The notes beneath the pieces are model-generated. The model was not told the origin of the DNA. It ran no database searches and saw only the letters and a list, made by a program, of their open reading frames with translations. Both the position numbers and the translations under genes were made by a program. Shown in pieces: positions 1 through 64,000 of a stretch of DNA of 64,000 bases (position 1 is the first letter of the stretch; the number at the start of each line of letters is the position of its first letter). Origin of the DNA: Pristiophorus japonicus. Taxonomy: Eukaryota. The stretch covers positions 58,094,001-58,158,000 of the forward strand of contig NC_091999.1 of NCBI RefSeq assembly GCF_044704955.1. Reading direction: 5' to 3'.

Positions 1-318
1 GCTCACCTTTGGCTCATTTTCCGTGAAGAAGCTCCGCATAGAGCACTTGCTTTGCGAGTCTCGTGTCTGGCATGCGAACTATGTGGTCTGCGTAGCGGAG
101 CTAATCAAGTGTGGACAGTGCGTCAATGCTGGGTACGTTAGCCTGGACGAGGACGCTGATGTTGGTGTGCCTGTACTGCCAGGTGATTTGTAGGATTTTG
201 CGGAGACATCATTGGTGATATATCTCCAGCGAGAAAAAATGTCTACTGCACATTGTCCATGCCTCTGAGCCATACAGGAGTGCGGGTATTCCTACAGCCC
301 TGTAGACCATGAGCTTGG
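1..318 (-). mobile_element. RTE-clade LINE fragment (RT C-terminal region), runs off window start
   Basis: Minus strand encodes a decayed ...CLRKILQITW...RYADHIVRMPDTRL.KQVLYAEL, typical of the RTE ORF C-terminus; inverted paralog at 45765-46408 ends in a (GAT)n tail. Confidence 0.85.
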
Positions 319-319
319 T

Positions 320-645
320 TGTACCTGCCCAGGGAATGGTTAATGAGACAGTGTAGAGGAAACTTTACTCTGTCTCTAACCCATGCTATATCTGTCCTGG
401 GAGTGTTAGATGGGACAGTGTAGAGGGAGATTTACTCTGTATCTCACCTGTGCTACACCTGCCCCGCGAATATCCACTGGAACAGTATAGAGGGAGATTT
501 TATCGACATCTGACAGATGCTGTATCTGCCCTGGAATGGCTGGGACAAGTTAGAGGGAGATGAAGTCTGTGTCTAACCTGTGCTGTACTTGCACTGGAAA
601 CGTTTGATGCAACAGTATAGAGGGAGCTTTATTCAATATTTAACC
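320..645 (+). repeat. Degenerate 67-bp minisatellite (GTGCTGTACCTGCCCTGGGAGTGTTTGATGGGACAGTGTAGAGGGAGCTTTACTCTGTATCTAACCC)
   Basis: About 5 diverged tandem copies; the same unit resumes at 5084-5160 and 6757-7510. Confidence 0.9.
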
Positions 646-3600
646 TGTTAAGTCCAGAAAACGTAACGTGATTGAGTACTGTAGACGTGAGTGTAACTTC
701 AGAGTGCACGTACAACATGTAATGTCTGCTTATATACAGTGCTCCCAAGGGAGGCTGGGATCCCTTGGGACTCCAACAGATATGCCCTGTGGTGGTGGTA
801 GAATTCTGATTACATAGGGTTGTATACATAACATCACTCCCTCCCAAAGTCAATAGTACACTTATTTGCAAGTTGAGGCGATCTGGGGCTTTTCACTCCC
901 GAGTCGATCGTCTCAGTTCAAATGCAGGTGCAGGTGAGTTGGTTGGTTCTTCGCTTGGCTGCTGCGCAGCTGACCTTGCTGGGCTGCTGGGGATGATGAG
1001 TTCAGCTTCGTGGTCAACCATGATGTTGGTTGCCACTTGTGTGTGTGTCGGATGGTCGAAATTGGTTGCTAGTGGCTGTCTGTGAATCGCAGTTTGGTTT
1101 GGTCCAAATGCTTTCTGCAAGTTATTCCATTTGCGAGTTTGACCTGAAACACCCTCCTCCCTCCTTTGGCTATGACAGTGCCAGCAAGCTATTTGGGACC
1201 AGGTCCATAGTTAAATACAAGTACAGGGTCATTGATTCCAATATTGCGTGACAAATCTGTGCGATCACGGTACATGCTTTGTTGATGCCGCCTGCCCTCG
1301 ACTTGATCATGGAGATCAGGGTGAACGAGAGAAAGCCTTGTTTTGAGCACCCTTTTCTGGAGCAGCTCAGCTGGGGAACCCCGGTGAGAGAATGGTGTCC
1401 GGTGCAGTGGCTGAGCAGGACTCGGGACAGGTGGGTCTGCAGGGAGCCTTTTGACATGTGTTTCAAGCTTTGCTTGATGGTTTGGACTGCACGTTCTCTC
1501 TTGCCATTGGATGCGGGCTTGAATGGGGCAGATGAGATGTGCTTGATCCCATTGAGTGTCATGAATTCCTTGAATTCAGCGCTGGTGAAGCATGGCCCGT
1601 TGTCACTGACAAGGACATCAGGCAGGCCTTGCGTGACTCGTAGATTTTCGAGGATGGCAGTGGACGTGCTTACAGACATTATGACACACTCAATCCAGTT
1701 AGAATAAACATCCACAAGAACGAAGAACATTTTGCCTAGAAATGGGCCAGCAAAGTCAACGTAGATCCTAGACCACGGTTTGGAGGGCCATGACCACAAA
1801 CTTGGGTGCCCTGGGTGCACGGCTTAGTTATGAGCAAGTGGTGCATTGGCACACGCAAGACTCCAAATCTGAGTCAATATCGGGCCACCACACATGGGGT
1901 CTGGCTACAGCTTTCATCTTTACTATGCCTGGGTTGGCACAATGTAGGTCAGGTTTGAACATTTCTCTGCCTTTCTTGGGCAAAACCACGTGATTAACCC
2001 ACAAAAGACAGTCCGTCTGTATGGACATTTCGTATTTAAGCTGCTGGAACAGCTTGATCTCTTCATGCATCTCCGCTGGGGAGCATCACTAGCTCCCATG
2101 GAGGACACAGTTTTTACAAGGGACAGTAAAGGATCCTGGCTGGTCCAGGTCCTCATCTGGTGGCCGTAACGGGTGACTTTTCATTTTCAAATGCATCCAT
2201 CACCAAGAGCAAGTCTGCAGGCTGTGCCATTTCCACCCCAGTGGTGGGAAAAGTAGCCGACTGAGGGCATCAGCGCAGTTCTCTGTGCCTGGCCAGTGGT
2301 GAATTACATATTTATATGCATACAGCGTGAGCGCCCATCTTTGGATGCGAGCAGAAGCATTTGTATTAATACCTTTGCTCTCTGTGAATAGCGATATGAG
2401 CGGCTTATGGTGAGTTTCTAACTCGAACTAAAGCCCAAAATGATACTGGTGCATTTTTTCACCCCGTAAACGCATGCCAGAGCTTCTTTTTCAATCATGC
2501 TGTAGGTCCTTTCGGCCTTGGACGATCTCCTGCTCGCATAGGCGACCGGTTGCAATGTTCCCAATTCGTTTGCTTATTGTAACACACGCCCGACCCTGTA
2601 CAAAGATGCATCGCAAGCTAACACTAAACGTTTACATGGATCATAAAGGACAAGCAGTTTGTTGGAACATAACAGATTTCGGGCTTCCTCAAAAGCAGTC
2701 TCTTTTGATTTTCCCCATGCCTAATAATCCCCCTTGCGCTGCCACATGTGTAGAGGTTCTAGCAAGGTGCTCAACCCGGGTAGGAGATTAACAAAATAAT
2801 GAGGAGCCCCAGGAAGGACCACAGCTTCGTCACGTTCTGTGGTTTCGGCACGTTCTTGATGGCCTCCGTCTTGGTGTCAGTGGGTCTGATGCCATCTGCC
2901 ACGATTCTTCTCCCTAAAAACTCGACCTTTGGCACCAGGAAAACAAACTTCGAGCGTTTCAACCTGAGACCCACATGATCAAGCCGACTTAGAACCTCTT
3001 CCATGTTCTGCAATTGCTCGATGGTGTCCCGACCTGTGACCAGTATATCATCCTGGAAAACCACGATGTGCAGCACCGACTTTAGCAGACTCTCCATGTC
3101 CCTTTGAAAAATAGCCACGGTCGATCGAATTCCAAACGTGCATCTAATGTCGATGAACAGACCTTTGCGTGTTGATGCAGGTGAGGCCTTTTTAATATTC
3201 CGCCAGCTCCTGCATCATGTGGGCCGAGGTCAGGTCCAACTTGGTGAATGTCTTTCCTCCTGCCAGTGTCACAAATAGTTTGTCTGCCTTGGGTTGTGGG
3301 TAGTGGTCCTGCAGCGAAAAATGGTTAATCATTACTTTATAGTCCCCACAAATTCTGAGCATGACATCACCCTTGAGAACCAGAACAACCTGACTGGCCC
3401 ACTCGTTGAACTCCACCAGTGCGATGATGCCCTCTCGTTGCAGCCTGTCTAACTCGATCTCCACTTTCTCTCGCATCATATATGTTACTGCCCGTGCCTT
3501 GTGATGGATGGGTCATGTACCGGGAATCAAGTGGACCTGCACCTTCACCCTCAAGAAACTTCCGATCCCTAGCTCAAACAATGACGGAAACTTGCTCAGA

Positions 3601-5083
3601 ACCTGGGCACATGAGGCGTCATCGATGGATGAAAGCGCTCGGATGCCATCCCAGTTCCAGCGTATTTTTCTCAGCCAGCTTCTGCCGAATAATGTGGGGC
3701 CATCTACTGACACTATGCTTAGTGGTAGTTCGTGTACGGTTCCATCATAAGATACTTTTAATACTGTGCTGACAATTACTGGGATCAGCTCTTTAGTGTA
3801 AGTTTTCAGTTTGGTGTGAATGGGGCTCAGCTTGGGTCTGTCGAAGGCCCTTTTCCCATGATGGACTTGACTCACACCCATGTCCAATTCCACAGCTACT
3901 GGAATTCCGTCCAGTTCAATATTTAACATGATCGGTGGACATTTCCTGATGAAGGTGTGCACCCCGTACACTTCTGCCTCCTCGATTTGAGTCACTAGTT
4001 CAGTTTGATCCACCATGGATCGGTCTTCCACTGCAATGTGGTGCTTTGCAGTGTTTGCAGCTCATCTGCATATTCGCTGGAGGTGTCCCATTGTTCCACA
4101 GCCTTTGAACGCATAGTGTTTGAAGCTGCATTGATGGGCTCGATGATCACCTCCGAAGTGCTAACAAGCTGTTAACTGCCTCGCATTAATGCTTGATGGC
4201 AGACTCTGAGTCACCTGAGATCCTGCAGCTGCAGGCGTGTACATTCTGCCATAAGCATTCCTGCCTGAAAACGCTGTTACTTTGTGTACAGTACTTGCCA
4301 AAACATCTGTACGCTGGGAAATCTGTTTGGTGTTATCGCTGGTGGACATAAATGCCGAGGCTATCGTTATGACTTTATCAGGTGCTGTGTTTCAACAGTC
4401 AATAGTTTGTGAAGGATATCCTCATGGCCAATGCCAAGCGCAAAATATCTCTCATCATTTACTCCAGGCATCGATCAAATTCGCAATGTCCTGCAAGGTG
4501 CCTTATTTCACCGACGTAGCTCGCCATTTCCTGGCCTTCAGACATGTGTAAAATCGACACCTTGCCATCAGAATGTTCTCCTTCGGATTTAGGTGCTCCT
4601 GGACAAGCTTGCACAGTTCTTCACACGATTTCGTTGTTGGCTTCACCGGAGCAAGAAAATTCTTCATGAGGCCACAGGTTGTTGCCCCGCAGAGCGTGAG
4701 GAGGATCGCCCTTTGTTTGGCAGCATTCACATTCCCTGCCAGCTCGTTGGCCATGAAGTATTAGTCGAGTCGCTGCATGAAGACCTTACAATCGTCCCCT
4801 TCTGAGAATTTCTCCAGGATATCAACTGTTCTCTGCATTTTTGCATGATGGTTCATTATCTCGTCGCCAATTGTTATGTCCAGAATAAAGTAACGTAATT
4901 GAGTACTGTAGGCATGAGTAAGTGTGAAATTGGTCTTTTTTTTTAACTCCAGAGTGCACGTACAGCATGGGAGGCCTGCTGATATACAGTGCTCCCAAGG
5001 GATGCTGGGATCCCTTGGGACTCCAACAGATATGCCCTATGATGGCGGTACATTGCTGGTTACATAGGGTTGCATACATAACA
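646..5083 (-). mobile_element. Full-length decayed Ty3/Gypsy LTR retrotransposon, Mag clade-like (copy 1)
   Basis: 5' LTR 4872-5083 and 3' LTR 646-833 with TGTTATG...TAACA ends; 5-bp TSD TAACC at 641-645 and 5084-5088; PBS TGGCGACGAG (4860-4869, complementary to the tRNA-Ser(GCT) 3' end); PPT at 834-850; domain order gag-PR-RT-RH-IN. Confidence 0.95.
870..4838 (-). pseudogene. gag-pol pseudogene of Gypsy copy 1
   Basis: Fragments in several frames: gag (MANELAG...), protease VELDMG, RT LRICGDYK / KLDLTSAH / VVFQDDILVTG, RNase H YSMIEK, integrase PWSRIYVDFAGPF..SDNGPCF..ERAVQ; many stops and frameshifts. Confidence 0.9.
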
Positions 5084-5159
5084 TAACCCATGTTGTACTT
5101 GCCCTGGGAATGTCGGATGGGACAGTGTAGAGGGAGCTTTAATCTGTATCTACTCCATG

Positions 5160-5972
5160 TCCGTTGTACTCCGTAGAGGACGAAATCCACATTGTGACTC
5201 CAGGAGGAGGTCCTCAGCCACAGGGGAAGACGGTTGAGGAGGATTCTAGCGATGTATTTCCCAATGGCTGGTAACAGGGAGACTCATCTGTAATTGCCAC
5301 AGTCGGATTTGTCCCCTTTGTTCAAGATGGTCACGATTACTGCATCTCTGAGATCTCCAGGACTGCTCTCCTCCTTCCAGATGAGAGAGATGAGGTCATG
5401 CATTCATGCCAATATTGCCTCTCCACCATACTTTAGTGCCTCAGCGGGGATTCCATCCGCTCCCATTGCCTTGTTGTCCTTGAGCTGGCGGATGGCCTTT
5501 TCTATCTCGTGCAGGGCTGAGGTTTTGCTGAGATGTTGGCGGGTAGCATGCTGCAGGATGGAGTCGAGGACATGCGAGTCAAAGGCAGAGTCTCGGTTAA
5601 GGACATCTTCGAAGTGTTCCTTCTAGCGGGTCCTGGCTGCCTCAGTGTCCTTGATGAGTGTTTCCCCATTCTTGGCCAGCAGTGGGGCGGTGCCTTGGGT
5701 GCTTGGGCCATAGGTGGCCTTGACTGCGATGAAAAATCCTCGCACATCATGGCTGTCGGCCAGCTGCTGAAACTCCTGTGATTTCTCCACCCACCATCTA
5801 TGCTTTCGCTCACAGGTCTTTAATTGGACCGCGGTCTTAAGCCGTCTGTAATGCTGCTTTCTGCTCCCGAGTTGGGTTGTTGTTTTAGGTTCAGAATTGC
5901 CCTGTGCTTGTGATTAATTAGCTCTTGCATCTCCTGGTCATTCTCATCAAACTAGTCCTGGTGTTTCCTCGA
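5160..5972 (-). mobile_element. RTE LINE internal segment (linker to start of RT), inverted relative to the adjacent 3' segment
   Basis: Minus strand encodes GDKSDCGNYR..SLLP...ESQCGFRPLRSTTDM-like RTE motifs. Confidence 0.85.
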
Positions 5973-5974
5973 TC

Positions 5975-6756
5975 AGGCCATATCCCCAGCATCGAAGCAC
6001 TGACCATACTCGACCAGCTGCATTGGGTGGGCCACATTGTTCACAACTATTTTAAGTAGAACGATAATCAAGTTCCCCTGATTAAAGGGGGGAGGGGGGT
6101 CACACTCCAGAAACTTTCATTAAAGTGCCCCCTTGTTTTTTTTTGGTAACAAAAAACACAAATTAACAATTCAACATAAAGTTAACTATTGTCAAATCAA
6201 ATCGAATGAATTAAAATTACAATTCTGTTCCCTCTGGAATGATGCATTCCAGTCTCTCTGGTGCTCACCTCTCATGGAAGGCCACGAGTCTACCGGTGGA
6301 CACTGCATGCTCAATCTCCAGGGACACCCTGGATTGACACATTGTTCACATGCATGACACAAGTCTCCCAAAGCAAGGCTCTACTCGGAACTCTTACATG
6401 GCAAGCGAGCCTACAGTGGGCAGAGGAAACCTTTCAACGACACCCTCAAAGCCACCTTGATAAAATTCAACAACCCCCCGATACCTGGGAGTCCCTGACA
6501 AACGTCCGCCCAAATTGAGGAAGTGCATCCGGGAGGGCTCTGAGCACCTCGAGTCTCATCGCCGAGAGCATGCAGAAACCAAGCGGAGGAGCATGCGGCA
6601 AACCAGTCCCACCCACCCTGTCGTTCAACGACTGGCTGTCCCACCTGTGACAGAGACTGTAATTCCCATACTGGATTGTTTAATCACGTAAGAACTCATT
6701 TTAGAGTGTGAGCAAGTCTTCCTCGATTTTGACGGACTGCCAGTGATGATGATGAT
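5975..6756 (+). mobile_element. RTE LINE 3' segment with (GAT)n tail, interrupted by a Tx1 insertion
   Basis: IPSIEALT..LHWVGHIVHM.DTSLPKQ motifs, C-terminal CPTC, 3' end GCAAGTCTTCCTCGATTTTGACGGACTGCC-(GAT)n at 6744-6756. Confidence 0.88.
6046..6337 (-). mobile_element. 5'-truncated Tx1-like LINE 3' end
   Basis: Perfect 13-bp TSD CACATTGTTCACA (6033-6045, 6338-6350); minus strand encodes RVSLEIEHAVSTGRLVAF..LECII, resembling Tx1 ORF2 C-termini. Confidence 0.75.
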
Positions 6757-7510
6757 GTGTACCTAACTTGTGTTGTGCCTGTCCTGTGCATTTTTGGATT
6801 GGCTGTTTAGAGAGAAGTATACCCTGCATCTAAATTATGCTGTACTTGCCCAGTGGGACAGTGTAGACGGAGCTTCACTCCGTATCAAACATGTGCTGTA
6901 CATACCCTGGCAGTGTTTGATGGGACAGTGTAGAGGGAGCTTTACTCTGTATCTAACCCGTGCTGTACCTGCCCTGGGAGTGTTTGATAGGTCACTGTAG
7001 AGGGAGCTTTACTCTGTATGTAACATGTGCTGTACCTGCCACCAGTACGCTTGCAGCCTTCTGTAATAGGTCGGCACCGGAGGGACTGGAGTGTATCATC
7101 ACCTCAAGCAATCAAATTTTAATTTGATTTAAGTTTACCGTCCAAAGTTTAATTGGTTTATTTTTTCGGTTAAGGTTCCCCTCCCTCCTTTAACCAGGAT
7201 GCATTTGATTTACAGGTCAACAACAAAATAGTTGTGCTGTACCTGCCCTGGGATTGTTTCTTGGGACAGTGCAGAGGGAGCTTTATTCTGTATCTAACCC
7301 GTGCTGTGCATACCCTGGGAATACCTGGTGGAACAGTGCAGATGCATCCTTACTGTGTATTTAATATGTGCTGTACCTGCCCTGGGAGTGTTTGATGGTC
7401 AGCGTACAGCAAGCTTTAAATTGTAACTAACCCGTGCTGTACCTGCCCTGGGATTGTTTAGGACAGTACAGAGGGAGCTTTACTCAGTATATAACCCGTG
7501 CAATATCTGG
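6757..7510 (+). repeat. 67-bp minisatellite (degenerate), interrupted by a Tx1 fragment
   Basis: Repeated GGGACAGTGTAGAGGGAGCTTTACTCTGTATCTAACCCGTGCTGTACCTGCCCTGGG. Confidence 0.9.
7041..7232 (+). mobile_element. 5'-truncated Tx1-like LINE 3' end
   Basis: 15-bp TSD TGTGCTGTACCTGCC (7026-7040, 7233-7247); encodes TLAAFCNRSAPEGLECII..QILI*, homologous to the 6046-6337 fragment. Confidence 0.75.
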
Positions 7511-7539
7511 CCCACTCCTGCTACGATTTCTCATGGTCC

Positions 7540-8760
7540 AATGTACCCAGCGTGCCCCTCGGGGTAGAATATGCCGCACCCAGACAACAGGAGCACAGTG
7601 CGCAGGCGCGGGCCCACGCAGTGTTTGGAGCATGCGCGGTGCATGTAATGGCGGAAAAGACATGTTTTTGAGAGGTTCCTCAGAAGTGTCTATTTCGGCG
7701 GGGCGGAGGGGAGTAATCGACCAGCAGGGCGCCGTGGAGGCTTCATAAACAACCGGTGCTCGCCGCAAGCACGCAATAATAACCGGATTATCGGCGGTTG
7801 CAGCTTCGGGGCTTTCTCCCGGTCACAGGTCCAGGCTAACGGCGGCCATCTTCGTACAGGAAGGCAGGTTCAGCGCACCGCCATTTTGATTCAGTGAGTA
7901 GCACCGCGCATGCGCAGCCATCTTGGTGCAGGAACAAAGTGAATGATGTCATTGTCTGGAACTGAACCCAGCCAGAGTCAGTACCTTCAGGGGAGGGGAA
8001 CCAGTGAGTGCAGAACTGATCCCAGCCAGAGTCAGTACCTTCAGGGGAGGGGAACCAGTGAGTGTAGAACTGAACCCAGCCAGAGTCAGTACCTTCAGGG
8101 GAGGGGAACCAGTGAGTGTAGAACTGAACCAAGCCAGAGTCAGTACCTTCAGGGGAGGGGAACCAGTGAGTGTAGAACTGAACCCAGCCAGAGTCAGTAC
8201 CTTCAGCGACCAATGATTGATTGGTGCCGTGGCCCCGCCCCCCTCCACGGATCGGCGCAGAGCGGCGAGCTGGTGCCCCGCTCCGCCTCGCCATTGGCTG
8301 CGGGCTGAGTGTTGGGGGCGGGCGGTTGGGTGGTTTGTTGGTGGGCTCCGCTCACAGCCTTTGAGCTCGGGGCCCAGGTGAGGCGGGGCGGAGTTGTGCG
8401 CAGGCGTGGGGCAGCCTATTGTGCGAGGTTAGCTGCGGACGGACGACTATTTGCCCCACCCCGCGGAGGAAGGATGATCAGCCTGGGCAGTGCGCTCAGC
8501 CTCCCTGAGGACTCACAGACTCACGGACACGCGCGGACGGTGAGATTTGGGTGGCGGCTGTGGGGCACCTTCGGGCGGGGACGGGCCTTGGTTATTGTCG
8601 GGGGTTGCCGGGAGTTCGGCCGCCAGCTTTGGGCAGCAGGGGTCCGCCCGCCACGGGGAGCAGGGAGCAACAGTGGCGGGGCTTCCTCGACATCACAATA
8701 CTTTCCATTGTCCCGCTGCAGGGCAGGGAGCATGCACGGCGGCCATCTTACTGCATGGAG
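7540..8760. promoter_or_regulatory. CpG island with Pol II promoter-like motifs
   Basis: CpG-dense; YY1-like sites (GGCGGCCATCTT 7841, CCGCCATTTTG 7878, GCCATCTTGG 7917, GGCGGCCATCTT ~8738); NRF1 palindrome GCGCATGCGC 7906-7915; CCAAT/ATTGG boxes ~8210-8224 and ~8293; GC boxes; donor-like CAG|GTGAGG ~8376. Confidence 0.65.
7959..8206 (-). repeat. Short array (4.6 units) of the 54-bp satellite
   Basis: GAACTGAACCCAGCCAGAGTCAGTACCTTCAGGGGAGGGGAACCAGTGAGTGTA, the reverse complement of the large-array monomer. Confidence 0.97.
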
Positions 8761-8984
8761 CAGGTGCAGGATGGGGACCAGTGACATGAACACATGAGAA
8801 CATCAGAAATAGGAGATGAGTCGGCCCTTTGGCCCCTCGAGCCTGCCGCCATTCAATAAGATGATGGCTGCAGCATCTGGGGTGGTTCTCCTTGGAGCAG
8901 TGAAGGTGCAGGGCAGGTTTAACAGGTGCTCACAATCAGGAAGGCTTTCGATTGAGTCAGGGAACAGAGTGGTTCTGCTCACAC

Positions 8985-9660
8985 AATCAGAGAATGGTTA
9001 CAGCACGGAAGGCCATTCGGCCCGTCGAGCCCTTGCCTACTCCCCTCCCTTTCCCCCGGCCCTGCAAAATGTTTTTTTTCAGATTCAACTTCCTTTTTTT
9101 TTGAATGCTGTGATTGATCTGCCTCCACCACCCTTTCAGGCCGTGCTTTCCGGATCCTAACACCTCACTGCGTAAAATAGATTTTTTTGATGTCACCTTT
9201 GGTTATTTTGCTATTCACCTTAAATCCATCTCCTTTGGTTCTCGACCCCTCCACCAATAGGAACAGTATCTCCCTATCTACTCTGTCCGGACCCCTCATT
9301 ACTTTGAACACTTCTATCAATTCTCCTCTCAACCTTCTCTGCTCCAAGGAGAACAACCCCAGCTTCTCGAGTCAATCCATGGAACTGAAGTCCCTCATCT
9401 CGTGAATCATTCTTGTCAATCTTTTCTGCACCCACTCTCAGGCCTTCACATCCTAATCTGCGGTGCCCAGAATTGGACACAATGCTCTAGTTGAGACCGA
9501 ACCAATGTTTGAAAATGTTCATCATAACCTCCTTCCTTTTGTACTCTGTGATGCCCAGGAGCCTGTAAGCTTTTTTACCTGCTTTCTCAACCTGTCGTGT
9601 CACCTTCAGTGATTTGTGCACATATACCCGCAGGTCTCACTGTTCATGCACCCCCTTTGG
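8985..9660 (-). mobile_element. CR1 LINE 3' fragment
   Basis: Minus strand encodes FSLEQRRLRGELIEVFKVMRGPDRVDREILF, the CR1 ORF2 C-terminus, plus a 3' UTR. Confidence 0.85.
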
Positions 9661-10229
9661 GATTGTACCCTTTAATTTATATTGCCTCTCCTTGTTTATT
9701 TAATCATGCTTTTCTAATTTTATTTCTTAACTCAGATTCACGGCCTCATTTTATTTCTTCCTCCGAGCCCCTCAACTTCATGTGGCAGCGTCATTTTGGC
9801 GAGTGGTGATTGATTGCCCTGGGAACCAACAGGGAGAGTGGTCAGAGGCCGGAGGGCCCAGGGAGCAGCGTGTTCTGCAACCAATCACGGTGCTTGAGGG
9901 GTGGATCCTGAGTCAGCTTGTCAGGTGAGTCTGTGTGAATCCCTGTTAAACTATTCATCTTTTAAAGTTAAATCGAGATTTCATTTGTCAACAAAACAGT
10001 TTAACATTTGTAAGTATTTTATTTCTATTTATGAGTTCCTATTATGAGTTTCAGACACTTCAGTGCCAAGTGGACCAGGCGTTTAAAGGTCATTCATTTC
10101 CCTCTTTCCATGTCGCTGTTAGTTAAAGCGACAGAGATTGATTTCCTCTCATTATACATCTTTAGCAGTTAAAGTAACATCCTTCCTGTTGGTAGTGAGT
10201 TACATTCTGTGCTGGGCGAGATGGCTGGT

Positions 10230-11887
10230 GGCATCAGCCTTTAAAATATTCATCCTCATGTTCAAATCTCTCCAGGGTCTCGCCCTTCCCTATCTCTGTA
10301 ACCTCCTCCAGCCCACCAACCCTCTTAATAGTTTGTTTTCTTTGGAACGGAGGAGACTGAGGGGATGTATAAAATTATGAGGGGCCCACATAGAGTGGAT
10401 AGGAAGGAGCTAGTTCCCTTCACAGAGGGGTCAGCAATCAGCAGAACTTTTTAGCCAGTACGTAGCAAGCCCAACAAGAGAGGGGGAAGTTCTGGACTTA
10501 GTATTCGGGACTGAAGCTGGGCAGGTGGAAGGGGTATCGATGCGACAGCATTTTGGTGATAGTGATCGTAATTCAGTTAGATTTCGTGTAGTTATGGAAA
10601 AGGACAAAGATAGACCAGGAATAAAAGTTCTCAATTGGGGAAAAGCCAATTTTACTAAGCTGAGATGTGATTTAGCCAAAGTGGACTGGAAACAGCTACT
10701 TGAAATGGTGAGAGATTGGGAAATGTTGGTGTTTAGAGTGACCTTGGAGTCCTTGTACACGAATCACTGAAAGTTAATATGCAGGTACAGCAAGCAATGA
10801 AGAAACCAAATGGTATGTCAACCTTTTATTGCAAGAGGATTTGAGGATAAGTGTAAACATAAGAACATAAGAAATAGGAACAGGAGTAGGCCGTACAGCC
10901 TCTCGAGCCTGCTCCGCCATTCAATAAGATCATGGCTGATCTGATCATGTACTCCGCTCCACTTACCCGCCCACTCCCCATAACCCCTCATCCCCTTATC
11001 CTTTAAGAAACTGTCTATTTCTGTCTTAAATTTATTTGATGTCCAACTTCCACAGCTCTCTGATGCAGTGAGTTACACAGATTTATAACCCTCAGAAGAA
11101 ATTCCTCCTCATCTTTGCTTTAAATGGGTGGCCCTTATTCTAAGATCATGCCCTCTAGTTCGAGTCTCCCGCATCAGTGGGAACATCCTCTCTCCATCCA
11201 CCTTGTCAAGCACCCTCATAATCTTATACATTTCGATAAGATCACCTCTCATTCTTCTGAATTTCAATAAGTAGAGGCCCAAACTACTCAACCTTTCCTC
11301 ATAAGTCAACCCCCTCATCCCCAGAATCAACCTAGTGAACCTTCTCTGAACGGGTTCTGAAGCAAGTAAATCCTTTCGTAAATATGGAAACCAAAACTGC
11401 ATGCAGTATTCCAGATGTGGCCTCACTAATACCTTATATAGCTGTAGCAAGAATTCCCTGCTTTTATACTCCATCCCCTTTGCAATAAAGGCCAAGATAC
11501 CATTGGCCTTCCTGATCACTTGCTGTCCCTGCATATTATCTTTTTGTGCTTCATACACAAGTGACCCCAGGTCCCACTGTACTGCAGCATTTTATAATCT
11601 TTCTCCATTTAAATAATAACTTGTTCCCAGACATCTTACTGCAATTATATAGGACCCTGGTGAGACTACACCTGGAGTATTGTGTACAGTTTGGCTGTTT
11701 ACCTAAGGAAGGATGTACATACCATTGAGGATGGTAACGAAGGTTCACCAGACTGATTCCTGGGATGGGGGGATTGTCCTGTGAGCAGAGATTGAGTAGA
11801 CCAGGCCGATATTCTCGACAGTTCAGAAGAATGAGAGGTGATCTCATTGAAACATAGAAAATTCTTACAGGGTTTGACAGTGTAGCT
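10230..11887. mobile_element. Nested LINE mosaic: L2-like piece and plus-strand CR1 pieces interrupted by a minus-strand CR1 (~10856-11625)
   Basis: Plus: HFGDSDRNSVRF..LNWGKANF and LLQLYRTLVRLHLEYCVQF; minus: KANGILAFIAKGMEYKSREFLLQLYKVLVRPHLEYC with an AACATAAG-repeat tail at ~10857. Confidence 0.85.
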
Positions 11888-11958
11888 CAGGGGTGTCAAA
11901 CATATGGGCCGCGGGCAGGACACGGCCCCCCAAGCCCCCTTCCTCCAGGCCCTCCGCG
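11888..11958 (+). mobile_element. hAT (Charlie-like) DNA transposon/MITE end
   Basis: CAGGGGTGTCAAACATATGGGCCGCGGGC resembles hAT-Charlie termini; paralog at 50747 is preceded by GGGTAGAT (Charlie target consensus nTCTAGAn); second TIR not seen. Confidence 0.55.
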
Positions 11959-12158
11959 NNNNNNNNNNNNNNNNNNNNNNNNNNNNNNNNNNNNNNNNNN
12001 NNNNNNNNNNNNNNNNNNNNNNNNNNNNNNNNNNNNNNNNNNNNNNNNNNNNNNNNNNNNNNNNNNNNNNNNNNNNNNNNNNNNNNNNNNNNNNNNNNNN
12101 NNNNNNNNNNNNNNNNNNNNNNNNNNNNNNNNNNNNNNNNNNNNNNNNNNNNNNNNNN
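11959..12158. other. Assembly gap (200 N)
   Basis: Run of exactly 200 N, probably a fixed-size scaffolding gap. Confidence 0.99.
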
Positions 12159-15100
12159 ACACTCACTGGTTCCCCTCCCCTGAAGGTGCTGACTCTGGCT
12201 GGGTTCAGTTCTACACTCACTGGTTCCCCTCCCCTGAAGGTGCTGACTCTGGCTCGGTTCAGTTCTACACTCACTGGTTCCCCTCCCCTGAAGGTACTGA
12301 CTCTGGCTGGGTTCAGTTCTACACTCACTGGTTCCCCTCCCCTGAAGGTACTGACTCTGGCTGGGTTCAGTTCTACACTCACTGGTTCCCCTCCCCTGAA
12401 GGTACTGACTCTGGCTGGGTTCAGTTCTACACTCACTGGTTCCCCTCCCCTGAAGGTGCTGACTCTGGCTGGGTTCAGTTCTACACTCACTGGTTCCCCT
12501 CCCCTGAAGGTACCGACTCTGGCTGGGTTCAGTTCTACACTCACTGATTCTCCTCCCCTGAAGGTACTGACTCTGGCTGGGTTCAGTTCTGCACTCACTG
12601 GTTCCCCTCCCCTGAAGGTGCTGACTCTGGCTGGGTTCAGTTCTACACTCACTGGTTCCCATCCCCTGAACGTACTGACTCTGGCTGGGTTCAGTTCTAC
12701 ACTCACTGATTCCCCTCCCCTGAAGGTGCTGACTCTGGCTGGGTTCAGTTCTACACTCACTGGTTCCCCTCCCCTGAAGGTACTGACTCTGGCTGGGTTC
12801 AGTTCTACACTCACTGGTTCCCCTCCCCTGAAGTTGCTGACTCTGGCTGGGTTCAGTTCTACACTCACTGGTTCCCCTCACCTGAAGGTACTGACTCTGG
12901 CTGGGTTCAGTTCTGCACTCACTGGTTCCTCTCCCCTGAAGGTACTGACTCTGGCTGGGTTCAATTCTACACTCACTGGTTCCCCTCCCCTGAAGGTACT
13001 GACTCTGGCTGGGTTCAGTTCTACACTCACTGGTTCCCATCCCCTGAAGGTACTGACTCTGGCTGGGTTCAGTTCTACACTCACTGGTTCCCCTCCCCTG
13101 AAGGTACTGACTCTGGCTGGGTTCAGTTCTACACTCACTGGTTCTCCTCCCCTGAAGGTACTGACTCTGGCTGGGTTCAGTTCTACACTCACTGGTTCCC
13201 CTCCCCTGAAGGTACTGACTCTGGCTGGGTTCAGTTCTACACTCACTGGTTCCCCTCCCCTGAAGGTCCTGACTCTGGCTGGGTTCAGTTCTACACTCAC
13301 TGGTTCCCCTCCCCTGAATGTACTGACTCTGGCTGGGTTCAGTTCTACACTCACTGGTTCCCCTCCCCTGAAGGTACTGACTCTGGCTGGGTTCAGTTCT
13401 ACACTCACTGGTTCCCCTCCCCTGAAGGTACTGACTCTGGCTGGGTTCAGTTCTACACTCACTGGTTCCCCTCCCCTGAAGGTACTGACTCTGGCTGGGT
13501 TCAGTTCTACACTCACTGGTTCCACTCCCCTGAAGGTACTGACTGTGGCTGGGTTCAGTTCTACACTCACTGGTTCTCCTCCCCTGAAGGTACTGGCTCT
13601 GGCTGGGTTCAGTTCTACACTCATTGGTTCCCATCCCCTGAAGGTACTGACTCTGGCTGGGTTCAGTTCTACACTCACTGGTTCCCCTCCTCTGAAGGTA
13701 CTGACTCTGGCTGGGTTCAGTTCTACACTCACTGGTTCCCCTCCCCTGAAGGTCCTGACTCTGGCTGGGTTCAGTTCTACACTCACTGGTTCCCCTCCCC
13801 TGAATGTACTGACTCTGGCTGGGTTCAGTTCTACACTCACTGGTTCCCCTCCCCTGAAGGTACTGACTCTGGCTGGGTTCAGTTCTACACTCACTGGTTC
13901 CCCTCCCCTGAAGGTACTGACTGTGGCTGGGTTCAGTTCTGCACTCACTGGTTCCCCTCCCCTGAAGGTGCTGACTCTGGCTGGGTTCAGTTCGACACTC
14001 ACTGGTTCCCCTTCCCTGAAGGTGCTGACTCTGGCTGGGTTCAGTTCTACACTCACTGGTTCCCCTCCCCTGAAGGTACTGACTCTGGCTGGGTTCAGTT
14101 CTACACTCTCTGGTTCCCCTCCCCTGAAGGTACTGACTCTGGCTGGGTTCAGTTCTACATGCACTGGTTCCCCTCCCCTGAAGGTACTGACCCTGGCTGG
14201 GTTCAGTTCTACACTCACTGGTTCCCCTCCCCTGAAAGGTACTAACTCTGGCTGGGATCAGTTCTACACTCTCTGGTTCCCCTCCCCTGAAGGTACTGAC
14301 TCTGGCTGGGTTCAGTTCTGCACTCACTGGTTCACCTCCCCTGAAGGTACTGACTCTGGCTGGGTTCAGTTCTACACTCTCTGGTTCCCCTCCCCTAAAA
14401 GTACTGACTCTGGCTGGGTTCAGTTCTGCACTCACTGGTTCCCCTCCCCTGAAGCTGCTGACTCTGGCTGGGTTCAGTTCTACACTCACTGGTTCCCCTC
14501 CCCTGAAGGTACTGATTCTGGCTGGGTTCAATTCTACACTCACTGGTTCCCCTCCCCTGAAGGTACTGACTCTGGCTGGGTTCAGTTCTACACTCACTTG
14601 TTCCCCTCCCCTGAAGGTACTGACTCTGGCTGGGTTCAGTTCTACACTCACTGGTTCCCCTCCCCTGAAGGTACTGACTCTGGCTGGGTTCAGTTCTACA
14701 CTCTCTGGTTCCCCTCCCCTGAAGTTACTGACTCTGGCTGGGTTCAGTTCTACACTCTCTGGTTTCCCTCCCCTGAAGGTACTGACTCTGGCTGGGTTCA
14801 GTTCTGCACTCACTGGTTCCCCTCCCCTGAAGGTGCTGACTCTGGCTGGGTTCAGTTCTACACTCACTGGTTCCCATCCCCTGAACGTACTGACTCTGGC
14901 TGGGTTCAGTTCTACACTCACTGATTCCCCTCTCCTGAAGGTGCTGACTCTGGCTGGGTTCAGTTCTACACTCACTGGTTCCCCTCCCCTGAAGGTACTG
15001 ACTCTGGCTGGGTTCAGTTCTACACTCACTGGTTCCCCTCCCCTGAAGTTGCTGACTCTGGCTGGGTTCAGTTCTACACTCACTGGTTCCCCTCACCTGA

Positions 15101-18100
15101 AGGTACTGACTCTGGCTGGGTTCAGTTCTGCACTCACTGGTTCCTCTCCCCTGAAGGTACTGACTCTGGCTGGGTTCAATTCTACACTCACTGGTTCCCC
15201 TCCCCTGAAGGTACTGACTCTGGCTGGGTTCAGTTCTACACTCACTGGTTCCCATCCCCTGAAGGTACTGACTCTGGCTGGGTTCAGTTCTACACTCACT
15301 GGTTCTCCTCCCCTGAAGGTACTGACTCTGGCTGGGTTCAGTTCTACACTCACTGGTTCCCCTCCCCTGAAGGTACTGACTCTGGCTGGGTTCAGTTCTA
15401 CACTCACTGGTTCCACTCCCCTGACGGTGCTGACACTGGCTGGGTTCAGTTATACACTCACTGGTTCCCCTCCCCTGAAGGTACTGACTCTGGCTGGGTT
15501 CAGTTCTACACTCTCTGGTTCTCCTCCCCTGAAGGAAACTGACTCTGGCTGGGTTCAGTTCTGCACTCACTGGTTCCCCTCCCCTGAAGGTACAGACTCT
15601 GGCTGGGTTCAGTTCTACACTCACTGGTTCCCCTCCCCTGAAGTTACTGACTCTGGCTGGGTTCAGTTCTACACTCACTGGTTCCCCTCCCCTGAAGGTG
15701 CTGACTCTGGCTGGGTTCAGTTCTGCACTCACTGGTTCACCTCCCCTGAAGGTACTGACTCTGGCTGGGTTCAGTTCTACACTCACTGGTTCCCCTCCCC
15801 TGAAGTTGCTGACTCTGGCTGGGTTCAGTTTTACACTCACTGGTTCCCCTCCCCTGAAGGTGCTGACTCTGGCTGGTTTCAGTTCTACACTCACTGGTTC
15901 CCCTCCCCTGAAGGTACTGACTCTGGCTGGGTTCAGTTCTACACTCACTGGTTCCCCTCCCCTGAAGGTACTGACTCTGGCTGGGTTCAGTTCTACACTC
16001 ACTGGTTCCCCTCCCCTGAAAGTACTGACTCTGGCTGGGTTCAGTTCTACACTCACTGGTTCCCCTCCCCTGAAGGTGCTGACTCTGGCTGGGTTCAGTT
16101 CTACACTCACTGGTTCCCCTCCCCTGAAGGTACTGACTCTGGCTGGGTTCAGTTCTACACTCACTGGGTCCACTCCCCTGAAGGTACTGACTCTGGCTGG
16201 GTTCATTTCTACACTCACTGGTTCCACTCCCCTGAAGGTACTGACTCTGGCTAGGTTCAGTTCTACACTCACTGGTTCCCCTCCCCTGAAGGTGCTGACT
16301 CTGGCTGGGTTCAGTTCTACACTCACTGGTTCCCCTCCCCTGAAGGTACTAACTCTGGCTGGGTTCAGTTCTGCACTCACAGATTCCCCTCCCCTGAAGG
16401 TACTGACACTGGCTGGGATCAGTTCTACACTCACTGGTTCCCCTCCCCTGAAGGTACTGACTCTGGCTGGGTTCATTTCTGCACTCTCTGGTTACCCTCC
16501 CCTGAAGGTACTGACTCTGGCTGGGTTCAGTTCTACACTCACTGGTTCCACTCCCCTGAAGGTACTGACTCTGGCTGGGTTCAGTTCTACACTCACTGGT
16601 TCCCCTCCCCTGAAGGTACTGACTCTGGCTGGGTTCAGTTCTACACTCACTGGTTCCCCTCCCCTGAAGGTACTGACTCTGTCTGGGTTCAGTTCTACAC
16701 TCACTGGTTCCCCTCCCCTGAAGGTGCTGACTCTGGCTGGGTTCAGTTCTACACTCACTGGTTCCCCTCCCCTGAAGGTACTGACTCTGGCTGGGTTCAG
16801 TTCTACACTCACTGGTTCTCCTCCCCTGAAGGTACTGACTCTGGCTGGGTTCAGTTCTACACTCACTGGTTCCCCTCCCCTGAAGGTACTGACTCTGGCT
16901 GGGTTCAGTTCTACACTCACTGGTTCCACTCCCCTGACGGTGCTGACACTGGCTGGGTTCAGTTCTACACTCACTGGTTCCCCTCCCCTGAAGGTACTGT
17001 CTCTGGCTGGGTTCAGTTCTACACTCACTGGTTCCCCTCCCCTGAAGGTACTGACTCTGGCTGGGTTCAGTTCTACACTCACTGGTTCCCCTCCCCTGAA
17101 GGTACTGACTCTGGCTGGGTTCAGTTCTACACTCTCTGGTTCTCCTCCCCTGAAGGTACTGACTCTGGCTGGGTTCAGTTCTGCACTCACTGGTTCCCCT
17201 CCCCTGAAGGTACAGACTCTGGCTGGGTTCAGTTCTACACTCACTGGTTCCCCTCCCCTGAAGTTACTGACTCTGGCTGGGTTCAGTTCTACACTCACTG
17301 GTTCCCCTCCCCTGAAGGTGCTGACTCTGGCTGGGTTCAGTTCTCCACTCACTGGTTCCCCTCCCCTGAAGGTACTGACTCTGGCTGGGTTCAGTTCTAC
17401 ACTCACTGGTTCCCCTCCCCTGAAGGTACTGACTCTGGCTGGGTTCAGTTCTACACTCACTGGTTCCCCTCCCCTGAAGGTACTGACTCTGGCTGGGTTC
17501 AGTTCTACACTCACTGGTTCCCCTCCCCTGAAGGTGCTGACTCTGGCTGGGTTCAGTTCTACACTCACTGGTTCCCCTCCCCTGAAGGTACTGACTCTGG
17601 CTGGGTTCAGTTCTACACTCACTGATTCTCCTCCCCTGAAGGTACTGACTCTGGCTGGGTTCAGTTCTGCACTCACTGGTTCCCCTCCCCTGAAGGTACT
17701 GACTCTGGCTGGGTTCAGTTCTACACTCACTGGTTCCCATCCCCTGAACGTACTGACTCTGGCTGGGTTCAGTTCTACACTCACTGATTCCCCTCCCCTG
17801 AAGGTACTGACTCTGGCTGGGTTCAGTTCTACACTCACTGGTTCCCCTCCCCTGAAGGTGCTGACTCTGGCTGGTTTCAGTTCCACACTCACTGGTTCCC
17901 ATCCCCTGAACGTACTGACTCTGGCTGGGTTCAGTTCTACACTCACTGATTCCCCTCCCCTGAAGGTACTGACTCTGGCTGGGTTCAGTTCTACACTCAC
18001 TGGTTCCCCTCCCCTGAAGGTACTGACTCTGGCTGGGTTCAGTTCTACACTCACTGGTTCCCCTCCCCTGAAGTTGCTGACTCTGGCTGGGTTCAGTTCA

Positions 18101-21100
18101 ACACTCACTGGTTCCCCTCACCTGAAGGTGCTGACTCTGGCTGCGTTCAGTTCTACACTCACTGGTTCCTCTCCCCTGAAGGTACTGACTCTGGCTGGGT
18201 TCAATTCTACACTCACTGGTTCCCCTCCCCTGAAGGTACTGACTCTGGCTGGGTTCAGTTCTACACTCACTGGTTCCCATCCCCTGAAGGTACTGACTCT
18301 GGCTGGGTTCAGTTCTACACTCACTGATTCCCCTCCCCTGAAGGTACTGACTCTGGCTGGGTTCAGTTCTACACTCACTGGTTCCCCTCCCCTGAAGGTA
18401 CTGACTCTGGCTGGGTTCAGTTCTACACTCACTGGTTCCCCTCCCCTGAAGGTCCTGACTCTGGCTGGGTTCAGTTCTACACTCACTGGTTCCCCTCCCC
18501 TGAATGTACTGACTCTGGCTGGGTTCAGTTCTACACTCACTGGTTCCCCTCCCCTGAAGTTACTGACTCTGGCTGGGTTCAGTTCTACACTCACTGGTTC
18601 CCCTCCCCTGAAGGTACTGACTCTGGCTGGGTTCAGTTCTACACTCACTGGTTCCCCTCCCCTGAAGGTACTGACTCTGGCTGGGTTCAGTTCTACACTC
18701 ACTGGTTCCCCTCCCCTGAAGGTACTGACTGTGGCTGGGTTCAGTTCTACACTCACTGGTTCCCCTCCCCTGAAGGTACTGACTCTGGCTGGGTTCAGTT
18801 CTGCACTCACTGGTTCCCCTCCACTGAAGGTGCTGACTCTGGCTGGGTTCAGTTCTATACTCACTGGTTCCCCTCCCCTGAAGGTACTGACTCTGGCTGG
18901 GTTCAGTTCGACACTCATTGGTTCCCCTCCCCTGAAGGTGCTGACTCTGGCTGGGTTCAGTTCTACACTCACTGGTTCCCCTCCCCTGAAGGTGCTGACT
19001 CTGGCTGGGTTCAGTTCTACACTCACTGGTTCCCCTCCCCTGAAGGTCCTGACTCTGGCTGGGGTCAGTTCTACACTCACTGGTTCCCCTCCCCTGAATG
19101 TACTGACTCTGGCTGGGTTCAGTTCTACACTCACTGGTTCCCCTCCCCTGAAGGTACTGACTCTGGCTGGGTTCAGTTCTACACTCACTGGTTCCCCTCC
19201 CCTGAAGGTACTGACTGTGGCTGGGTTCAGTTCTACACTCACTGGTTCCCCTCCCCTGAAGGTACTGACTCTGGCTGGGTTCAGTTCTGCACTCACTGGT
19301 TCCCCTCCCCTGAAGGTGCTGACTCTGGCTGGGTTCAGTTCTACACTCACTGGTTCCCCTCCCCTGAAGGTACTGACTCTGGCTGGGTCCAGTTCGACAC
19401 TCATTGGTTCCCCTCCCCTGAAGGTGCTGACTCTGGCTGGGTTCAGTTCTACACTCACTGGTTCCCCTCCCCTGAAGGTACTGATTCTGGCTGGGTTCAA
19501 TTCTACACTCACTGGTTCCCCTCCCCTGAAGGTACTGACTCTGGCTGGGTTCAGTTCTACACTCACTTGTTCCCCTCCCCTGAAGGTACTGACTCTGGCT
19601 GGGTTCAGTTCTACACTCACTGGTTCCCCTCCCCTGAAGGTACTGACTCTGGCTGGGTTCAGTTCTACACTCTCTGGTTCCCCTCCCCTGAAGTTACTGA
19701 CTCTGGCTGGGTTCAGTTCTACACTCTCTGGTTTCCCTCCCCTGAAGGTGCTGACTCTGGCTGGGTTCAGTTCTACACTCACTGGTTCCCATCCCCTGAA
19801 CGTACTGACTCTGGCTGGGTTCAGTTCTACACTCACTGATTCCCCTCCCCTGAAGGTGCTGACTCTGGCTGGGTTCAGTTCTACACTCACTGGTTCCCCT
19901 CCCCTGAAGGTACTGACTCTGGCTGGGTTCAGTTCTACACTCACTGGTTCCCCTCCCCTGAAGTTGCTGACTCTGGCTGGGTTCAGTTCTACACTCACTG
20001 GTTCCCCTCACCTGAAGGTACTGACTCTGGCTGGGTTCAGTTCTGCACTCACTGGTTCCTCTCCCCTGAAGGTACTGACTCTGGCTGGGTTCAATTCTAC
20101 ACTCACTGGTTCCCCTCCCCTGAAGGTACTGACTCTGGCTGGGTTCAGTTCTACACTCACTGGTTCCCATCCCCTGAAGGTACTGACTCTGGCTGGGTTC
20201 AGTTCTACACTCACTGGTTCTCCTCCCCTGAAGGTACTGACTCTGGCTGGGTTCAGTTCTACACTCACTGGTTCCCCTCCCCTGAAGGTACTGACTCTGG
20301 CTGGGTTCAGTTCTACACTCACTGGTTCCACTCCCCTGACGGTGCTGACACTGGCTGGGTTCAGTTCTACACTCACTGGTTCCCCTCCCCTGAAGGTACT
20401 GACTCTGGCTGGGTTCAGTTCTACACTCTCTGGTTCTCCTCCCCTGAAGGAAACTGACTCTGGCTGGGTTCAGTTCTGCACTCACTGGTTCCCCTCCCCT
20501 GAAGGTACAGACTCTGGCTGGGTTCAGTTCTACACTCACTGGTTCCCCTCCCCTGAAGTTACTGACTCTGGCTGGGTTCAGTTCTACACTCACTGGTTCC
20601 CCTCCCCTGAAGGTGCTGACTCTGGCTGGGTTCAGTTCTGCACTCACTGGTTCACCTCCCCTGAAGGTACTGACTCTGGCTGGGTTCAGTTCTACACTCA
20701 CTGGTTCCCCTCCCCTGAAGTTGCTGACTCTGGCTGGGTTCAGTTTTACACTCACTGGTTCCCCTCCCCTGAAGGTGCTGACTCTGGCTGGTTTCAGTTC
20801 TACACTCACTGGTTCCCCTCCCCTGAAGGTACTGACTCTGGCTGGGTTCAGTTCTACACTCACTGGTTCCCCTCCCCTGAAGGTACTGACTCTGGCTGGG
20901 TTCAGTTCTACACTCACTGGTTCCCCTCCCCTGAAAGTACTGACTCTGGCTGGGTTCAGTTCTACACTCACTGGTTCCCCTCCCCTGAAGGTGCTGACTC
21001 TGGCTGGGTTCAGTTCTACACTCACTGGTTCCCCTCCCCTGAAGGTACTGACTCTGGCTGGGTTCAGTTCTACACTCACTGGGTCCACTCCCCTGAAGGT

Positions 21101-24100
21101 ACTGACTCTGGCTGGGTTCATTTCTACACTCACTGGTTCCACTCCCCTGAAGGTACTGACTCTGGCTAGGTTCAGTTCTACACTCACTGGTTCCCCTCCC
21201 CTGAAGGTGCTGACTCTGGCTGGGTTCAGTTCTACACTCACTGGTTCCCCTCCCCTGAAGGTACTAACTCTGGCTGGGTTCAGTTCTGCACTCACAGATT
21301 CCCCTCCCCTGAAGGTACTGACACTGGCTGGGATCAGTTCTACACTCACTGGTTCCCCTCCCCTGAAGGTACTGACTCTGGCTGGGTTCATTTCTGCACT
21401 CTCTGGTTACCCTCCCCTGAAGGTACTGACTCTGGCTGGGTTCAGTTCTACACTCACTGGTTCCACTCCCCTGAAGGTACTGACTCTGGCTGGGTTCAGT
21501 TCTACACTCACTGGTTCCCCTCCCCTGAAGGTACTGACTCTGGCTGGGTTCAGTTCTACACTCACTGGTTCCCCTCCCCTGAAGGTACTGACTCTGTCTG
21601 GGTTCAGTTCTACACTCACTGGTTCCCCTCCCCTGAAGGTGCTGACTCTGGCTGGGTTCAGTTCTACACTCACTGGTTCCCCTCCCCTGAAGGTACTGAC
21701 TCTGGCTGGGTTCAGTTCTACACTCACTGGTTCTCCTCCCCTGAAGGTACTGACTCTGGCTGGGTTCAGTTCTACACTCACTGGTTCCCCTCCCCTGAAG
21801 GTACTGACTCTGGCTGGGTTCAGTTCTACACTCACTGGTTCCACTCCCCTGACGGTGCTGACACTGGCTGGGTTCAGTTCTACACTCACTGGTTCCCCTC
21901 CCCTGAAGGTACTGTCTCTGGCTGGGTTCAGTTCTACACTCACTGGTTCCCCTCCCCTGAAGGTACTGACTCTGGCTGGGTTCAGTTCTACACTCACTGG
22001 TTCCCCTCCCCTGAAGGTACTGACTCTGGCTGGGTTCAGTTCTACACTCTCTGGTTCTCCTCCCCTGAAGGTACTGACTCTGGCTGGGTTCAGTTCTGCA
22101 CTCACTGGTTCCCCTCCCCTGAAGGTACAGACTCTGGCTGGGTTCAGTTCTACACTCACTGGTTCCCCTCCCCTGAAGTTACTGACTCTGGCTGGGTTCA
22201 GTTCTACACTCACTGGTTCCCCTCCCCTGAAGGTGCTGACTCTGGCTGGGTTCAGTTCTCCACTCACTGGTTCCCCTCCCCTGAAGGTACTGACTCTGGC
22301 TGGGTTCAGTTCTACACTCACTGGTTCCCCTCCCCTGAAGGTACTGACTCTGGCTGGGTTCAGTTCTACACTCACTGGTTCCCCTCCCCTGAAGGTACTG
22401 ACTCTGGCTGGGTTCAGTTCTACACTCACTGGTTCCCCTCCCCTGAAGGTGCTGACTCTGGCTGGGTTCAGTTCTACACTCACTGGTTCCCCTCCCCTGA
22501 AGGTACTGACTCTGGCTGGGTTCAGTTCTACACTCACTGATTCTCCTCCCCTGAAGGTACTGACTCTGGCTGGGTTCAGTTCTGCACTCACTGGTTCCCC
22601 TCCCCTGAAGGTACTGACTCTGGCTGGGTTCAGTTCTACACTCACTGGTTCCCATCCCCTGAACGTACTGACTCTGGCTGGGTTCAGTTCTACACTCACT
22701 GATTCCCCTCCCCTGAAGGTACTGACTCTGGCTGGGTTCAGTTCTACACTCACTGGTTCCCCTCCCCTGAAGGTGCTGACTCTGGCTGGTTTCAGTTCCA
22801 CACTCACTGGTTCCCATCCCCTGAACGTACTGACTCTGGCTGGGTTCAGTTCTACACTCACTGATTCCCCTCCCCTGAAGGTACTGACTCTGGCTGGGTT
22901 CAGTTCTACACTCACTGGTTCCCCTCCCCTGAAGGTACTGACTCTGGCTGGGTTCAGTTCTACACTCACTGGTTCCCCTCCCCTGAAGTTGCTGACTCTG
23001 GCTGGGTTCAGTTCAACACTCACTGGTTCCCCTCACCTGAAGGTGCTGACTCTGGCTGCGTTCAGTTCTACACTCACTGGTTCCTCTCCCCTGAAGGTAC
23101 TGACTCTGGCTGGGTTCAATTCTACACTCACTGGTTCCCCTCCCCTGAAGGTACTGACTCTGGCTGGGTTCAGTTCTACACTCACTGGTTCCCCTCCCCT
23201 GAAGGTACTGACTCTGGCTGGGTTCAGTTCTACACTCACTGGTTCCCCTCCCCTGAAGGTACTGACTCTGGCTGGGTTCAGTTCTACACTCACTGGTTCC
23301 CCTCCCCTGAAGGTACTGACTGTGGCTGGGTTCAGTTCTACACTCACTGGTTCCCCTCCCCTGAAGGTACTGACTCTGGCTGGGTTCAGTTCTGCACTCA
23401 CTGGTTCCCCTCCACTGAAGGTGCTGACTCTGGCTGGGTTCAGTTCTATACTCACTGGTTCCCCTCCCCTGAAGGTACTGACTCTGGCTGGGTTCAGTTC
23501 GACACTCATTGGTTCCCCTCCCCTGAAGGTGCTGACTCTGGCTGGGTTCAGTTCTACACTCACTGGTTCCCCTCCCCTGAAGGTGCTGACTCTGGCTGGG
23601 TTCAGTTCTACACTCACTGGTTCCCCTCCCCTGAAGGTACTGACTCTGGCTGGGTTCAGTTCTACACTCACTGGTTCCCCTCCCCTAAAGGTACTGACTG
23701 TGGCTGGGTTCAGTTCTACACTCACTGGTTCCCCTCCCCTGAAGGTACTGACTCTGGCTGGGTTCAGTTCTACACTCACTGGTTCCCCTCCCCTGAAGGT
23801 ACTGACTCTGGCTGGGTTCAGTTCTACACTCACTGGTTCCCCTCCCCTGAAGGTACTGACTGTGGCTGGGTTCAGTTCTACACTCACTGGTTCTCCTCCC
23901 CTGAAGGTACGGACTCTGGCTGGGTTCAGTTCTACACTCACTGGTTCCCCTCCCCTGAAGGTACTGACTCTGGCTGGGTTCAGTTCTACACTCACTGGTT
24001 CCCATCCCCTGAAGGTACTGACTCTGGCTGGGTTCAGTTCTACACTCACTGGTTCCCCTCCCCTGAAGGTACTGACTCTGGCTGGGTTCAGTTCTACACT

Positions 24101-27100
24101 CACTGGTTCCCCTCCCCTGAAGGTCCTGACTCTGGCTGGGGTCAGTTCTACACTCACTGGTTCCCCTCCCCTGAATGTACTGACTCTGGCTGGGTTCAGT
24201 TCTACACTCACTGGTTCCCCTCCCCTGAAGGTACTGACTCTGGCTGGGTTCAGTTCTACACTCACTGGTTCCCCTCCCCTGAAGGTACTGACTGTGGCTG
24301 GGTTCAGTTCTACACTCACTGGTTCCCCTCCCCTGAAGGTACTGACTCTGGCTGGGTTCAGTTCTGCACTCACTGGTTCCCCTCCCCTGAAGGTGCTGAC
24401 TCTGGCTGGGTTCAGTTCTACACTCACTGGTTCCCCTCCCCTGAAGGTACTGACTCTGGCTGGGTCCAGTTCGACACTCATTGGTTCCCCTCCCCTGAAG
24501 GTGCTGACTCTGGCTGGGTTCAGTTCTACACTCACTGGTTCCCCTCCCCTGAAGGTGCTGACTCTGGCTGGGTTCAGTTCTACACTCACTGGTTCCCCTC
24601 CCCTGAAGGTACTGACTCTGGCTGGGTTCAGTTCTACACTCTCTGGTTCCCCTCCCCTGAAGGTACTGAATCTGGCTGAGTTCAGTTCTGCACTCACTGG
24701 TTCCCCTCCCCTGAAGGTACTGACTCTGGCTGGGTTCAGTTCTACACTCACTGGTTCCCCTCCCCTGAAGGTACTGACTCTGGCTGGGTTCAGTTCTATA
24801 CTCACTGGTTCCCCTCCCCTGAAGGTACTGACTCTGGCTGGGTTCAGTTCTACACTCACTGGTTCCCCTCCCCTGAAGGTACTGACTCTGGCTGGGTTCA
24901 GTTCTGCACTCACTGGTTCCCCTCCACTGAAGGTGCTGACTCTGGCTGGGTTCAGTTCTATACTCACTGGTTCCCCTCCCCTGAAGGTACTGACTCTGGC
25001 TGGGTTCAGTTCGACACTCATTGGTTCCCCTCCCCTGAAGGTGCTGACTCTGGCTGGGTTCAGTTCTACACTCACTGGTTCCCCTCCCCTGAAGGTGCTG
25101 ACTCTGGCTGGGTTCAGTTCTACACTCACTGGTTCCCCTCCCCTGAAGGTACTGACTCTGGCTGGGTTCAGTTCTACACTCACTGGTTCCCCTCCCCTAA
25201 AGGTACTGACTGTGGCTGGGTTCAGTTCTACACTCACTGGTTCCCCTCCCCTGAAGGTACTGACTCTGGCTGGGTTCAGTTCTACACTCACTGGTTCCCC
25301 TCCCCTGAAGGTACTGACTCTGGCTGGGTTCAGTTCTACACTCACTGGTTCCCCTCCCCTGAAGGTACTGACTGTGGCTGGGTTCAGTTCTACACTCACT
25401 GGTTCTCCTCCCCTGAAGGTACGGACTCTGGCTGGGTTCAGTTCTACACTCACTGGTTCCCCTCCCCTGAAGGTACTGACTCTGGCTGGGTTCAGTTCTA
25501 CACTCACTGGTTCCCATCCCCTGAAGGTACTGACTCTGGCTGGGTTCAGTTCTACACTCACTGGTTCCCCTCCCCTGAAGGTACTGACTCTGGCTGGGTT
25601 CAGTTCTACACTCACTGGTTCCCCTCCCCTGAAGGTCCTGACTCTGGCTGGGGTCAGTTCTACACTCACTGGTTCCCCTCCCCTGAATGTACTGACTCTG
25701 GCTGGGTTCAGTTCTACACTCACTGGTTCCCCTCCCCTGAAGGTACTGACTCTGGCTGGGTTCAGTTCTACACTCACTGGTTCCCCTCCCCTGAAGGTAC
25801 TGACTGTGGCTGGGTTCAGTTCTACACTCACTGGTTCCCCTCCCCTGAAGGTACTGACTCTGGCTGGGTTCAGTTCTGCACTCACTGGTTCCCCTCCCCT
25901 GAAGGTGCTGACTCTGGCTGGGTTCAGTTCTACACTCACTGGTTCCCCTCCCCTGAAGGTACTGACTCTGGCTGGGTTCAGTTCGACACTCATTGGTTCC
26001 CCTCCCCTGAAGGTGCTGACTCTGGCTGGGTTCAGTTCTACACTCACTGGTTCCCCTCCCCTGAAGGTGCTGACTCTGGCTGGGTTCAGTTCTACACTCA
26101 CTGGTTCCCCTCCCCTGAAGGTACTGACTCTGGCTGGGTTCAGTTCTACACTCTCTGGTTCCCCTCCCCTGAAGGTACTGAATCTGGCTGAGTTCAGTTC
26201 TGCACTCACTGGTTCCCCTCCCCTGAAGGTACTGACTCTGGCTGGGTTCAGTTCTACACTCACTGGTTCCGCTCCCCTGCAGGTACTGACTCTGGCTGGG
26301 TTCAGTTCTATACTCACTGGTTCCCCTCCCCTGAAGGTACTGACTCTGGCTGGGTTCAGTTCTATACTCACTGGTTCCCCTCCCCTGAAGTTGCTGACTC
26401 TGGCTGGGTTCAGTTCTACACTCACTGGTTCCCCTCCCCTGAAGGTACTGACTCTGGCTGGGTTCAGTTCTACACTCACTGGTTCCCCTCCCCTGAAGGT
26501 ACTGACTCTGGCTGGGTTCAGTTCTACACTCACTGGTTCCCCTCCCCTGAAGGTACTGACTCTGGCTGGGTTCAGTTCTACACTCATTGGTTCCCCTCCC
26601 CTGAAGGTACTGACTCTGGCTGGGTTCAGTTCTGCACTCACAGATTCCCCTCCCCTGAAGGTACTGACTCTGGCTGGGATCAGTTCTACACTCACTGGTT
26701 CCCCTCCCCTGAAGGTACTGACTCTGGCTGGGTTCAGTTCTGCACTCTCTGGTTCCCCTCCCCTGAAGGTACTGACTCTGGCTGGGTTCAGTTCTACACT
26801 CACTGGTTCCCCTCCCCTGAAGGTACTGACTCTGGCTGGGTTCAGTTCTACACTCACTGGTTCCCCTCCCCTGAAGGTACTGACTCTGGCTGGTTTCAGT
26901 TCTACACTCACTGGTTCCCCTCCCCTGAAGGTACTGACTCTGTCTGGGTTCAGTTCTACACTCACTGGTTCCCCTCCCCTGAAGGTGCTGACTCTGGCTG
27001 GGTTCAGTTCTACACTCACTGGTTCCCCTCCCCTGAAGGTACTGACTCTGGCTGGGTTCAGTTCTACACTCACTGGTTCTCCTCCCCTGAAGGTACTGAC

Positions 27101-30100
27101 TCTGGCTGGGTTCAGTTCTACACTCACTGGTTCCCCTCCCCTGAAGGTACTGACTCTGGCTGGGTTCAGTTCTGCACTCACTGGTTCCACTCCCCTGACG
27201 GTGCTGACACTGGCTGGGTTCAGTTCTACACTCACTGGTTCCCCTCCCCTGAAGGTACTGTCTCTGGCTGGGTTCAGTTCTACACTCACTGGTTCCCCTC
27301 CCCTGAAGGTACTGACTCTGGCTGGGTTCAGTTCTACACTCACTGGTTCCCCTCCCCTGAAGGTACTGACTCTGGCTGGGTTCAGTTCTACACTCTCTGG
27401 TTCTCCTCCCCTGAAGGTACTGACTCTGGCTGGGTTCAGTTCTGCACTCACTGGTTCCCCTCCCCTGAAGGTACTGACTCTGGCTGGGTTCAGTTCTACA
27501 CTCACTGGTTCAACTCCCCTGAAGGTACTGACTCTGGCTGGGTTCAGTTCTACACTCACTGGTTCCCCTCCCCTGAAGGTGCTGACTCTGGCTGGGTTCA
27601 GTTCTACACTCACTGGTTCCCCTCCCCTGAAGGTGCTGACTCTGGCTGGGTTCAGTTCTACACTCACTGGTTCCCCTCCCCTGAAGGTACTGACTCTGGC
27701 TGGGTTCAGTTCTACACTCACTGGTTCCCCTCCCCTGAAGGTACTGACTCTGGCTGGGTTCAGTTCTACACTCACTGGTTCCCCTCCCCTGAAGGTACTG
27801 ACTCTGGCTGGGTTCAGTTCTACACTCACTGGTTCCCCTCCCCTGAAGGTGCTGACTCTGGCTGGGTTCAGTTCTACACTCACTGGTTCCCCTCCCCTGA
27901 AGGTACTGACTCTGGCTGGGTTCAGTTCTACACTCACTGATTCTCCTCCCCTGAAGGTACTGACTCTGGCTGGGTTCAGTTCTGCACTCACTGGTTCCCC
28001 TCCCCTGAAGGTGCTGACTCTGGCTGGGTTCAGTTCTACACTCACTGGTTCCCATCCCCTGAACGTACTGACTCTGGCTGGGTTCAGTTCTACACTCACT
28101 GATTCCCCTCCCCTGAAGGTGCTGACTCTGGCTGGGTTCAGTTCTACACTCACTGGTTCCCCTCCCCTGAAGGTACTGACTCTGGCTGGGTTCAGTTCTA
28201 CACTCACTGGTTCCCCTCCCCTGAAGTTGCTGACTCTGGCTGGGTTCAGTTCTACACTCACTGGTTCCCCTCACCTGAAGGTACTGACTCTGGCTGGGTT
28301 CAGTTCTGCACTCACTGGTTCCTCTCCCCTGAAGGTACTGACTCTGGCTGGGTTCAATTCTACACTCACTGGTTCCCCTCCCCTGAAGGTACTGACTCTG
28401 GCTGGGTTCAGTTCTACACTCACTGGTTCCCATCCCCTGAAGGTACTGACTCTGGCTGGGTTCAGTTCTACACTCACTGGTTCCCCTCCCCTGAAGGTAC
28501 TGACTCTGGCTGGGTTCAGTTCTACACTCACTGGTTCTCCTCCCCTGAAGGTACTGACTCTGGCTGGGTTCAGTTCTACACTCACTGGTTCCCCTCCCCT
28601 GAAGGTACTGACTCTGGCTGGGTTCAGTTCTACACTCACTGGTTCCCCTCCCCTGAAGGTCCTGACTCTGGCTGGGTTCAGTTCTACACTCACTGGTTCC
28701 CCTCCCCTGAATGTACTGACTCTGGCTGGGTTCAGTTCTACACTCACTGGTTCCCCTCCCCTGAAGGTACTGACTCTGGCTGGGTTCAGTTCTACACTCA
28801 CTGGTTCCCCTCCCCTGAAGGTACTGACTCTGGCTGGGTTCAGTTCTACACTCACTGGTTCCCCTCCCCTGAAGGTACTGACTCTGGCTGGGTTCAGTTC
28901 TACACTCACTGGTTCCACTCCCCTGAAGGTACTGACTGTGGCTGGGTTCAGTTCTACACTCACTGGTTCTCCTCCCCTGAAGGTACTGGCTCTGGCTGGG
29001 TTCAGTTCTACACTCATTGGTTCCCATCCCCTGAAGGTACTGACTCTGGCTGGGTTCAGTTCTACACTCACTGGTTCCCCTCCTCTGAAGGTACTGACTC
29101 TGGCTGGGTTCAGTTCTACACTCACTGGTTCCCCTCCCCTGAAGGTCCTGACTCTGGCTGGGTTCAGTTCTACACTCACTGGTTCCCCTCCCCTGAATGT
29201 ACTGACTCTGGCTGGGTTCAGTTCTACACTCACTGGTTCCCCTCCCCTGAAGGTACTGACTCTGGCTGGGTTCAGTTCTACACTCACTGGTTCCCCTCCC
29301 CTGAAGGTACTGACTGTGGCTGGGTTCAGTTCTGCACTCACTGGTTCCCCTCCCCTGAAGGTGCTGACTCTGGCTGGGTTCAGTTCGACACTCACTGGTT
29401 CCCCTTCCCTGAAGGTGCTGACTCTGGCTGGGTTCAGTTCTACACTCACTGGTTCCCCTCCCCTGAAGGTACTGACTCTGGCTGGGTTCAGTTCTACACT
29501 CTCTGGTTCCCCTCCCCTGAAGGTACTGACTCTGGCTGGGTTCAGTTCTACATGCACTGGTTCCCCTCCCCTGAAGGTACTGACCCTGGCTGGGTTCAGT
29601 TCTACACTCACTGGTTCCCCTCCCCTGAAGGTACTGACTCTGGCTGGGATCAGTTCTACACTCTCTGGTTCCCCTCCCCTGAAGGTACTGACTCTGGCTG
29701 GGTTCAGTTCTGCACTCACTGGTTCACCTCCCCTGAAGGTACTGACTCTGGCTGGGTTCAGTTCTACACTCTCTGGTTCCCCTCCCCTGAAGGTACTGAC
29801 TCTGGCTGGGTTCAGTTCTGCACTCACTGGTTCCCCTCCCCTGAAGCTGCTGACTCTGGCTGGGTTCAGTTCTACACTCACTGGTTCCCCTCCCCTGAAG
29901 GTACTGATTCTGGCTGGGTTCAATTCTACACTCACTGGTTCCCCTCCCCTGAAGGTACTGGCTCTGGCTGGGTTCAGTTCTACACTCACTTGTTCCCCTC
30001 CCCTGAAGGTACTGACTCTGGCTGGGTTCAGTTCTACACTCACTGGTTCCCCTCCCCTGAAGGTACTGACTCTGGCTGGGTTCAGTTCTACACTCTCTGG

Positions 30101-33100
30101 TTCCCCTCCCCTGAAGTTACTGACTCTGGCTGGGTTTAGTTCTACACTCTCTGGTTTCCCTCCCCTGAAGGTACTGACTCTGGCTGGCTTCAGTTCTGCA
30201 CTCACTGGTTCCCCTCCCCTGAAGGTACTGACTCTGGCTGGGTTCAGTTCTGCACTCACTGGTTCCCCTCCCCTGAAGGTACTGACTCTGGCTGGGTTCA
30301 GTTCTACACTCACTGATTCCCCTCCCCTGAAGGTACTGACTCTGGCTGGGTTCAGTTCTACACTCACTGGTTCCCCTCCCCTGAAGGTGCTGACTCTGGC
30401 TGGGTTCAGTTCTACACTCACTGGTTCCCCTCCCCTGAAGGTACTGACTCTGGCTGGGTTCAGTTCTACACTCACTGGTTCCCCTCCCCTGAAGGTACTG
30501 ACTCTGGCTGGGTTCAGTTCATCACTCACTGGTTCCCCTCCCCTGAAGGTACTGACTCTGGCTGGGTTCAGTTCTACACTCACTGGTTCCCCTCCCCTGA
30601 AGGTGCTGAATCTGGCTGGGTTCAGTTCTGCACTCACTGGTTCCCCTCCCCTGAAGGTACTGATTCTGGCTGGGTTCAGTTCTACACTGACTGGTTCCCC
30701 TCCCCTGAAGGTACTGACTCTGGCTGGGTTCAGTTCTACACTCACTGGTTCCCCTCCCCTGAAGGTACTGACTCTGGCTGGGTTAAGTTCTACACTCACT
30801 GGTTCCCCTCCCCTGAAGGTGCTGACTCTGGCTGGGTTCAGTTCCACACTCACTGGTTCTCCTCCCCTGAAGGTACGGACTCTGGCTGGGTTCAGTTAGA
30901 CACTCACTGGTTCCCCTCCCCTGAATGTGCTGACTCTGGCTGGGTTCAGTTCTACGCTCACTGGTTCCCCTCCCCTGAAGGTACTGACTCTGGCTGGGTT
31001 CAGTTCTACACTCACTGGTTCCCCTCCCCTGAAGGTACTGACTCTGGCTGGGTTCAGTTCTACACTCACTGGTTCCCCTCCCCTGAAGGTGCTGACTCTG
31101 GCTGGGTTCAGTTCTACACTCACTGGTTCCCCTCCCCTGAAGGTACTGGCTCTGTCTGGGTTCAGTTCTGCACTCACTGGTTCCCCTCCCCTGAAGGTGC
31201 TGACTCTGGCTGGGTTCAGTTCTACACTCACTGGTTCCCCTCCCCTGAAGGTACTGACTCTGGCTGGGTTCAGTTCTACACTCACTGGTTCTCCTCCCCT
31301 GAAGATACTGACTCTGGCTGGGTTCAGTTCTACACTCACTGGTTCCACTCCCCTGAATGTACTGACTCTGGCTGGGTTCAGTTCTACACTCACTGGTTCC
31401 CCTCCCCTGAAGGTACTGATTCTGGCTGGGTTCAGTTCTACACTCACTGGTTCCCCTCCCCTGAAGGTACTGATTCTGGCTGGGTTCAGTTCTACACTCA
31501 CTGGTTCCCCTCCCCTGAAGGTACTGACTCTGGCTGTGTTCAGTTCTACACTCACTGGTTCCCCTCCCCTGAAGATACTGACTCTGGCTGGGTTCAGTTC
31601 TACACTCACTGGTTCCCCTCCCCTGAAGGTGCTGACTCTGGCTGTGTTCAGTTCTACACTCACTGCTTCCCCTCCCCTGAATGTACTGACTCTGGCTGGG
31701 TTCAGTTCTACACTCTCTGGTTCCCCTACCCTGAAGCTGCTGACTCTGGCTGGGTTCAGTTCTACACTCACTGGTTCCCCTCCCCTGAAGGTACTGACTC
31801 TGGCTGGGTTCAGTTCTACACACAGTTTCCCCTCCCCTGAAGGTACTGACTCTGGCTGGGTTCAGTTCTACACTCACTGGTTCCCCTTCCCTGAAGGTAC
31901 TGACTCTGTCTGGGTTCAGTTCTACACTCACTGGTTCTCCTCCCCTGAAGGTACTGACTCTGGCTGGGTTCAGTTCGACACTCACTGGTTCCCCTCCCCT
32001 GAAGGTGCTGACTCTGGCTGGGTTCAGTTCTACACTCACTGGTTCCCTTCCACTGAAGGTACTGACTCTGGCTGGGTTCAGTTCTGCACTCACTGGTTCC
32101 CCTTCCCTGAAGGTGCTGACTCTGGCTGGGTTCAGTTCTGCACTCACTGGTTCCCCTCCCCTGAAGGTACTGACTCTGGCTGGGTTCAGTTCTACACTCA
32201 CTGGTTCCCCTCCCCTGAAGGTACAGACTCTGGCTGGGTTCAGTTCTACACTCACTGGTTCCCCTCCCCTGAAGGTGCTGACTCTGGCTGTGTTCAGTTC
32301 TACACTCACTGGTTCCCCTCCCCTGAAGGTACTGACTCTGGCTGGGTTCAGTTCTACACTCACTGGTTCCCCTCCCCTGAAGGTGCTGACTCTGGCTGGG
32401 TTCAGTTCTACACTCACTGGATCCCCTCCCCTGAAGGTACTGACTCTGGCTGGGTTCAGTTCTACACTCACTGGTTCCCCTCCCCTGAAGGTACTGACTC
32501 TGGCTGGGTTCAGTTCTACACTCTCTGGTTTCCCTCCCCTGATGGTACTGACTCTGGCTGGGTTCAGTTCTACACTCACTGGTTCCCCTCCCCTGTAGGT
32601 ACTGACTCTGGCTGGGTTCAGTTCTACACTCACTGGTTCCCCTCCCCTGAAGGTACTGACTCTGGCTGGGTTCAGTTCTACACTCACTGGTTCCCCTCCC
32701 CTGAAGGTACTGACTCTGGCTGGGTTCAGTTCTACACTCACTGGTTCCCCTCCCCTGAAGGTGCTGACTCTGGCTGGGTTCAGTTCTACACTCACTGGTT
32801 CCCCTCCCCTGAAGGTACTGACTCTGGCTGGGTTCAGTTCTACACTCACTGGTTCTCCTGCCCTGACAGTACTAACTCTGGCTGGGTTCAGTTCTACACT
32901 CACAGGTTCCCCTCCCCTGAAGGGACTGACTCTGGCTGGGTTCAGTTCTACACTCACTGGTTCCCCTCCCCTGAAGGTACTGACTCTGGCTGGGTTCAGT
33001 TCTACACTCACTGGTTCTCCTCGCCTGAAGGTACTGACTCAGGCTGGGTTCAGTTCTACACTCACTGGTTCCCCTCCCCTGAAGGTACTGACTCTGGCTG

Positions 33101-36100
33101 GGTTCAGTTCTACACTCACTGGTTCCCCTCCCCTGAAGGTACTGACTCTGGCTGGGTTCAGTTCTACACTCACTGGTTCCCCTCCCCTGAAGGTACTGAC
33201 TCTGGCTGGGTTCTGTTCTACACACTCTGGTTCCCCTCCCCTGAAGGTACTGACTCTGGTTGGGTTCAGTTCTACACTCACTGGTTCCCCTCCCCTGAAG
33301 GTACTGACTCTGTCTGGGTTCAGTTCTACACTCACTGGTTCCCCTCCCCTGAAGGTGCTGACTCTGGCTGGGTTCAGTTCTACACTCACTGGTTCCCCTC
33401 CCCTGAAGGTACTGACTCTGGCTGGGTTCAGTTCTACACTCACTGGTTCTCCTCCCCTGAAGGTACTGACTCTGGCTGGGTTCAGTTCTACACTCACTGG
33501 TTCCCCTCCCCTGAAGGTGCTGACTCTGGCTGGGTTCAGTTCTACACTCACTGGTTCCCCTCCCCTGAAGGTACTGACTCTGGCTGGGTTCAGTTCTGCA
33601 CTCACTGGTTCCCCTTCCCTGAAGGTGCTGACTCTGGCTGGGTTCAGTTCTACACTCACTGGTTCCCCTCCCCTGAAGGTGCTGACTCTGGCTGGGTTCA
33701 GTTCTACACTCTCTGGTTCCCCTCCCCTGAAGGTACTGACTCTGGCTGGGTTCAGTTCTGCACTCACTTGTTCCCCTCCCCTGAAGGTACTGACTCTGGC
33801 TGGGTTCAGTTCTACACTCACTGGTTCCCCTCCCCTGAAGGTACTGACTCTGGCTGGGTTCAGTTCTCCACTCACTGGTTCCCCTCCCCTGAAGGTACTG
33901 ACTCTGGCTGGGTTCAGTTCTACACTCACTGGTTCCCCTCCCCTGAAGGTGCTGACTCTGGCTGGGTTCAGTTCTAAACTCACTGGTTCCCCTCCCCTGA
34001 AGGTACTGACTCTGGCTGGGTTCAGTTCTACACTCACTGGTTCTCCTCCCCTGAAGGTACTGACTCTGGCTGGGTTCAGTTCTACACTCACTGGTTCCCC
34101 TCCCCTGAAGGTACTGACTCTGGCTGGGTACAGTTCTACACTCACTGGTTCCCCTCCCCTGAAGGTACTGACTCTGGCTGGGTTCAGTTCTACACTCACT
34201 GGTTCCCCTCCCCTGAAGGTGCTGACTCTGGCTGGGTTCAGTTCTACACTCACTGGTTCCCCTCCCCTGAAGGTGCTGACTCTGGCTGGGTTCAGTTCTG
34301 CACTCACTGGTTCCCCTCCCCTGATGGTGCTGACTCTGGCTGGGTTCAGTTCTACACTCACTGGTTCCCCTCCCCTGAAGGTACTGACTCTGGCTAGGTT
34401 CAGTTCTACACTCACTGGTTCCCCTCCCCTGAAGGTGCTGACTCTGGCTGGGTTCAGTTCTACACTCACTGGTTCCCCTCCCCTGAAGTTGCTGACTCTG
34501 GCTGGGTTCAGTTCTACACTCACTGGTTCCCCTCCCCTGAAGGTACTGATTCTGGCTGGGTTCAGTTCTACACTCACTGGTTCCCCTCCACTGAAGGTAC
34601 TGACTCCGGCTGGGTTCAGTTCTACACTCACTGGTTCTCCTCCCCTGAAGGTACTGACTCTGGCTGGGTTCAGTTCTACACTCACTGGTTCCCCTCCCCT
34701 GAAGGTGCTGACTCTGGCTGGGTTCATTTCTACACTCACTGGTTCCCTTCCCCTGAAGGTACTGACTCTGGCTGGGTTCAGTTCTACACTCTCTGGTTCC
34801 CCTCCCCTGAAGGTACTGACTCTGGCTGAGTTCAGTTCTACACTCACTGGTTCCCCTCCCCTGAAGGTGCTGACTCTGGCTGGGTTCAGTTCTACACTCA
34901 CTGGTTCCCCTTCCCTGAAGGTGCTGAATCTGGCTGGGTTCAGTTCTACACTCACAGGTTCCCCTTCCCTGAAGGTGCTGAATCTGGCTGGGTTCAGTTC
35001 TACACTCACTGGTTCCCCTCCCCTGAAGGTACTGACTCTGGCTGGGTTCAGTTCTGCACTCACTGGTTCCCCTCCCCTGAAGGTGCTGACTCTGGCTGGG
35101 TTCAGTTCTACACTCACTGGTTCCCCTCCCCTGAAGGTACTGACTCTGGCTGGGTTCAGTTCTACACTCACTGGTTCCCCTCCCCTGAAGGAACTGACTC
35201 TGGCTGGGTTCCGTTCTACACTCTCTGGTTCCCCTCCCCTGAAGGTACTGACTCTGGCTGGGTTCAGTTCTACACTCACTGGTTCCCCTCCCCTGAAGGT
35301 ACTGACTCTGGCTGGGTTCAGTTCTACACTCACTGGTTCCCACTCCCGGAAGGTACTGACTCTGGCTGGGTTCAGTTCTACACTCAGTGGTTCCCCTCCC
35401 CTGAAGGTAATGACTCTGGCTGGGTTCAGTTCTACACTCTCTGGTTCCCCTCCCCTGAAGGTGCTGACTCTGGCTGGGTTCAGTTCTACACTCACTGGTT
35501 CCCCTCCCCTGAAGGTACTGACTCTGGCTGGGTTCAGTTCTACACTCACTGGTTCTCCTCCCCTGAAGGTACTGACTCTGTCTGGGTTCAGTTCTACACT
35601 CTCTGGTTCCCCTCCCCTGAAGGTACTGACTCTGGCTGGGTTCAGTTCTACACTCACTGGTTCCCCTCCCCTGAAGGTACTGACTCTGGCTGGGTTCAGT
35701 TCTACACCCAGTGGTTCCCCTCCCCTGAAGGTACTGACTCTGGCTGGGTTCAGTTCTACACTCATTGGTTCCCCTCCCCTGAAGGTACTGACTCTGTCTG
35801 GGTTCAGTTCTACACTCACTGGTTCCCCTCCCCTGAAGGTACTGACTCTGGCTGGGTTCAGTTCTACACTCACTGGTTCCCCTCCCCTGAAGGTGCTGAC
35901 TCTGGCTGGGTTCAGTTCTACACTCACTGGTTCCCCTCCCCTGAAGGTACTGACTCTGGCTGGGTTCAGTTCTATACTCACTGGTTCCCCTCCCCTGAAG
36001 GTGCTGACTCTGGCTGGGTTCAGTTCTGCACTCACTGGTTCCCCTCCCCTGAAGGTGCTGACTCTGGCTGGGTTCAGTTCTACACTCTCTGGTTCCCCTC

Positions 36101-38078
36101 CCCTGAAGGTACTGACTCTGGCTGGGTTCAGTTCTGCACTCACTGGTTCCCCTCCCCTGAAGGTACTGACTCTGGCTGGGTTCAGTTCTACACTCACTGG
36201 TTCCCCTCCCCTGAAGGTACTGACTCTGGCTGTGTTCAGTTCTACATTCACTGGTTCCCCTCTCCTGAAGGTACTGACTCTGGCTGGGTTCAGTTCTACA
36301 CTCACTGGTTCCCCTCCCCTGAAGGTACTGACTCTGGCTGGGTTCAGTCCTACACTCACTGGTTCCCCTCCCCTGAAGGTACTGACTCTGGCTGGGTTCA
36401 GTTCTGCACTCACTGGTTCCCCTCCCCTGAAGGTGCTGACTCTGGCTGGGTTCAGTTCTACACTCACGTGTTCCCCTCCCCTGAAGGTACTGACTCTGGC
36501 TGGGTTCAGTTCTACACTCACTGGTTCCCCTCCCCTGAAGGTACTGACTCTGGCTGGGTTCAGTTCTACACACACTGGTTCCCCTCCCCTGAAGGTACTG
36601 ACTCTGGCTGGGTTCAGTTCTACACTCACTGGTTCCCCTCCCCTGAAGGAACTGACTCTGGCTGGGTTCAGTTCTACACTCACTGGTTCCCCTCCCCTGA
36701 AGGTGCTGACTCTGGCTGGGTTCAGTTCTACACTCACTGGTTCCCCTCCCCTGAAGGTACTGACTCCGGCTGGGTTCAGTTCTACACTCACTGGTTCTCC
36801 TCCGCTGAAGGTACTGACTCTGGCTGGGTTCAGTTCTACACTCACTGGTTCCCCTCCCCTGAAGGTGCTGACTCTGGCTGGGTTCAGTTCTACACTCACT
36901 GGTTCCCCTCCCCTGAAGGTACTGACTCTGGCTGGGTTCAGTTCTACACTCACAGGTTCCCCTCCCCTGAAGGTGCTGACTCTGGCTGGGTTCAGTTCTA
37001 CACTCACTGGTTCCCCTCCCCTGAAGGTACTCACTCTGGCTGGGTTCCGTTCTACACTCTCTGGTTCCCCTCCCCTGAAGGTACTGACTCTGGCTGGGTT
37101 CAGTTCTACACTCACTGGTTCCCCTCCCCTGAAGGTACTGACTTTGGCTGGGTTCAGTTCTACACTCACTGGTTCCCACCCCCTGAAGGTACTGACTCTG
37201 GCTGGGTTCAGTTCTACACTCTCTGGTTCCCCTCCCCTGAAGGTACTGACTCTGGCTGGGTTCAGTTCTACACTCACTGGTTCCCCTCCCCTGAAGGTAC
37301 TGACTCTGGCTGGGTTCAGTTCTACACCCAGTGGTTCCCCTCCCCTGAAGGTACTGACTCTGGCTGGGTTCAGTTCTACACTCACTGGTTCCCCTCCCCT
37401 GAAGGTACTGACTCTGTCTGGGTTCAGTTCTACACTCACTGGTTCCCCTCCCCTGAAGATGCTGACTCTGGCTGGGTTCAGTTCTACACTCACTGGTTCC
37501 CCTCCCCTGAAGGTACTGATTCTGGCTGGGTTCAGTTCTGCACTCACTGGTTCCCCTCCCCTGAAGGTACTGACTCTGGCTGGGTTCAATTCTACACTCA
37601 CTGGTTCCCCTCCCCTGAAGGTACTGACTCTGGCTGGGTTCAGTTCTACACTCTCTGGTCCCCCTCCCCTGAAGGTGCTGACTCTGGCTGGGTTCAATTC
37701 TACACTCACTGGTTCCCCTCCCCTGAAGGTACTGACTCTGGCTGGGTTCAATTCTACACTCACTGGTTCCCCTCCCCTGAAGGTACTGACTCTGGCTGGG
37801 TTCAGTTCTACACTCTCTGGTCCCCCTCCCCTGAAGGTGCTGACTCTGGCTGGGTTCAATTCTACACTCACTGGTTCCCCTCCCCTGAAGGTGCTGACTC
37901 TGGCTGGGTTCAATTCTACACTCACTGGTTCCCCTCCCCTGAAGGTACTGACTCTGGCTGGGTTCAGTTCTACACTCACTGGTTCCCCTCCCCTGAAGGT
38001 ACTGACTCTGGCTGGGTTCAGTTCTACACTCACTGGTTCCCCTCCCCTGAAGGTACTGACTCTGGCTTGGTTCAGTTC
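12159..38078 (+). repeat. 54-bp tandem satellite, ~480 units (ACACTCACTGGTTCCCCTCCCCTGAAGGTACTGACTCTGGCTGGGTTCAGTTCT)
   Basis: Uninterrupted 25.9 kb of 54-bp monomers, usually 0-2 substitutions each; left end lies in the gap. Confidence 0.99.
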
Positions 38079-38079
38079 C

Positions 38080-38500
38080 AGACACTGACATCTTTCACGT
38101 TGTACCTGCACCAAGATGGCCACGCATGCGCGGTGCTACTCACTGCATCAAGATGGCGCGGCGCTGAACCTGCCCTGCTGTACCAAGATGGCCGCCGTTA
38201 GCCTGGTCCTGTGACCGGGAGAAAGCCCGGAGGCTGGAACCGCCGATATTCCGGTTATTATTCCGGGCTTGCGGCTGGCACCGGTTGTTTGTGAAGCCTC
38301 CCCACCTCCCTGCTGGTCCCTTACTCCGCTCTGTCCCGCTGAAAAGGACACTTCTGAGGAGCCTGTCCAAAACATATCCGCTCCGCCATTACACGCGTCG
38401 CGCATGCTCCAAACACCCCCAGTACCCGCGTCTGCGCACTGAGCTCCTGTAGTCTGGGTGATGCACATTCTCCCCCGCGGGGCATGCTGGGTACATAAGG
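38080..38500. promoter_or_regulatory. CpG-rich paralog of 7540-7958 with three YY1-like sites and an NRF1-like site
   Basis: CCAAGATGGCC 38111, CGCATGCGC ~38123, CAAGATGGCG ~38149, CCAAGATGGCCGCC ~38183. Confidence 0.6.
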
Positions 38501-38539
38501 CCATGAATAATTGGAGCAGGAGTGGGCCAGATACTGCTC

Positions 38540-39345
38540 GGTTTATATACAGAGTAAAGCTGCCTCTGTGTCCCAGGGCAGGTACAGCACGGGTTAGTTA
38601 CAATTTAAAGCTTGCTGTACGCTGACCCATCAAACACTCCCAGGGCAGGTGCAGCACATATTAAATACACAGTAAGGATCCAGCTACACTGTCCCACCAG
38701 GTATTCCCAGGGTATGCACAGCACGGGTTAGATACATAATAAAACTCCCTCTATACTGTCCCAAGAAAAAAATCACAGGGCAGGTACAGCACAACTATTT
38801 TGTTGTTGATCTGCAAATCAAATGCACCCTGATTAAAGGGCGAAGGGGACACCATAACCGACAAATAAACAATTAAACTTTGGACGTTAAACTTAAATCA
38901 AGTTAAAATTTGGTTGCTGGAGGCGATGCTGCACTCCAGTCCCTCCGATGCCGACCTCTTACAGAAGGCTGCAAGCGTATTGGTGGCAGGTACAGCATAT
39001 GTTAGATACAGAGTAAAGCTCCCTCTACACTGTCCCATCAAACACTCCCAGGGCATGTACAGCACATGTTAGATACAGAGTAAAGCTCCATCTACAGTGA
39101 CGCATCAAATACTCCCAGGTCAGGTACAGCATCGGTTAGATACGGAGTAAAGCTCCCTCTACACTGTCCCATTAAACACTCCCAGTGCAGGCACAGCATG
39201 GGTTAGATACAGAGTGAAGCTCCCTCTACACATTCCCATCAAACACTCGCGGGGCAAGTACAGCATAATTTAGATGCAGGGTAAACGTCTCTCTAAACAG
39301 CCAATGCAAAAATCCACAGGACAGGCACAACACAGGTTAGGTACG
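38540..39345 (-). repeat. 67-bp minisatellite with a Tx1-like insert (38794-38984)
   Basis: Mirror of 6757-7510; TSD GGCAGGTACAGCA(C/T)A on both sides of the insert. Confidence 0.88.
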
Positions 39346-40940
39346 CATCATCATCATCACAGGCAGTCCGTCAAAATCGAGGAAGACATGCTTACACTCT
39401 AAAGGTGAGTTCTTAGGTGACTAAACAATCCAGTACGGGAATTACAGTCTCTTTCACAGGTGGGACAGCCAGTCGTTGAACGAAAGGGTGGGTGGGACTG
39501 GTTTTCTGCATGCTCCTACGCTTGGTTTCTGCATGCTCTCAGCGATGAGACTCGTGGTGCTCAGAGCCCTCCCGGATGCACTTCCTCAACTTAGGGCAGA
39601 CTTTTGACAGGGACGCCTAGGTATTGGGGGGTTGTTGAATTTTATCAAAGAGGCTTTGTGTGTCGATGAAAGGTTTCCTCTGCCCACTGTAGGCTCGCTT
39701 GCCGTGTAGCAGTTCCGAATAGAGCCTTGCTTTGGGAGTCTTGTGTCAGGCATGTGAACAATGTGTCGAGCCAGGGTATCCCTGGAGATTGAGCATGCAG
39801 TGTCCACCGGTAGACTCGTGGCCTTCCATGAGAGGTGAGCACCAGAGAGACTGGAGTGCATCATTCAAGAGGGAACAGAATTGTAATTTTAATTAATTTG
39901 ATTTGATTTGACAAAAGTTACCTTTATGTTGAATTGTTAATTTGTGTTTTTGGTTCCCGAAAAAAAACACAAGTGGGCACTTTAATGAAAGTTTCTGGAG
40001 TGTGACGCCCCTCCCCCCTTTAATCAGGGGGAACTTAATTATTGTTCTACTTAAAATAGTTGTGAACAATGTGGCCCACCCAACGCAGCTGGTCGAGTGT
40101 GGTCAGTGCTTCAATGCTGGGGATGTTGTCTGATCGAGGAATCACCAGGACTGGTTTGATGAGAATGACCAGGAGATCCAAGAGCTAATTAATCAAGCAC
40201 AGTGCAATTCTGAACCTAAAACAACAACCCAACTCGGGAGCAGCAAAGCAGCATTACAGACGGCTTAAGGCCGAGGTCCAAGAAAAAACCTGTGACCTAA
40301 AGCATAGATGGTGGGTGGAGAAATCACAGGAGTTTCAGTAGCTCGCTGACAGCTATGATGTGCGAGAATTCTTCATCGCAGTCAAGGCCCAAGTACTCAA
40401 GGCACCACCCGACTGCTGGCCAAGAATGGTGAAACACTCATCAAGGACACTGAGGCAGCCAGGACCCACTGGAAGGAGCACTTCGAAGATGTCCTTAACC
40501 GAGACTATGCCTTTGACTCGAGTGTCCTCGACTCCATCCTGCAGCATGCTACCCGCCACCATCTCAGCAAAACCTCAGCCCTGCACGAGATAGAAATGGC
40601 CATCCGCCAGCTCAAGTACAACAAGGCAATGGTAACGGATGGAATCCCCACTGAGGCACTAAAGTATGGTGGAGAGGCAATATTGGAATGGATGCAGGAC
40701 CTCATCTCTCTCAGCTGGAAGGAGGAGAGCATGTCTGGAGATCTCAGAGATGCAGTAATCGTGACCATCTTTAACAAAGGGGACAAGTCCGACTGTGGCA
40801 ATTACAGATGAGTATCCCTGTTACCAGCCACTGGGAAAGTCATTGCTAGAATCATCCTCAATCGTCTTCGCCTGTGGCTGAGGAGCTCCTCCTGGAGTCA
40901 CAATGTGGATTTCGTCCTCTACGGAGTACAACGCACATGG
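39346..40940. mobile_element. RTE LINE (3' segment minus 39346-40130, internal segment plus 40130-40940) with nested Tx1 (39766-40060)
   Basis: Mirror of 5160-6756; (CAT)n tail at 39346; TSD TGTGAACAATGTG at 39753-39765 and 40061-40073. Confidence 0.87.
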
Positions 40941-41011
40941 AGTAGATACAGATTAAAGCTCCCTATGCACTGTCTCAGCAGACATTCCCAGGGCACGTAC
41001 AACATGGGTTA

Positions 41012-44000
41012 TGTTATGTATGCAACCCTATGTAACCAGCAATCTACCGCCATCAGAGGGATATCTGTTGGAGTCCCAAGGGATCCCAGCATCTCTTGGG
41101 AACCTGGTATATATGCAGGCCTCCCGTGCTGTACGTGCATTCTGGAGTTGGAAAAAAGAGACCAAGATCACACTTACTCATGTCTACAGTACTCAATCAC
41201 GTTACTTTATTCTGGACATAACAATTGGCGACGAGATAATGAACCATCATGCGAAAATGCAGAGAACTGTTGGTATCCTGGAGAAATTCTCAGAAGGGGA
41301 CGATTGGGAGGTCTTCATGCAGTGACTCGACTAATACTTCATGGCCAACGAGCTGGCAGGGAATGTGAATGTTGCCAAACAAAGGGCGATCCTCCTCACT
41401 CTCTGCGGGGCAACAAACTATAGCCTCATGAAGAATTTTCTTGCTCCGGTGAAACCAACAACCAAATCGTATGAAGAACTGTGTACACTGGTCCAGGAGC
41501 ACCTAAATCCGAAGGAGAGCATTCTGATGGCAAGGTATCGATTTTACACATGTCAACGGTCTGAAGGCCAGGAAGTGGCGAGCTACGTCAGTGAAATAAG
41601 GCACCTTGTAGGACATTGCAAATTTGATGGATGCCAGGAATGAATGCTAAGAGATTTTTTGTGCTTGGCATTGGCCATGAAGATATACTTGGCAAATTAT
41701 TGACTGTTAAAACACCGAAACTGAGCAAAGCCATAACGATAGCCTCGGCATTTATGTCCACCAGCGATAACACCAAACAAGTTTTGCAGCAATCAGAGGT
41801 TTTGGCAAGTACTGTACACAAAGTAACATCGTTTTCAGGCAGGAATGCATATGGCAGAATGTACACGCCTGCAGCTGCATGATCTCAGATGACTCAGAGT
41901 CTGCCATCAAGCGTTAATGCGAGGCAATTAACAGCTTGTTGGCACTGCGGAGGTGATCATCGAGCCCATCAATGTAGCTTCAAACACTATGCGTGCAAAG
42001 GCTGTGGAACAATGGGACACCTCCAGCGAATGTGCAGATGAGCTGCAAACACTGCAAATCACCACATTGCAGTGGTAGACCGATCCATGGTGGATCAAAC
42101 TGAACTAGAGACTCAAACCGAGGAGGCAGAAGTGTACAGGGTACACATCTACATCACGAAATGTCCACCGATCATGTTAAATGTTGAACTGAACGGAATT
42201 CCAGTATCTGTGGAATTGGACATGGGTGCGAGTCAGTCCATCATGAGAAAAGGACCTTCGACAGGCCCAAGCTGAGCCCCATTCACACCAAACTGAAAAC
42301 TTACACGAAAGAGCTGATACCAGTAATTGACAGCACGGTATTAAAAGTCTCTTATAATGGAACATACACGAACTACCACTAAGGATAGTGTCAGGAGCTG
42401 GCCCCACACTGTTTGGCAGAAGCTGGCTGAGAAAAATACGCTGGAGCTGGGATGACATCCGAGCGCTTTCATCCATCGATGACGCCTCATGTGCCCAGGT
42501 TCTGAGCAAGTTTCCATCATTGTTTGAGCCAAGGATCGGAAGTGTCTTGAGGGTGAATGTGCAGATCCACTTGTTTCCCGGTACATGACCCATCCATCAC
42601 AAGGCACGAGCAGTGACATATATGATGCGAGAGAAAGTGGAGAACGATTACGGCAGGCTGCAACGAGAGGGCATCATCGCACTGGTGGAGTTCAACGAGT
42701 GGGCCAGTCAGATTGTTCTGGTTCTCAAGGGCGATGTCATGGTCAAAATTTGCGGGGACTATAAATAATGATTAACCATTTTTCGCTGCAGGACCAGTAT
42801 CCGCAACCCAAGGCAGATGAACTATTTGCGACACTGGCAGGAGGAAAGACATTCACCAAGTTGGACCTGACCTCGGCCCACATGACGCAGGAGCTGGCGG
42901 AATCTTAAAAAGGCCTCACCTGCATCAACACGCTCAAAGGTCTGTTCCTCTACATTAGATGCCCGTTTGGAATTCGATCGACAGTGGCTATTATTCAGAG
43001 GGACATGGAGAGTCTGCTACATTCGGTTCTGCACATCGTGGTTTTCAGGATGATATACTGATCACAGGTCGGGACACCATCGAGCACTTGCAGAACGCGG
43101 AAGAGGTTCTAAGTCGGCTAGATCATGTGGGACTCAGGTTGAAACGCTCGAAGTGTGTTTTCCTGGTGCCAAAGGTCGAGTTCTTAGGGTGAAGAATCGT
43201 GGCAGATGGCATCAGACCACTGACACCGAGACGAAGGCCATCATGAATGCGCCGAGACCACAGAACGTGACGGAGCTGCGGTCGTTCCTGGGTCTCCTCA
43301 ATTATTTTGGTAATTTCCTACCCGGGTTGAGCACCTTGCTAGAACCTCTACACATGTGGCTGCGCAAGTGAGATTATTAGGCATGGGGGAAATCAAAAGA
43401 GACTGATTTTGAGAAAGCCCGAAATCTGTTATGTTCTAACAAACTGCTTGTCCTGTATGATCCATGTAAACGTTTAGTGCTAGCTTGCGATGCATCATTG
43501 TACAGGGTCGGGCGTGTGTTACAATGAGAAAACGAATTGGGAACATTGCAAACGGTCGCCCATGCGTCCAGGAGTTCGTCCAAGGCCGAAAGGACCTACA
43601 GCATGATTGAAAAAGAAGCTCTGGCATTCGTTTACGGGGTGAAAAAATGCACCAGTAGCTGTTTGGGCTTTAGTTCGAGTTAGGAACTCACCATAAGTTG
43701 ATCATATCGCTATTCACAGAGAACAAAGGTATTAAAACCTAAGCTTCTGCTCGCATCCAAATATGGGCGCTCACGCTGTATGCATATAAGTATGTAATTC
43801 ACCACTGGCCAGACACAGAGAACTGCGCTGATGCCCTCAGTTGGCTACTTTTCCCACCACCGGGGTGGAAATGGCGCAGCCTGCAGACTTGCTCTTGGGG
43901 ATGAATGCATTTGAAAATGAAAAGTCACCCGTTTTGGCCAACAGATGAGGACCTGGAACAGCCAGGATCCTTTACTGTCCCTTGTAAAAACTGTGTCCTC

Positions 44001-45439
44001 CAGCGGAGATGCATGAAGAGATCAAGCAGTTCCAGCAGCAAAAAGACGAAATGTCCAGACAGACTGACTGTCTTTTGTGGGGTAATCACGTGGTTTTGCC
44101 CAAGCAAGGCAGACAAATGTTCAAACCTCAACAACACTGTGCCCACCCAGGCATAGTAATGATGAAAGCTGTAGCCAGACCCAATGTGTGGAGGCCCGAT
44201 ATCGACTCAGATTTGGAGTCTTGCGTGCGCCAATGCACCACTTGCTCGCAACTGAGCAATGCACCCAGGGCACCCAAGTTAGCGGTCATGGCCCTCAAAA
44301 CCGTGGTCTAGGATCCACGTTGACTTTGCTGGCCCATTTCGAGGCAAAATGTTCTTTGTTCTTGTGGATGTTTATTCTAACTGGATTGAGTGTGTAATAA
44401 TGTCTGTAAGCACATCCACTGCCACCCTCAAAAACCTACGAGCCATGCAAGGCCTGCCTGATATTCTTATCAGCGACAACGGGCCATGCTTCACCAGCGC
44501 TGAATTCAAGGAATTCATGACACGTAATGGGATCAAGCACATCATATCTGCCCCGTTCAAGCCCGCATCCAATGGCCAGACAGAACGTGCAGTCCAAACC
44601 ATCAAGCAAAGCTTGAAACACATGTAAAAAGGCTCCGTACAGACCCACCTGTCCCGAGTCCTGCTCAGCCACTGCACCAGACACCATTCTCTCACCGGGG
44701 TTCCCCAGCTGAGCTGCTCCTGAAAAGGGTTCTCAAAACAAGGCTTTCTCTCGTTCACCCTGATATCCATGATCAAGTCGAGGGCAGGCGGCATCAACAA
44801 AGCATTTACCGTGATCGCACAGATTTGTAACGCAATATTGAAGGCAATGACCCAATATTTGTACTCAACTATGGACATGGTCACAAATAGCTTGCTGGCA
44901 CTGTCATAGCCAAAGAAGGGAGGAGGGTGTTTCAGGTCAAACTTGCAGAAAGCATTTGGACCAAACCAAACTGCGATTGACAGACAGCCACAAGCAACCA
45001 ACATCGACCCTCCGACACACACACAAGTGTCAACCAACATCATGGCTGACGACGAAGCTGAACTCATCATCCCCAGCAGCCCAGCAAGGTCAGCTGCGCA
45101 GCAGACCAGCGAAGAACCAACCAACTCACCTGCACCTGCATTTGTACTGAGACGATCGACTTGGGAGCGAAAAGCTCCAGATCATCTCAACTTGCAAATA
45201 AGTGTACTATTAACTTTGGGAGGGAGTGATGTTATGTGTGCAACCCTATTTAACCAGAATTCTACCACCACCACAGGGCGTATCTGTTGGAGTCCCAAGG
45301 GATCCCAGCGTCCCTTGGGAGCACTGTATATAAGCAGACCTTCCATGTTGTACGTGCACTCTGAAGTTCGAATAAAGAGACAATTCACATGTACTCACGT
45401 CTACAGTACTCAATCACATTACTTTTTCAGGACTTAACA
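41012..45439 (+). mobile_element. Full-length decayed Mag-like Ty3/Gypsy element (copy 2, made by segmental duplication)
   Basis: LTRs 41012-41223 and 45230-45439; TSD GGTTA/TGTTA; PBS TGGCGACGAG 41226-41235; Gag knuckles CWHCGGDHRAHQC and CKGCGTMGHLQRMC (CX2CX3HX4C + CX2CX4HX4C); LDMGAS protease, FQDD RT, integrase core; PPT GGGAGGGAGTGA. Confidence 0.95.
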
Positions 45440-45444
45440 TGTTA

Positions 45445-45764
45445 AATATAGAATAAAGCTCCCTCTATACTGTTCCACCAAACGTTTCCAGTGCAAGTAC
45501 AGCACAGGTTAGACACAGACTACATCTCCCTCTAACTTGTCCCAGCCATTCCAGGGCAGATACAGCACCTGTTAGATGTAGAGAAAATCTCCCTCTATAC
45601 TGTTCCAGCGGATATTCGCGGGGCAGGTGTAGCACGGGTGAGATACAGAGTAAAGCTCCCTCTACACTGTCCCATCAAACACTCCCAGGACAGATACAGC
45701 ATGGGTTAGAGACAGAGTAATGTTTCCTCTAAACTGTCTCATTAACCATTCCCTGGGCAGGTAC
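45445..45764 (-). repeat. 67-bp minisatellite
   Basis: Mirror of 320-645. Confidence 0.88.
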
Positions 45765-46408
45765 AATCAAACTCATGGTCTACTGGGCTGTAGGAATACA
45801 CGCCCTCCTGTATGGCTCAGAGGCATGGACAATGTACAGTTTTTCTCGCTGGAGATATATCACCAACTATGTCTCCGCAAAATCCTACAAATCACCTGGC
45901 AGTACAGGCACACCAACATCAGCGTCCTCGTCCAGGCTAACGTCCCCAGCATTGAAGCACTGACCACACTCGTTTAGCTCCGCTACGCAGACCACATAGT
46001 TCGCATGCCAGACACGAGACTCCCAAAGCAAGTGCTCTATGCGGAGCTTCTTCACTGAAAATGAGCCAAAGGTGGGCAGAGGAAACGTTACAAGGATACC
46101 CTCAAAGCCTCCCTGATAAAGTGCGTGATCCCCACTGACATCTGGGAGTCCCTTGCCAAAGACCTCCCTAAGTGGAGGAAGTGCATCCGGGAGTCTCATC
46201 GCCAAGGGCATGCAGAAAACAAGTGCAGGTAGTGGAAAGAGCGTGCTGCACCCAACCACCCCTTCCTTCAACGACTATCTGTTCCACCTGTGACAGAGTC
46301 TGTGGCTCTCGTATTAGAATGTTCAGCCACCAAATAACTCACTTCAGGTGTGGAAGCAAGTCTTCCTCGATTCCGAGGGACTGCCTATGATGATGATGAT
46401 GATGATGA
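45765..46408 (+). mobile_element. 5'-truncated RTE LINE with (GAT)n tail
   Basis: LLYGSEAWTMY, CLRKILQITW, GGQRKRYKDTLKASL, CSTCDRVCGSRI motifs; ATGATGATG tail 46387-46408. Confidence 0.9.
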
Positions 46409-47035
46409 CAACACAGGTTAGATACAGAGTAAAGCTCCATCTACAATGTCTCACCAGACATTCCCAGGAAGATACAGCCTTGGATATTGAAGGTTAACTC
46501 ACCCTCTAGCCTGTCCCAAACAGTCCCAGGGCAGGTACAGCATTGGTTAGATACAGAGTTAATCACCCTCTACACTGTCCCATCAATCATTCGCACAATA
46601 GGCACAACATGGGTTTGTCAGAGAGTAAAGCTCCTCATAGACTGATCCATTAAACACTCCCATCGCAGTTACGGCATGGATTAGATATAGAGTACAACTC
46701 CTGCGACATTGTCCCATCAAACACTCCCAGCGCAGGTACAGTACAGGTTACATACGCTGTAAAACTCCCCCGACACTGTCCCTCAAACACTTCCAGGACA
46801 GATAAAGCACGGGTTAGATACAGAGTAAATCTCCCTCTACACCATCCCATCAAACACACCCAGAGGAGGAACAACGTGGGTTAGATACTGAGTAAAGTTC
46901 ACCCTACACTATCCTATCAAACACTCCGTGGAAAGATGCAGCATGGATTAGATAAGAGAAAAAAGCTTGCTCTGCAGTATCCCATCAGGAACTGCCAGGG
47001 CAGGTACTGCACACGTTAGACAGAAAGGTTTACGC
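46409..47035 (-). repeat. 67-bp minisatellite (degenerate)
   Basis: About 9 copies of GGTTAGATACAGAGTAAAGCTCCCTCTACACTGTCCCATCAAACACTCCCAGG-like units. Confidence 0.88.
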
Positions 47036-47049
47036 TGGGTTTTCAAGAA

Positions 47050-47340
47050 CTTGGGGCCTGGACAACAGAAGGCACAGCCACCAATTATAATCAGAGATGC
47101 TCAGGAAGATAGATATCTCATGGGTGGGCGACGGGGGGGTGGGGGTGGAGTTAGCGGTGTGGTGCTGGTTGGGGCTGGAGGAGTTTACAGAGCTCGGGAG
47201 GGGCGAGGCCATGGAGTGTTTTGAAAATAAGTATTAGAATTTTGAAATCAAGGCGTTGCTGAACCAGAAACCAATGTTGTTCAGCGAGCAGAGGGCTGAT
47301 GGGTGAGCTGGACTTGGTGAGAGTTTGGGGTTTGATATAA
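47050..47340 (-). mobile_element. L2-like LINE 3' fragment
   Basis: GGGGCGAGGCCATGGAG...TTTTGAAATCAAGGCGTTGC; reverse strand resembles the L2 RT C-terminal LDFKIL..FK.LHGLAP motif. Confidence 0.6.
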
Positions 47341-47754
47341 TAGAAGGTGAAAGGGGTGAGAAGTGATATAAGTTAGATTAAGAAAAAGCACTAAAATGGA
47401 AGTCGGTAACAGAACATCAATTAGTCTCCTCTGATCATGGAGGAATCAAATATTCGACACACTGTGTTTGAAACGAAGATAATTTGTCAACATTTGTACA
47501 AGATATTAATCTCCAGCCCATATATATAGGTTATTAATATAATCAGAAACAAACAAGAGCTGCCAGAATGAATATGGTTCAGTGCCCAAAGCAATCCCAG
47601 TAAATCCTGTTGTATTTACAAATGCAGCCATTCTCCTCAGACCATTTAAAAATGAGATGACGAGGAATTTCTTCTTGCAAATCTGTGGCATTCTCTGCCC
47701 CAGAGAGCTGTGGAGGCTGGATCATTGAATAAATTTAAGGCGGAGATAGACAAG

Positions 47755-50700
47755 TTTAACAGAGATGCTCACAATCAGGAAGGCTTTAGATTGAGTCAGG
47801 GAACAGAGTGGTTATGCTCACAATCAGAAAATGGTTACAGTACGGAAGGTCATTCGGCCCGTCGAGCCCTTGCCGGCTCCCAGCTAGTCCCACAGCCACG
47901 CCTTTTCCCCCCGGCCCTGAAAATATTTTCTTTCAGATACTTATCCAATTCCCTTTTGAAATCTGTGATTGAGTCTGCCTCCACCATCCTTTCAGGCCGT
48001 GCATTCCAGATCCTGATGATTCATAGCATGAAATAGATTTTTCTTACATCGCCTTTAGTTCTTCTGCTCATCCACCTTAAATCCGTCTCCTCTGGTTCTT
48101 GAACCTTCCACCAATGGGAAAAGTATCTCTCGATCTACTCTGTCCGGACCCCTCATGATTTTGAACATCTCTATCAATTCTCCTCTCAACGTTCTCTGCT
48201 CCAAGAAGAACAACCCCAGATTCTCCAGTCAAGTCACGTAACTGAAGTCCCTCATCTCGTGAATCATTCTTGTCAATCTCTTCTGCATCCTCTCTTAGGG
48301 TATCCCATCCCAAAGGGCGGTGCCCAGAATTGGACACTTGAGGCCGAACCAGTGTTTTACAAAGGTTCATCATAACCTCCTTGCTTTTGTACTCTATGAT
48401 GCCCAGGATCCTGTAAGGTTTTTTTAACTGCTTTCCCAACCTGTCCTGCCACCTTCAGCGATTTGTTCACATATACCCGCAGGTATCACTGTTCATGCAT
48501 TAGCTTTAGGATTGTACCCTTTAGTTTATATTGCCTCTCCTCGTTCATTAAATCATGCTTTTCTAATTTTATTTCTTCACTCAGATTCACGGCCTCATTT
48601 TATTTCTTCCTCCGAGCCCTTCAACTAAATCTGGCAGTGGGAGGTTGGCGAGTGGTGATTGATTGCCCTGGGAACCAACAGGAAGAGAGGTCAGAAGCCG
48701 GAGGGCCCAGGGAGCAGCGTGTTCTGCAACCAATCGGGGTTCTTGAGGGGTGGATCCTGAGTCGGCCTGTCAGGTGAGTATGTGTCAACCCCTGTTCAAC
48801 AATTTATCTTTTAAAAGCTAAATCGAGATTTATTTTGTCAACAAAACAGTTTAACATCTGTCAGTATTTTATTTCCATTTATGAGTTCCTATCATGAGTT
48901 TCAGACACTTCAGTGCCAAGTGGACCAGGTATTTAAAGGTCATTCATTTCCCTCTTTCCATGTCGCTGTTAGTTAAAGGGACAGAGATTGATTTCCTCTC
49001 ATTATGCATTTGTAGTAGTTAACGTAACATCCTTCCTGTTGGTAGTGAGTCACATTCTGTACTGGGCGTGATGGCTGGTGGCATCAGCCTTTAAAATACG
49101 CATTCTCTTGTTCAAATCTCTCCAGGGTCTCACCCGTCTCTATCTCTGTAACCTCCTCCAATCCATCAACCCACTTAATGGTTTGTTTTCTTTGGAACAG
49201 AGGAGGCTGAGGGCAGACGTTAATGAGGTGTATAAAATTATGAGGAGCCGAGATAGAGTGGATAGGAAGGACCTATTTCCCTTCACAGAGGGGTCAGCAA
49301 CCAGCTGAACCTTTTAACTAGTACTTAGCAAGCCCAGCAAGAGAGGGGTATGTTCTTGACTTAGTATTAGGGACTGAAGCTGGGCAGGTGGAAGGGGTAG
49401 CAGTGGGTGAGCATTGGTGTTAGTGATCGTAATTCAGTTAGATTTAGGGTAGTTATGGAAAAGGACAAAGATAGACCAGGAATAAAAGATCTCAATTGGG
49501 GAAACGCCAATTTTACTGAGCTGAGATGTGGTTTAGCCAAAGTGGACTGGAAACAGCTACTTGAAATGGTGAGAGATTGGGAAATGTTGGTGTTCAGAGG
49601 GATCTTGGTGTCCTTGTACACGAATCACTGAAAGGTATTTTGCAGGTACTGCAAGCAATTAAGAAACCAAATGGTATGTTTTTTATTACAAGAGGATTTG
49701 AAGATAATAGTAAACATAAGAACATAAGAAATAGGAACTGGAGTAGGCCAGACGGCCCATAGAGCCTGCTCTGCAATTCAATAAGATCTTGGCTTTTCTG
49801 ATCATAGACTCAGCTCCACTTACCCGCCCGCTCTCCATAACCCCTTATCCCCTTATCATTGAAGAAACTATTTCTGTCCTAAATTTATTTAATGTCCCAG
49901 CTTCCACAGCTCTCTGAGGCAGCAAGTTCTGCCGATTTACAACCCTCTGAGAGAAGAAATTCCTCCTCATCTGTTTTAAATGGGCGGCCCCTTCTTCTAA
50001 GATCTTGCCCTCTAGTTCGAGTCTCCCCCATCAGTGCAAACATCAGCTCTGCATCCACCTTGTCAAGACCGCTCATAATCTTAAACGTTTCGATAGATCA
50101 CCTCTCATTCTTCTGAATTCCAATGAGTAGAGGCCCAAACTACTCAACCTTTCCTCATAAGTCAACCTGCTCATCCCTAATATCAACCTTGTGAACCTTC
50201 TCTGAACTGCCTCCAAAGCAATTATATCCTTTCTTAAATATGGAAACCAAAACTGCACGCAGTTTTCCAGGAGTGGCCTCACCAAAACCTTTTATAACTG
50301 CAGCAAAACTTCCCCACTTTTATACTCCATCCCCTTTGAAATAAAGGTCAAGATACCATTGGCCTTCCTGATCACTTGCTGTACCTGCACACTATCCTTT
50401 TGTGTTTCATGGACAAGTAACCCCAGGTCCTGCTGTACTGCGGCACTTTGCAATCTTTCTCCATTTAAATAATAACTTGCTCTTGGGCGTTTTACTGCAA
50501 TTATATAGGACCCTGGTGAGACGACACCTGGAGTATTGTGTACAGTTTTGATTGCTTACCTAAGGACGGATGTACTTGCCATTGAGGATGGCAACGAAGG
50601 TTCACCTGACTGATTCCTGGGATGGGGGTATTGTCCTGTGAGGAGAGATTGAGTAGACTAAGCCTATATTCTCTACAGTTTAGAAGAATGAGAGGTGATC

Positions 50701-50775
50701 TCATTTTAAAACAAACAAAATTCTTATTGGGCTTGACAGGGTAGATCAGGGGTGTCAAACATATGGCCTGTGGGC
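47755..50775 (+). repeat. Direct segmental duplicate of ~8917-11915 (block B'; CR1 mosaic ending at the hAT end)
   Basis: Colinear match from GTTTAACAG..TGCTCACAATCAGGAAGGC to CAGGGGTGTCAAACATATGG, with the same nested CR1 junctions. Confidence 0.95.
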
Positions 50776-51159
50776 CCCCCCATGCCCTAACCGGCCCGCC
50801 ATGAGTTTTAATTTGTACGAGCCCTCCCCCTGCGCTGCCCGGATCTTTTGCTTGCGAACTGGAACACAACCTGAATTTATCGGCCGTCATGGAACAGGAT
50901 AGGGGCGGCTGAGGCACGGGGAAGGTCAGTCGGTGTCCAAGGGGAGCAATTCTGGGACAATGAGGGCTCTCACACGGACTGTCAATGGGAGATAAACTTT
51001 GAGTGAGGCAGTGAGTAGATAAATACCAAGAGAGAGGGGGAGGAGTGTCGCATGAACTCCAGGTGATTTAACAGATGATGAGGGTTAGTGCAGGGTAGGT
51101 AGTGAGGGGGTTGTGTTCCTGCACTTCTCCCCCCCTCCTCGGCCCCAGCGAGGCGCTGC

Positions 51160-51331
51160 TTTTAAAATTCTCAGCCTCGTGTTCAAATCCCTCGATGGCC
51201 CCGCCCCATCTATCTCTAACCTCCTCCAGCCCCGACACCCCTCCCTATTTCTGTAACCTCCTCCAGCCCTACACCCCTCCCTATCTCTCTAACCTCCACG
51301 GGCCCCTACACCTCTCCCTATCTCTCTAACC
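51160..51331 (+). repeat. ~35-bp L2-derived minisatellite (CCCTATCTCTGTAACCTCCTCCAGCCCTACACCCCT-like)
   Basis: About 4 tandem copies; the same motif occurs once at ~10288. Confidence 0.7.
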
Positions 51332-51332
51332 T

Positions 51333-51850
51333 TGTTAGGGTTAACTTCAAACCACCACTCGGATTCTGTTAGCCTTAAACTAAATGCAGGTTTTATTAAT
51401 ACAAGCCGGCAGGGGAGCTATCCTTGAAAGAATGCTCGAAGATACTGCCAGAGACAACTTACATTATACAGTTTCAAATTATCGCATTACGTAATTACGC
51501 AAGTTACAATTAATAAATGCTGATTAATACATGAATGATTGGTTCAGCGATTCCTCCAATCTGGCTTCTATATGCCTTAATTGGGAAAACCAAACACATG
51601 TTGTTATGATTCTTTTTATTTAACTTTTATCTTGCTATACAATTCAAATTCTATGTTATCTGTGTCCGTGCCCAGCTCCCTTTGGTCTATGAATTGGAAC
51701 ATCTGCTCCTCTGTGGTAGGCATCCCACACATGCTTCCCACAATCTGAAAAACAGGCTGTGGGTTCCATTTTAAAAACCTGTTAACTCCATTTTAAAACA
51801 TCGCAATTATTATTATTAGTTGTAATTACAATTTCTAATCTGCCCTTTCA
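51333..51850 (-). mobile_element. Endogenous retrovirus 3' LTR (~518 bp)
   Basis: Minus strand starts TGAAAGGG right after the purine tract GGGACCAACAGGAGGGAC and ends CCCTAACA; AATAAA about 60 bp from its 3' end. Confidence 0.7.
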
Positions 51851-52639
51851 GTCCCTCCTGTTGGTCCCTGATTATTTCTAAATAATCAGCTGAGCACATA
51901 TATGTTCTGAGCCTTCTGCTGGAAATGGTGATATCAAGTTCATATCCCTGGGATCGCTCGTAGTTCCATCTTTTGCGGAGTCTTTACATACTACCCTTGA
52001 CCATTTCCCTGGGATATTGGCACGCCACTTATATTTATTTTTGTACAGGCAGTGCATAAGCTCGGGGTCTTGGTTGTTTCCCTAATGCGTTACAAAATCA
52101 TTCGCCTCCCCTATCATGCCTACATTACATAATTAACTAGGCTGTTTGCTGTTCGGCTAGAACCACGTGGTTGTATTTCTCTCTGATCTGACACATCAGA
52201 TATAGTTGGATCACGATACATATCACTTCCACTACCATTATTACCTCAATTGAATGCCACTTCAATTTGAGGACTGCGTAGGCTTCAGGTGACCAGCCCT
52301 TAAACATATCGCACGATGAACAACACTTTTGCTTTCCCTGCCTTATTCTGTCTTGATTCGTGTGTCTCCTGCCTCGGTTTCGTTGATCAGGCGATCGGAT
52401 TGGGACACTCATGACTCAGATCAGGTATTCATGCCGTCTTTTTGTTTGATTAACCTTCTTTGGATCTAGCAAAGGCTTTCTGCGTTCTTGATTACGGGCC
52501 TTGGCCAACCTATTCTTTCTGCGTCTCTTGTATCTGCCTCCACAGTCTCCCAGGAGCATCAGCAACACTATCAGCTGCACTAGGACTAACACATTGGATA
52601 TAATTATAATCCCTATCTTCCAACTTTGCTCGGGTAAGC

Positions 52640-53310
52640 CTCGCCTATCTTTGCACTTGTTACATAACATCACCAACCAAATCAAGGCTATAACTATCTG
52701 TACTGCCACTAGGTTATGTGAAAGGATCGTTATCCAGGGATGTATAATATCAGGTTATCCTTTATTTCACTGTCCAGTTCTTTTGCTTTATCCTTCAGAT
52801 CTTGATATATTTTAATGTTATTTCTTGAGCTAGTTAAATCTTCAAGTAACAGGGGAATTGATTGTGCTTGCTCTTACATGTAAACATCAATATCTTGCTT
52901 AATCTCATCGCTTATATTTCATGTCACTGTCTTCCTGGCATGTCATGCGTGCTCTTCCCACTGCCACCGATTGTCTTGAAGTCACGTAAGTTCCCAGGCT
53001 AGTTACCGCACAATATTCCCCTCGCCCTTGATCGTTGTAATGTGTGGGTTCGGTTCGGGCAGGGTTTTTTCCACTGACACATCCTTCCGTAGTATTGTCA
53101 TACCCGCAGCTATCCTTGCTCCCGTCTCCCACTGGGCGAGGACCTATAGTTAGGCATCTTTCTCTCCGGCACACGGATAACGATATTCCCCTTATATTTC
53201 CATTCATTTTGCTATCATACTGGTCCATTGCGGATGTACTCTTCCCCTCGTATTATGTTTGTTTCCCCTCACATCCTCCTGTAACCGCATACACCCTTGT
53301 CATTCCTTTC
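52640..53310 (-). pseudogene. ERV env remnant (Cys-rich ectodomain, heptad repeat, transmembrane helix)
   Basis: GISLSVCRRERCLTIGP..SCGYDNTTEGC..GRGEYCAVTS, then LEDLTSSRNNIKIYQDLKDKAKELDSEIKD (coiled coil) and HPWITILSHNLVAVQIVIALIWLVMLC; stops and frameshifts; lies upstream of PPT/LTR. Confidence 0.65.
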
Positions 53311-53790
53311 AAAAAGGGCCACATTACAGCAAATGTCAAAAGGGACAAAGTTGTTAAAAAGACAAGCCTGAAGGCTCTGTGCCTCAATGCGAGGAGTATT
53401 TGTAATAAGGTGGAAGAATTAACTGCACAGGCAGCAATTAATGAATATGATATAATTGGCATCACGTTGACATGGCTGTCCTAAGGCTGTGTACCCTGGT
53501 ACCGGACTTCCCCAACATCGGGAACAAGCTACCCGCATCTAACCTGTCCCATCCCGCCAGAATCTTTATGTTTCTATGGAATCCCCTCTCATCCTTCTAA
53601 GGTCCAATGTATAAAAATCCAGTTGATCCAGTCTCTCATCCAATGACAGTCCAGCCATCCCGGGAATCAGTCTGGTGAACCTTCGCTGCACTCCCTCTAT
53701 AGCAAGAACGTCCTTCCTCACATTAGGAGATCAAAACAGAACAAAATATTCCAGGTGAGGCCTCACCAAGGCCCAGTACAACTGCAGTAA
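53310..53790. mobile_element. CR1 fragments: endonuclease N-terminus (plus, 53310-53480) and RT C-terminus (minus, ~53490-53790)
   Basis: LKALCLNARSICNKVEEL..YDIIGITLTWL; minus strand [26 protein letters not shown]. Confidence 0.85.
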
Positions 53791-54561
53791 GAATTTGTTG
53801 AATCTGCATTTTACTGTAATTCTATGACATTCTGAACCGATAAAGAAATGTAATTGTGAAATTTATCTCTGTCTCTCAGTCTCTGCCTCACTCTCTACCT
53901 CTGTCTCTTTAGAGATCTGTGCATGTGTTTGCGTGTTTGAGTCTTTGCCTCCCTCACACTGCCTCTCTCTGACTCACTCTGTCTCTCCCTTTTTCTCTGT
54001 TTGTCTCGGTCTCTCAATCTGCCCGTGTCTTTCTCACAGTGTCCAATTCTGTTCCAAAGGGATTCTCTCAGTCTCTCTGTCTGACTGTCTCTCTCTTTCC
54101 CATCATCACTGTCTGTCTATGTCTCTGCCTGTCTGTCTCTCTTTGCCTGTCTCTGTTCGACCCTGTCTCTAACTTGTTGAGTATTTCCATCATTTTCTGT
54201 TTTTATCTCTGTCTCTCTCTCTCTATCTTCTCTCTCACTATCTCTCTCTCTCTCTTTGTCGCTCTCTTTGTCCATGTCTTTGTCTTTGTCTCTGGCTTTC
54301 CATTACTATTTACCTCCCTCTCTTTATGGAGCACACACACACACATCTCTGTGTATGTGTGTGTTTGAGTCTTTGTCTCACTCAGTCTGCCTATCCCTCT
54401 CAGTCTCACACTTGCTCTCTCTCTCTATTTCTCTAGCTCGCTGTCTGTCTCTCCCTGTTTCTCTTTTTGTGTCTGTCTCTCAATGTGTCTGTCTCTTTCT
54501 CACGGTGTCCAGTTCTTTTCACAGCTCGATTCCTGCTGTCTCAAAATCTACACCCGTCAGC

Positions 54562-54606
54562 ACCTCGTTAGTATAGTCGTGAGTATCCCCGCCTGTCATG
54601 CGGGAG
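54562..54606 (+). pseudogene. tRNA-Asp(GTC) pseudogene, 3' part deleted
   Basis: CCTCGTTAGTATAGTCGTGAGTATCCCCGCCTGTCATGCGGGAG, then jumps to the 3' flank; T arm missing. Confidence 0.9.
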
Positions 54607-54824
54607 GAAGCATTTTCGAAATGTTGAATTGTACTTCTGTTATTCGGTATAGATTCATATTAAAAGTTCCAGAGCAACATAGAAGAGTAAAAATACAGCA
54701 AGAGGAGATTGGCTCTTCCAAATTTTTCGGAAACGGAGACTTTTTCTGGACTCTGTGGCGTTCTGATGCAGAGAGATAGATGATTGAGTTTTATCTGAGT
54801 AACATTTAAAGAGGCAGAAACCCA

Positions 54825-54905
54825 GTATCGTGCCTGGTTGGTGAAGGCAATGGACGAAGAAATCCATTGGGGTTTTCCTGCGCAGGTTCGATCCTGCCAA
54901 CTACT
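54825..54905 (+). pseudogene. tRNA-Ser(AGA) pseudogene
   Basis: Degenerate match to GTAGTCGTGGCCGAGTGG...GCAGGTTCGAATCCTGCCGACTACG with indels. Confidence 0.85.
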
Positions 54906-55314
54906 GATTTCAGCATTTTTCATTCTATTTCACAATTTAACCAGATCTCTGCAAAACGGATCCAGAGTTAGGTAAAATAATGTCCCATACATTTCAACAC
55001 TGACATTTTTTCTAATTTTCATTAATCTGCAATATTCACGATACATACGGTTGCAAAAACGCAAAAATCAGCCAAATTAGCGACAGTGATTCAACCTGTC
55101 TCTCCCTCTATATGTTTAAGGCACTCTGTGTATGTCCGTTGGTGCATGTATATTTTTGGTAGTGTGTGTGTGTGTGTGTGTCTCTATGTGTGCCTATCTG
55201 TATGTATGTCACTGTGTATGTTCAACTGTCTGTGGATATCATCACCATGAATTTGGTATGAACTGGAACTTGTTAAAAAGATTTGGAAAATAATACGGTT
55301 GTGACATTTGATAT

Positions 55315-55535
55315 CGGCTTTGGTTCAGCGGCAGTATTTTCGATTTCAAGTGCCACTCCTGAGAATTGAGCATATAATCTTGGCTGACACTCAAGTGCAG
55401 TACTTCAAGAATTTTACATTGTCGAAGCTGTTGACTTTCGGATGAAATGTTAAATTGAAGCTCTGTTTGCTCTCTCGGGTGAATGTTAAAGTTCCAACAG
55501 CATTATTCGAAAAAGTGTCGTGAGTTGCCCCGTGT
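55315..55535 (+). mobile_element. tRNA-headed SINE with Deu-domain-like core (further copies ~56315-56560, 58262-58510, 60223-60470, 62160-62380)
   Basis: GGTTCAGTGGCAGCA..GTTCAAGT..ACTCCTGAGACTTGAGCA..GCTGACACTC..TTTCGGATGA..GTTAAA, resembling DeuSINE/SacSINE1-type elements. Confidence 0.7.
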
Positions 55536-55704
55536 ACCACACCTTTCAACGCTGCCATTTTTTTCTTTATTTCATTCATCTGCAATATTCACGATACATA
55601 CGGATAGAAAAAAGCAAAAGGCAGCCAAAGTAGCGAGAGTGGCCCTGCCTGTCTATCCCTCTATTTGTCTAAGGCACTCTGTGTATATCTTGATCTGGTG
55701 TCAT

Positions 55705-56152
55705 CGTACATGAGTCATTGAAAGTTGGCAGCAGGTGGTAAAAAGGCAAATGGCATGTTCGCCTTCATAGCGAGGTGATTTGAGTATAAGAGCAGGGAAG
55801 TCTTAGTGCAATTACACAGGGTCTTGCTGAGGCCACACCTGGACTATTGTGTCCAGTTTTGGTCTCCAAATCTGAGGAAGGACGTCCTTGCGATTGAGGG
55901 AGTACAGCGAATGTTCACCAGCTTGATTCCCGGGATGGCACGACTGACATATGAGGAGAGACTGGATCAATTGGGCGGTATACACTGGAGTTTAGAAGAA
56001 TGAGAGGCGATCTCATAGAAATATATAAAATTCTGACGAGTTTGGACAGGTTAGAGGCAGAAAGAATGTTCCCGTTGCTGTGGAGTTCAAGAACCAAGGT
56101 CTCAGTCCAAGAATAAGGGGTAAGCCATTTAAGACCGAGATGAGGAGAAACT
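55705..56152 (+). mobile_element. CR1 RT C-terminal fragment inside tRNA unit 1
   Basis: LHRVLLRPHLDYCVQFWSPNLRKDVLAIEGVQRMFTSLIPGM. Confidence 0.9.
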
Positions 56153-56671
56153 TTTTGGTAGTGTGTGTGTGTGTGTGTGTCTCTATGTGTGCCTATCTGT
56201 ATGTATGTCACTGTGTATGTTCAACTGTCTGTGGATATCATCACCATGAATTTGGTATGTACTGGAAATTGTTAAAAAGACTTGGGGAAAATAATACGGT
56301 TGTGTACTTTTGTATCGGCTTTGGTTCAGTGGCAGCATTCTCGACTGAATCAGGAGTTTGTGTGTTCAAGTCGCACTCCTGAGACTTGAGCATATCATCT
56401 TGGCAAACACTCAAGTGCAGCACTTGGGGAATTTTGCAATGTTGAATCTGTTGACTTTCGGATGAATGTTGAATTGAAGCTCCGTCTGCACCCTCGGGTG
56501 GATATGAAAGTTCCCAGTGCATTACTCGAAAAAGAATAGGAGAGTTGCCCCCGTGTCAATATGACTAAAAATGTTCGTAAATGCTCACTGAAAGTCGATG
56601 TGTATGTGTTTGTATGTGGGGTTGGGGTTCAAGCCCAGATTCTCACAGAGACAGAATCCAGGTACTCACAG

Positions 56672-56741
56672 GAGTCGTTGAGGCGTTGGCCTTAAAGTTC
56701 AATGGCTTTTTCCAGCGTGGGTTCGTAACCCACTCCTGGTA
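56672..56741 (+). pseudogene. tRNA-Leu(TAA) pseudogene, 5' end deleted
   Basis: AGGCGTTGGCCTTAAAGTTCAATG..GTGGGTTCGTAACCCACTCCTGGTA. Confidence 0.8.
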
Positions 56742-57479
56742 TCTCTTTAATTTAACACGGATTTCCTCCCATTCTGATCAGTGAGACCGGATTTTCATCG
56801 GTTGAATCAGCAATTTTCTGTAACAATGTGACACTCTGAACCGATAATGAAATGAAATTGTGAAATGTATCTGTGTCACTCGGTCTCTGCCTCTCTCTCT
56901 CTCTTCAGAGAGTTGTGTATGTGTTTGTATGTTTGAGTCTTTGTCTCTCTCACTCTGTCTGTCCCTATTTCTCTGTTTGTCTCTGTCTCTCAATCTGTCT
57001 CTTTCTCACGGTGCCCACGTCTGTTCCAATGGGATCCTCTCAGACTCTTTGTCTGACTGGCTCTCTCTTTCCCATCATTTCGGTCTGTCCATGTCTTTGC
57101 CTGTCTCTGTTAGTCCCTGCCTGTAAGCTGAGAAGTATTTCCATCATTTTCTGTTTAAGTCTCTATCACTCTCTCTCTATCTGTCTCTCTCCTTGTCACT
57201 CTCTTTATCGTTGTCTTTCTCTCACTCTTTCCCTCGCTCTCTTAATAGATCACACACACACATCTCTGTATATGAAAATGTTTGAGTCTTTTTCTCACTC
57301 AGTGTGCCTATCCTTCTCAGTCTCACACTTTCTGTCTCTCGTTGTCTCTATCTCGCTGTCTGTCTCTCCCTGTTTGTCGGTTTGTCTCTGTCTCTTAATG
57401 TGTCTGTCGACTTCTCATGGTGTCCAGTTCTGTTCACAGTGGCTGGATTCCTGCTCTGACAGAAGTGGTACCCGTCAGT

Positions 57480-57553
57480 TCCTCGTTAGTATAGTGGTAA
57501 GTATGCCCCCCCCTATCACGCGGGAAACCGCGGTTCAATTCCCCGACGGGGAG
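57480..57553 (+). pseudogene. tRNA-Asp-derived pseudogene
   Basis: TCCTCGTTAGTATAGTGG...TTCAATTCCCCGACGGGGAG with a C-run insertion in the anticodon arm and GTC>ATC. Confidence 0.85.
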
Positions 57554-57772
57554 GCAGTTGTTTTAAAATGCAGCTTTTTACTTCTGTTTCTTGGCAGAGA
57601 TGCATATTAAAAAGTTCCAGAACAATATCGAACTGTAAAAATACATTTAGAGGAGATTCCCTCGTCCACATTTTTAGCAAACGAAGAATTTGTCCCGAGT
57701 CTTTGGCCGTCTGCTGCACAGAGATGGATGACTGAGATTTTTCTGAGTAACGATTAAAAAGGCAGCGACACA

Positions 57773-57853
57773 TTAGTCGTGGCCGAGTGGTTAAGGCGAT
57801 GGACTAGAAAGCCATTGGGTTATCCCGTGCAGGTTCGAATCCTGCCGACCACG
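57773..57853 (+). tRNA. tRNA-Ser(AGA), probably impaired
   Basis: A and B boxes intact, anticodon AGA; mismatches in the acceptor stem (two) and anticodon stem (one). Confidence 0.7.
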
Positions 57854-58618
57854 ATTCTCAGTATTTTTCATTCCATTTCACAATTTAACCGGTTCTCTGC
57901 CAAACTGAACCTGAGATTTATGGAACAACGTCCCACACCTTTCAACGCTGACATTTTCTTCTCATTTTTATATTCACGATCCAATATTCACGATACATCC
58001 GTTTCAAAAATCGCAAACGTCAGTCAAAGTTGCGACAGTGATTCAGACTGTCTATCCCTCGAGATGACGAAGGCATCTGTGCATGCCCGTTGGTGCGTGC
58101 AAATTTTTGGTTATGTGTGTGCGTGTCTTTGTGTCTGTCTATCTCTGTATATGTCTCTGTGTATGTGCAACTGTCTGTGGAAATCATCACCATGAATTTG
58201 GTATGTCCTGGAACTTATAAAAAAGACTTGGGGAAAATAATACGGTTGTTTAACTTTTGTATCGGCTTTGGTTCAGTGGCAGCATTCTCGACTGAATCGG
58301 GAGTTTGTGTGTTCAAGTCGCACTCCTGAGACTTGAGCATATCATCTTGGCTAACACTCAAGTGCAGCACTTGGGGAATTTTGCAATGTTGAAGCTGTTG
58401 ACTTTCGGATGAATGTTAAATTGAAGCTCCATCTGCACCCTCGGGTGGATATGAAAGGTCCCAGAGCATTAATCGAAACAGAGTATGAGAGTTGCCCCCG
58501 TGTCAATATGACTAAAAATGTTCGTAAATCTCACTGAAAGCCGATGTGTATGTGTTTGTATGTGGGGTTGGGGTTGAAGCCCAGATTCTCACAGAGACAA
58601 AATCCAGGCTCTCACAGG

Positions 58619-58700
58619 ACCAGGATAGCCGAGTGGTTGAGGCGTTGGCCTTAAAATTCAATGTGTTTTTCCCGCGTGGGTTCGTACCCCACTCCTGGTA
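58619..58700 (+). pseudogene. tRNA-Leu(TAA), full length but probably a pseudogene
   Basis: ACCAGGATAGCCGAGTGG...GTGGGTTCGTACCCCACTCCTGGTA; acceptor stem intact; anticodon-stem mismatch, weak variable arm. Confidence 0.8.
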
Positions 58701-59448
58701 TCTCTTTAATTTAACACGGATTTCCTCCCATTCTGATCAGTGAGACCGGATTTTCATCGGTTGAACCAGCAATTTTCTGCAACAATGTGACACTCTGAAC
58801 CGATAATGAAATGAAATTGTGAAATATATCTGCGTCGCTCGGTCTCTCCCTCTCTCTCTCTCTTTAGAGAGTTGTGTATGTGTTTGTATGTTTGAGTCTT
58901 TGTCTCTCTCAGTCTGACTCACTCTGTCTGTCCCTGTTTCTCTCTTTGTCTCTGTCTCTCAATCTGTCTCTTTCTCACGGTGCCACGTCGTGTTCCAATG
59001 GGATTCTCTCAGACTCTTTGTCTGACTGGCTCTCTCTTTCCCATCATTTCGGTCTGTCCATATCTTTGCCTGTCTCTGTTACTCCCTGCCTGTAAGCTGA
59101 GAAGTATTTCCATCATTTTCTATTTTAGTCTCTATCGCTCCCACTCTATCTCTCTCTCTCCTTGTCACTGACTTTATCATTGTCTTTCTCTCACTCTTTC
59201 CCTCTCTCTCTCAATAGATCACACACACACACATCTCTGTATATGTATATGTTTGAGTCTTTTTCTCACTCAGTCTGCCTCTCCTTCTCAGTCTCACACT
59301 TTCTGTCTCTCGTTGTCTCCATCTCGCTGTCTGTCTCTCCCTGTTTGTCGGTTTGTCTGTCTCTCAATGTGTCTGTCGACTTCTCATGGTGTCCATTTCT
59401 GTTCACAGTGGCTCGATTCCTGCTCTGACAGAACTGGTACACGTCAGT

Positions 59449-59520
59449 TCCTCGTTAGTATGGACGTAAGTATCCGTGCCTGTCACGCGGGAGACCGGGG
59501 ATCAATTCCCCGACGGGGAG
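59449..59520 (+). pseudogene. tRNA-Asp(GTC) pseudogene
   Basis: 72 bp, anticodon GTC, but D loop/A box (TATGGACG) and B box (GGATCAA) are mutated. Confidence 0.85.
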
Positions 59521-59738
59521 GCAGTTGTTTCAAAATGTCGAATTTTACTTTTGTTTCTTGGTCGAGATTCATGTTAAAAAGTTCCAGAGCAATATCGAAC
59601 TGTAAAAATACAGATCGAGGAGATTGCCTCTTCCAGAATTCAGCAAACGGAGACTATTTCAGGAGTCTTTGGCCGTCTGATGCACAGAGATGGATGACTG
59701 AGCTTTTTCTGAGTAACGATTAAAAAGGCAGCGACACA

Positions 59739-59819
59739 GTAATCGTGGTCGTGTGGTTACGGCGATGGACTCGAAATCCATTGGGTTATCTCGCGCAGGT
59801 TCGAATTCTGCCGACAACG
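59739..59819 (+). pseudogene. tRNA-Ser copy with anticodon CGA, probably a pseudogene
   Basis: ATGGACTCGAAATCCAT anticodon arm; acceptor-stem and D-arm mismatches. Confidence 0.8.
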
Positions 59820-60579
59820 ATTCTCAGCATTTCTCATTCCATTTCATAATTTAACCAGTTCTCTGCCAAATTGATCCTGAGGTAGATGGAATAACGCCCA
59901 CACCTTTCAATACTGACATTTTTTTCTCATGTTTATTAATATACAATATTCACGATGCATCCGTTTCAAAAATCGCAAACATCAGTCAAAGTTGCGACAG
60001 TGATTCAGCCTGTCTATCCCTCGAGATGACGAAGGCATCTGTGCATGCCCGTTGGTGCGTGTAAATTTTTGGTTATGTGTGAGTGTGTCTCTGTGTCTGT
60101 CTATCTCTATATATGTCTCTGTGTATGTGCAACTGTCTGTGGAAATCATCACCATGAATTTGGTATGTCCTGGAACTTATAAAAAAGGCTTGGGGAAAAT
60201 AATACGGTTGTGAACTTTTGTATCGGCTTTGGTTCAGTGGCAGCATTCTCGACTGAATCGGGAGTTTGTGTGTTCAAGTCGCACTCCTGAGACTTGAGCA
60301 TATCATCTTGGCAAACACTCAAGTGCAGCACTTGGGAAATTTTGCAATGTTGAAGCTGTTGACTTTCGGATGAATGTTAAATTGAAGCTCCGTCTGCGCC
60401 TCGGGTGGATATGAAAGTTCCCAGTGCATTACGCAAAAAAGTATAGGAGAGTTGCCCCCGTGTCAATATTACTAAAAATGTTCATAAATGCTCACTGAAA
60501 GCCGATGTGTATGTGTTTGTATGTGGGGTTGGGGTTGAAGCCCAGATTCTCACAGAGACAAAATCCAGGTTCTCACAGG

Positions 60580-60654
60580 ACCAGGATAGCCGAGTGGTTG
60601 AGGCGTTGGCCTTAAAATTCAATGGGTTTTACCCGCGTGGGTTCGTACCTGGTA
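60580..60654 (+). pseudogene. tRNA-Leu(TAA) pseudogene with T-stem deletion
   Basis: GTGGGTTCGTACCTGGTA lacks the 3' strand of the T stem. Confidence 0.85.
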
Positions 60655-61393
60655 TCTCTTTAATTTAATTTAACACGGATTTCCTCGCATTCTCATCAGT
60701 GATACCGGGTTTTCATCGGTTGAATCAGCAATTTTCTGTAACAATGTGACACTCTGAACCGATAATGAAATGAAATTGTGAAATATATCTGTGCGGCCCG
60801 GTCTCTGCCTCTCTCTCTCTCTTCAGAGAGGTTTGTATGTTTGAGTCTTTGTCTCTCTCTGTCTGACTCACTCTGTCGGTCCCTGTTTCTCTGTTTGTCT
60901 CTGTCTCTCAATCTGTCTCTTTCTCACGGTGCCACGTCTGTTCCAATGGGATTCTCTCAGACTCTTTGTCTGACTGGCTCTCTCTTTCCCATCATTTCGG
61001 TCTCTCCATGTCTTTGCCTGTCTCTGTTAGTCCCTGCCTGTAAGCTGAGAAGTATTTCCATCAATTTCTGTTTTAATCTCTATCGCTCTCTCTCTATCTG
61101 TCTCTCTCCTTGTCACTGTCTTTATCATTATCTTTCTCTCACTCTTTCCCGCTCTCTCTTAATAGATCACACACACACATCTCTGTATATGTATATGTTT
61201 GAGTCTCTTTCTCACTCAGTCTGCCTCTCCTTCTCAGTCTCACACTTTCTGTCCCTCGTTGTCTCTATCTCGCTGTCTGTCTCTCCCTGTTTGTCGGTTT
61301 GTCTCTGTCTCTCAATGTGTCTGTCGACTTCTCATGGTGTCCAGTTCTGTTCACAGCTCGATTCCTGCTCTGACAGGTATGACAGCCGTCGGT

Positions 61394-61465
61394 TCCTCGT
61401 TAGTATAGTGGTGCGTGTCCCCGCTAGTCACGGAGGAGACCGGGGTTCAATTCCTCGACGGGGAG
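61394..61465 (+). pseudogene. tRNA-Asp(GTC), probably a pseudogene
   Basis: A and B boxes present; anticodon loop/stem altered (CCCGCTAGTCACGGAGG). Confidence 0.8.
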
Positions 61466-61674
61466 CCAGTTGTTTCAAAATGTCGAATTTAGTTCAGTTT
61501 CTTGGTAGAGGTTTATATTAAAAAGTTCCAGAACAATATCGATCTGTAAAAATACAGGTGGAGGAGATCACATTTTTCGCAAACCGAGAATTTTTCAGGA
61601 TTATTTGGCCGTCTGCTGCACAGAGATGGGTGACTGAGTTTTTTCTGAGTAACGTTCAAAAAGGCAGCGATACA

Positions 61675-61755
61675 GTAGTCGTGGCCGAGTGGTTGAGGCG
61701 ATGGACTAGAAATCCATTGGGTTATTCCGTGCAGGTTCGAATCCTGCCGACTACG
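61675..61755 (+). tRNA. tRNA-Ser(AGA), apparently intact
   Basis: Acceptor GTAGTCG/CGACTAC, anticodon stem ATGGA/TCCAT and T stem GCAGG/CCTGC all pair; A and B boxes intact; T5 Pol III terminator about 10 bp downstream. Confidence 0.88.
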
Positions 61756-62461
61756 ATTCTCAGCATTTTTCATTCCATTTCACAATTGAACCAGTTCTCT
61801 GCCAAACAGATCGCGAGATAGATGGAATAACGTCCCACACCTTTCAACACTGACATTTTTTTCTCATTTTTATAAATCTGCAATATTCACGATACATACG
61901 GATAGGAAAATATAAAAATCAGTCAAAGTTGCGACAGTGAGTCAGCCTTTCTTCCCCTTTATATGTCGAAGGCATCTGTGCATGTCCTTTGGTGCGTGTA
62001 AATTTTTGGTTACGTATGTGTGTGTGTCTCTGTCTGACGATCTGTATATATGTCTCTGTGTATTTGCAACTGTCTGTGGAAATCATCACCATGAATTGAG
62101 TATGTCCTGGAACTTATGAAAAAGACTTGGGGAAAATAATAGGGTTGTGAACTTTTGTATCGGCTTTGATTCAGTGGCAGCATTTTCGACTGAGACTTGA
62201 GCATATCATCTGGGCTAACACTCAAGTGCACCACGTGGGGAATTTTGCAATGTTGAAGCTGTTGACTTTCGGATGAAATGTTAAATTGAAGCTCCGTCTG
62301 CACCCTCGGGTGGATATGAAAGGTCCCAGAGCATTGCTCGAAAAAGAATAGGAGAGTTGTCCCCGTATCAATATTGCTAAAAATGTTCATAAATGCTCAC
62401 TGAAAGCCGATGTGTATGTGTTTGTCTGTGGGGTTGGGGTTGAAGCCCAGATTCGCATGGG

Positions 62462-62544
62462 ACCGGGATGGTCGAGTGTTTAAGGCGTTGGCCTGAAAAT
62501 TTAATAGGTTTTTCCCCAAGTTGGTTCGTTCCCCACTCCTGGTA
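62462..62544 (+). pseudogene. tRNA-Leu-derived pseudogene
   Basis: ACCGGGATGGTCGAGTG..GGTTCGTTCCCCACTCCTGGTA, heavily substituted. Confidence 0.8.
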
Positions 62545-64000
62545 TAAAAACATAGAAAATTGGTGCAGGAGTAGGCCATTCGGTCTTCTTGCCAACACCG
62601 CCTTTCAATGAGTTCATGGCTGAACATGCAACCTCAGTACCCGATTCCTGCTTTCTCGCCATTCCCCTTGATCCTCCTAGTAGTCAGGACTTCATCGAAC
62701 TCCTTGTGAATATATTTAGTGAATTGGCCTCAACAACTTTCTGTGGTCGAGAATTCCACAGGTTCACCACTCCCTGGGTGAAGAAGTTTCTCCTCATCTC
62801 AATGGCTTACCCTTTATCCTACGACTGTGACCCCTGGTTCTGGACCTCCCCAACATTGGGAACATTCTTCCTGCATCTAAACTGTCTGAACCCATCAGAA
62901 TTTTAAACGTTTCTATGAGGTCCCCTCTCATTCTTCTGAACTCCAGTGAATACAAGCCCAGTTATTCCAGTCTCTCTTGATAGGTCAGTCCCGAAATCCC
63001 AGGAATCAGTCTGGTGAACCTTCGCTGCACTCCCTCAATAGCAAGAATGTCCTTCCTCAAGTTAGGAGACCAAGACTGTACACAATACTCTAGGTGTGGC
63101 CTCACCAAGGCCCTGTACAACTGTACCAACACCTCCCTGCCCCTGTACTCCAATCCCCTCGCTATGAAGGCCAACATGCCATTTGCTTTCTTAACCGCCT
63201 GCTGCACCTGCATGCCAACCTTCAATGACTGATGTACCATGACACCCAGATCTCGTTGCACCTCCCCTTTTCCTAATCTGTCACCATTCAGATAATAGTA
63301 TGTCTCTCTGTTTTTACCACCAAAGTTCATAACCTCACATTTATCCACATTATACTTCATCTGCCATGCATTTGCCCACTCACCTAACCTATCCAAGTCA
63401 CTCTGCAGCCTCATAGCATCCTCCTCGCAGCTCACACTGCCACCCAACTTAGTGTCATCCGCAAATTTGGAGATACTACATTTAATCCCCTCGTCTAAAT
63501 CATTAATGTATAATGTAAACAGCTGGGACCCCAGCAAAGAACCTTGCGGTACCCCACTAGTCACTGCCTGCCATTCTGAAAAGTACCCATTTAGTCCTAC
63601 TCTTTGCTTCCTGTCTGACAACCAGTTCTCAATCCATGTCAGCACACTACTCCCAATCCCATGTGCTTTAACTTTGCACATTAATCTCTTGTGTGGGACC
63701 TTGTCCAAAGCCTTCTGAAAGTCCAATTATACCACATCAACTGGTTCTCCCTTGTTCACTCTACTGGAAACATCCTCAAATAATTCCAGAAGATTTTTCA
63801 AGCTTGATTTCGCTTTCACAAATCCATGCTGACTTGGACCAATCATGTCACCTCTTTCCAAATGCGCTGCTATGAAATCCTTAATAATTGATTCCATTAA
63901 TTTACTAACTACTGAGGTCAGGCTGACCGGTCTATAATTCCCTGTTTTATCTCTCCCTCCTTTTTTAAAAAGTGGGGTTACATTGGCTGCCCTCCACTCG
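62545..64000 (-). mobile_element. CR1 LINE (RT domain and 3' UTR), runs off window end
   Basis: ORF 62962-63726: DFQKALDKVPH, SGVPQGSLLG, SKFADDTKL, RPHLEYCVQ; 3' tail TTTCTATGTT at ~62548-62558. Confidence 0.95.

What the first reader, a model, noticed from the sequence alone, without database searches (positions are those of the whole stretch)
7959..38078. Satellite birth in a promoter-like CpG island: ~5 units in one paralog, at least 480 in the other
Seen: the flank of the 26-kb array (38079 onward) is the reverse complement of the flank of the 4.6-unit array at 7959-8206, and both join the flank at the same base (..CAGTTCCAGACA). Two paralogs of one locus therefore differ about 100-fold in copy number. 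Inference: a minisatellite inside a CpG island expanded into a macrosatellite in one copy, or collapsed in the other, giving a before/after pair in one window. The gap makes 480 a minimum.
Basis: partly seen in the sequence, partly recalled or inferred. Interest (0 to 1): 0.8.

Follow-up and report, generated by a model that had tools for sequence, protein, structure and literature searches.

The report
Minisatellite expanded inside duplicated promoter cassette
A short 54-base repeat in a CpG-rich segment that is copied hundreds of times along one chromosome has ballooned to 50-400 kb in one small lineage of copies, giving a within-genome series for how short repeats become satellite blocks, although the repeat itself is old and widespread.

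Summary
Observation confirmed; interpretation partly right. The two arrays are 2 of at least 278 copies of a CpG-rich cassette (flank A, 54-mer array, flank B), nearly all on C23; in 25 of 73 sampled copies it lies just upstream of a C2H2 zinc-finger ORF. 100 sampled copies hold 1-50 units (median 10). The window's array continues, through a 12-kb overlap identical but for one unit, into a contig scaffolded 25 Mb away: about 980 units, ending in flank B. A sister cassette is gap-free from A to B with 1,453 units; a third has about 7,300 (20% sampled). The first two form one clade whose nearest relatives have 3-23 units, so this is expansion in place, not collapse or insertion, built from 1-19 kb block duplications. 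But the 4.6-unit copy is a distant paralog (87%), beside the big array only through a scaffold gap, so it is no 'before' state; and the unit is no newborn: 53,444 matches genome-wide, with other large blocks on C27 and C1772. Promoter activity is not shown. A well-resolved new case of a known process.

The parts
1..7040 (+). Upstream arm of the duplicated segment (retroelement remnants, 67-bp repeats)
   Evidence: 91.6% to 46077-39052 inverted
7560..7958 (+). Flank A: CpG-rich half upstream of the array, three YY1-like, two NRF1-like sites and a GC box (motif names recalled)
   Evidence: GC 0.574, O/E 0.99, motif scan; homologue lies upstream of sense C2H2 ORFs in 25 of 73 paralogs
7959..8206 (+). 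Short array, 4.6 units of 54 bp, CpG-free
   Evidence: 4.6-5.6 units in 5 of 5 near-identical copies
8207..8760 (+). Flank B: CpG-rich half with CCAAT and GC boxes; 8257-8679 is deleted in the clade that includes the giant arrays
   Evidence: GC 0.675, O/E 0.78; deletion mapped
8914..11916 (+). Segment C, duplicated at 47751-50775 and after flank B in other paralogs
   Evidence: 86.9% over 3,054 bp
11959..12158 (.). Scaffold gap; the join is not a real adjacency
   Evidence: 200 N; the array right of it continues in the contig at C23:33,023,772; three near-identical C23 copies of the left contig also end in gaps within 1.3 kb of this spot, one showing a CT-rich tract
12159..38078 (-). First 480 units of a ~980-unit (53 kb) array of the same 54-mer
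   Evidence: 475 of 480 units are 54 bp, 2.3% from the reference unit; joined length 52,998 bp
12159..24334 (-). Overlap with the start of the contig at C23:33,023,772
   Evidence: identical but for one 54-bp unit; 11,235 bp exact; 27 other array pairs share at most 382 bp
38079..39171 (-). Flank A' of the giant-array cassette
   Evidence: 87% to flank A; 96% to the sister at C23:23.59 Mb
39052..46077 (-). Upstream arm of the giant-array cassette
   Evidence: 91.6% to 1-7040

Best explanation
A segmentally duplicated, CpG-rich cassette of a zinc-finger/tRNA gene region carries a variable 54-bp minisatellite, usually 2-50 units. In one sub-lineage (flank A' plus a flank B that had already lost 423 bp) the array grew in place to at least ~150 units, the cassette was then duplicated, and each daughter kept growing separately to ~980, 1,453 and ~7,300 units. 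Shown: both junctions kept, restriction to one clade, shared unit order between two sisters, interiors made of exact block duplications of 19-349 units. Inferred: out-of-register recombination (unequal exchange or template switching) whose step size grows with array length, so arrays past a threshold run away; most likely neutral. The window's array is cut by the assembly and continues at C23:33.02 Mb; the 4.6-unit neighbour is a distant paralog placed beside it by scaffolding.
For: Gap-free, uninterrupted A'-1,453 units-B cassette at C23:23.59-23.67 Mb. Overlap identical but for one unit, ending in flank B. Tree of 99 flanks: the two giants with an A' flank are a clade (100/99), sister pair 7.4 and 12.3 units, 7 of 7 other members of the enclosing clade 3.4-23.4. 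100 loci: 57 at most 10 units, 40 with 10-30, 3 above 30, largest 49.6. Collinear unit blocks between the window's and the 23.59 array score 63-107 against at most 27 in 3 shuffles. Exact repeats of 600 bp or more cover 35% and 49% of these arrays at many different periods; lags 1-2 show no excess. Downstream flanks of the three giants 98.2-98.6% identical.
Against: No reads span the overlap; it could join two nearly identical copies or alleles. The 393-kb array was only 20% sampled, has no A' flank in the assembly, so is not in the tree, and shows no clear unit collinearity with the other two. The 100-locus sample came from a pattern that misses A'-type junctions and covers C23 14-38 Mb plus two other loci. 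The tree is midpoint-rooted on 443 columns. The recombination mechanism and the threshold are inferred from one assembly; one locus of 77 units is the only intermediate seen with flank A.
Confidence: 0.8

Rival explanations
1. The long state is ancestral and short arrays are collapses.
For: The tree has no outgroup root.
Against: 97 of 99 rows hold at most ~50 units, including all 7 nearest relatives; it would need dozens of independent collapses.
Confidence: 0.04
2. A block of existing satellite (C27, C1772 or unseen) was copied into the cassette by conversion or insertion.
For: The unit family is abundant (53,444 matches) and large blocks exist elsewhere.
Against: Both junctions are kept and edge units are collinear between sisters; 0 of 85 multi-change variants of the window's array occur in 10 kb of C27 or 10 kb of C1772. 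Only those 10-kb samples were compared.
Confidence: 0.06
3. The size is inflated by the assembler looping through a shorter array.
For: Exact internal repeats up to 2,826 bp; array broken at a gap.
Against: 145 distinct unit types in 480 units; 34-46% of variant units in the first 200 are unique; a sister has its own periods and no gap.
Confidence: 0.04
4. The expansion was selected because it silences or insulates neighbouring ZNF or tRNA genes.
For: It sits within a CpG island next to ZNF and tRNA clusters.
Against: No excess CpG decay in giant-array flanks against sisters (2 and 3 of 56 sites, versus 1-4 of 58-60); the flank B deletion predates the expansion.
Confidence: 0.06

Closest known systems
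Satellites grown from short arrays inside LTR retrotransposons in Lathyrus sativus (PMC7004042, abstract seen)
   Same: Many dispersed short arrays in a shared carrier, a few expanded to long arrays.
   Different: Carrier here is a segmental-duplication cassette nearly confined to one chromosome, and copies can be put on a tree, giving direction and ancestry.
Library model and short-array intermediates of satellite DNA (PMC10048060, passages seen)
   Same: An existing repeat family is amplified locally; short arrays are the proposed precursor.
   Different: Here precursor, sisters and products coexist with alignable flanks in one genome.
CharSat01-52 of characiform fish (PMC8210747, abstract seen)
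   Same: A ~52-bp repeat kept in small clusters and highly amplified in one lineage.
   Different: That contrast is between species; this one is between paralogs.
Beta-satellite blocks in the human 19p12 zinc-finger cluster (Eichler 1998; title only, in the reference list of PMC8125562; content recalled)
   Same: Short-unit satellite duplicated together with C2H2 ZNF clusters.
   Different: Unrelated unit and lineage; here the repeat sits in the 5' region of the cassette.
Human macrosatellites D4Z4, DXZ4 (recalled)
   Same: Large locus-specific tandem arrays.
   Different: Their units are kilobases and CpG-rich; this unit is 54 bp and CpG-free.

Membership tests
CpG island (criteria recalled) | At least 500 bp, GC at least 55%, CpG O/E at least 0.65 | tested here: met
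   7560-8760: 1,201 bp, 0.616, 0.72
Active promoter | Transcription start and spliced RNA from the island | tested here: inconclusive
   Only contigs of unrecorded kind could be laid
5' region of C2H2 ZNF genes | Sense C2H2 ORF shortly downstream | tested here: inconclusive
   Met in 25 of 73 paralogs, none antisense (Pfam on 2 of them); not met for the window's B-type copies, where the nearest C2H2 ORFs lie 21-35 kb beyond the array
Minisatellite / VNTR | 10-100 bp unit, copy number varies between copies of the locus | tested here: met
   54 bp; 1-50 units over 100 loci
Minisatellite / VNTR | Length polymorphism between individuals | not testable with these tools
   One assembly
Satellite DNA | Arrays of tens to hundreds of kb | tested here: met
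   53, 78 and ~393 kb
Satellite DNA | One regular higher-order repeat | tested here: not met
   Many periods (28, 34, 64, 91, 285; 27, 42, 162, 175, 251 units), few copies each
Satellite DNA | Heterochromatic or centromeric location | not testable with these tools
   No chromatin data
Macrosatellite (D4Z4 type, definition recalled) | Unit of kilobases | tested here: not met
   54-bp unit
Transposon-carried tandem repeat | Carrier dispersed over chromosomes | tested here: not met
   2 of 278 junction matches on C1-C22 (list runs in contig order); 55 of 60 A'-type matches on C23; homology runs 8-11 kb beyond the island
Transposon-carried tandem repeat | Terminal repeats and target-site duplications | not tested
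   Not examined

The most novel reading that the evidence does not exclude
One lineage of ZNF-region cassettes crossed a length threshold once (about 100-200 units) and passed on a runaway state: every descendant found (3 of 3) grew to 50-400 kb independently while hundreds of paralogs stay below ~80 units, and the same route may have seeded the 0.4-0.8 Mb block on C27. That would be a rooted, single-genome series from minisatellite to satellite block in which the threshold and the step-size law can be measured.
Probability: 0.3. Interest if true: 0.65.

Novelty: new member of a known kind. Interest (0 to 1): 0.45.

Why it matters
How short tandem arrays become long satellite blocks is usually inferred between species. 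Here hundreds of paralogs with alignable flanks supply controls, direction and sister comparisons in one genome, so threshold and recombination models can be tested directly. The overlap also marks a likely scaffolding error on C23 (simplest reading: the block between 33.02 and 58.11 Mb is flipped, or at least its two ends are misjoined).

Tried and rejected
(1) Idea that the flank B deletion marks or causes giant arrays: the exact deletion-junction pattern hit 3 places, all giant, but 7 of 7 short-array relatives carry the same deletion; rejected as sufficient cause. (2) Methylation spreading seen as CpG decay in giant flanks: no excess. (3) Expression: no RNA holder listed. Three runs of unrecorded kind and one DNA run were laid on 7040-10400; contigs were short, the 15 joints shown (258 more not shown) were almost all in the 67-bp repeats; inconclusive. 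(4) Rfam on 40 kb of four paralogous stretches: 0 matches. (5) ORFs of over 1,000 aa through the array follow from a 54-bp unit without stops in several frames; not taken as genes. (6) G-quadruplex drive: G4Hunter-type maximum 1.32, mean 0.33; weak, same unit in short arrays. (7) One further run-off candidate (L210) ended at 27.7 units. (8) Flanks of the C27 and C1772 blocks were not reached. (9) Eight paper searches (listings seen) showed no description of this repeat; the library lacks most subscription papers and repeat databases, and no supplements were read. PMC11406177 and PMC10547255 (passages) did not bear on it. (10) Earlier findings: none.

Full report
Observation. The flanks are inverted paralogs: 87.0% over the 1,108 bp next to the arrays and 91.6% over the next 7 kb, leaving the flank at the same base. 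The short array splits a 1,201-bp island (GC 0.616, CpG O/E 0.72) into flank A and flank B and has no CpG itself.

Family. The window is G000:C23:58,094,001-58,158,000 of a 5.9-Gb genome; that it is a shark is my recall from its repeats and ZNF sequences, not a tool result. A 30-letter flank A/array junction pattern has 278 exact matches, control 0; only 2 lie on C1-C22. An 18-letter A'-type pattern has 60 more, 55 on C23, control 1. I measured the first 100 listed of the 278 (27 by pairing with end junctions; 73 fetched): median 9.8 units, 57 at most 10, 40 with 10-30, 3 above 30, largest 49.6. In 25 of the 73 a sense-strand ORF with C2H2 fingers lies within 2.5 kb downstream, none antisense (Pfam zf-C2H2 on the 2 tested). 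So flank A is most likely the 5' region of a ZNF gene family; in B-type copies such as the window's the nearest C2H2 ORFs are 21-35 kb away. No start site was shown.

The unit is old. A 23-letter piece has 53,444 exact matches, the first 100 listed lying on C1-C3 with spacings of about 54-70 bp, and it occurs with other flanks. Large blocks exist on C27 (8 of 8 samples between 26.9 and 27.3 Mb; bounded by 26.70 and 27.50 Mb) and C1772 (4 of 4 samples from 770 kb to the scaffold end; not at 740 kb). In 10 kb of each, 0 of the window array's 85 multi-change variants recur.

True size. The gap-side 12,176 bp of the window's array equal the first 12,122 bp of the contig at C23:33,023,772 but for one 54-bp unit; 11,235 bp are exact. 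The other 27 of 28 array pairs share at most 382 bp. That contig carries 39,200 bp of array and ends in flank B lacking window 8257-8679. Joined: 52,998 bp, about 980 units. Since one end of the array is contiguous with A' and the other with B, neither gap join to a 4.6-unit contig (at 58.11 and at 33.02 Mb; those two contigs are 99.1-99.4% alike over 24 kb) can be real. One flip of the block between the two gaps explains both (inference). The side-by-side pair in the window is therefore a scaffolding product.

Sisters. The closest relative of A' (96%) heads a gap-free, uninterrupted array of 1,453 units (78,467 bp) at C23:23.59-23.67 Mb that ends in the same deleted flank B. A third array spans 60,990,935-61,383,971 (393 kb, ~7,280 units if continuous; 80 kb sampled, all array) with the same B flank, but its other end joins tRNA-cluster sequence without A'. 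The three downstream flanks are 98.2-98.6% alike over 10.5 kb; three copies cannot all be alleles.

Direction. On a tree of 99 distinct flank A sequences (loci with short or duplicate flanks left out), the two giants with A' form a clade (100/99), sister to copies of 7.4 and 12.3 units, inside a 9-row clade (100/100) whose other 7 members have 3.4-23.4 units and already carry the flank B deletion. The 4.6-unit copy falls in a distant clade with four copies of 4.6-5.6 units. Expansion is derived; the deletion came first and did not suffice; the real 'before' proxies are at 42.33 and 53.40 Mb.

Mechanism. Shown: the window's and the 23.59-Mb arrays share collinear unit blocks (units 15-93 with 80-160; 119-169 with 1221-1424; scores 63-107, shuffles at most 27) and related edge units, so their ancestor had roughly 150 units or more. 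Each then amplified different parts: exact repeats of 600 bp or more cover 35% and 49% at offsets of 19-349 units; the first 200 units of the window's array keep 34-46% unique variants against 1-4% in the next 300; lags 1-2 show no excess. Against: the 393-kb array shows no clear collinearity with either (best 24.8 against 14.7 shuffled for one pair, the rest at shuffle level). Inferred: out-of-register homologous exchange or template switching in kb steps, not unit-by-unit slippage nor one rolling-circle event; a length threshold would explain the scarcity of intermediates (one of 77 units with flank A). No sign of function: CpG decay in giant flanks equals that of sisters.

Comparison. It works like the growth of satellites from short arrays in a shared carrier (PMC7004042, abstract) and like library-type amplification (PMC10048060, passages); CharSat01-52 is a fish parallel between species (PMC8210747, abstract); satellite inside a ZNF cluster is known from human 19p12 (title only). 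It is not a D4Z4-type macrosatellite (54-bp unit) and the carrier is not a dispersed transposon. Eight searches listed no account of this repeat, which does not show that it is undescribed.

Verdict. Its value is the built-in series of paralogs. Interest 0.45.

Noticed in passing
G000:C23 gaps at 33,023,572-33,023,771 and 58,105,959-58,106,158 (window 11959-12158): Probable scaffolding error: the contigs right of the two gaps overlap each other by 12 kb; a flip of the 25-Mb block between them would fix both joins.
   Followed up: partly
G000:C23:60,990,935-61,383,971: A ~393-kb array of the same unit whose upstream end joins tRNA-cluster sequence directly, without flank A' and without a gap: deletion or misassembly.
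   Followed up: partly
G000:C27 about 26.9-27.3 Mb; C1772 about 770-928 kb: Large blocks of the unit, more diverged (2.1 and 2.4 changes per unit against 1.2-1.4); flanks unknown.
   Followed up: partly
window 11958 and paralogs at C23 33.02, 40.38, 46.97 Mb: Four near-identical contigs all end within 1.3 kb of the same spot; one shows a long CT-rich tract there, a likely sequencing dropout.
   Followed up: partly
window 57479-61755: Cluster of 7 tRNA genes in ~2-kb duplicated units, repeated in neighbouring duplicated segments.
   Followed up: no
window 322-646, 6854-7501, 38985-39344, 45441-46963: A second, diverged 67-bp tandem repeat family in short arrays.
   Followed up: no
G000:C23, e.g. 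16,542,951(-)/16,544,513(+), 17,074,393(-)/17,075,955(+): Flank A junctions often occur as divergent pairs 1.5-8 kb apart; in these two pairs the + member leads to a ZNF ORF.
   Followed up: no
each 54-bp unit: Holds a splice-donor-like GTGAGT and an acceptor-like CCTTCAG (consensus recalled); whether they are used is untested.
   Followed up: no
window 1170-1823, 3513-4061, 4822-5283, 11109-11591, 62962-63726: Broken ORFs resembling LTR-retrotransposon and LINE proteins (labels recalled).
   Followed up: no

Follow-up and report, generated by a model that had tools for sequence, protein, structure and literature searches.

A decayed cartilaginous-fish provirus with a probable F-type envelope remnant and a second membrane anchor

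Organization of the element

On the minus strand of a 64-kb stretch of Pristiophorus japonicus DNA (64,000 nucleotides of contig NC_091999.1, referred to here as the window), running from about position 53310 down to 51333, is a broken env-like gene followed by a purine tract and a single long terminal repeat (LTR). No second LTR lies within the element, and a second copy of the element is absent from the window. The features are listed below in window coordinates, with P0002 denoting the sevengill shark homologue described further on.

51333–51840, minus strand: 3′ LTR with an approximate 5′ edge, a terminal CA and AATAAA at 51397
~51841–51860, minus strand: polypurine-tract-like stretch; position fits; 17/20 purines by hand count
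51878–52081, minus strand: open frame of 67 codons separating the env tail from the LTR, perhaps what is left of an accessory gene
52137–52418, minus strand: continuation of the env frame after the stop at 52418, with a Cys cluster and a third hydrophobic segment (52259–52182)
52419–52649, minus strand: Env tail, comprising a short basic loop, a second membrane anchor (52625–52533) and a basic stretch with an R-x-K-R motif
about 52650–52745, minus strand: Env transmembrane anchor, 56% identical to P0002 207–238 (E = 4e-8)
52760–52915, minus strand: HRB-like helix near the membrane, out of frame with the parts on either side, with one stop at 52876
52905–53252, minus strand: Cys-rich ectodomain remnant, putatively F domain I/II-like
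53311–53830, both strands: CR1-like LINE fragments bounding the element, an endonuclease-start piece on the plus strand (~53311–53480) and a 3′ piece on the minus strand (~53485–53790), with read depth above 1e6

Closing the element at 51333 is the LTR, whose terminus reads ...AACA. A polypurine tract (PPT) and LTR had been placed downstream of the env remnant in the preliminary description, and both are found there (51860–51841, and the 51333 end with AATAAA), though the purine score of 17/20 is also reached at other places and so is not unique to the putative PPT. The LTR is joined to the internal 3′ region by one 986-nt contig from another organism, which spans 51361–52337 with 63 differences. 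Purine tract, LTR with polyadenylation signal and multiple copies are all features of an LTR provirus. The 51878–52081 region has no Pfam match in three frames. Adjoining the LTR end is a short C/T-rich tandem repeat (51200–51332) of very high read depth.

On its 5′ side the element stops at about 53310, where read depth jumps from thousands to more than 1 million. The pieces beyond this junction (53311–53830), which we take to be CR1 from their sequence features, have no Pfam match in translation, and stretches similar to them occur elsewhere in the window. Of the truncation by CR1 that had been proposed, the junction stands; the name CR1 is our assumption, and a clean insertion fits less well: as the CR1-like piece at the junction comes from the interior of its element and lies in opposite orientation, loss by deletion or rearrangement is the preferred explanation. 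Missing from the element are gag-pol, including the reverse transcriptase (RT) and the region of the tether and RNase H, the primer-binding site, and the N-terminal half of Env. The parts of Env cut off at about 53310 would have included any signal peptide, RXKR site, fusion peptide and N-terminal coiled coil.

The envelope ectodomain and its anchor

The Cys-rich frame (53252–52905) has Cys at residues 28, 33, 49, 58, 81 and 105, with the spacing C28-x8-G37, C49-x8-C58 and x22-C81. It is followed by the helix (52915–52760) and, immediately after that, by the transmembrane anchor (52739–52650); a heptad helix directly before the anchor is a class Ib feature. This succession of Cys spacing, helix and anchor had been pointed out before and is recovered here, as is the suggestion that the Gly was formerly a Cys, the homologue P0002 having Cys at the position equivalent to G37. 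In its best register the window helix has hydrophobic residues at 8/15 a/d positions and at 9/37 others, a modest pattern, compared with 10 of 13 and 5 of 32 in the P0002 helix. Frame changes near 52915 and 52750 break env, and the window copy is unable to encode an Env. Neither CX6CC nor an ISD-like pattern is present in the six frames of 51333–53310, in agreement with the reported absence of gamma-type motifs.

A second anchor in a long tail

Beyond the first anchor its frame continues for 205 codons with one stop (52418); at most one stop was seen in 2 of 5,000 base shuffles and 1 of 3,000 dinucleotide shuffles. Located in this tail is a second membrane anchor (52625–52533), which matches the P0002 anchor so closely that none of 5,000 shuffles was as good, for the whole segment or for its core. 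Compared with one another, the two anchors of the window are less alike, with 5 of 5,000 shuffles reaching the score of the whole segment, 175 of 5,000 that of the core (borderline) and 93 of 1,000 that of the DNA (not significant). This weaker match points to an old duplication or to a captured env end, the latter of which would have come from recombination with a related env. Contigs from two organisms bridge both anchors.

The preliminary description had overlooked the long open frame after the transmembrane segment and two further hydrophobic segments. New here is a 205-codon frame after the ectodomain with an additional, homologous membrane anchor that other copies of the element also have; P0002 ends in one anchor and a tail of 20 residues, and the two-anchor layout was found in no paper of the literature searched. 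The two anchors could form a membrane hairpin, or could belong to a membrane-bound accessory product. The third hydrophobic segment was considered as a third copy of the anchor, a reading that is not supported, as many as 330 of 5,000 shuffles matching the Env anchor equally well.

Homologues and copies

A HMMER search of 1.84 billion representatives returned two matches, P0002 (E = 1.3e-6) and a repeat protein (P0003), the second of which was dropped as chance. P0002 is XP_067846792 of the sevengill shark Heptranchias perlo. It is colinear with the Cys region, helix and anchor of the window over about 200 residues, and its ectodomain scores 41.2 bits against the element, compared with 17.8 on average and at most 26.9 for 200 shuffles. 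The env piece is also contained in two further gene models of H. perlo (P0004 and P0005), in one of which it is joined to an integrase core. All three homologues found (XP_067846792, XP_067837673 and XP_067834977) come from this one species, in keeping with a cartilaginous-fish host, with 22–33% identity to the element in the ectodomain and 56% in the anchor. They resemble the window copy in the colinear C-terminal half of Env, and from the final Cys in common to the anchor they run about 36 codons longer. Judged by its sequence, the env remnant is real.

In the P0004 model the env piece is fused to a C2H2 zinc-finger array, and in P0005 it lies between the integrase core and a p24/GOLD piece; these fusions may be either gene-model artefacts or exonisation. 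Word-indexed searches returned nothing among 174 candidates for the window Env, and for P0002 they returned 2 of 323 longer candidates and only itself among 128 candidates of near length.

The element is multi-copy. Diverged contigs cover all of its bins in two sequencing runs and most bins in two others (four of eight listed runs compared, from two organisms), where read depth does not equal copy number and this exact copy of the element is absent from the contigs compared. No RNA dataset is among the matches listed for the element. A scan of viral contigs called three stretches relatives, with no locus for env and none for the tail, and a metagenome scan gave no related locus. A 13-residue match in a phage-like contig was set aside as chance; positions 1–2200 of that contig (L001) hold a phage-like lysis locus unrelated to the element.

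Class of the fusion protein

On sequence layout only, the envelope is best read as F-type (class Ib) and as a relative of lokiretrovirus Env. The comparison comprised 17 of the 23 published lokiretrovirus Env proteins, from the part of the PMC7947760 supplement available to us, and 16 of the 17 reach the Cys region. Common to these 16 is the pattern C-x9-CP-x12/13-CG-C...W-x-[VLI]-x-T, with the Trp some 21 residues beyond the last of the four Cys in every case. Allowing ±2 slack in the spacing and any aromatic residue in place of the Trp, the motif is complete in P0002 and P0004 and is matched by the window copy only when the second Cys is freed, with one gap in the alignment sitting at the limit of the slack. 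Across all six window frames it occurs a single time, and 2 of 200,000 shuffles of each sequence produce it, a figure that flatters the motif because the pattern was written post hoc, after an alignment by eye.

The element and lokiretrovirus (lokiortervirus) Env, as far as the latter is documented in the accessible portions of PMC7947760 and PMC9040795, have four Cys in common, alike in order and spacing and with CP and CG dipeptides, and about 21 positions past the last of these both have an aromatic residue. In both, the helix is followed by the anchor and gamma-type motifs are absent. In contrast, the shark family has Tyr-Cys for the Trp and a longer pre-anchor helix, P0002 has extra Cys and a Trp-rich stretch, and the window copy has the second anchor and long tail. 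Lokiretrovirus Env is in turn linked to the paramyxovirus F family (PF00523) with an E-value of 2.2e-7, according to the available text of PMC7947760, and foamy-virus Env is described in the part of PMC11468914 available to us as having an F core of class Ib. With paramyxovirus and pneumovirus F and with foamy Env the element shares, through this link by way of lokiretrovirus Env, a Cys-rich β region, a heptad helix and an anchor; the searches gave no direct sequence or structure match to them, and neither the cleavage site nor the fusion peptide nor HRA survives in the window.

The resemblance to F proteins put forward in the preliminary description is supported indirectly, by Cys spacing, layout and the lokiretrovirus link, and is not echoed by profile or structure searches, none of which returned an F protein. 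Pfam gave no F match for the window pieces or P0002, fragments from which the N-terminal half of Env is missing, and no TLV_coat match either. PDB sequence searches gave chance matches only and no F protein, and a search with P0004 was swamped by its zinc fingers. The AlphaFold models of the Env pieces have pLDDT values of 43 and 32 and are unreliable; Foldseek/VIA searches with them gave coiled coils or noise, and the absence of F among the matches listed carries no weight.

The ESM Atlas, searched over clusters of at least 50 members and giving no alignment, leaned towards class III. Ranked first were Monjiviricetes_fusion clusters (0.92–0.93; 173–186 shared features; 18 of 30 matches), followed by gB and rhabdovirus G, with no F or baculovirus-F family among the matches listed; the window piece itself had no usable match. 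Eight of the ten best named Atlas matches share a family or clan, and by the Atlas calibration at least 170 shared features are uncommon for chance matches, as would be expected if an LTR retrotransposon carried a class III (chuvirus/gB-like) fusogen as its Env. The Atlas query, however, was a fragment with a generic helix, Trp-rich stretch and anchor; HMMER finds neither PF24664 nor gB, and the lokiretrovirus Cys spacing fits. Because the Atlas ranking comes without an alignment and without confirmation by HMMER, we consider a class III fusogen quite unlikely. An ordinary gamma- or epsilon-type Env, decayed beyond recognition, could be imagined in view of the epsilon-like endogenous retroviruses (ERVs) reported in a chimaera (PMC4422223, as far as available), but the element lacks any CX6CC or ISD pattern, and P0002, whose frame is intact, has no Pfam match whatsoever, TLV_coat included. 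For this fragment such an Env is largely refuted, and its probability is very small.

Relationship to known retroviruses

Taken together, the element is probably the dead 3′ half of a multi-copy LTR retrovirus provirus of a cartilaginous fish, with an F-type (class Ib) Env that is homologous to lokiretrovirus Env and forms a distinct branch. An F-like Env cannot by itself name the lineage, because foamy-virus Env is F-like as well (PMC11468914).

The sequence suggests that the element works like one with a lokiretrovirus or F-type Env; membership of the lokiretroviruses is not established and appears somewhat unlikely. Were the element a true lokiretrovirus, the clade would extend to cartilaginous fishes and the Env differences would reflect lineage drift, a reading that we regard as rather doubtful. 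In its favour are the shared Cys spacing and the integrase piece in P0005, a gene model predicted for a different species. By hand count this piece is identical to Loki-Ape at about 51/103 positions and to KoRV at about 40/103, and three of four short motifs taken from it occur mainly in lokiretrovirus rows, the comparison rows available having left out SnRV, ERV-L and foamy-like sequences. Against it, K-L-P-L-V, found in 24/24 of the lokiretrovirus integrase rows available, is missing from P0005; none of the lokiretrovirus Envs compared from the available supplement has a Trp-rich pre-anchor stretch like that of P0002; and the published screen found lokiretroviruses in none of three chondrichthyan genomes, so the host class is negative there. 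The window, P0002 and P0004 moreover carry Tyr-Cys in place of the Trp of 16/16 lokiretrovirus Envs compared, a signature that is our own reading of the available PMC7947760 supplement and not a published criterion.

Also possible, on a tentative footing, is a class III-type canonical retrovirus (shark or frog foamy-like, or snakehead-retrovirus-like) with an F-type Env, which is a refinement of the preferred reading and not an alternative fold. Foamy Env possesses an F core (PMC11468914, available part), and both SnRV-like and foamy-like ERVs are described in a chimaera, the foamy-like ones without a detected env in the accessible text of PMC4422223 and PMC5512871. The region 52650–51860 fits two traits given for SnRV and foamy-like viruses in the available portions of PMC12193657 and PMC5210030, namely a long tail on Env and accessory frames at the 3′ end. 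The likeness to snakehead retrovirus (PMC12193657) and to fish foamy-like ERVs (PMC5210030, PMC5512871) in the long tail and the extra frames before the 3′ LTR is by description only in these partly available sources, and the accessory genes of fish foamy-like ERVs are described in PMC5210030, so far as accessible, as being without transmembrane motifs. There is, on the other side, no Foamy ENV Pfam match, and foamy-like and SnRV Envs were compared by description only.

Proposed history and significance

On the preferred reading, a provirus with an F-type Env related to that of lokiretroviruses, the parent virus would have fused membranes as F proteins do, by cleavage and insertion of a fusion peptide, and the surviving C-terminal helix would have packed on an N-terminal helix to form a helix bundle, the N-terminal parts lying outside the window. 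The 5′ half of the provirus may then have been lost through deletion or rearrangement.

More speculatively, the element may stem from a retroviral lineage of cartilaginous fishes that is new to the literature and belongs to neither the lokiretroviruses nor the foamy viruses, with an F-type Env bearing two homologous anchors and with further membrane-bound accessory coding. If so, a two-anchor hairpin would place the basic tail with its furin-like site outside, and the Env would add a branch between lokiretrovirus Env, foamy Env and paramyxovirus F. No paper on an ERV with an F-type Env in sharks was found in the literature searched, with subscription papers mostly outside the search. Should a third branch of F-type Envs in cartilaginous fish be tied to an RT, it would show whether retroviruses had such an Env ancestrally or acquired it several times. 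The present locus is a poor specimen for this purpose, being dead, half missing and without pol, and its own contribution is the duplicated anchor and the long coding tail.

Wider setting of the locus

The 64-kb window is repeat-rich vertebrate-type DNA with a 54-bp array, long inverted arms, LINE fragments and a tRNA cluster. The array (12053–38100) consists of about 480 tandem copies of the 54-bp unit at 95–99% identity, is open over more than 1,000 codons in several frames and has an N gap near its left end. Flanking it are inverted arms of about 8 kb (~245–8206 and ~37831–45840) that are 89–94% alike, the left arm ending in a few copies of the 54-bp unit. Both arms hold LINE pieces and decayed pol remnants that, by their motifs, we presume to be Gypsy-type. 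These remnants were considered as the pol of the element and rejected, their match to the P0005 integrase being weak (E = 0.045–0.12). Seven tRNA genes or pseudogenes (Asp, Ser, Leu and Thr) lie amid CT-rich repeats at 57479–61755, and tRNA-like remnants are apparent by eye near 54550 and 54830.
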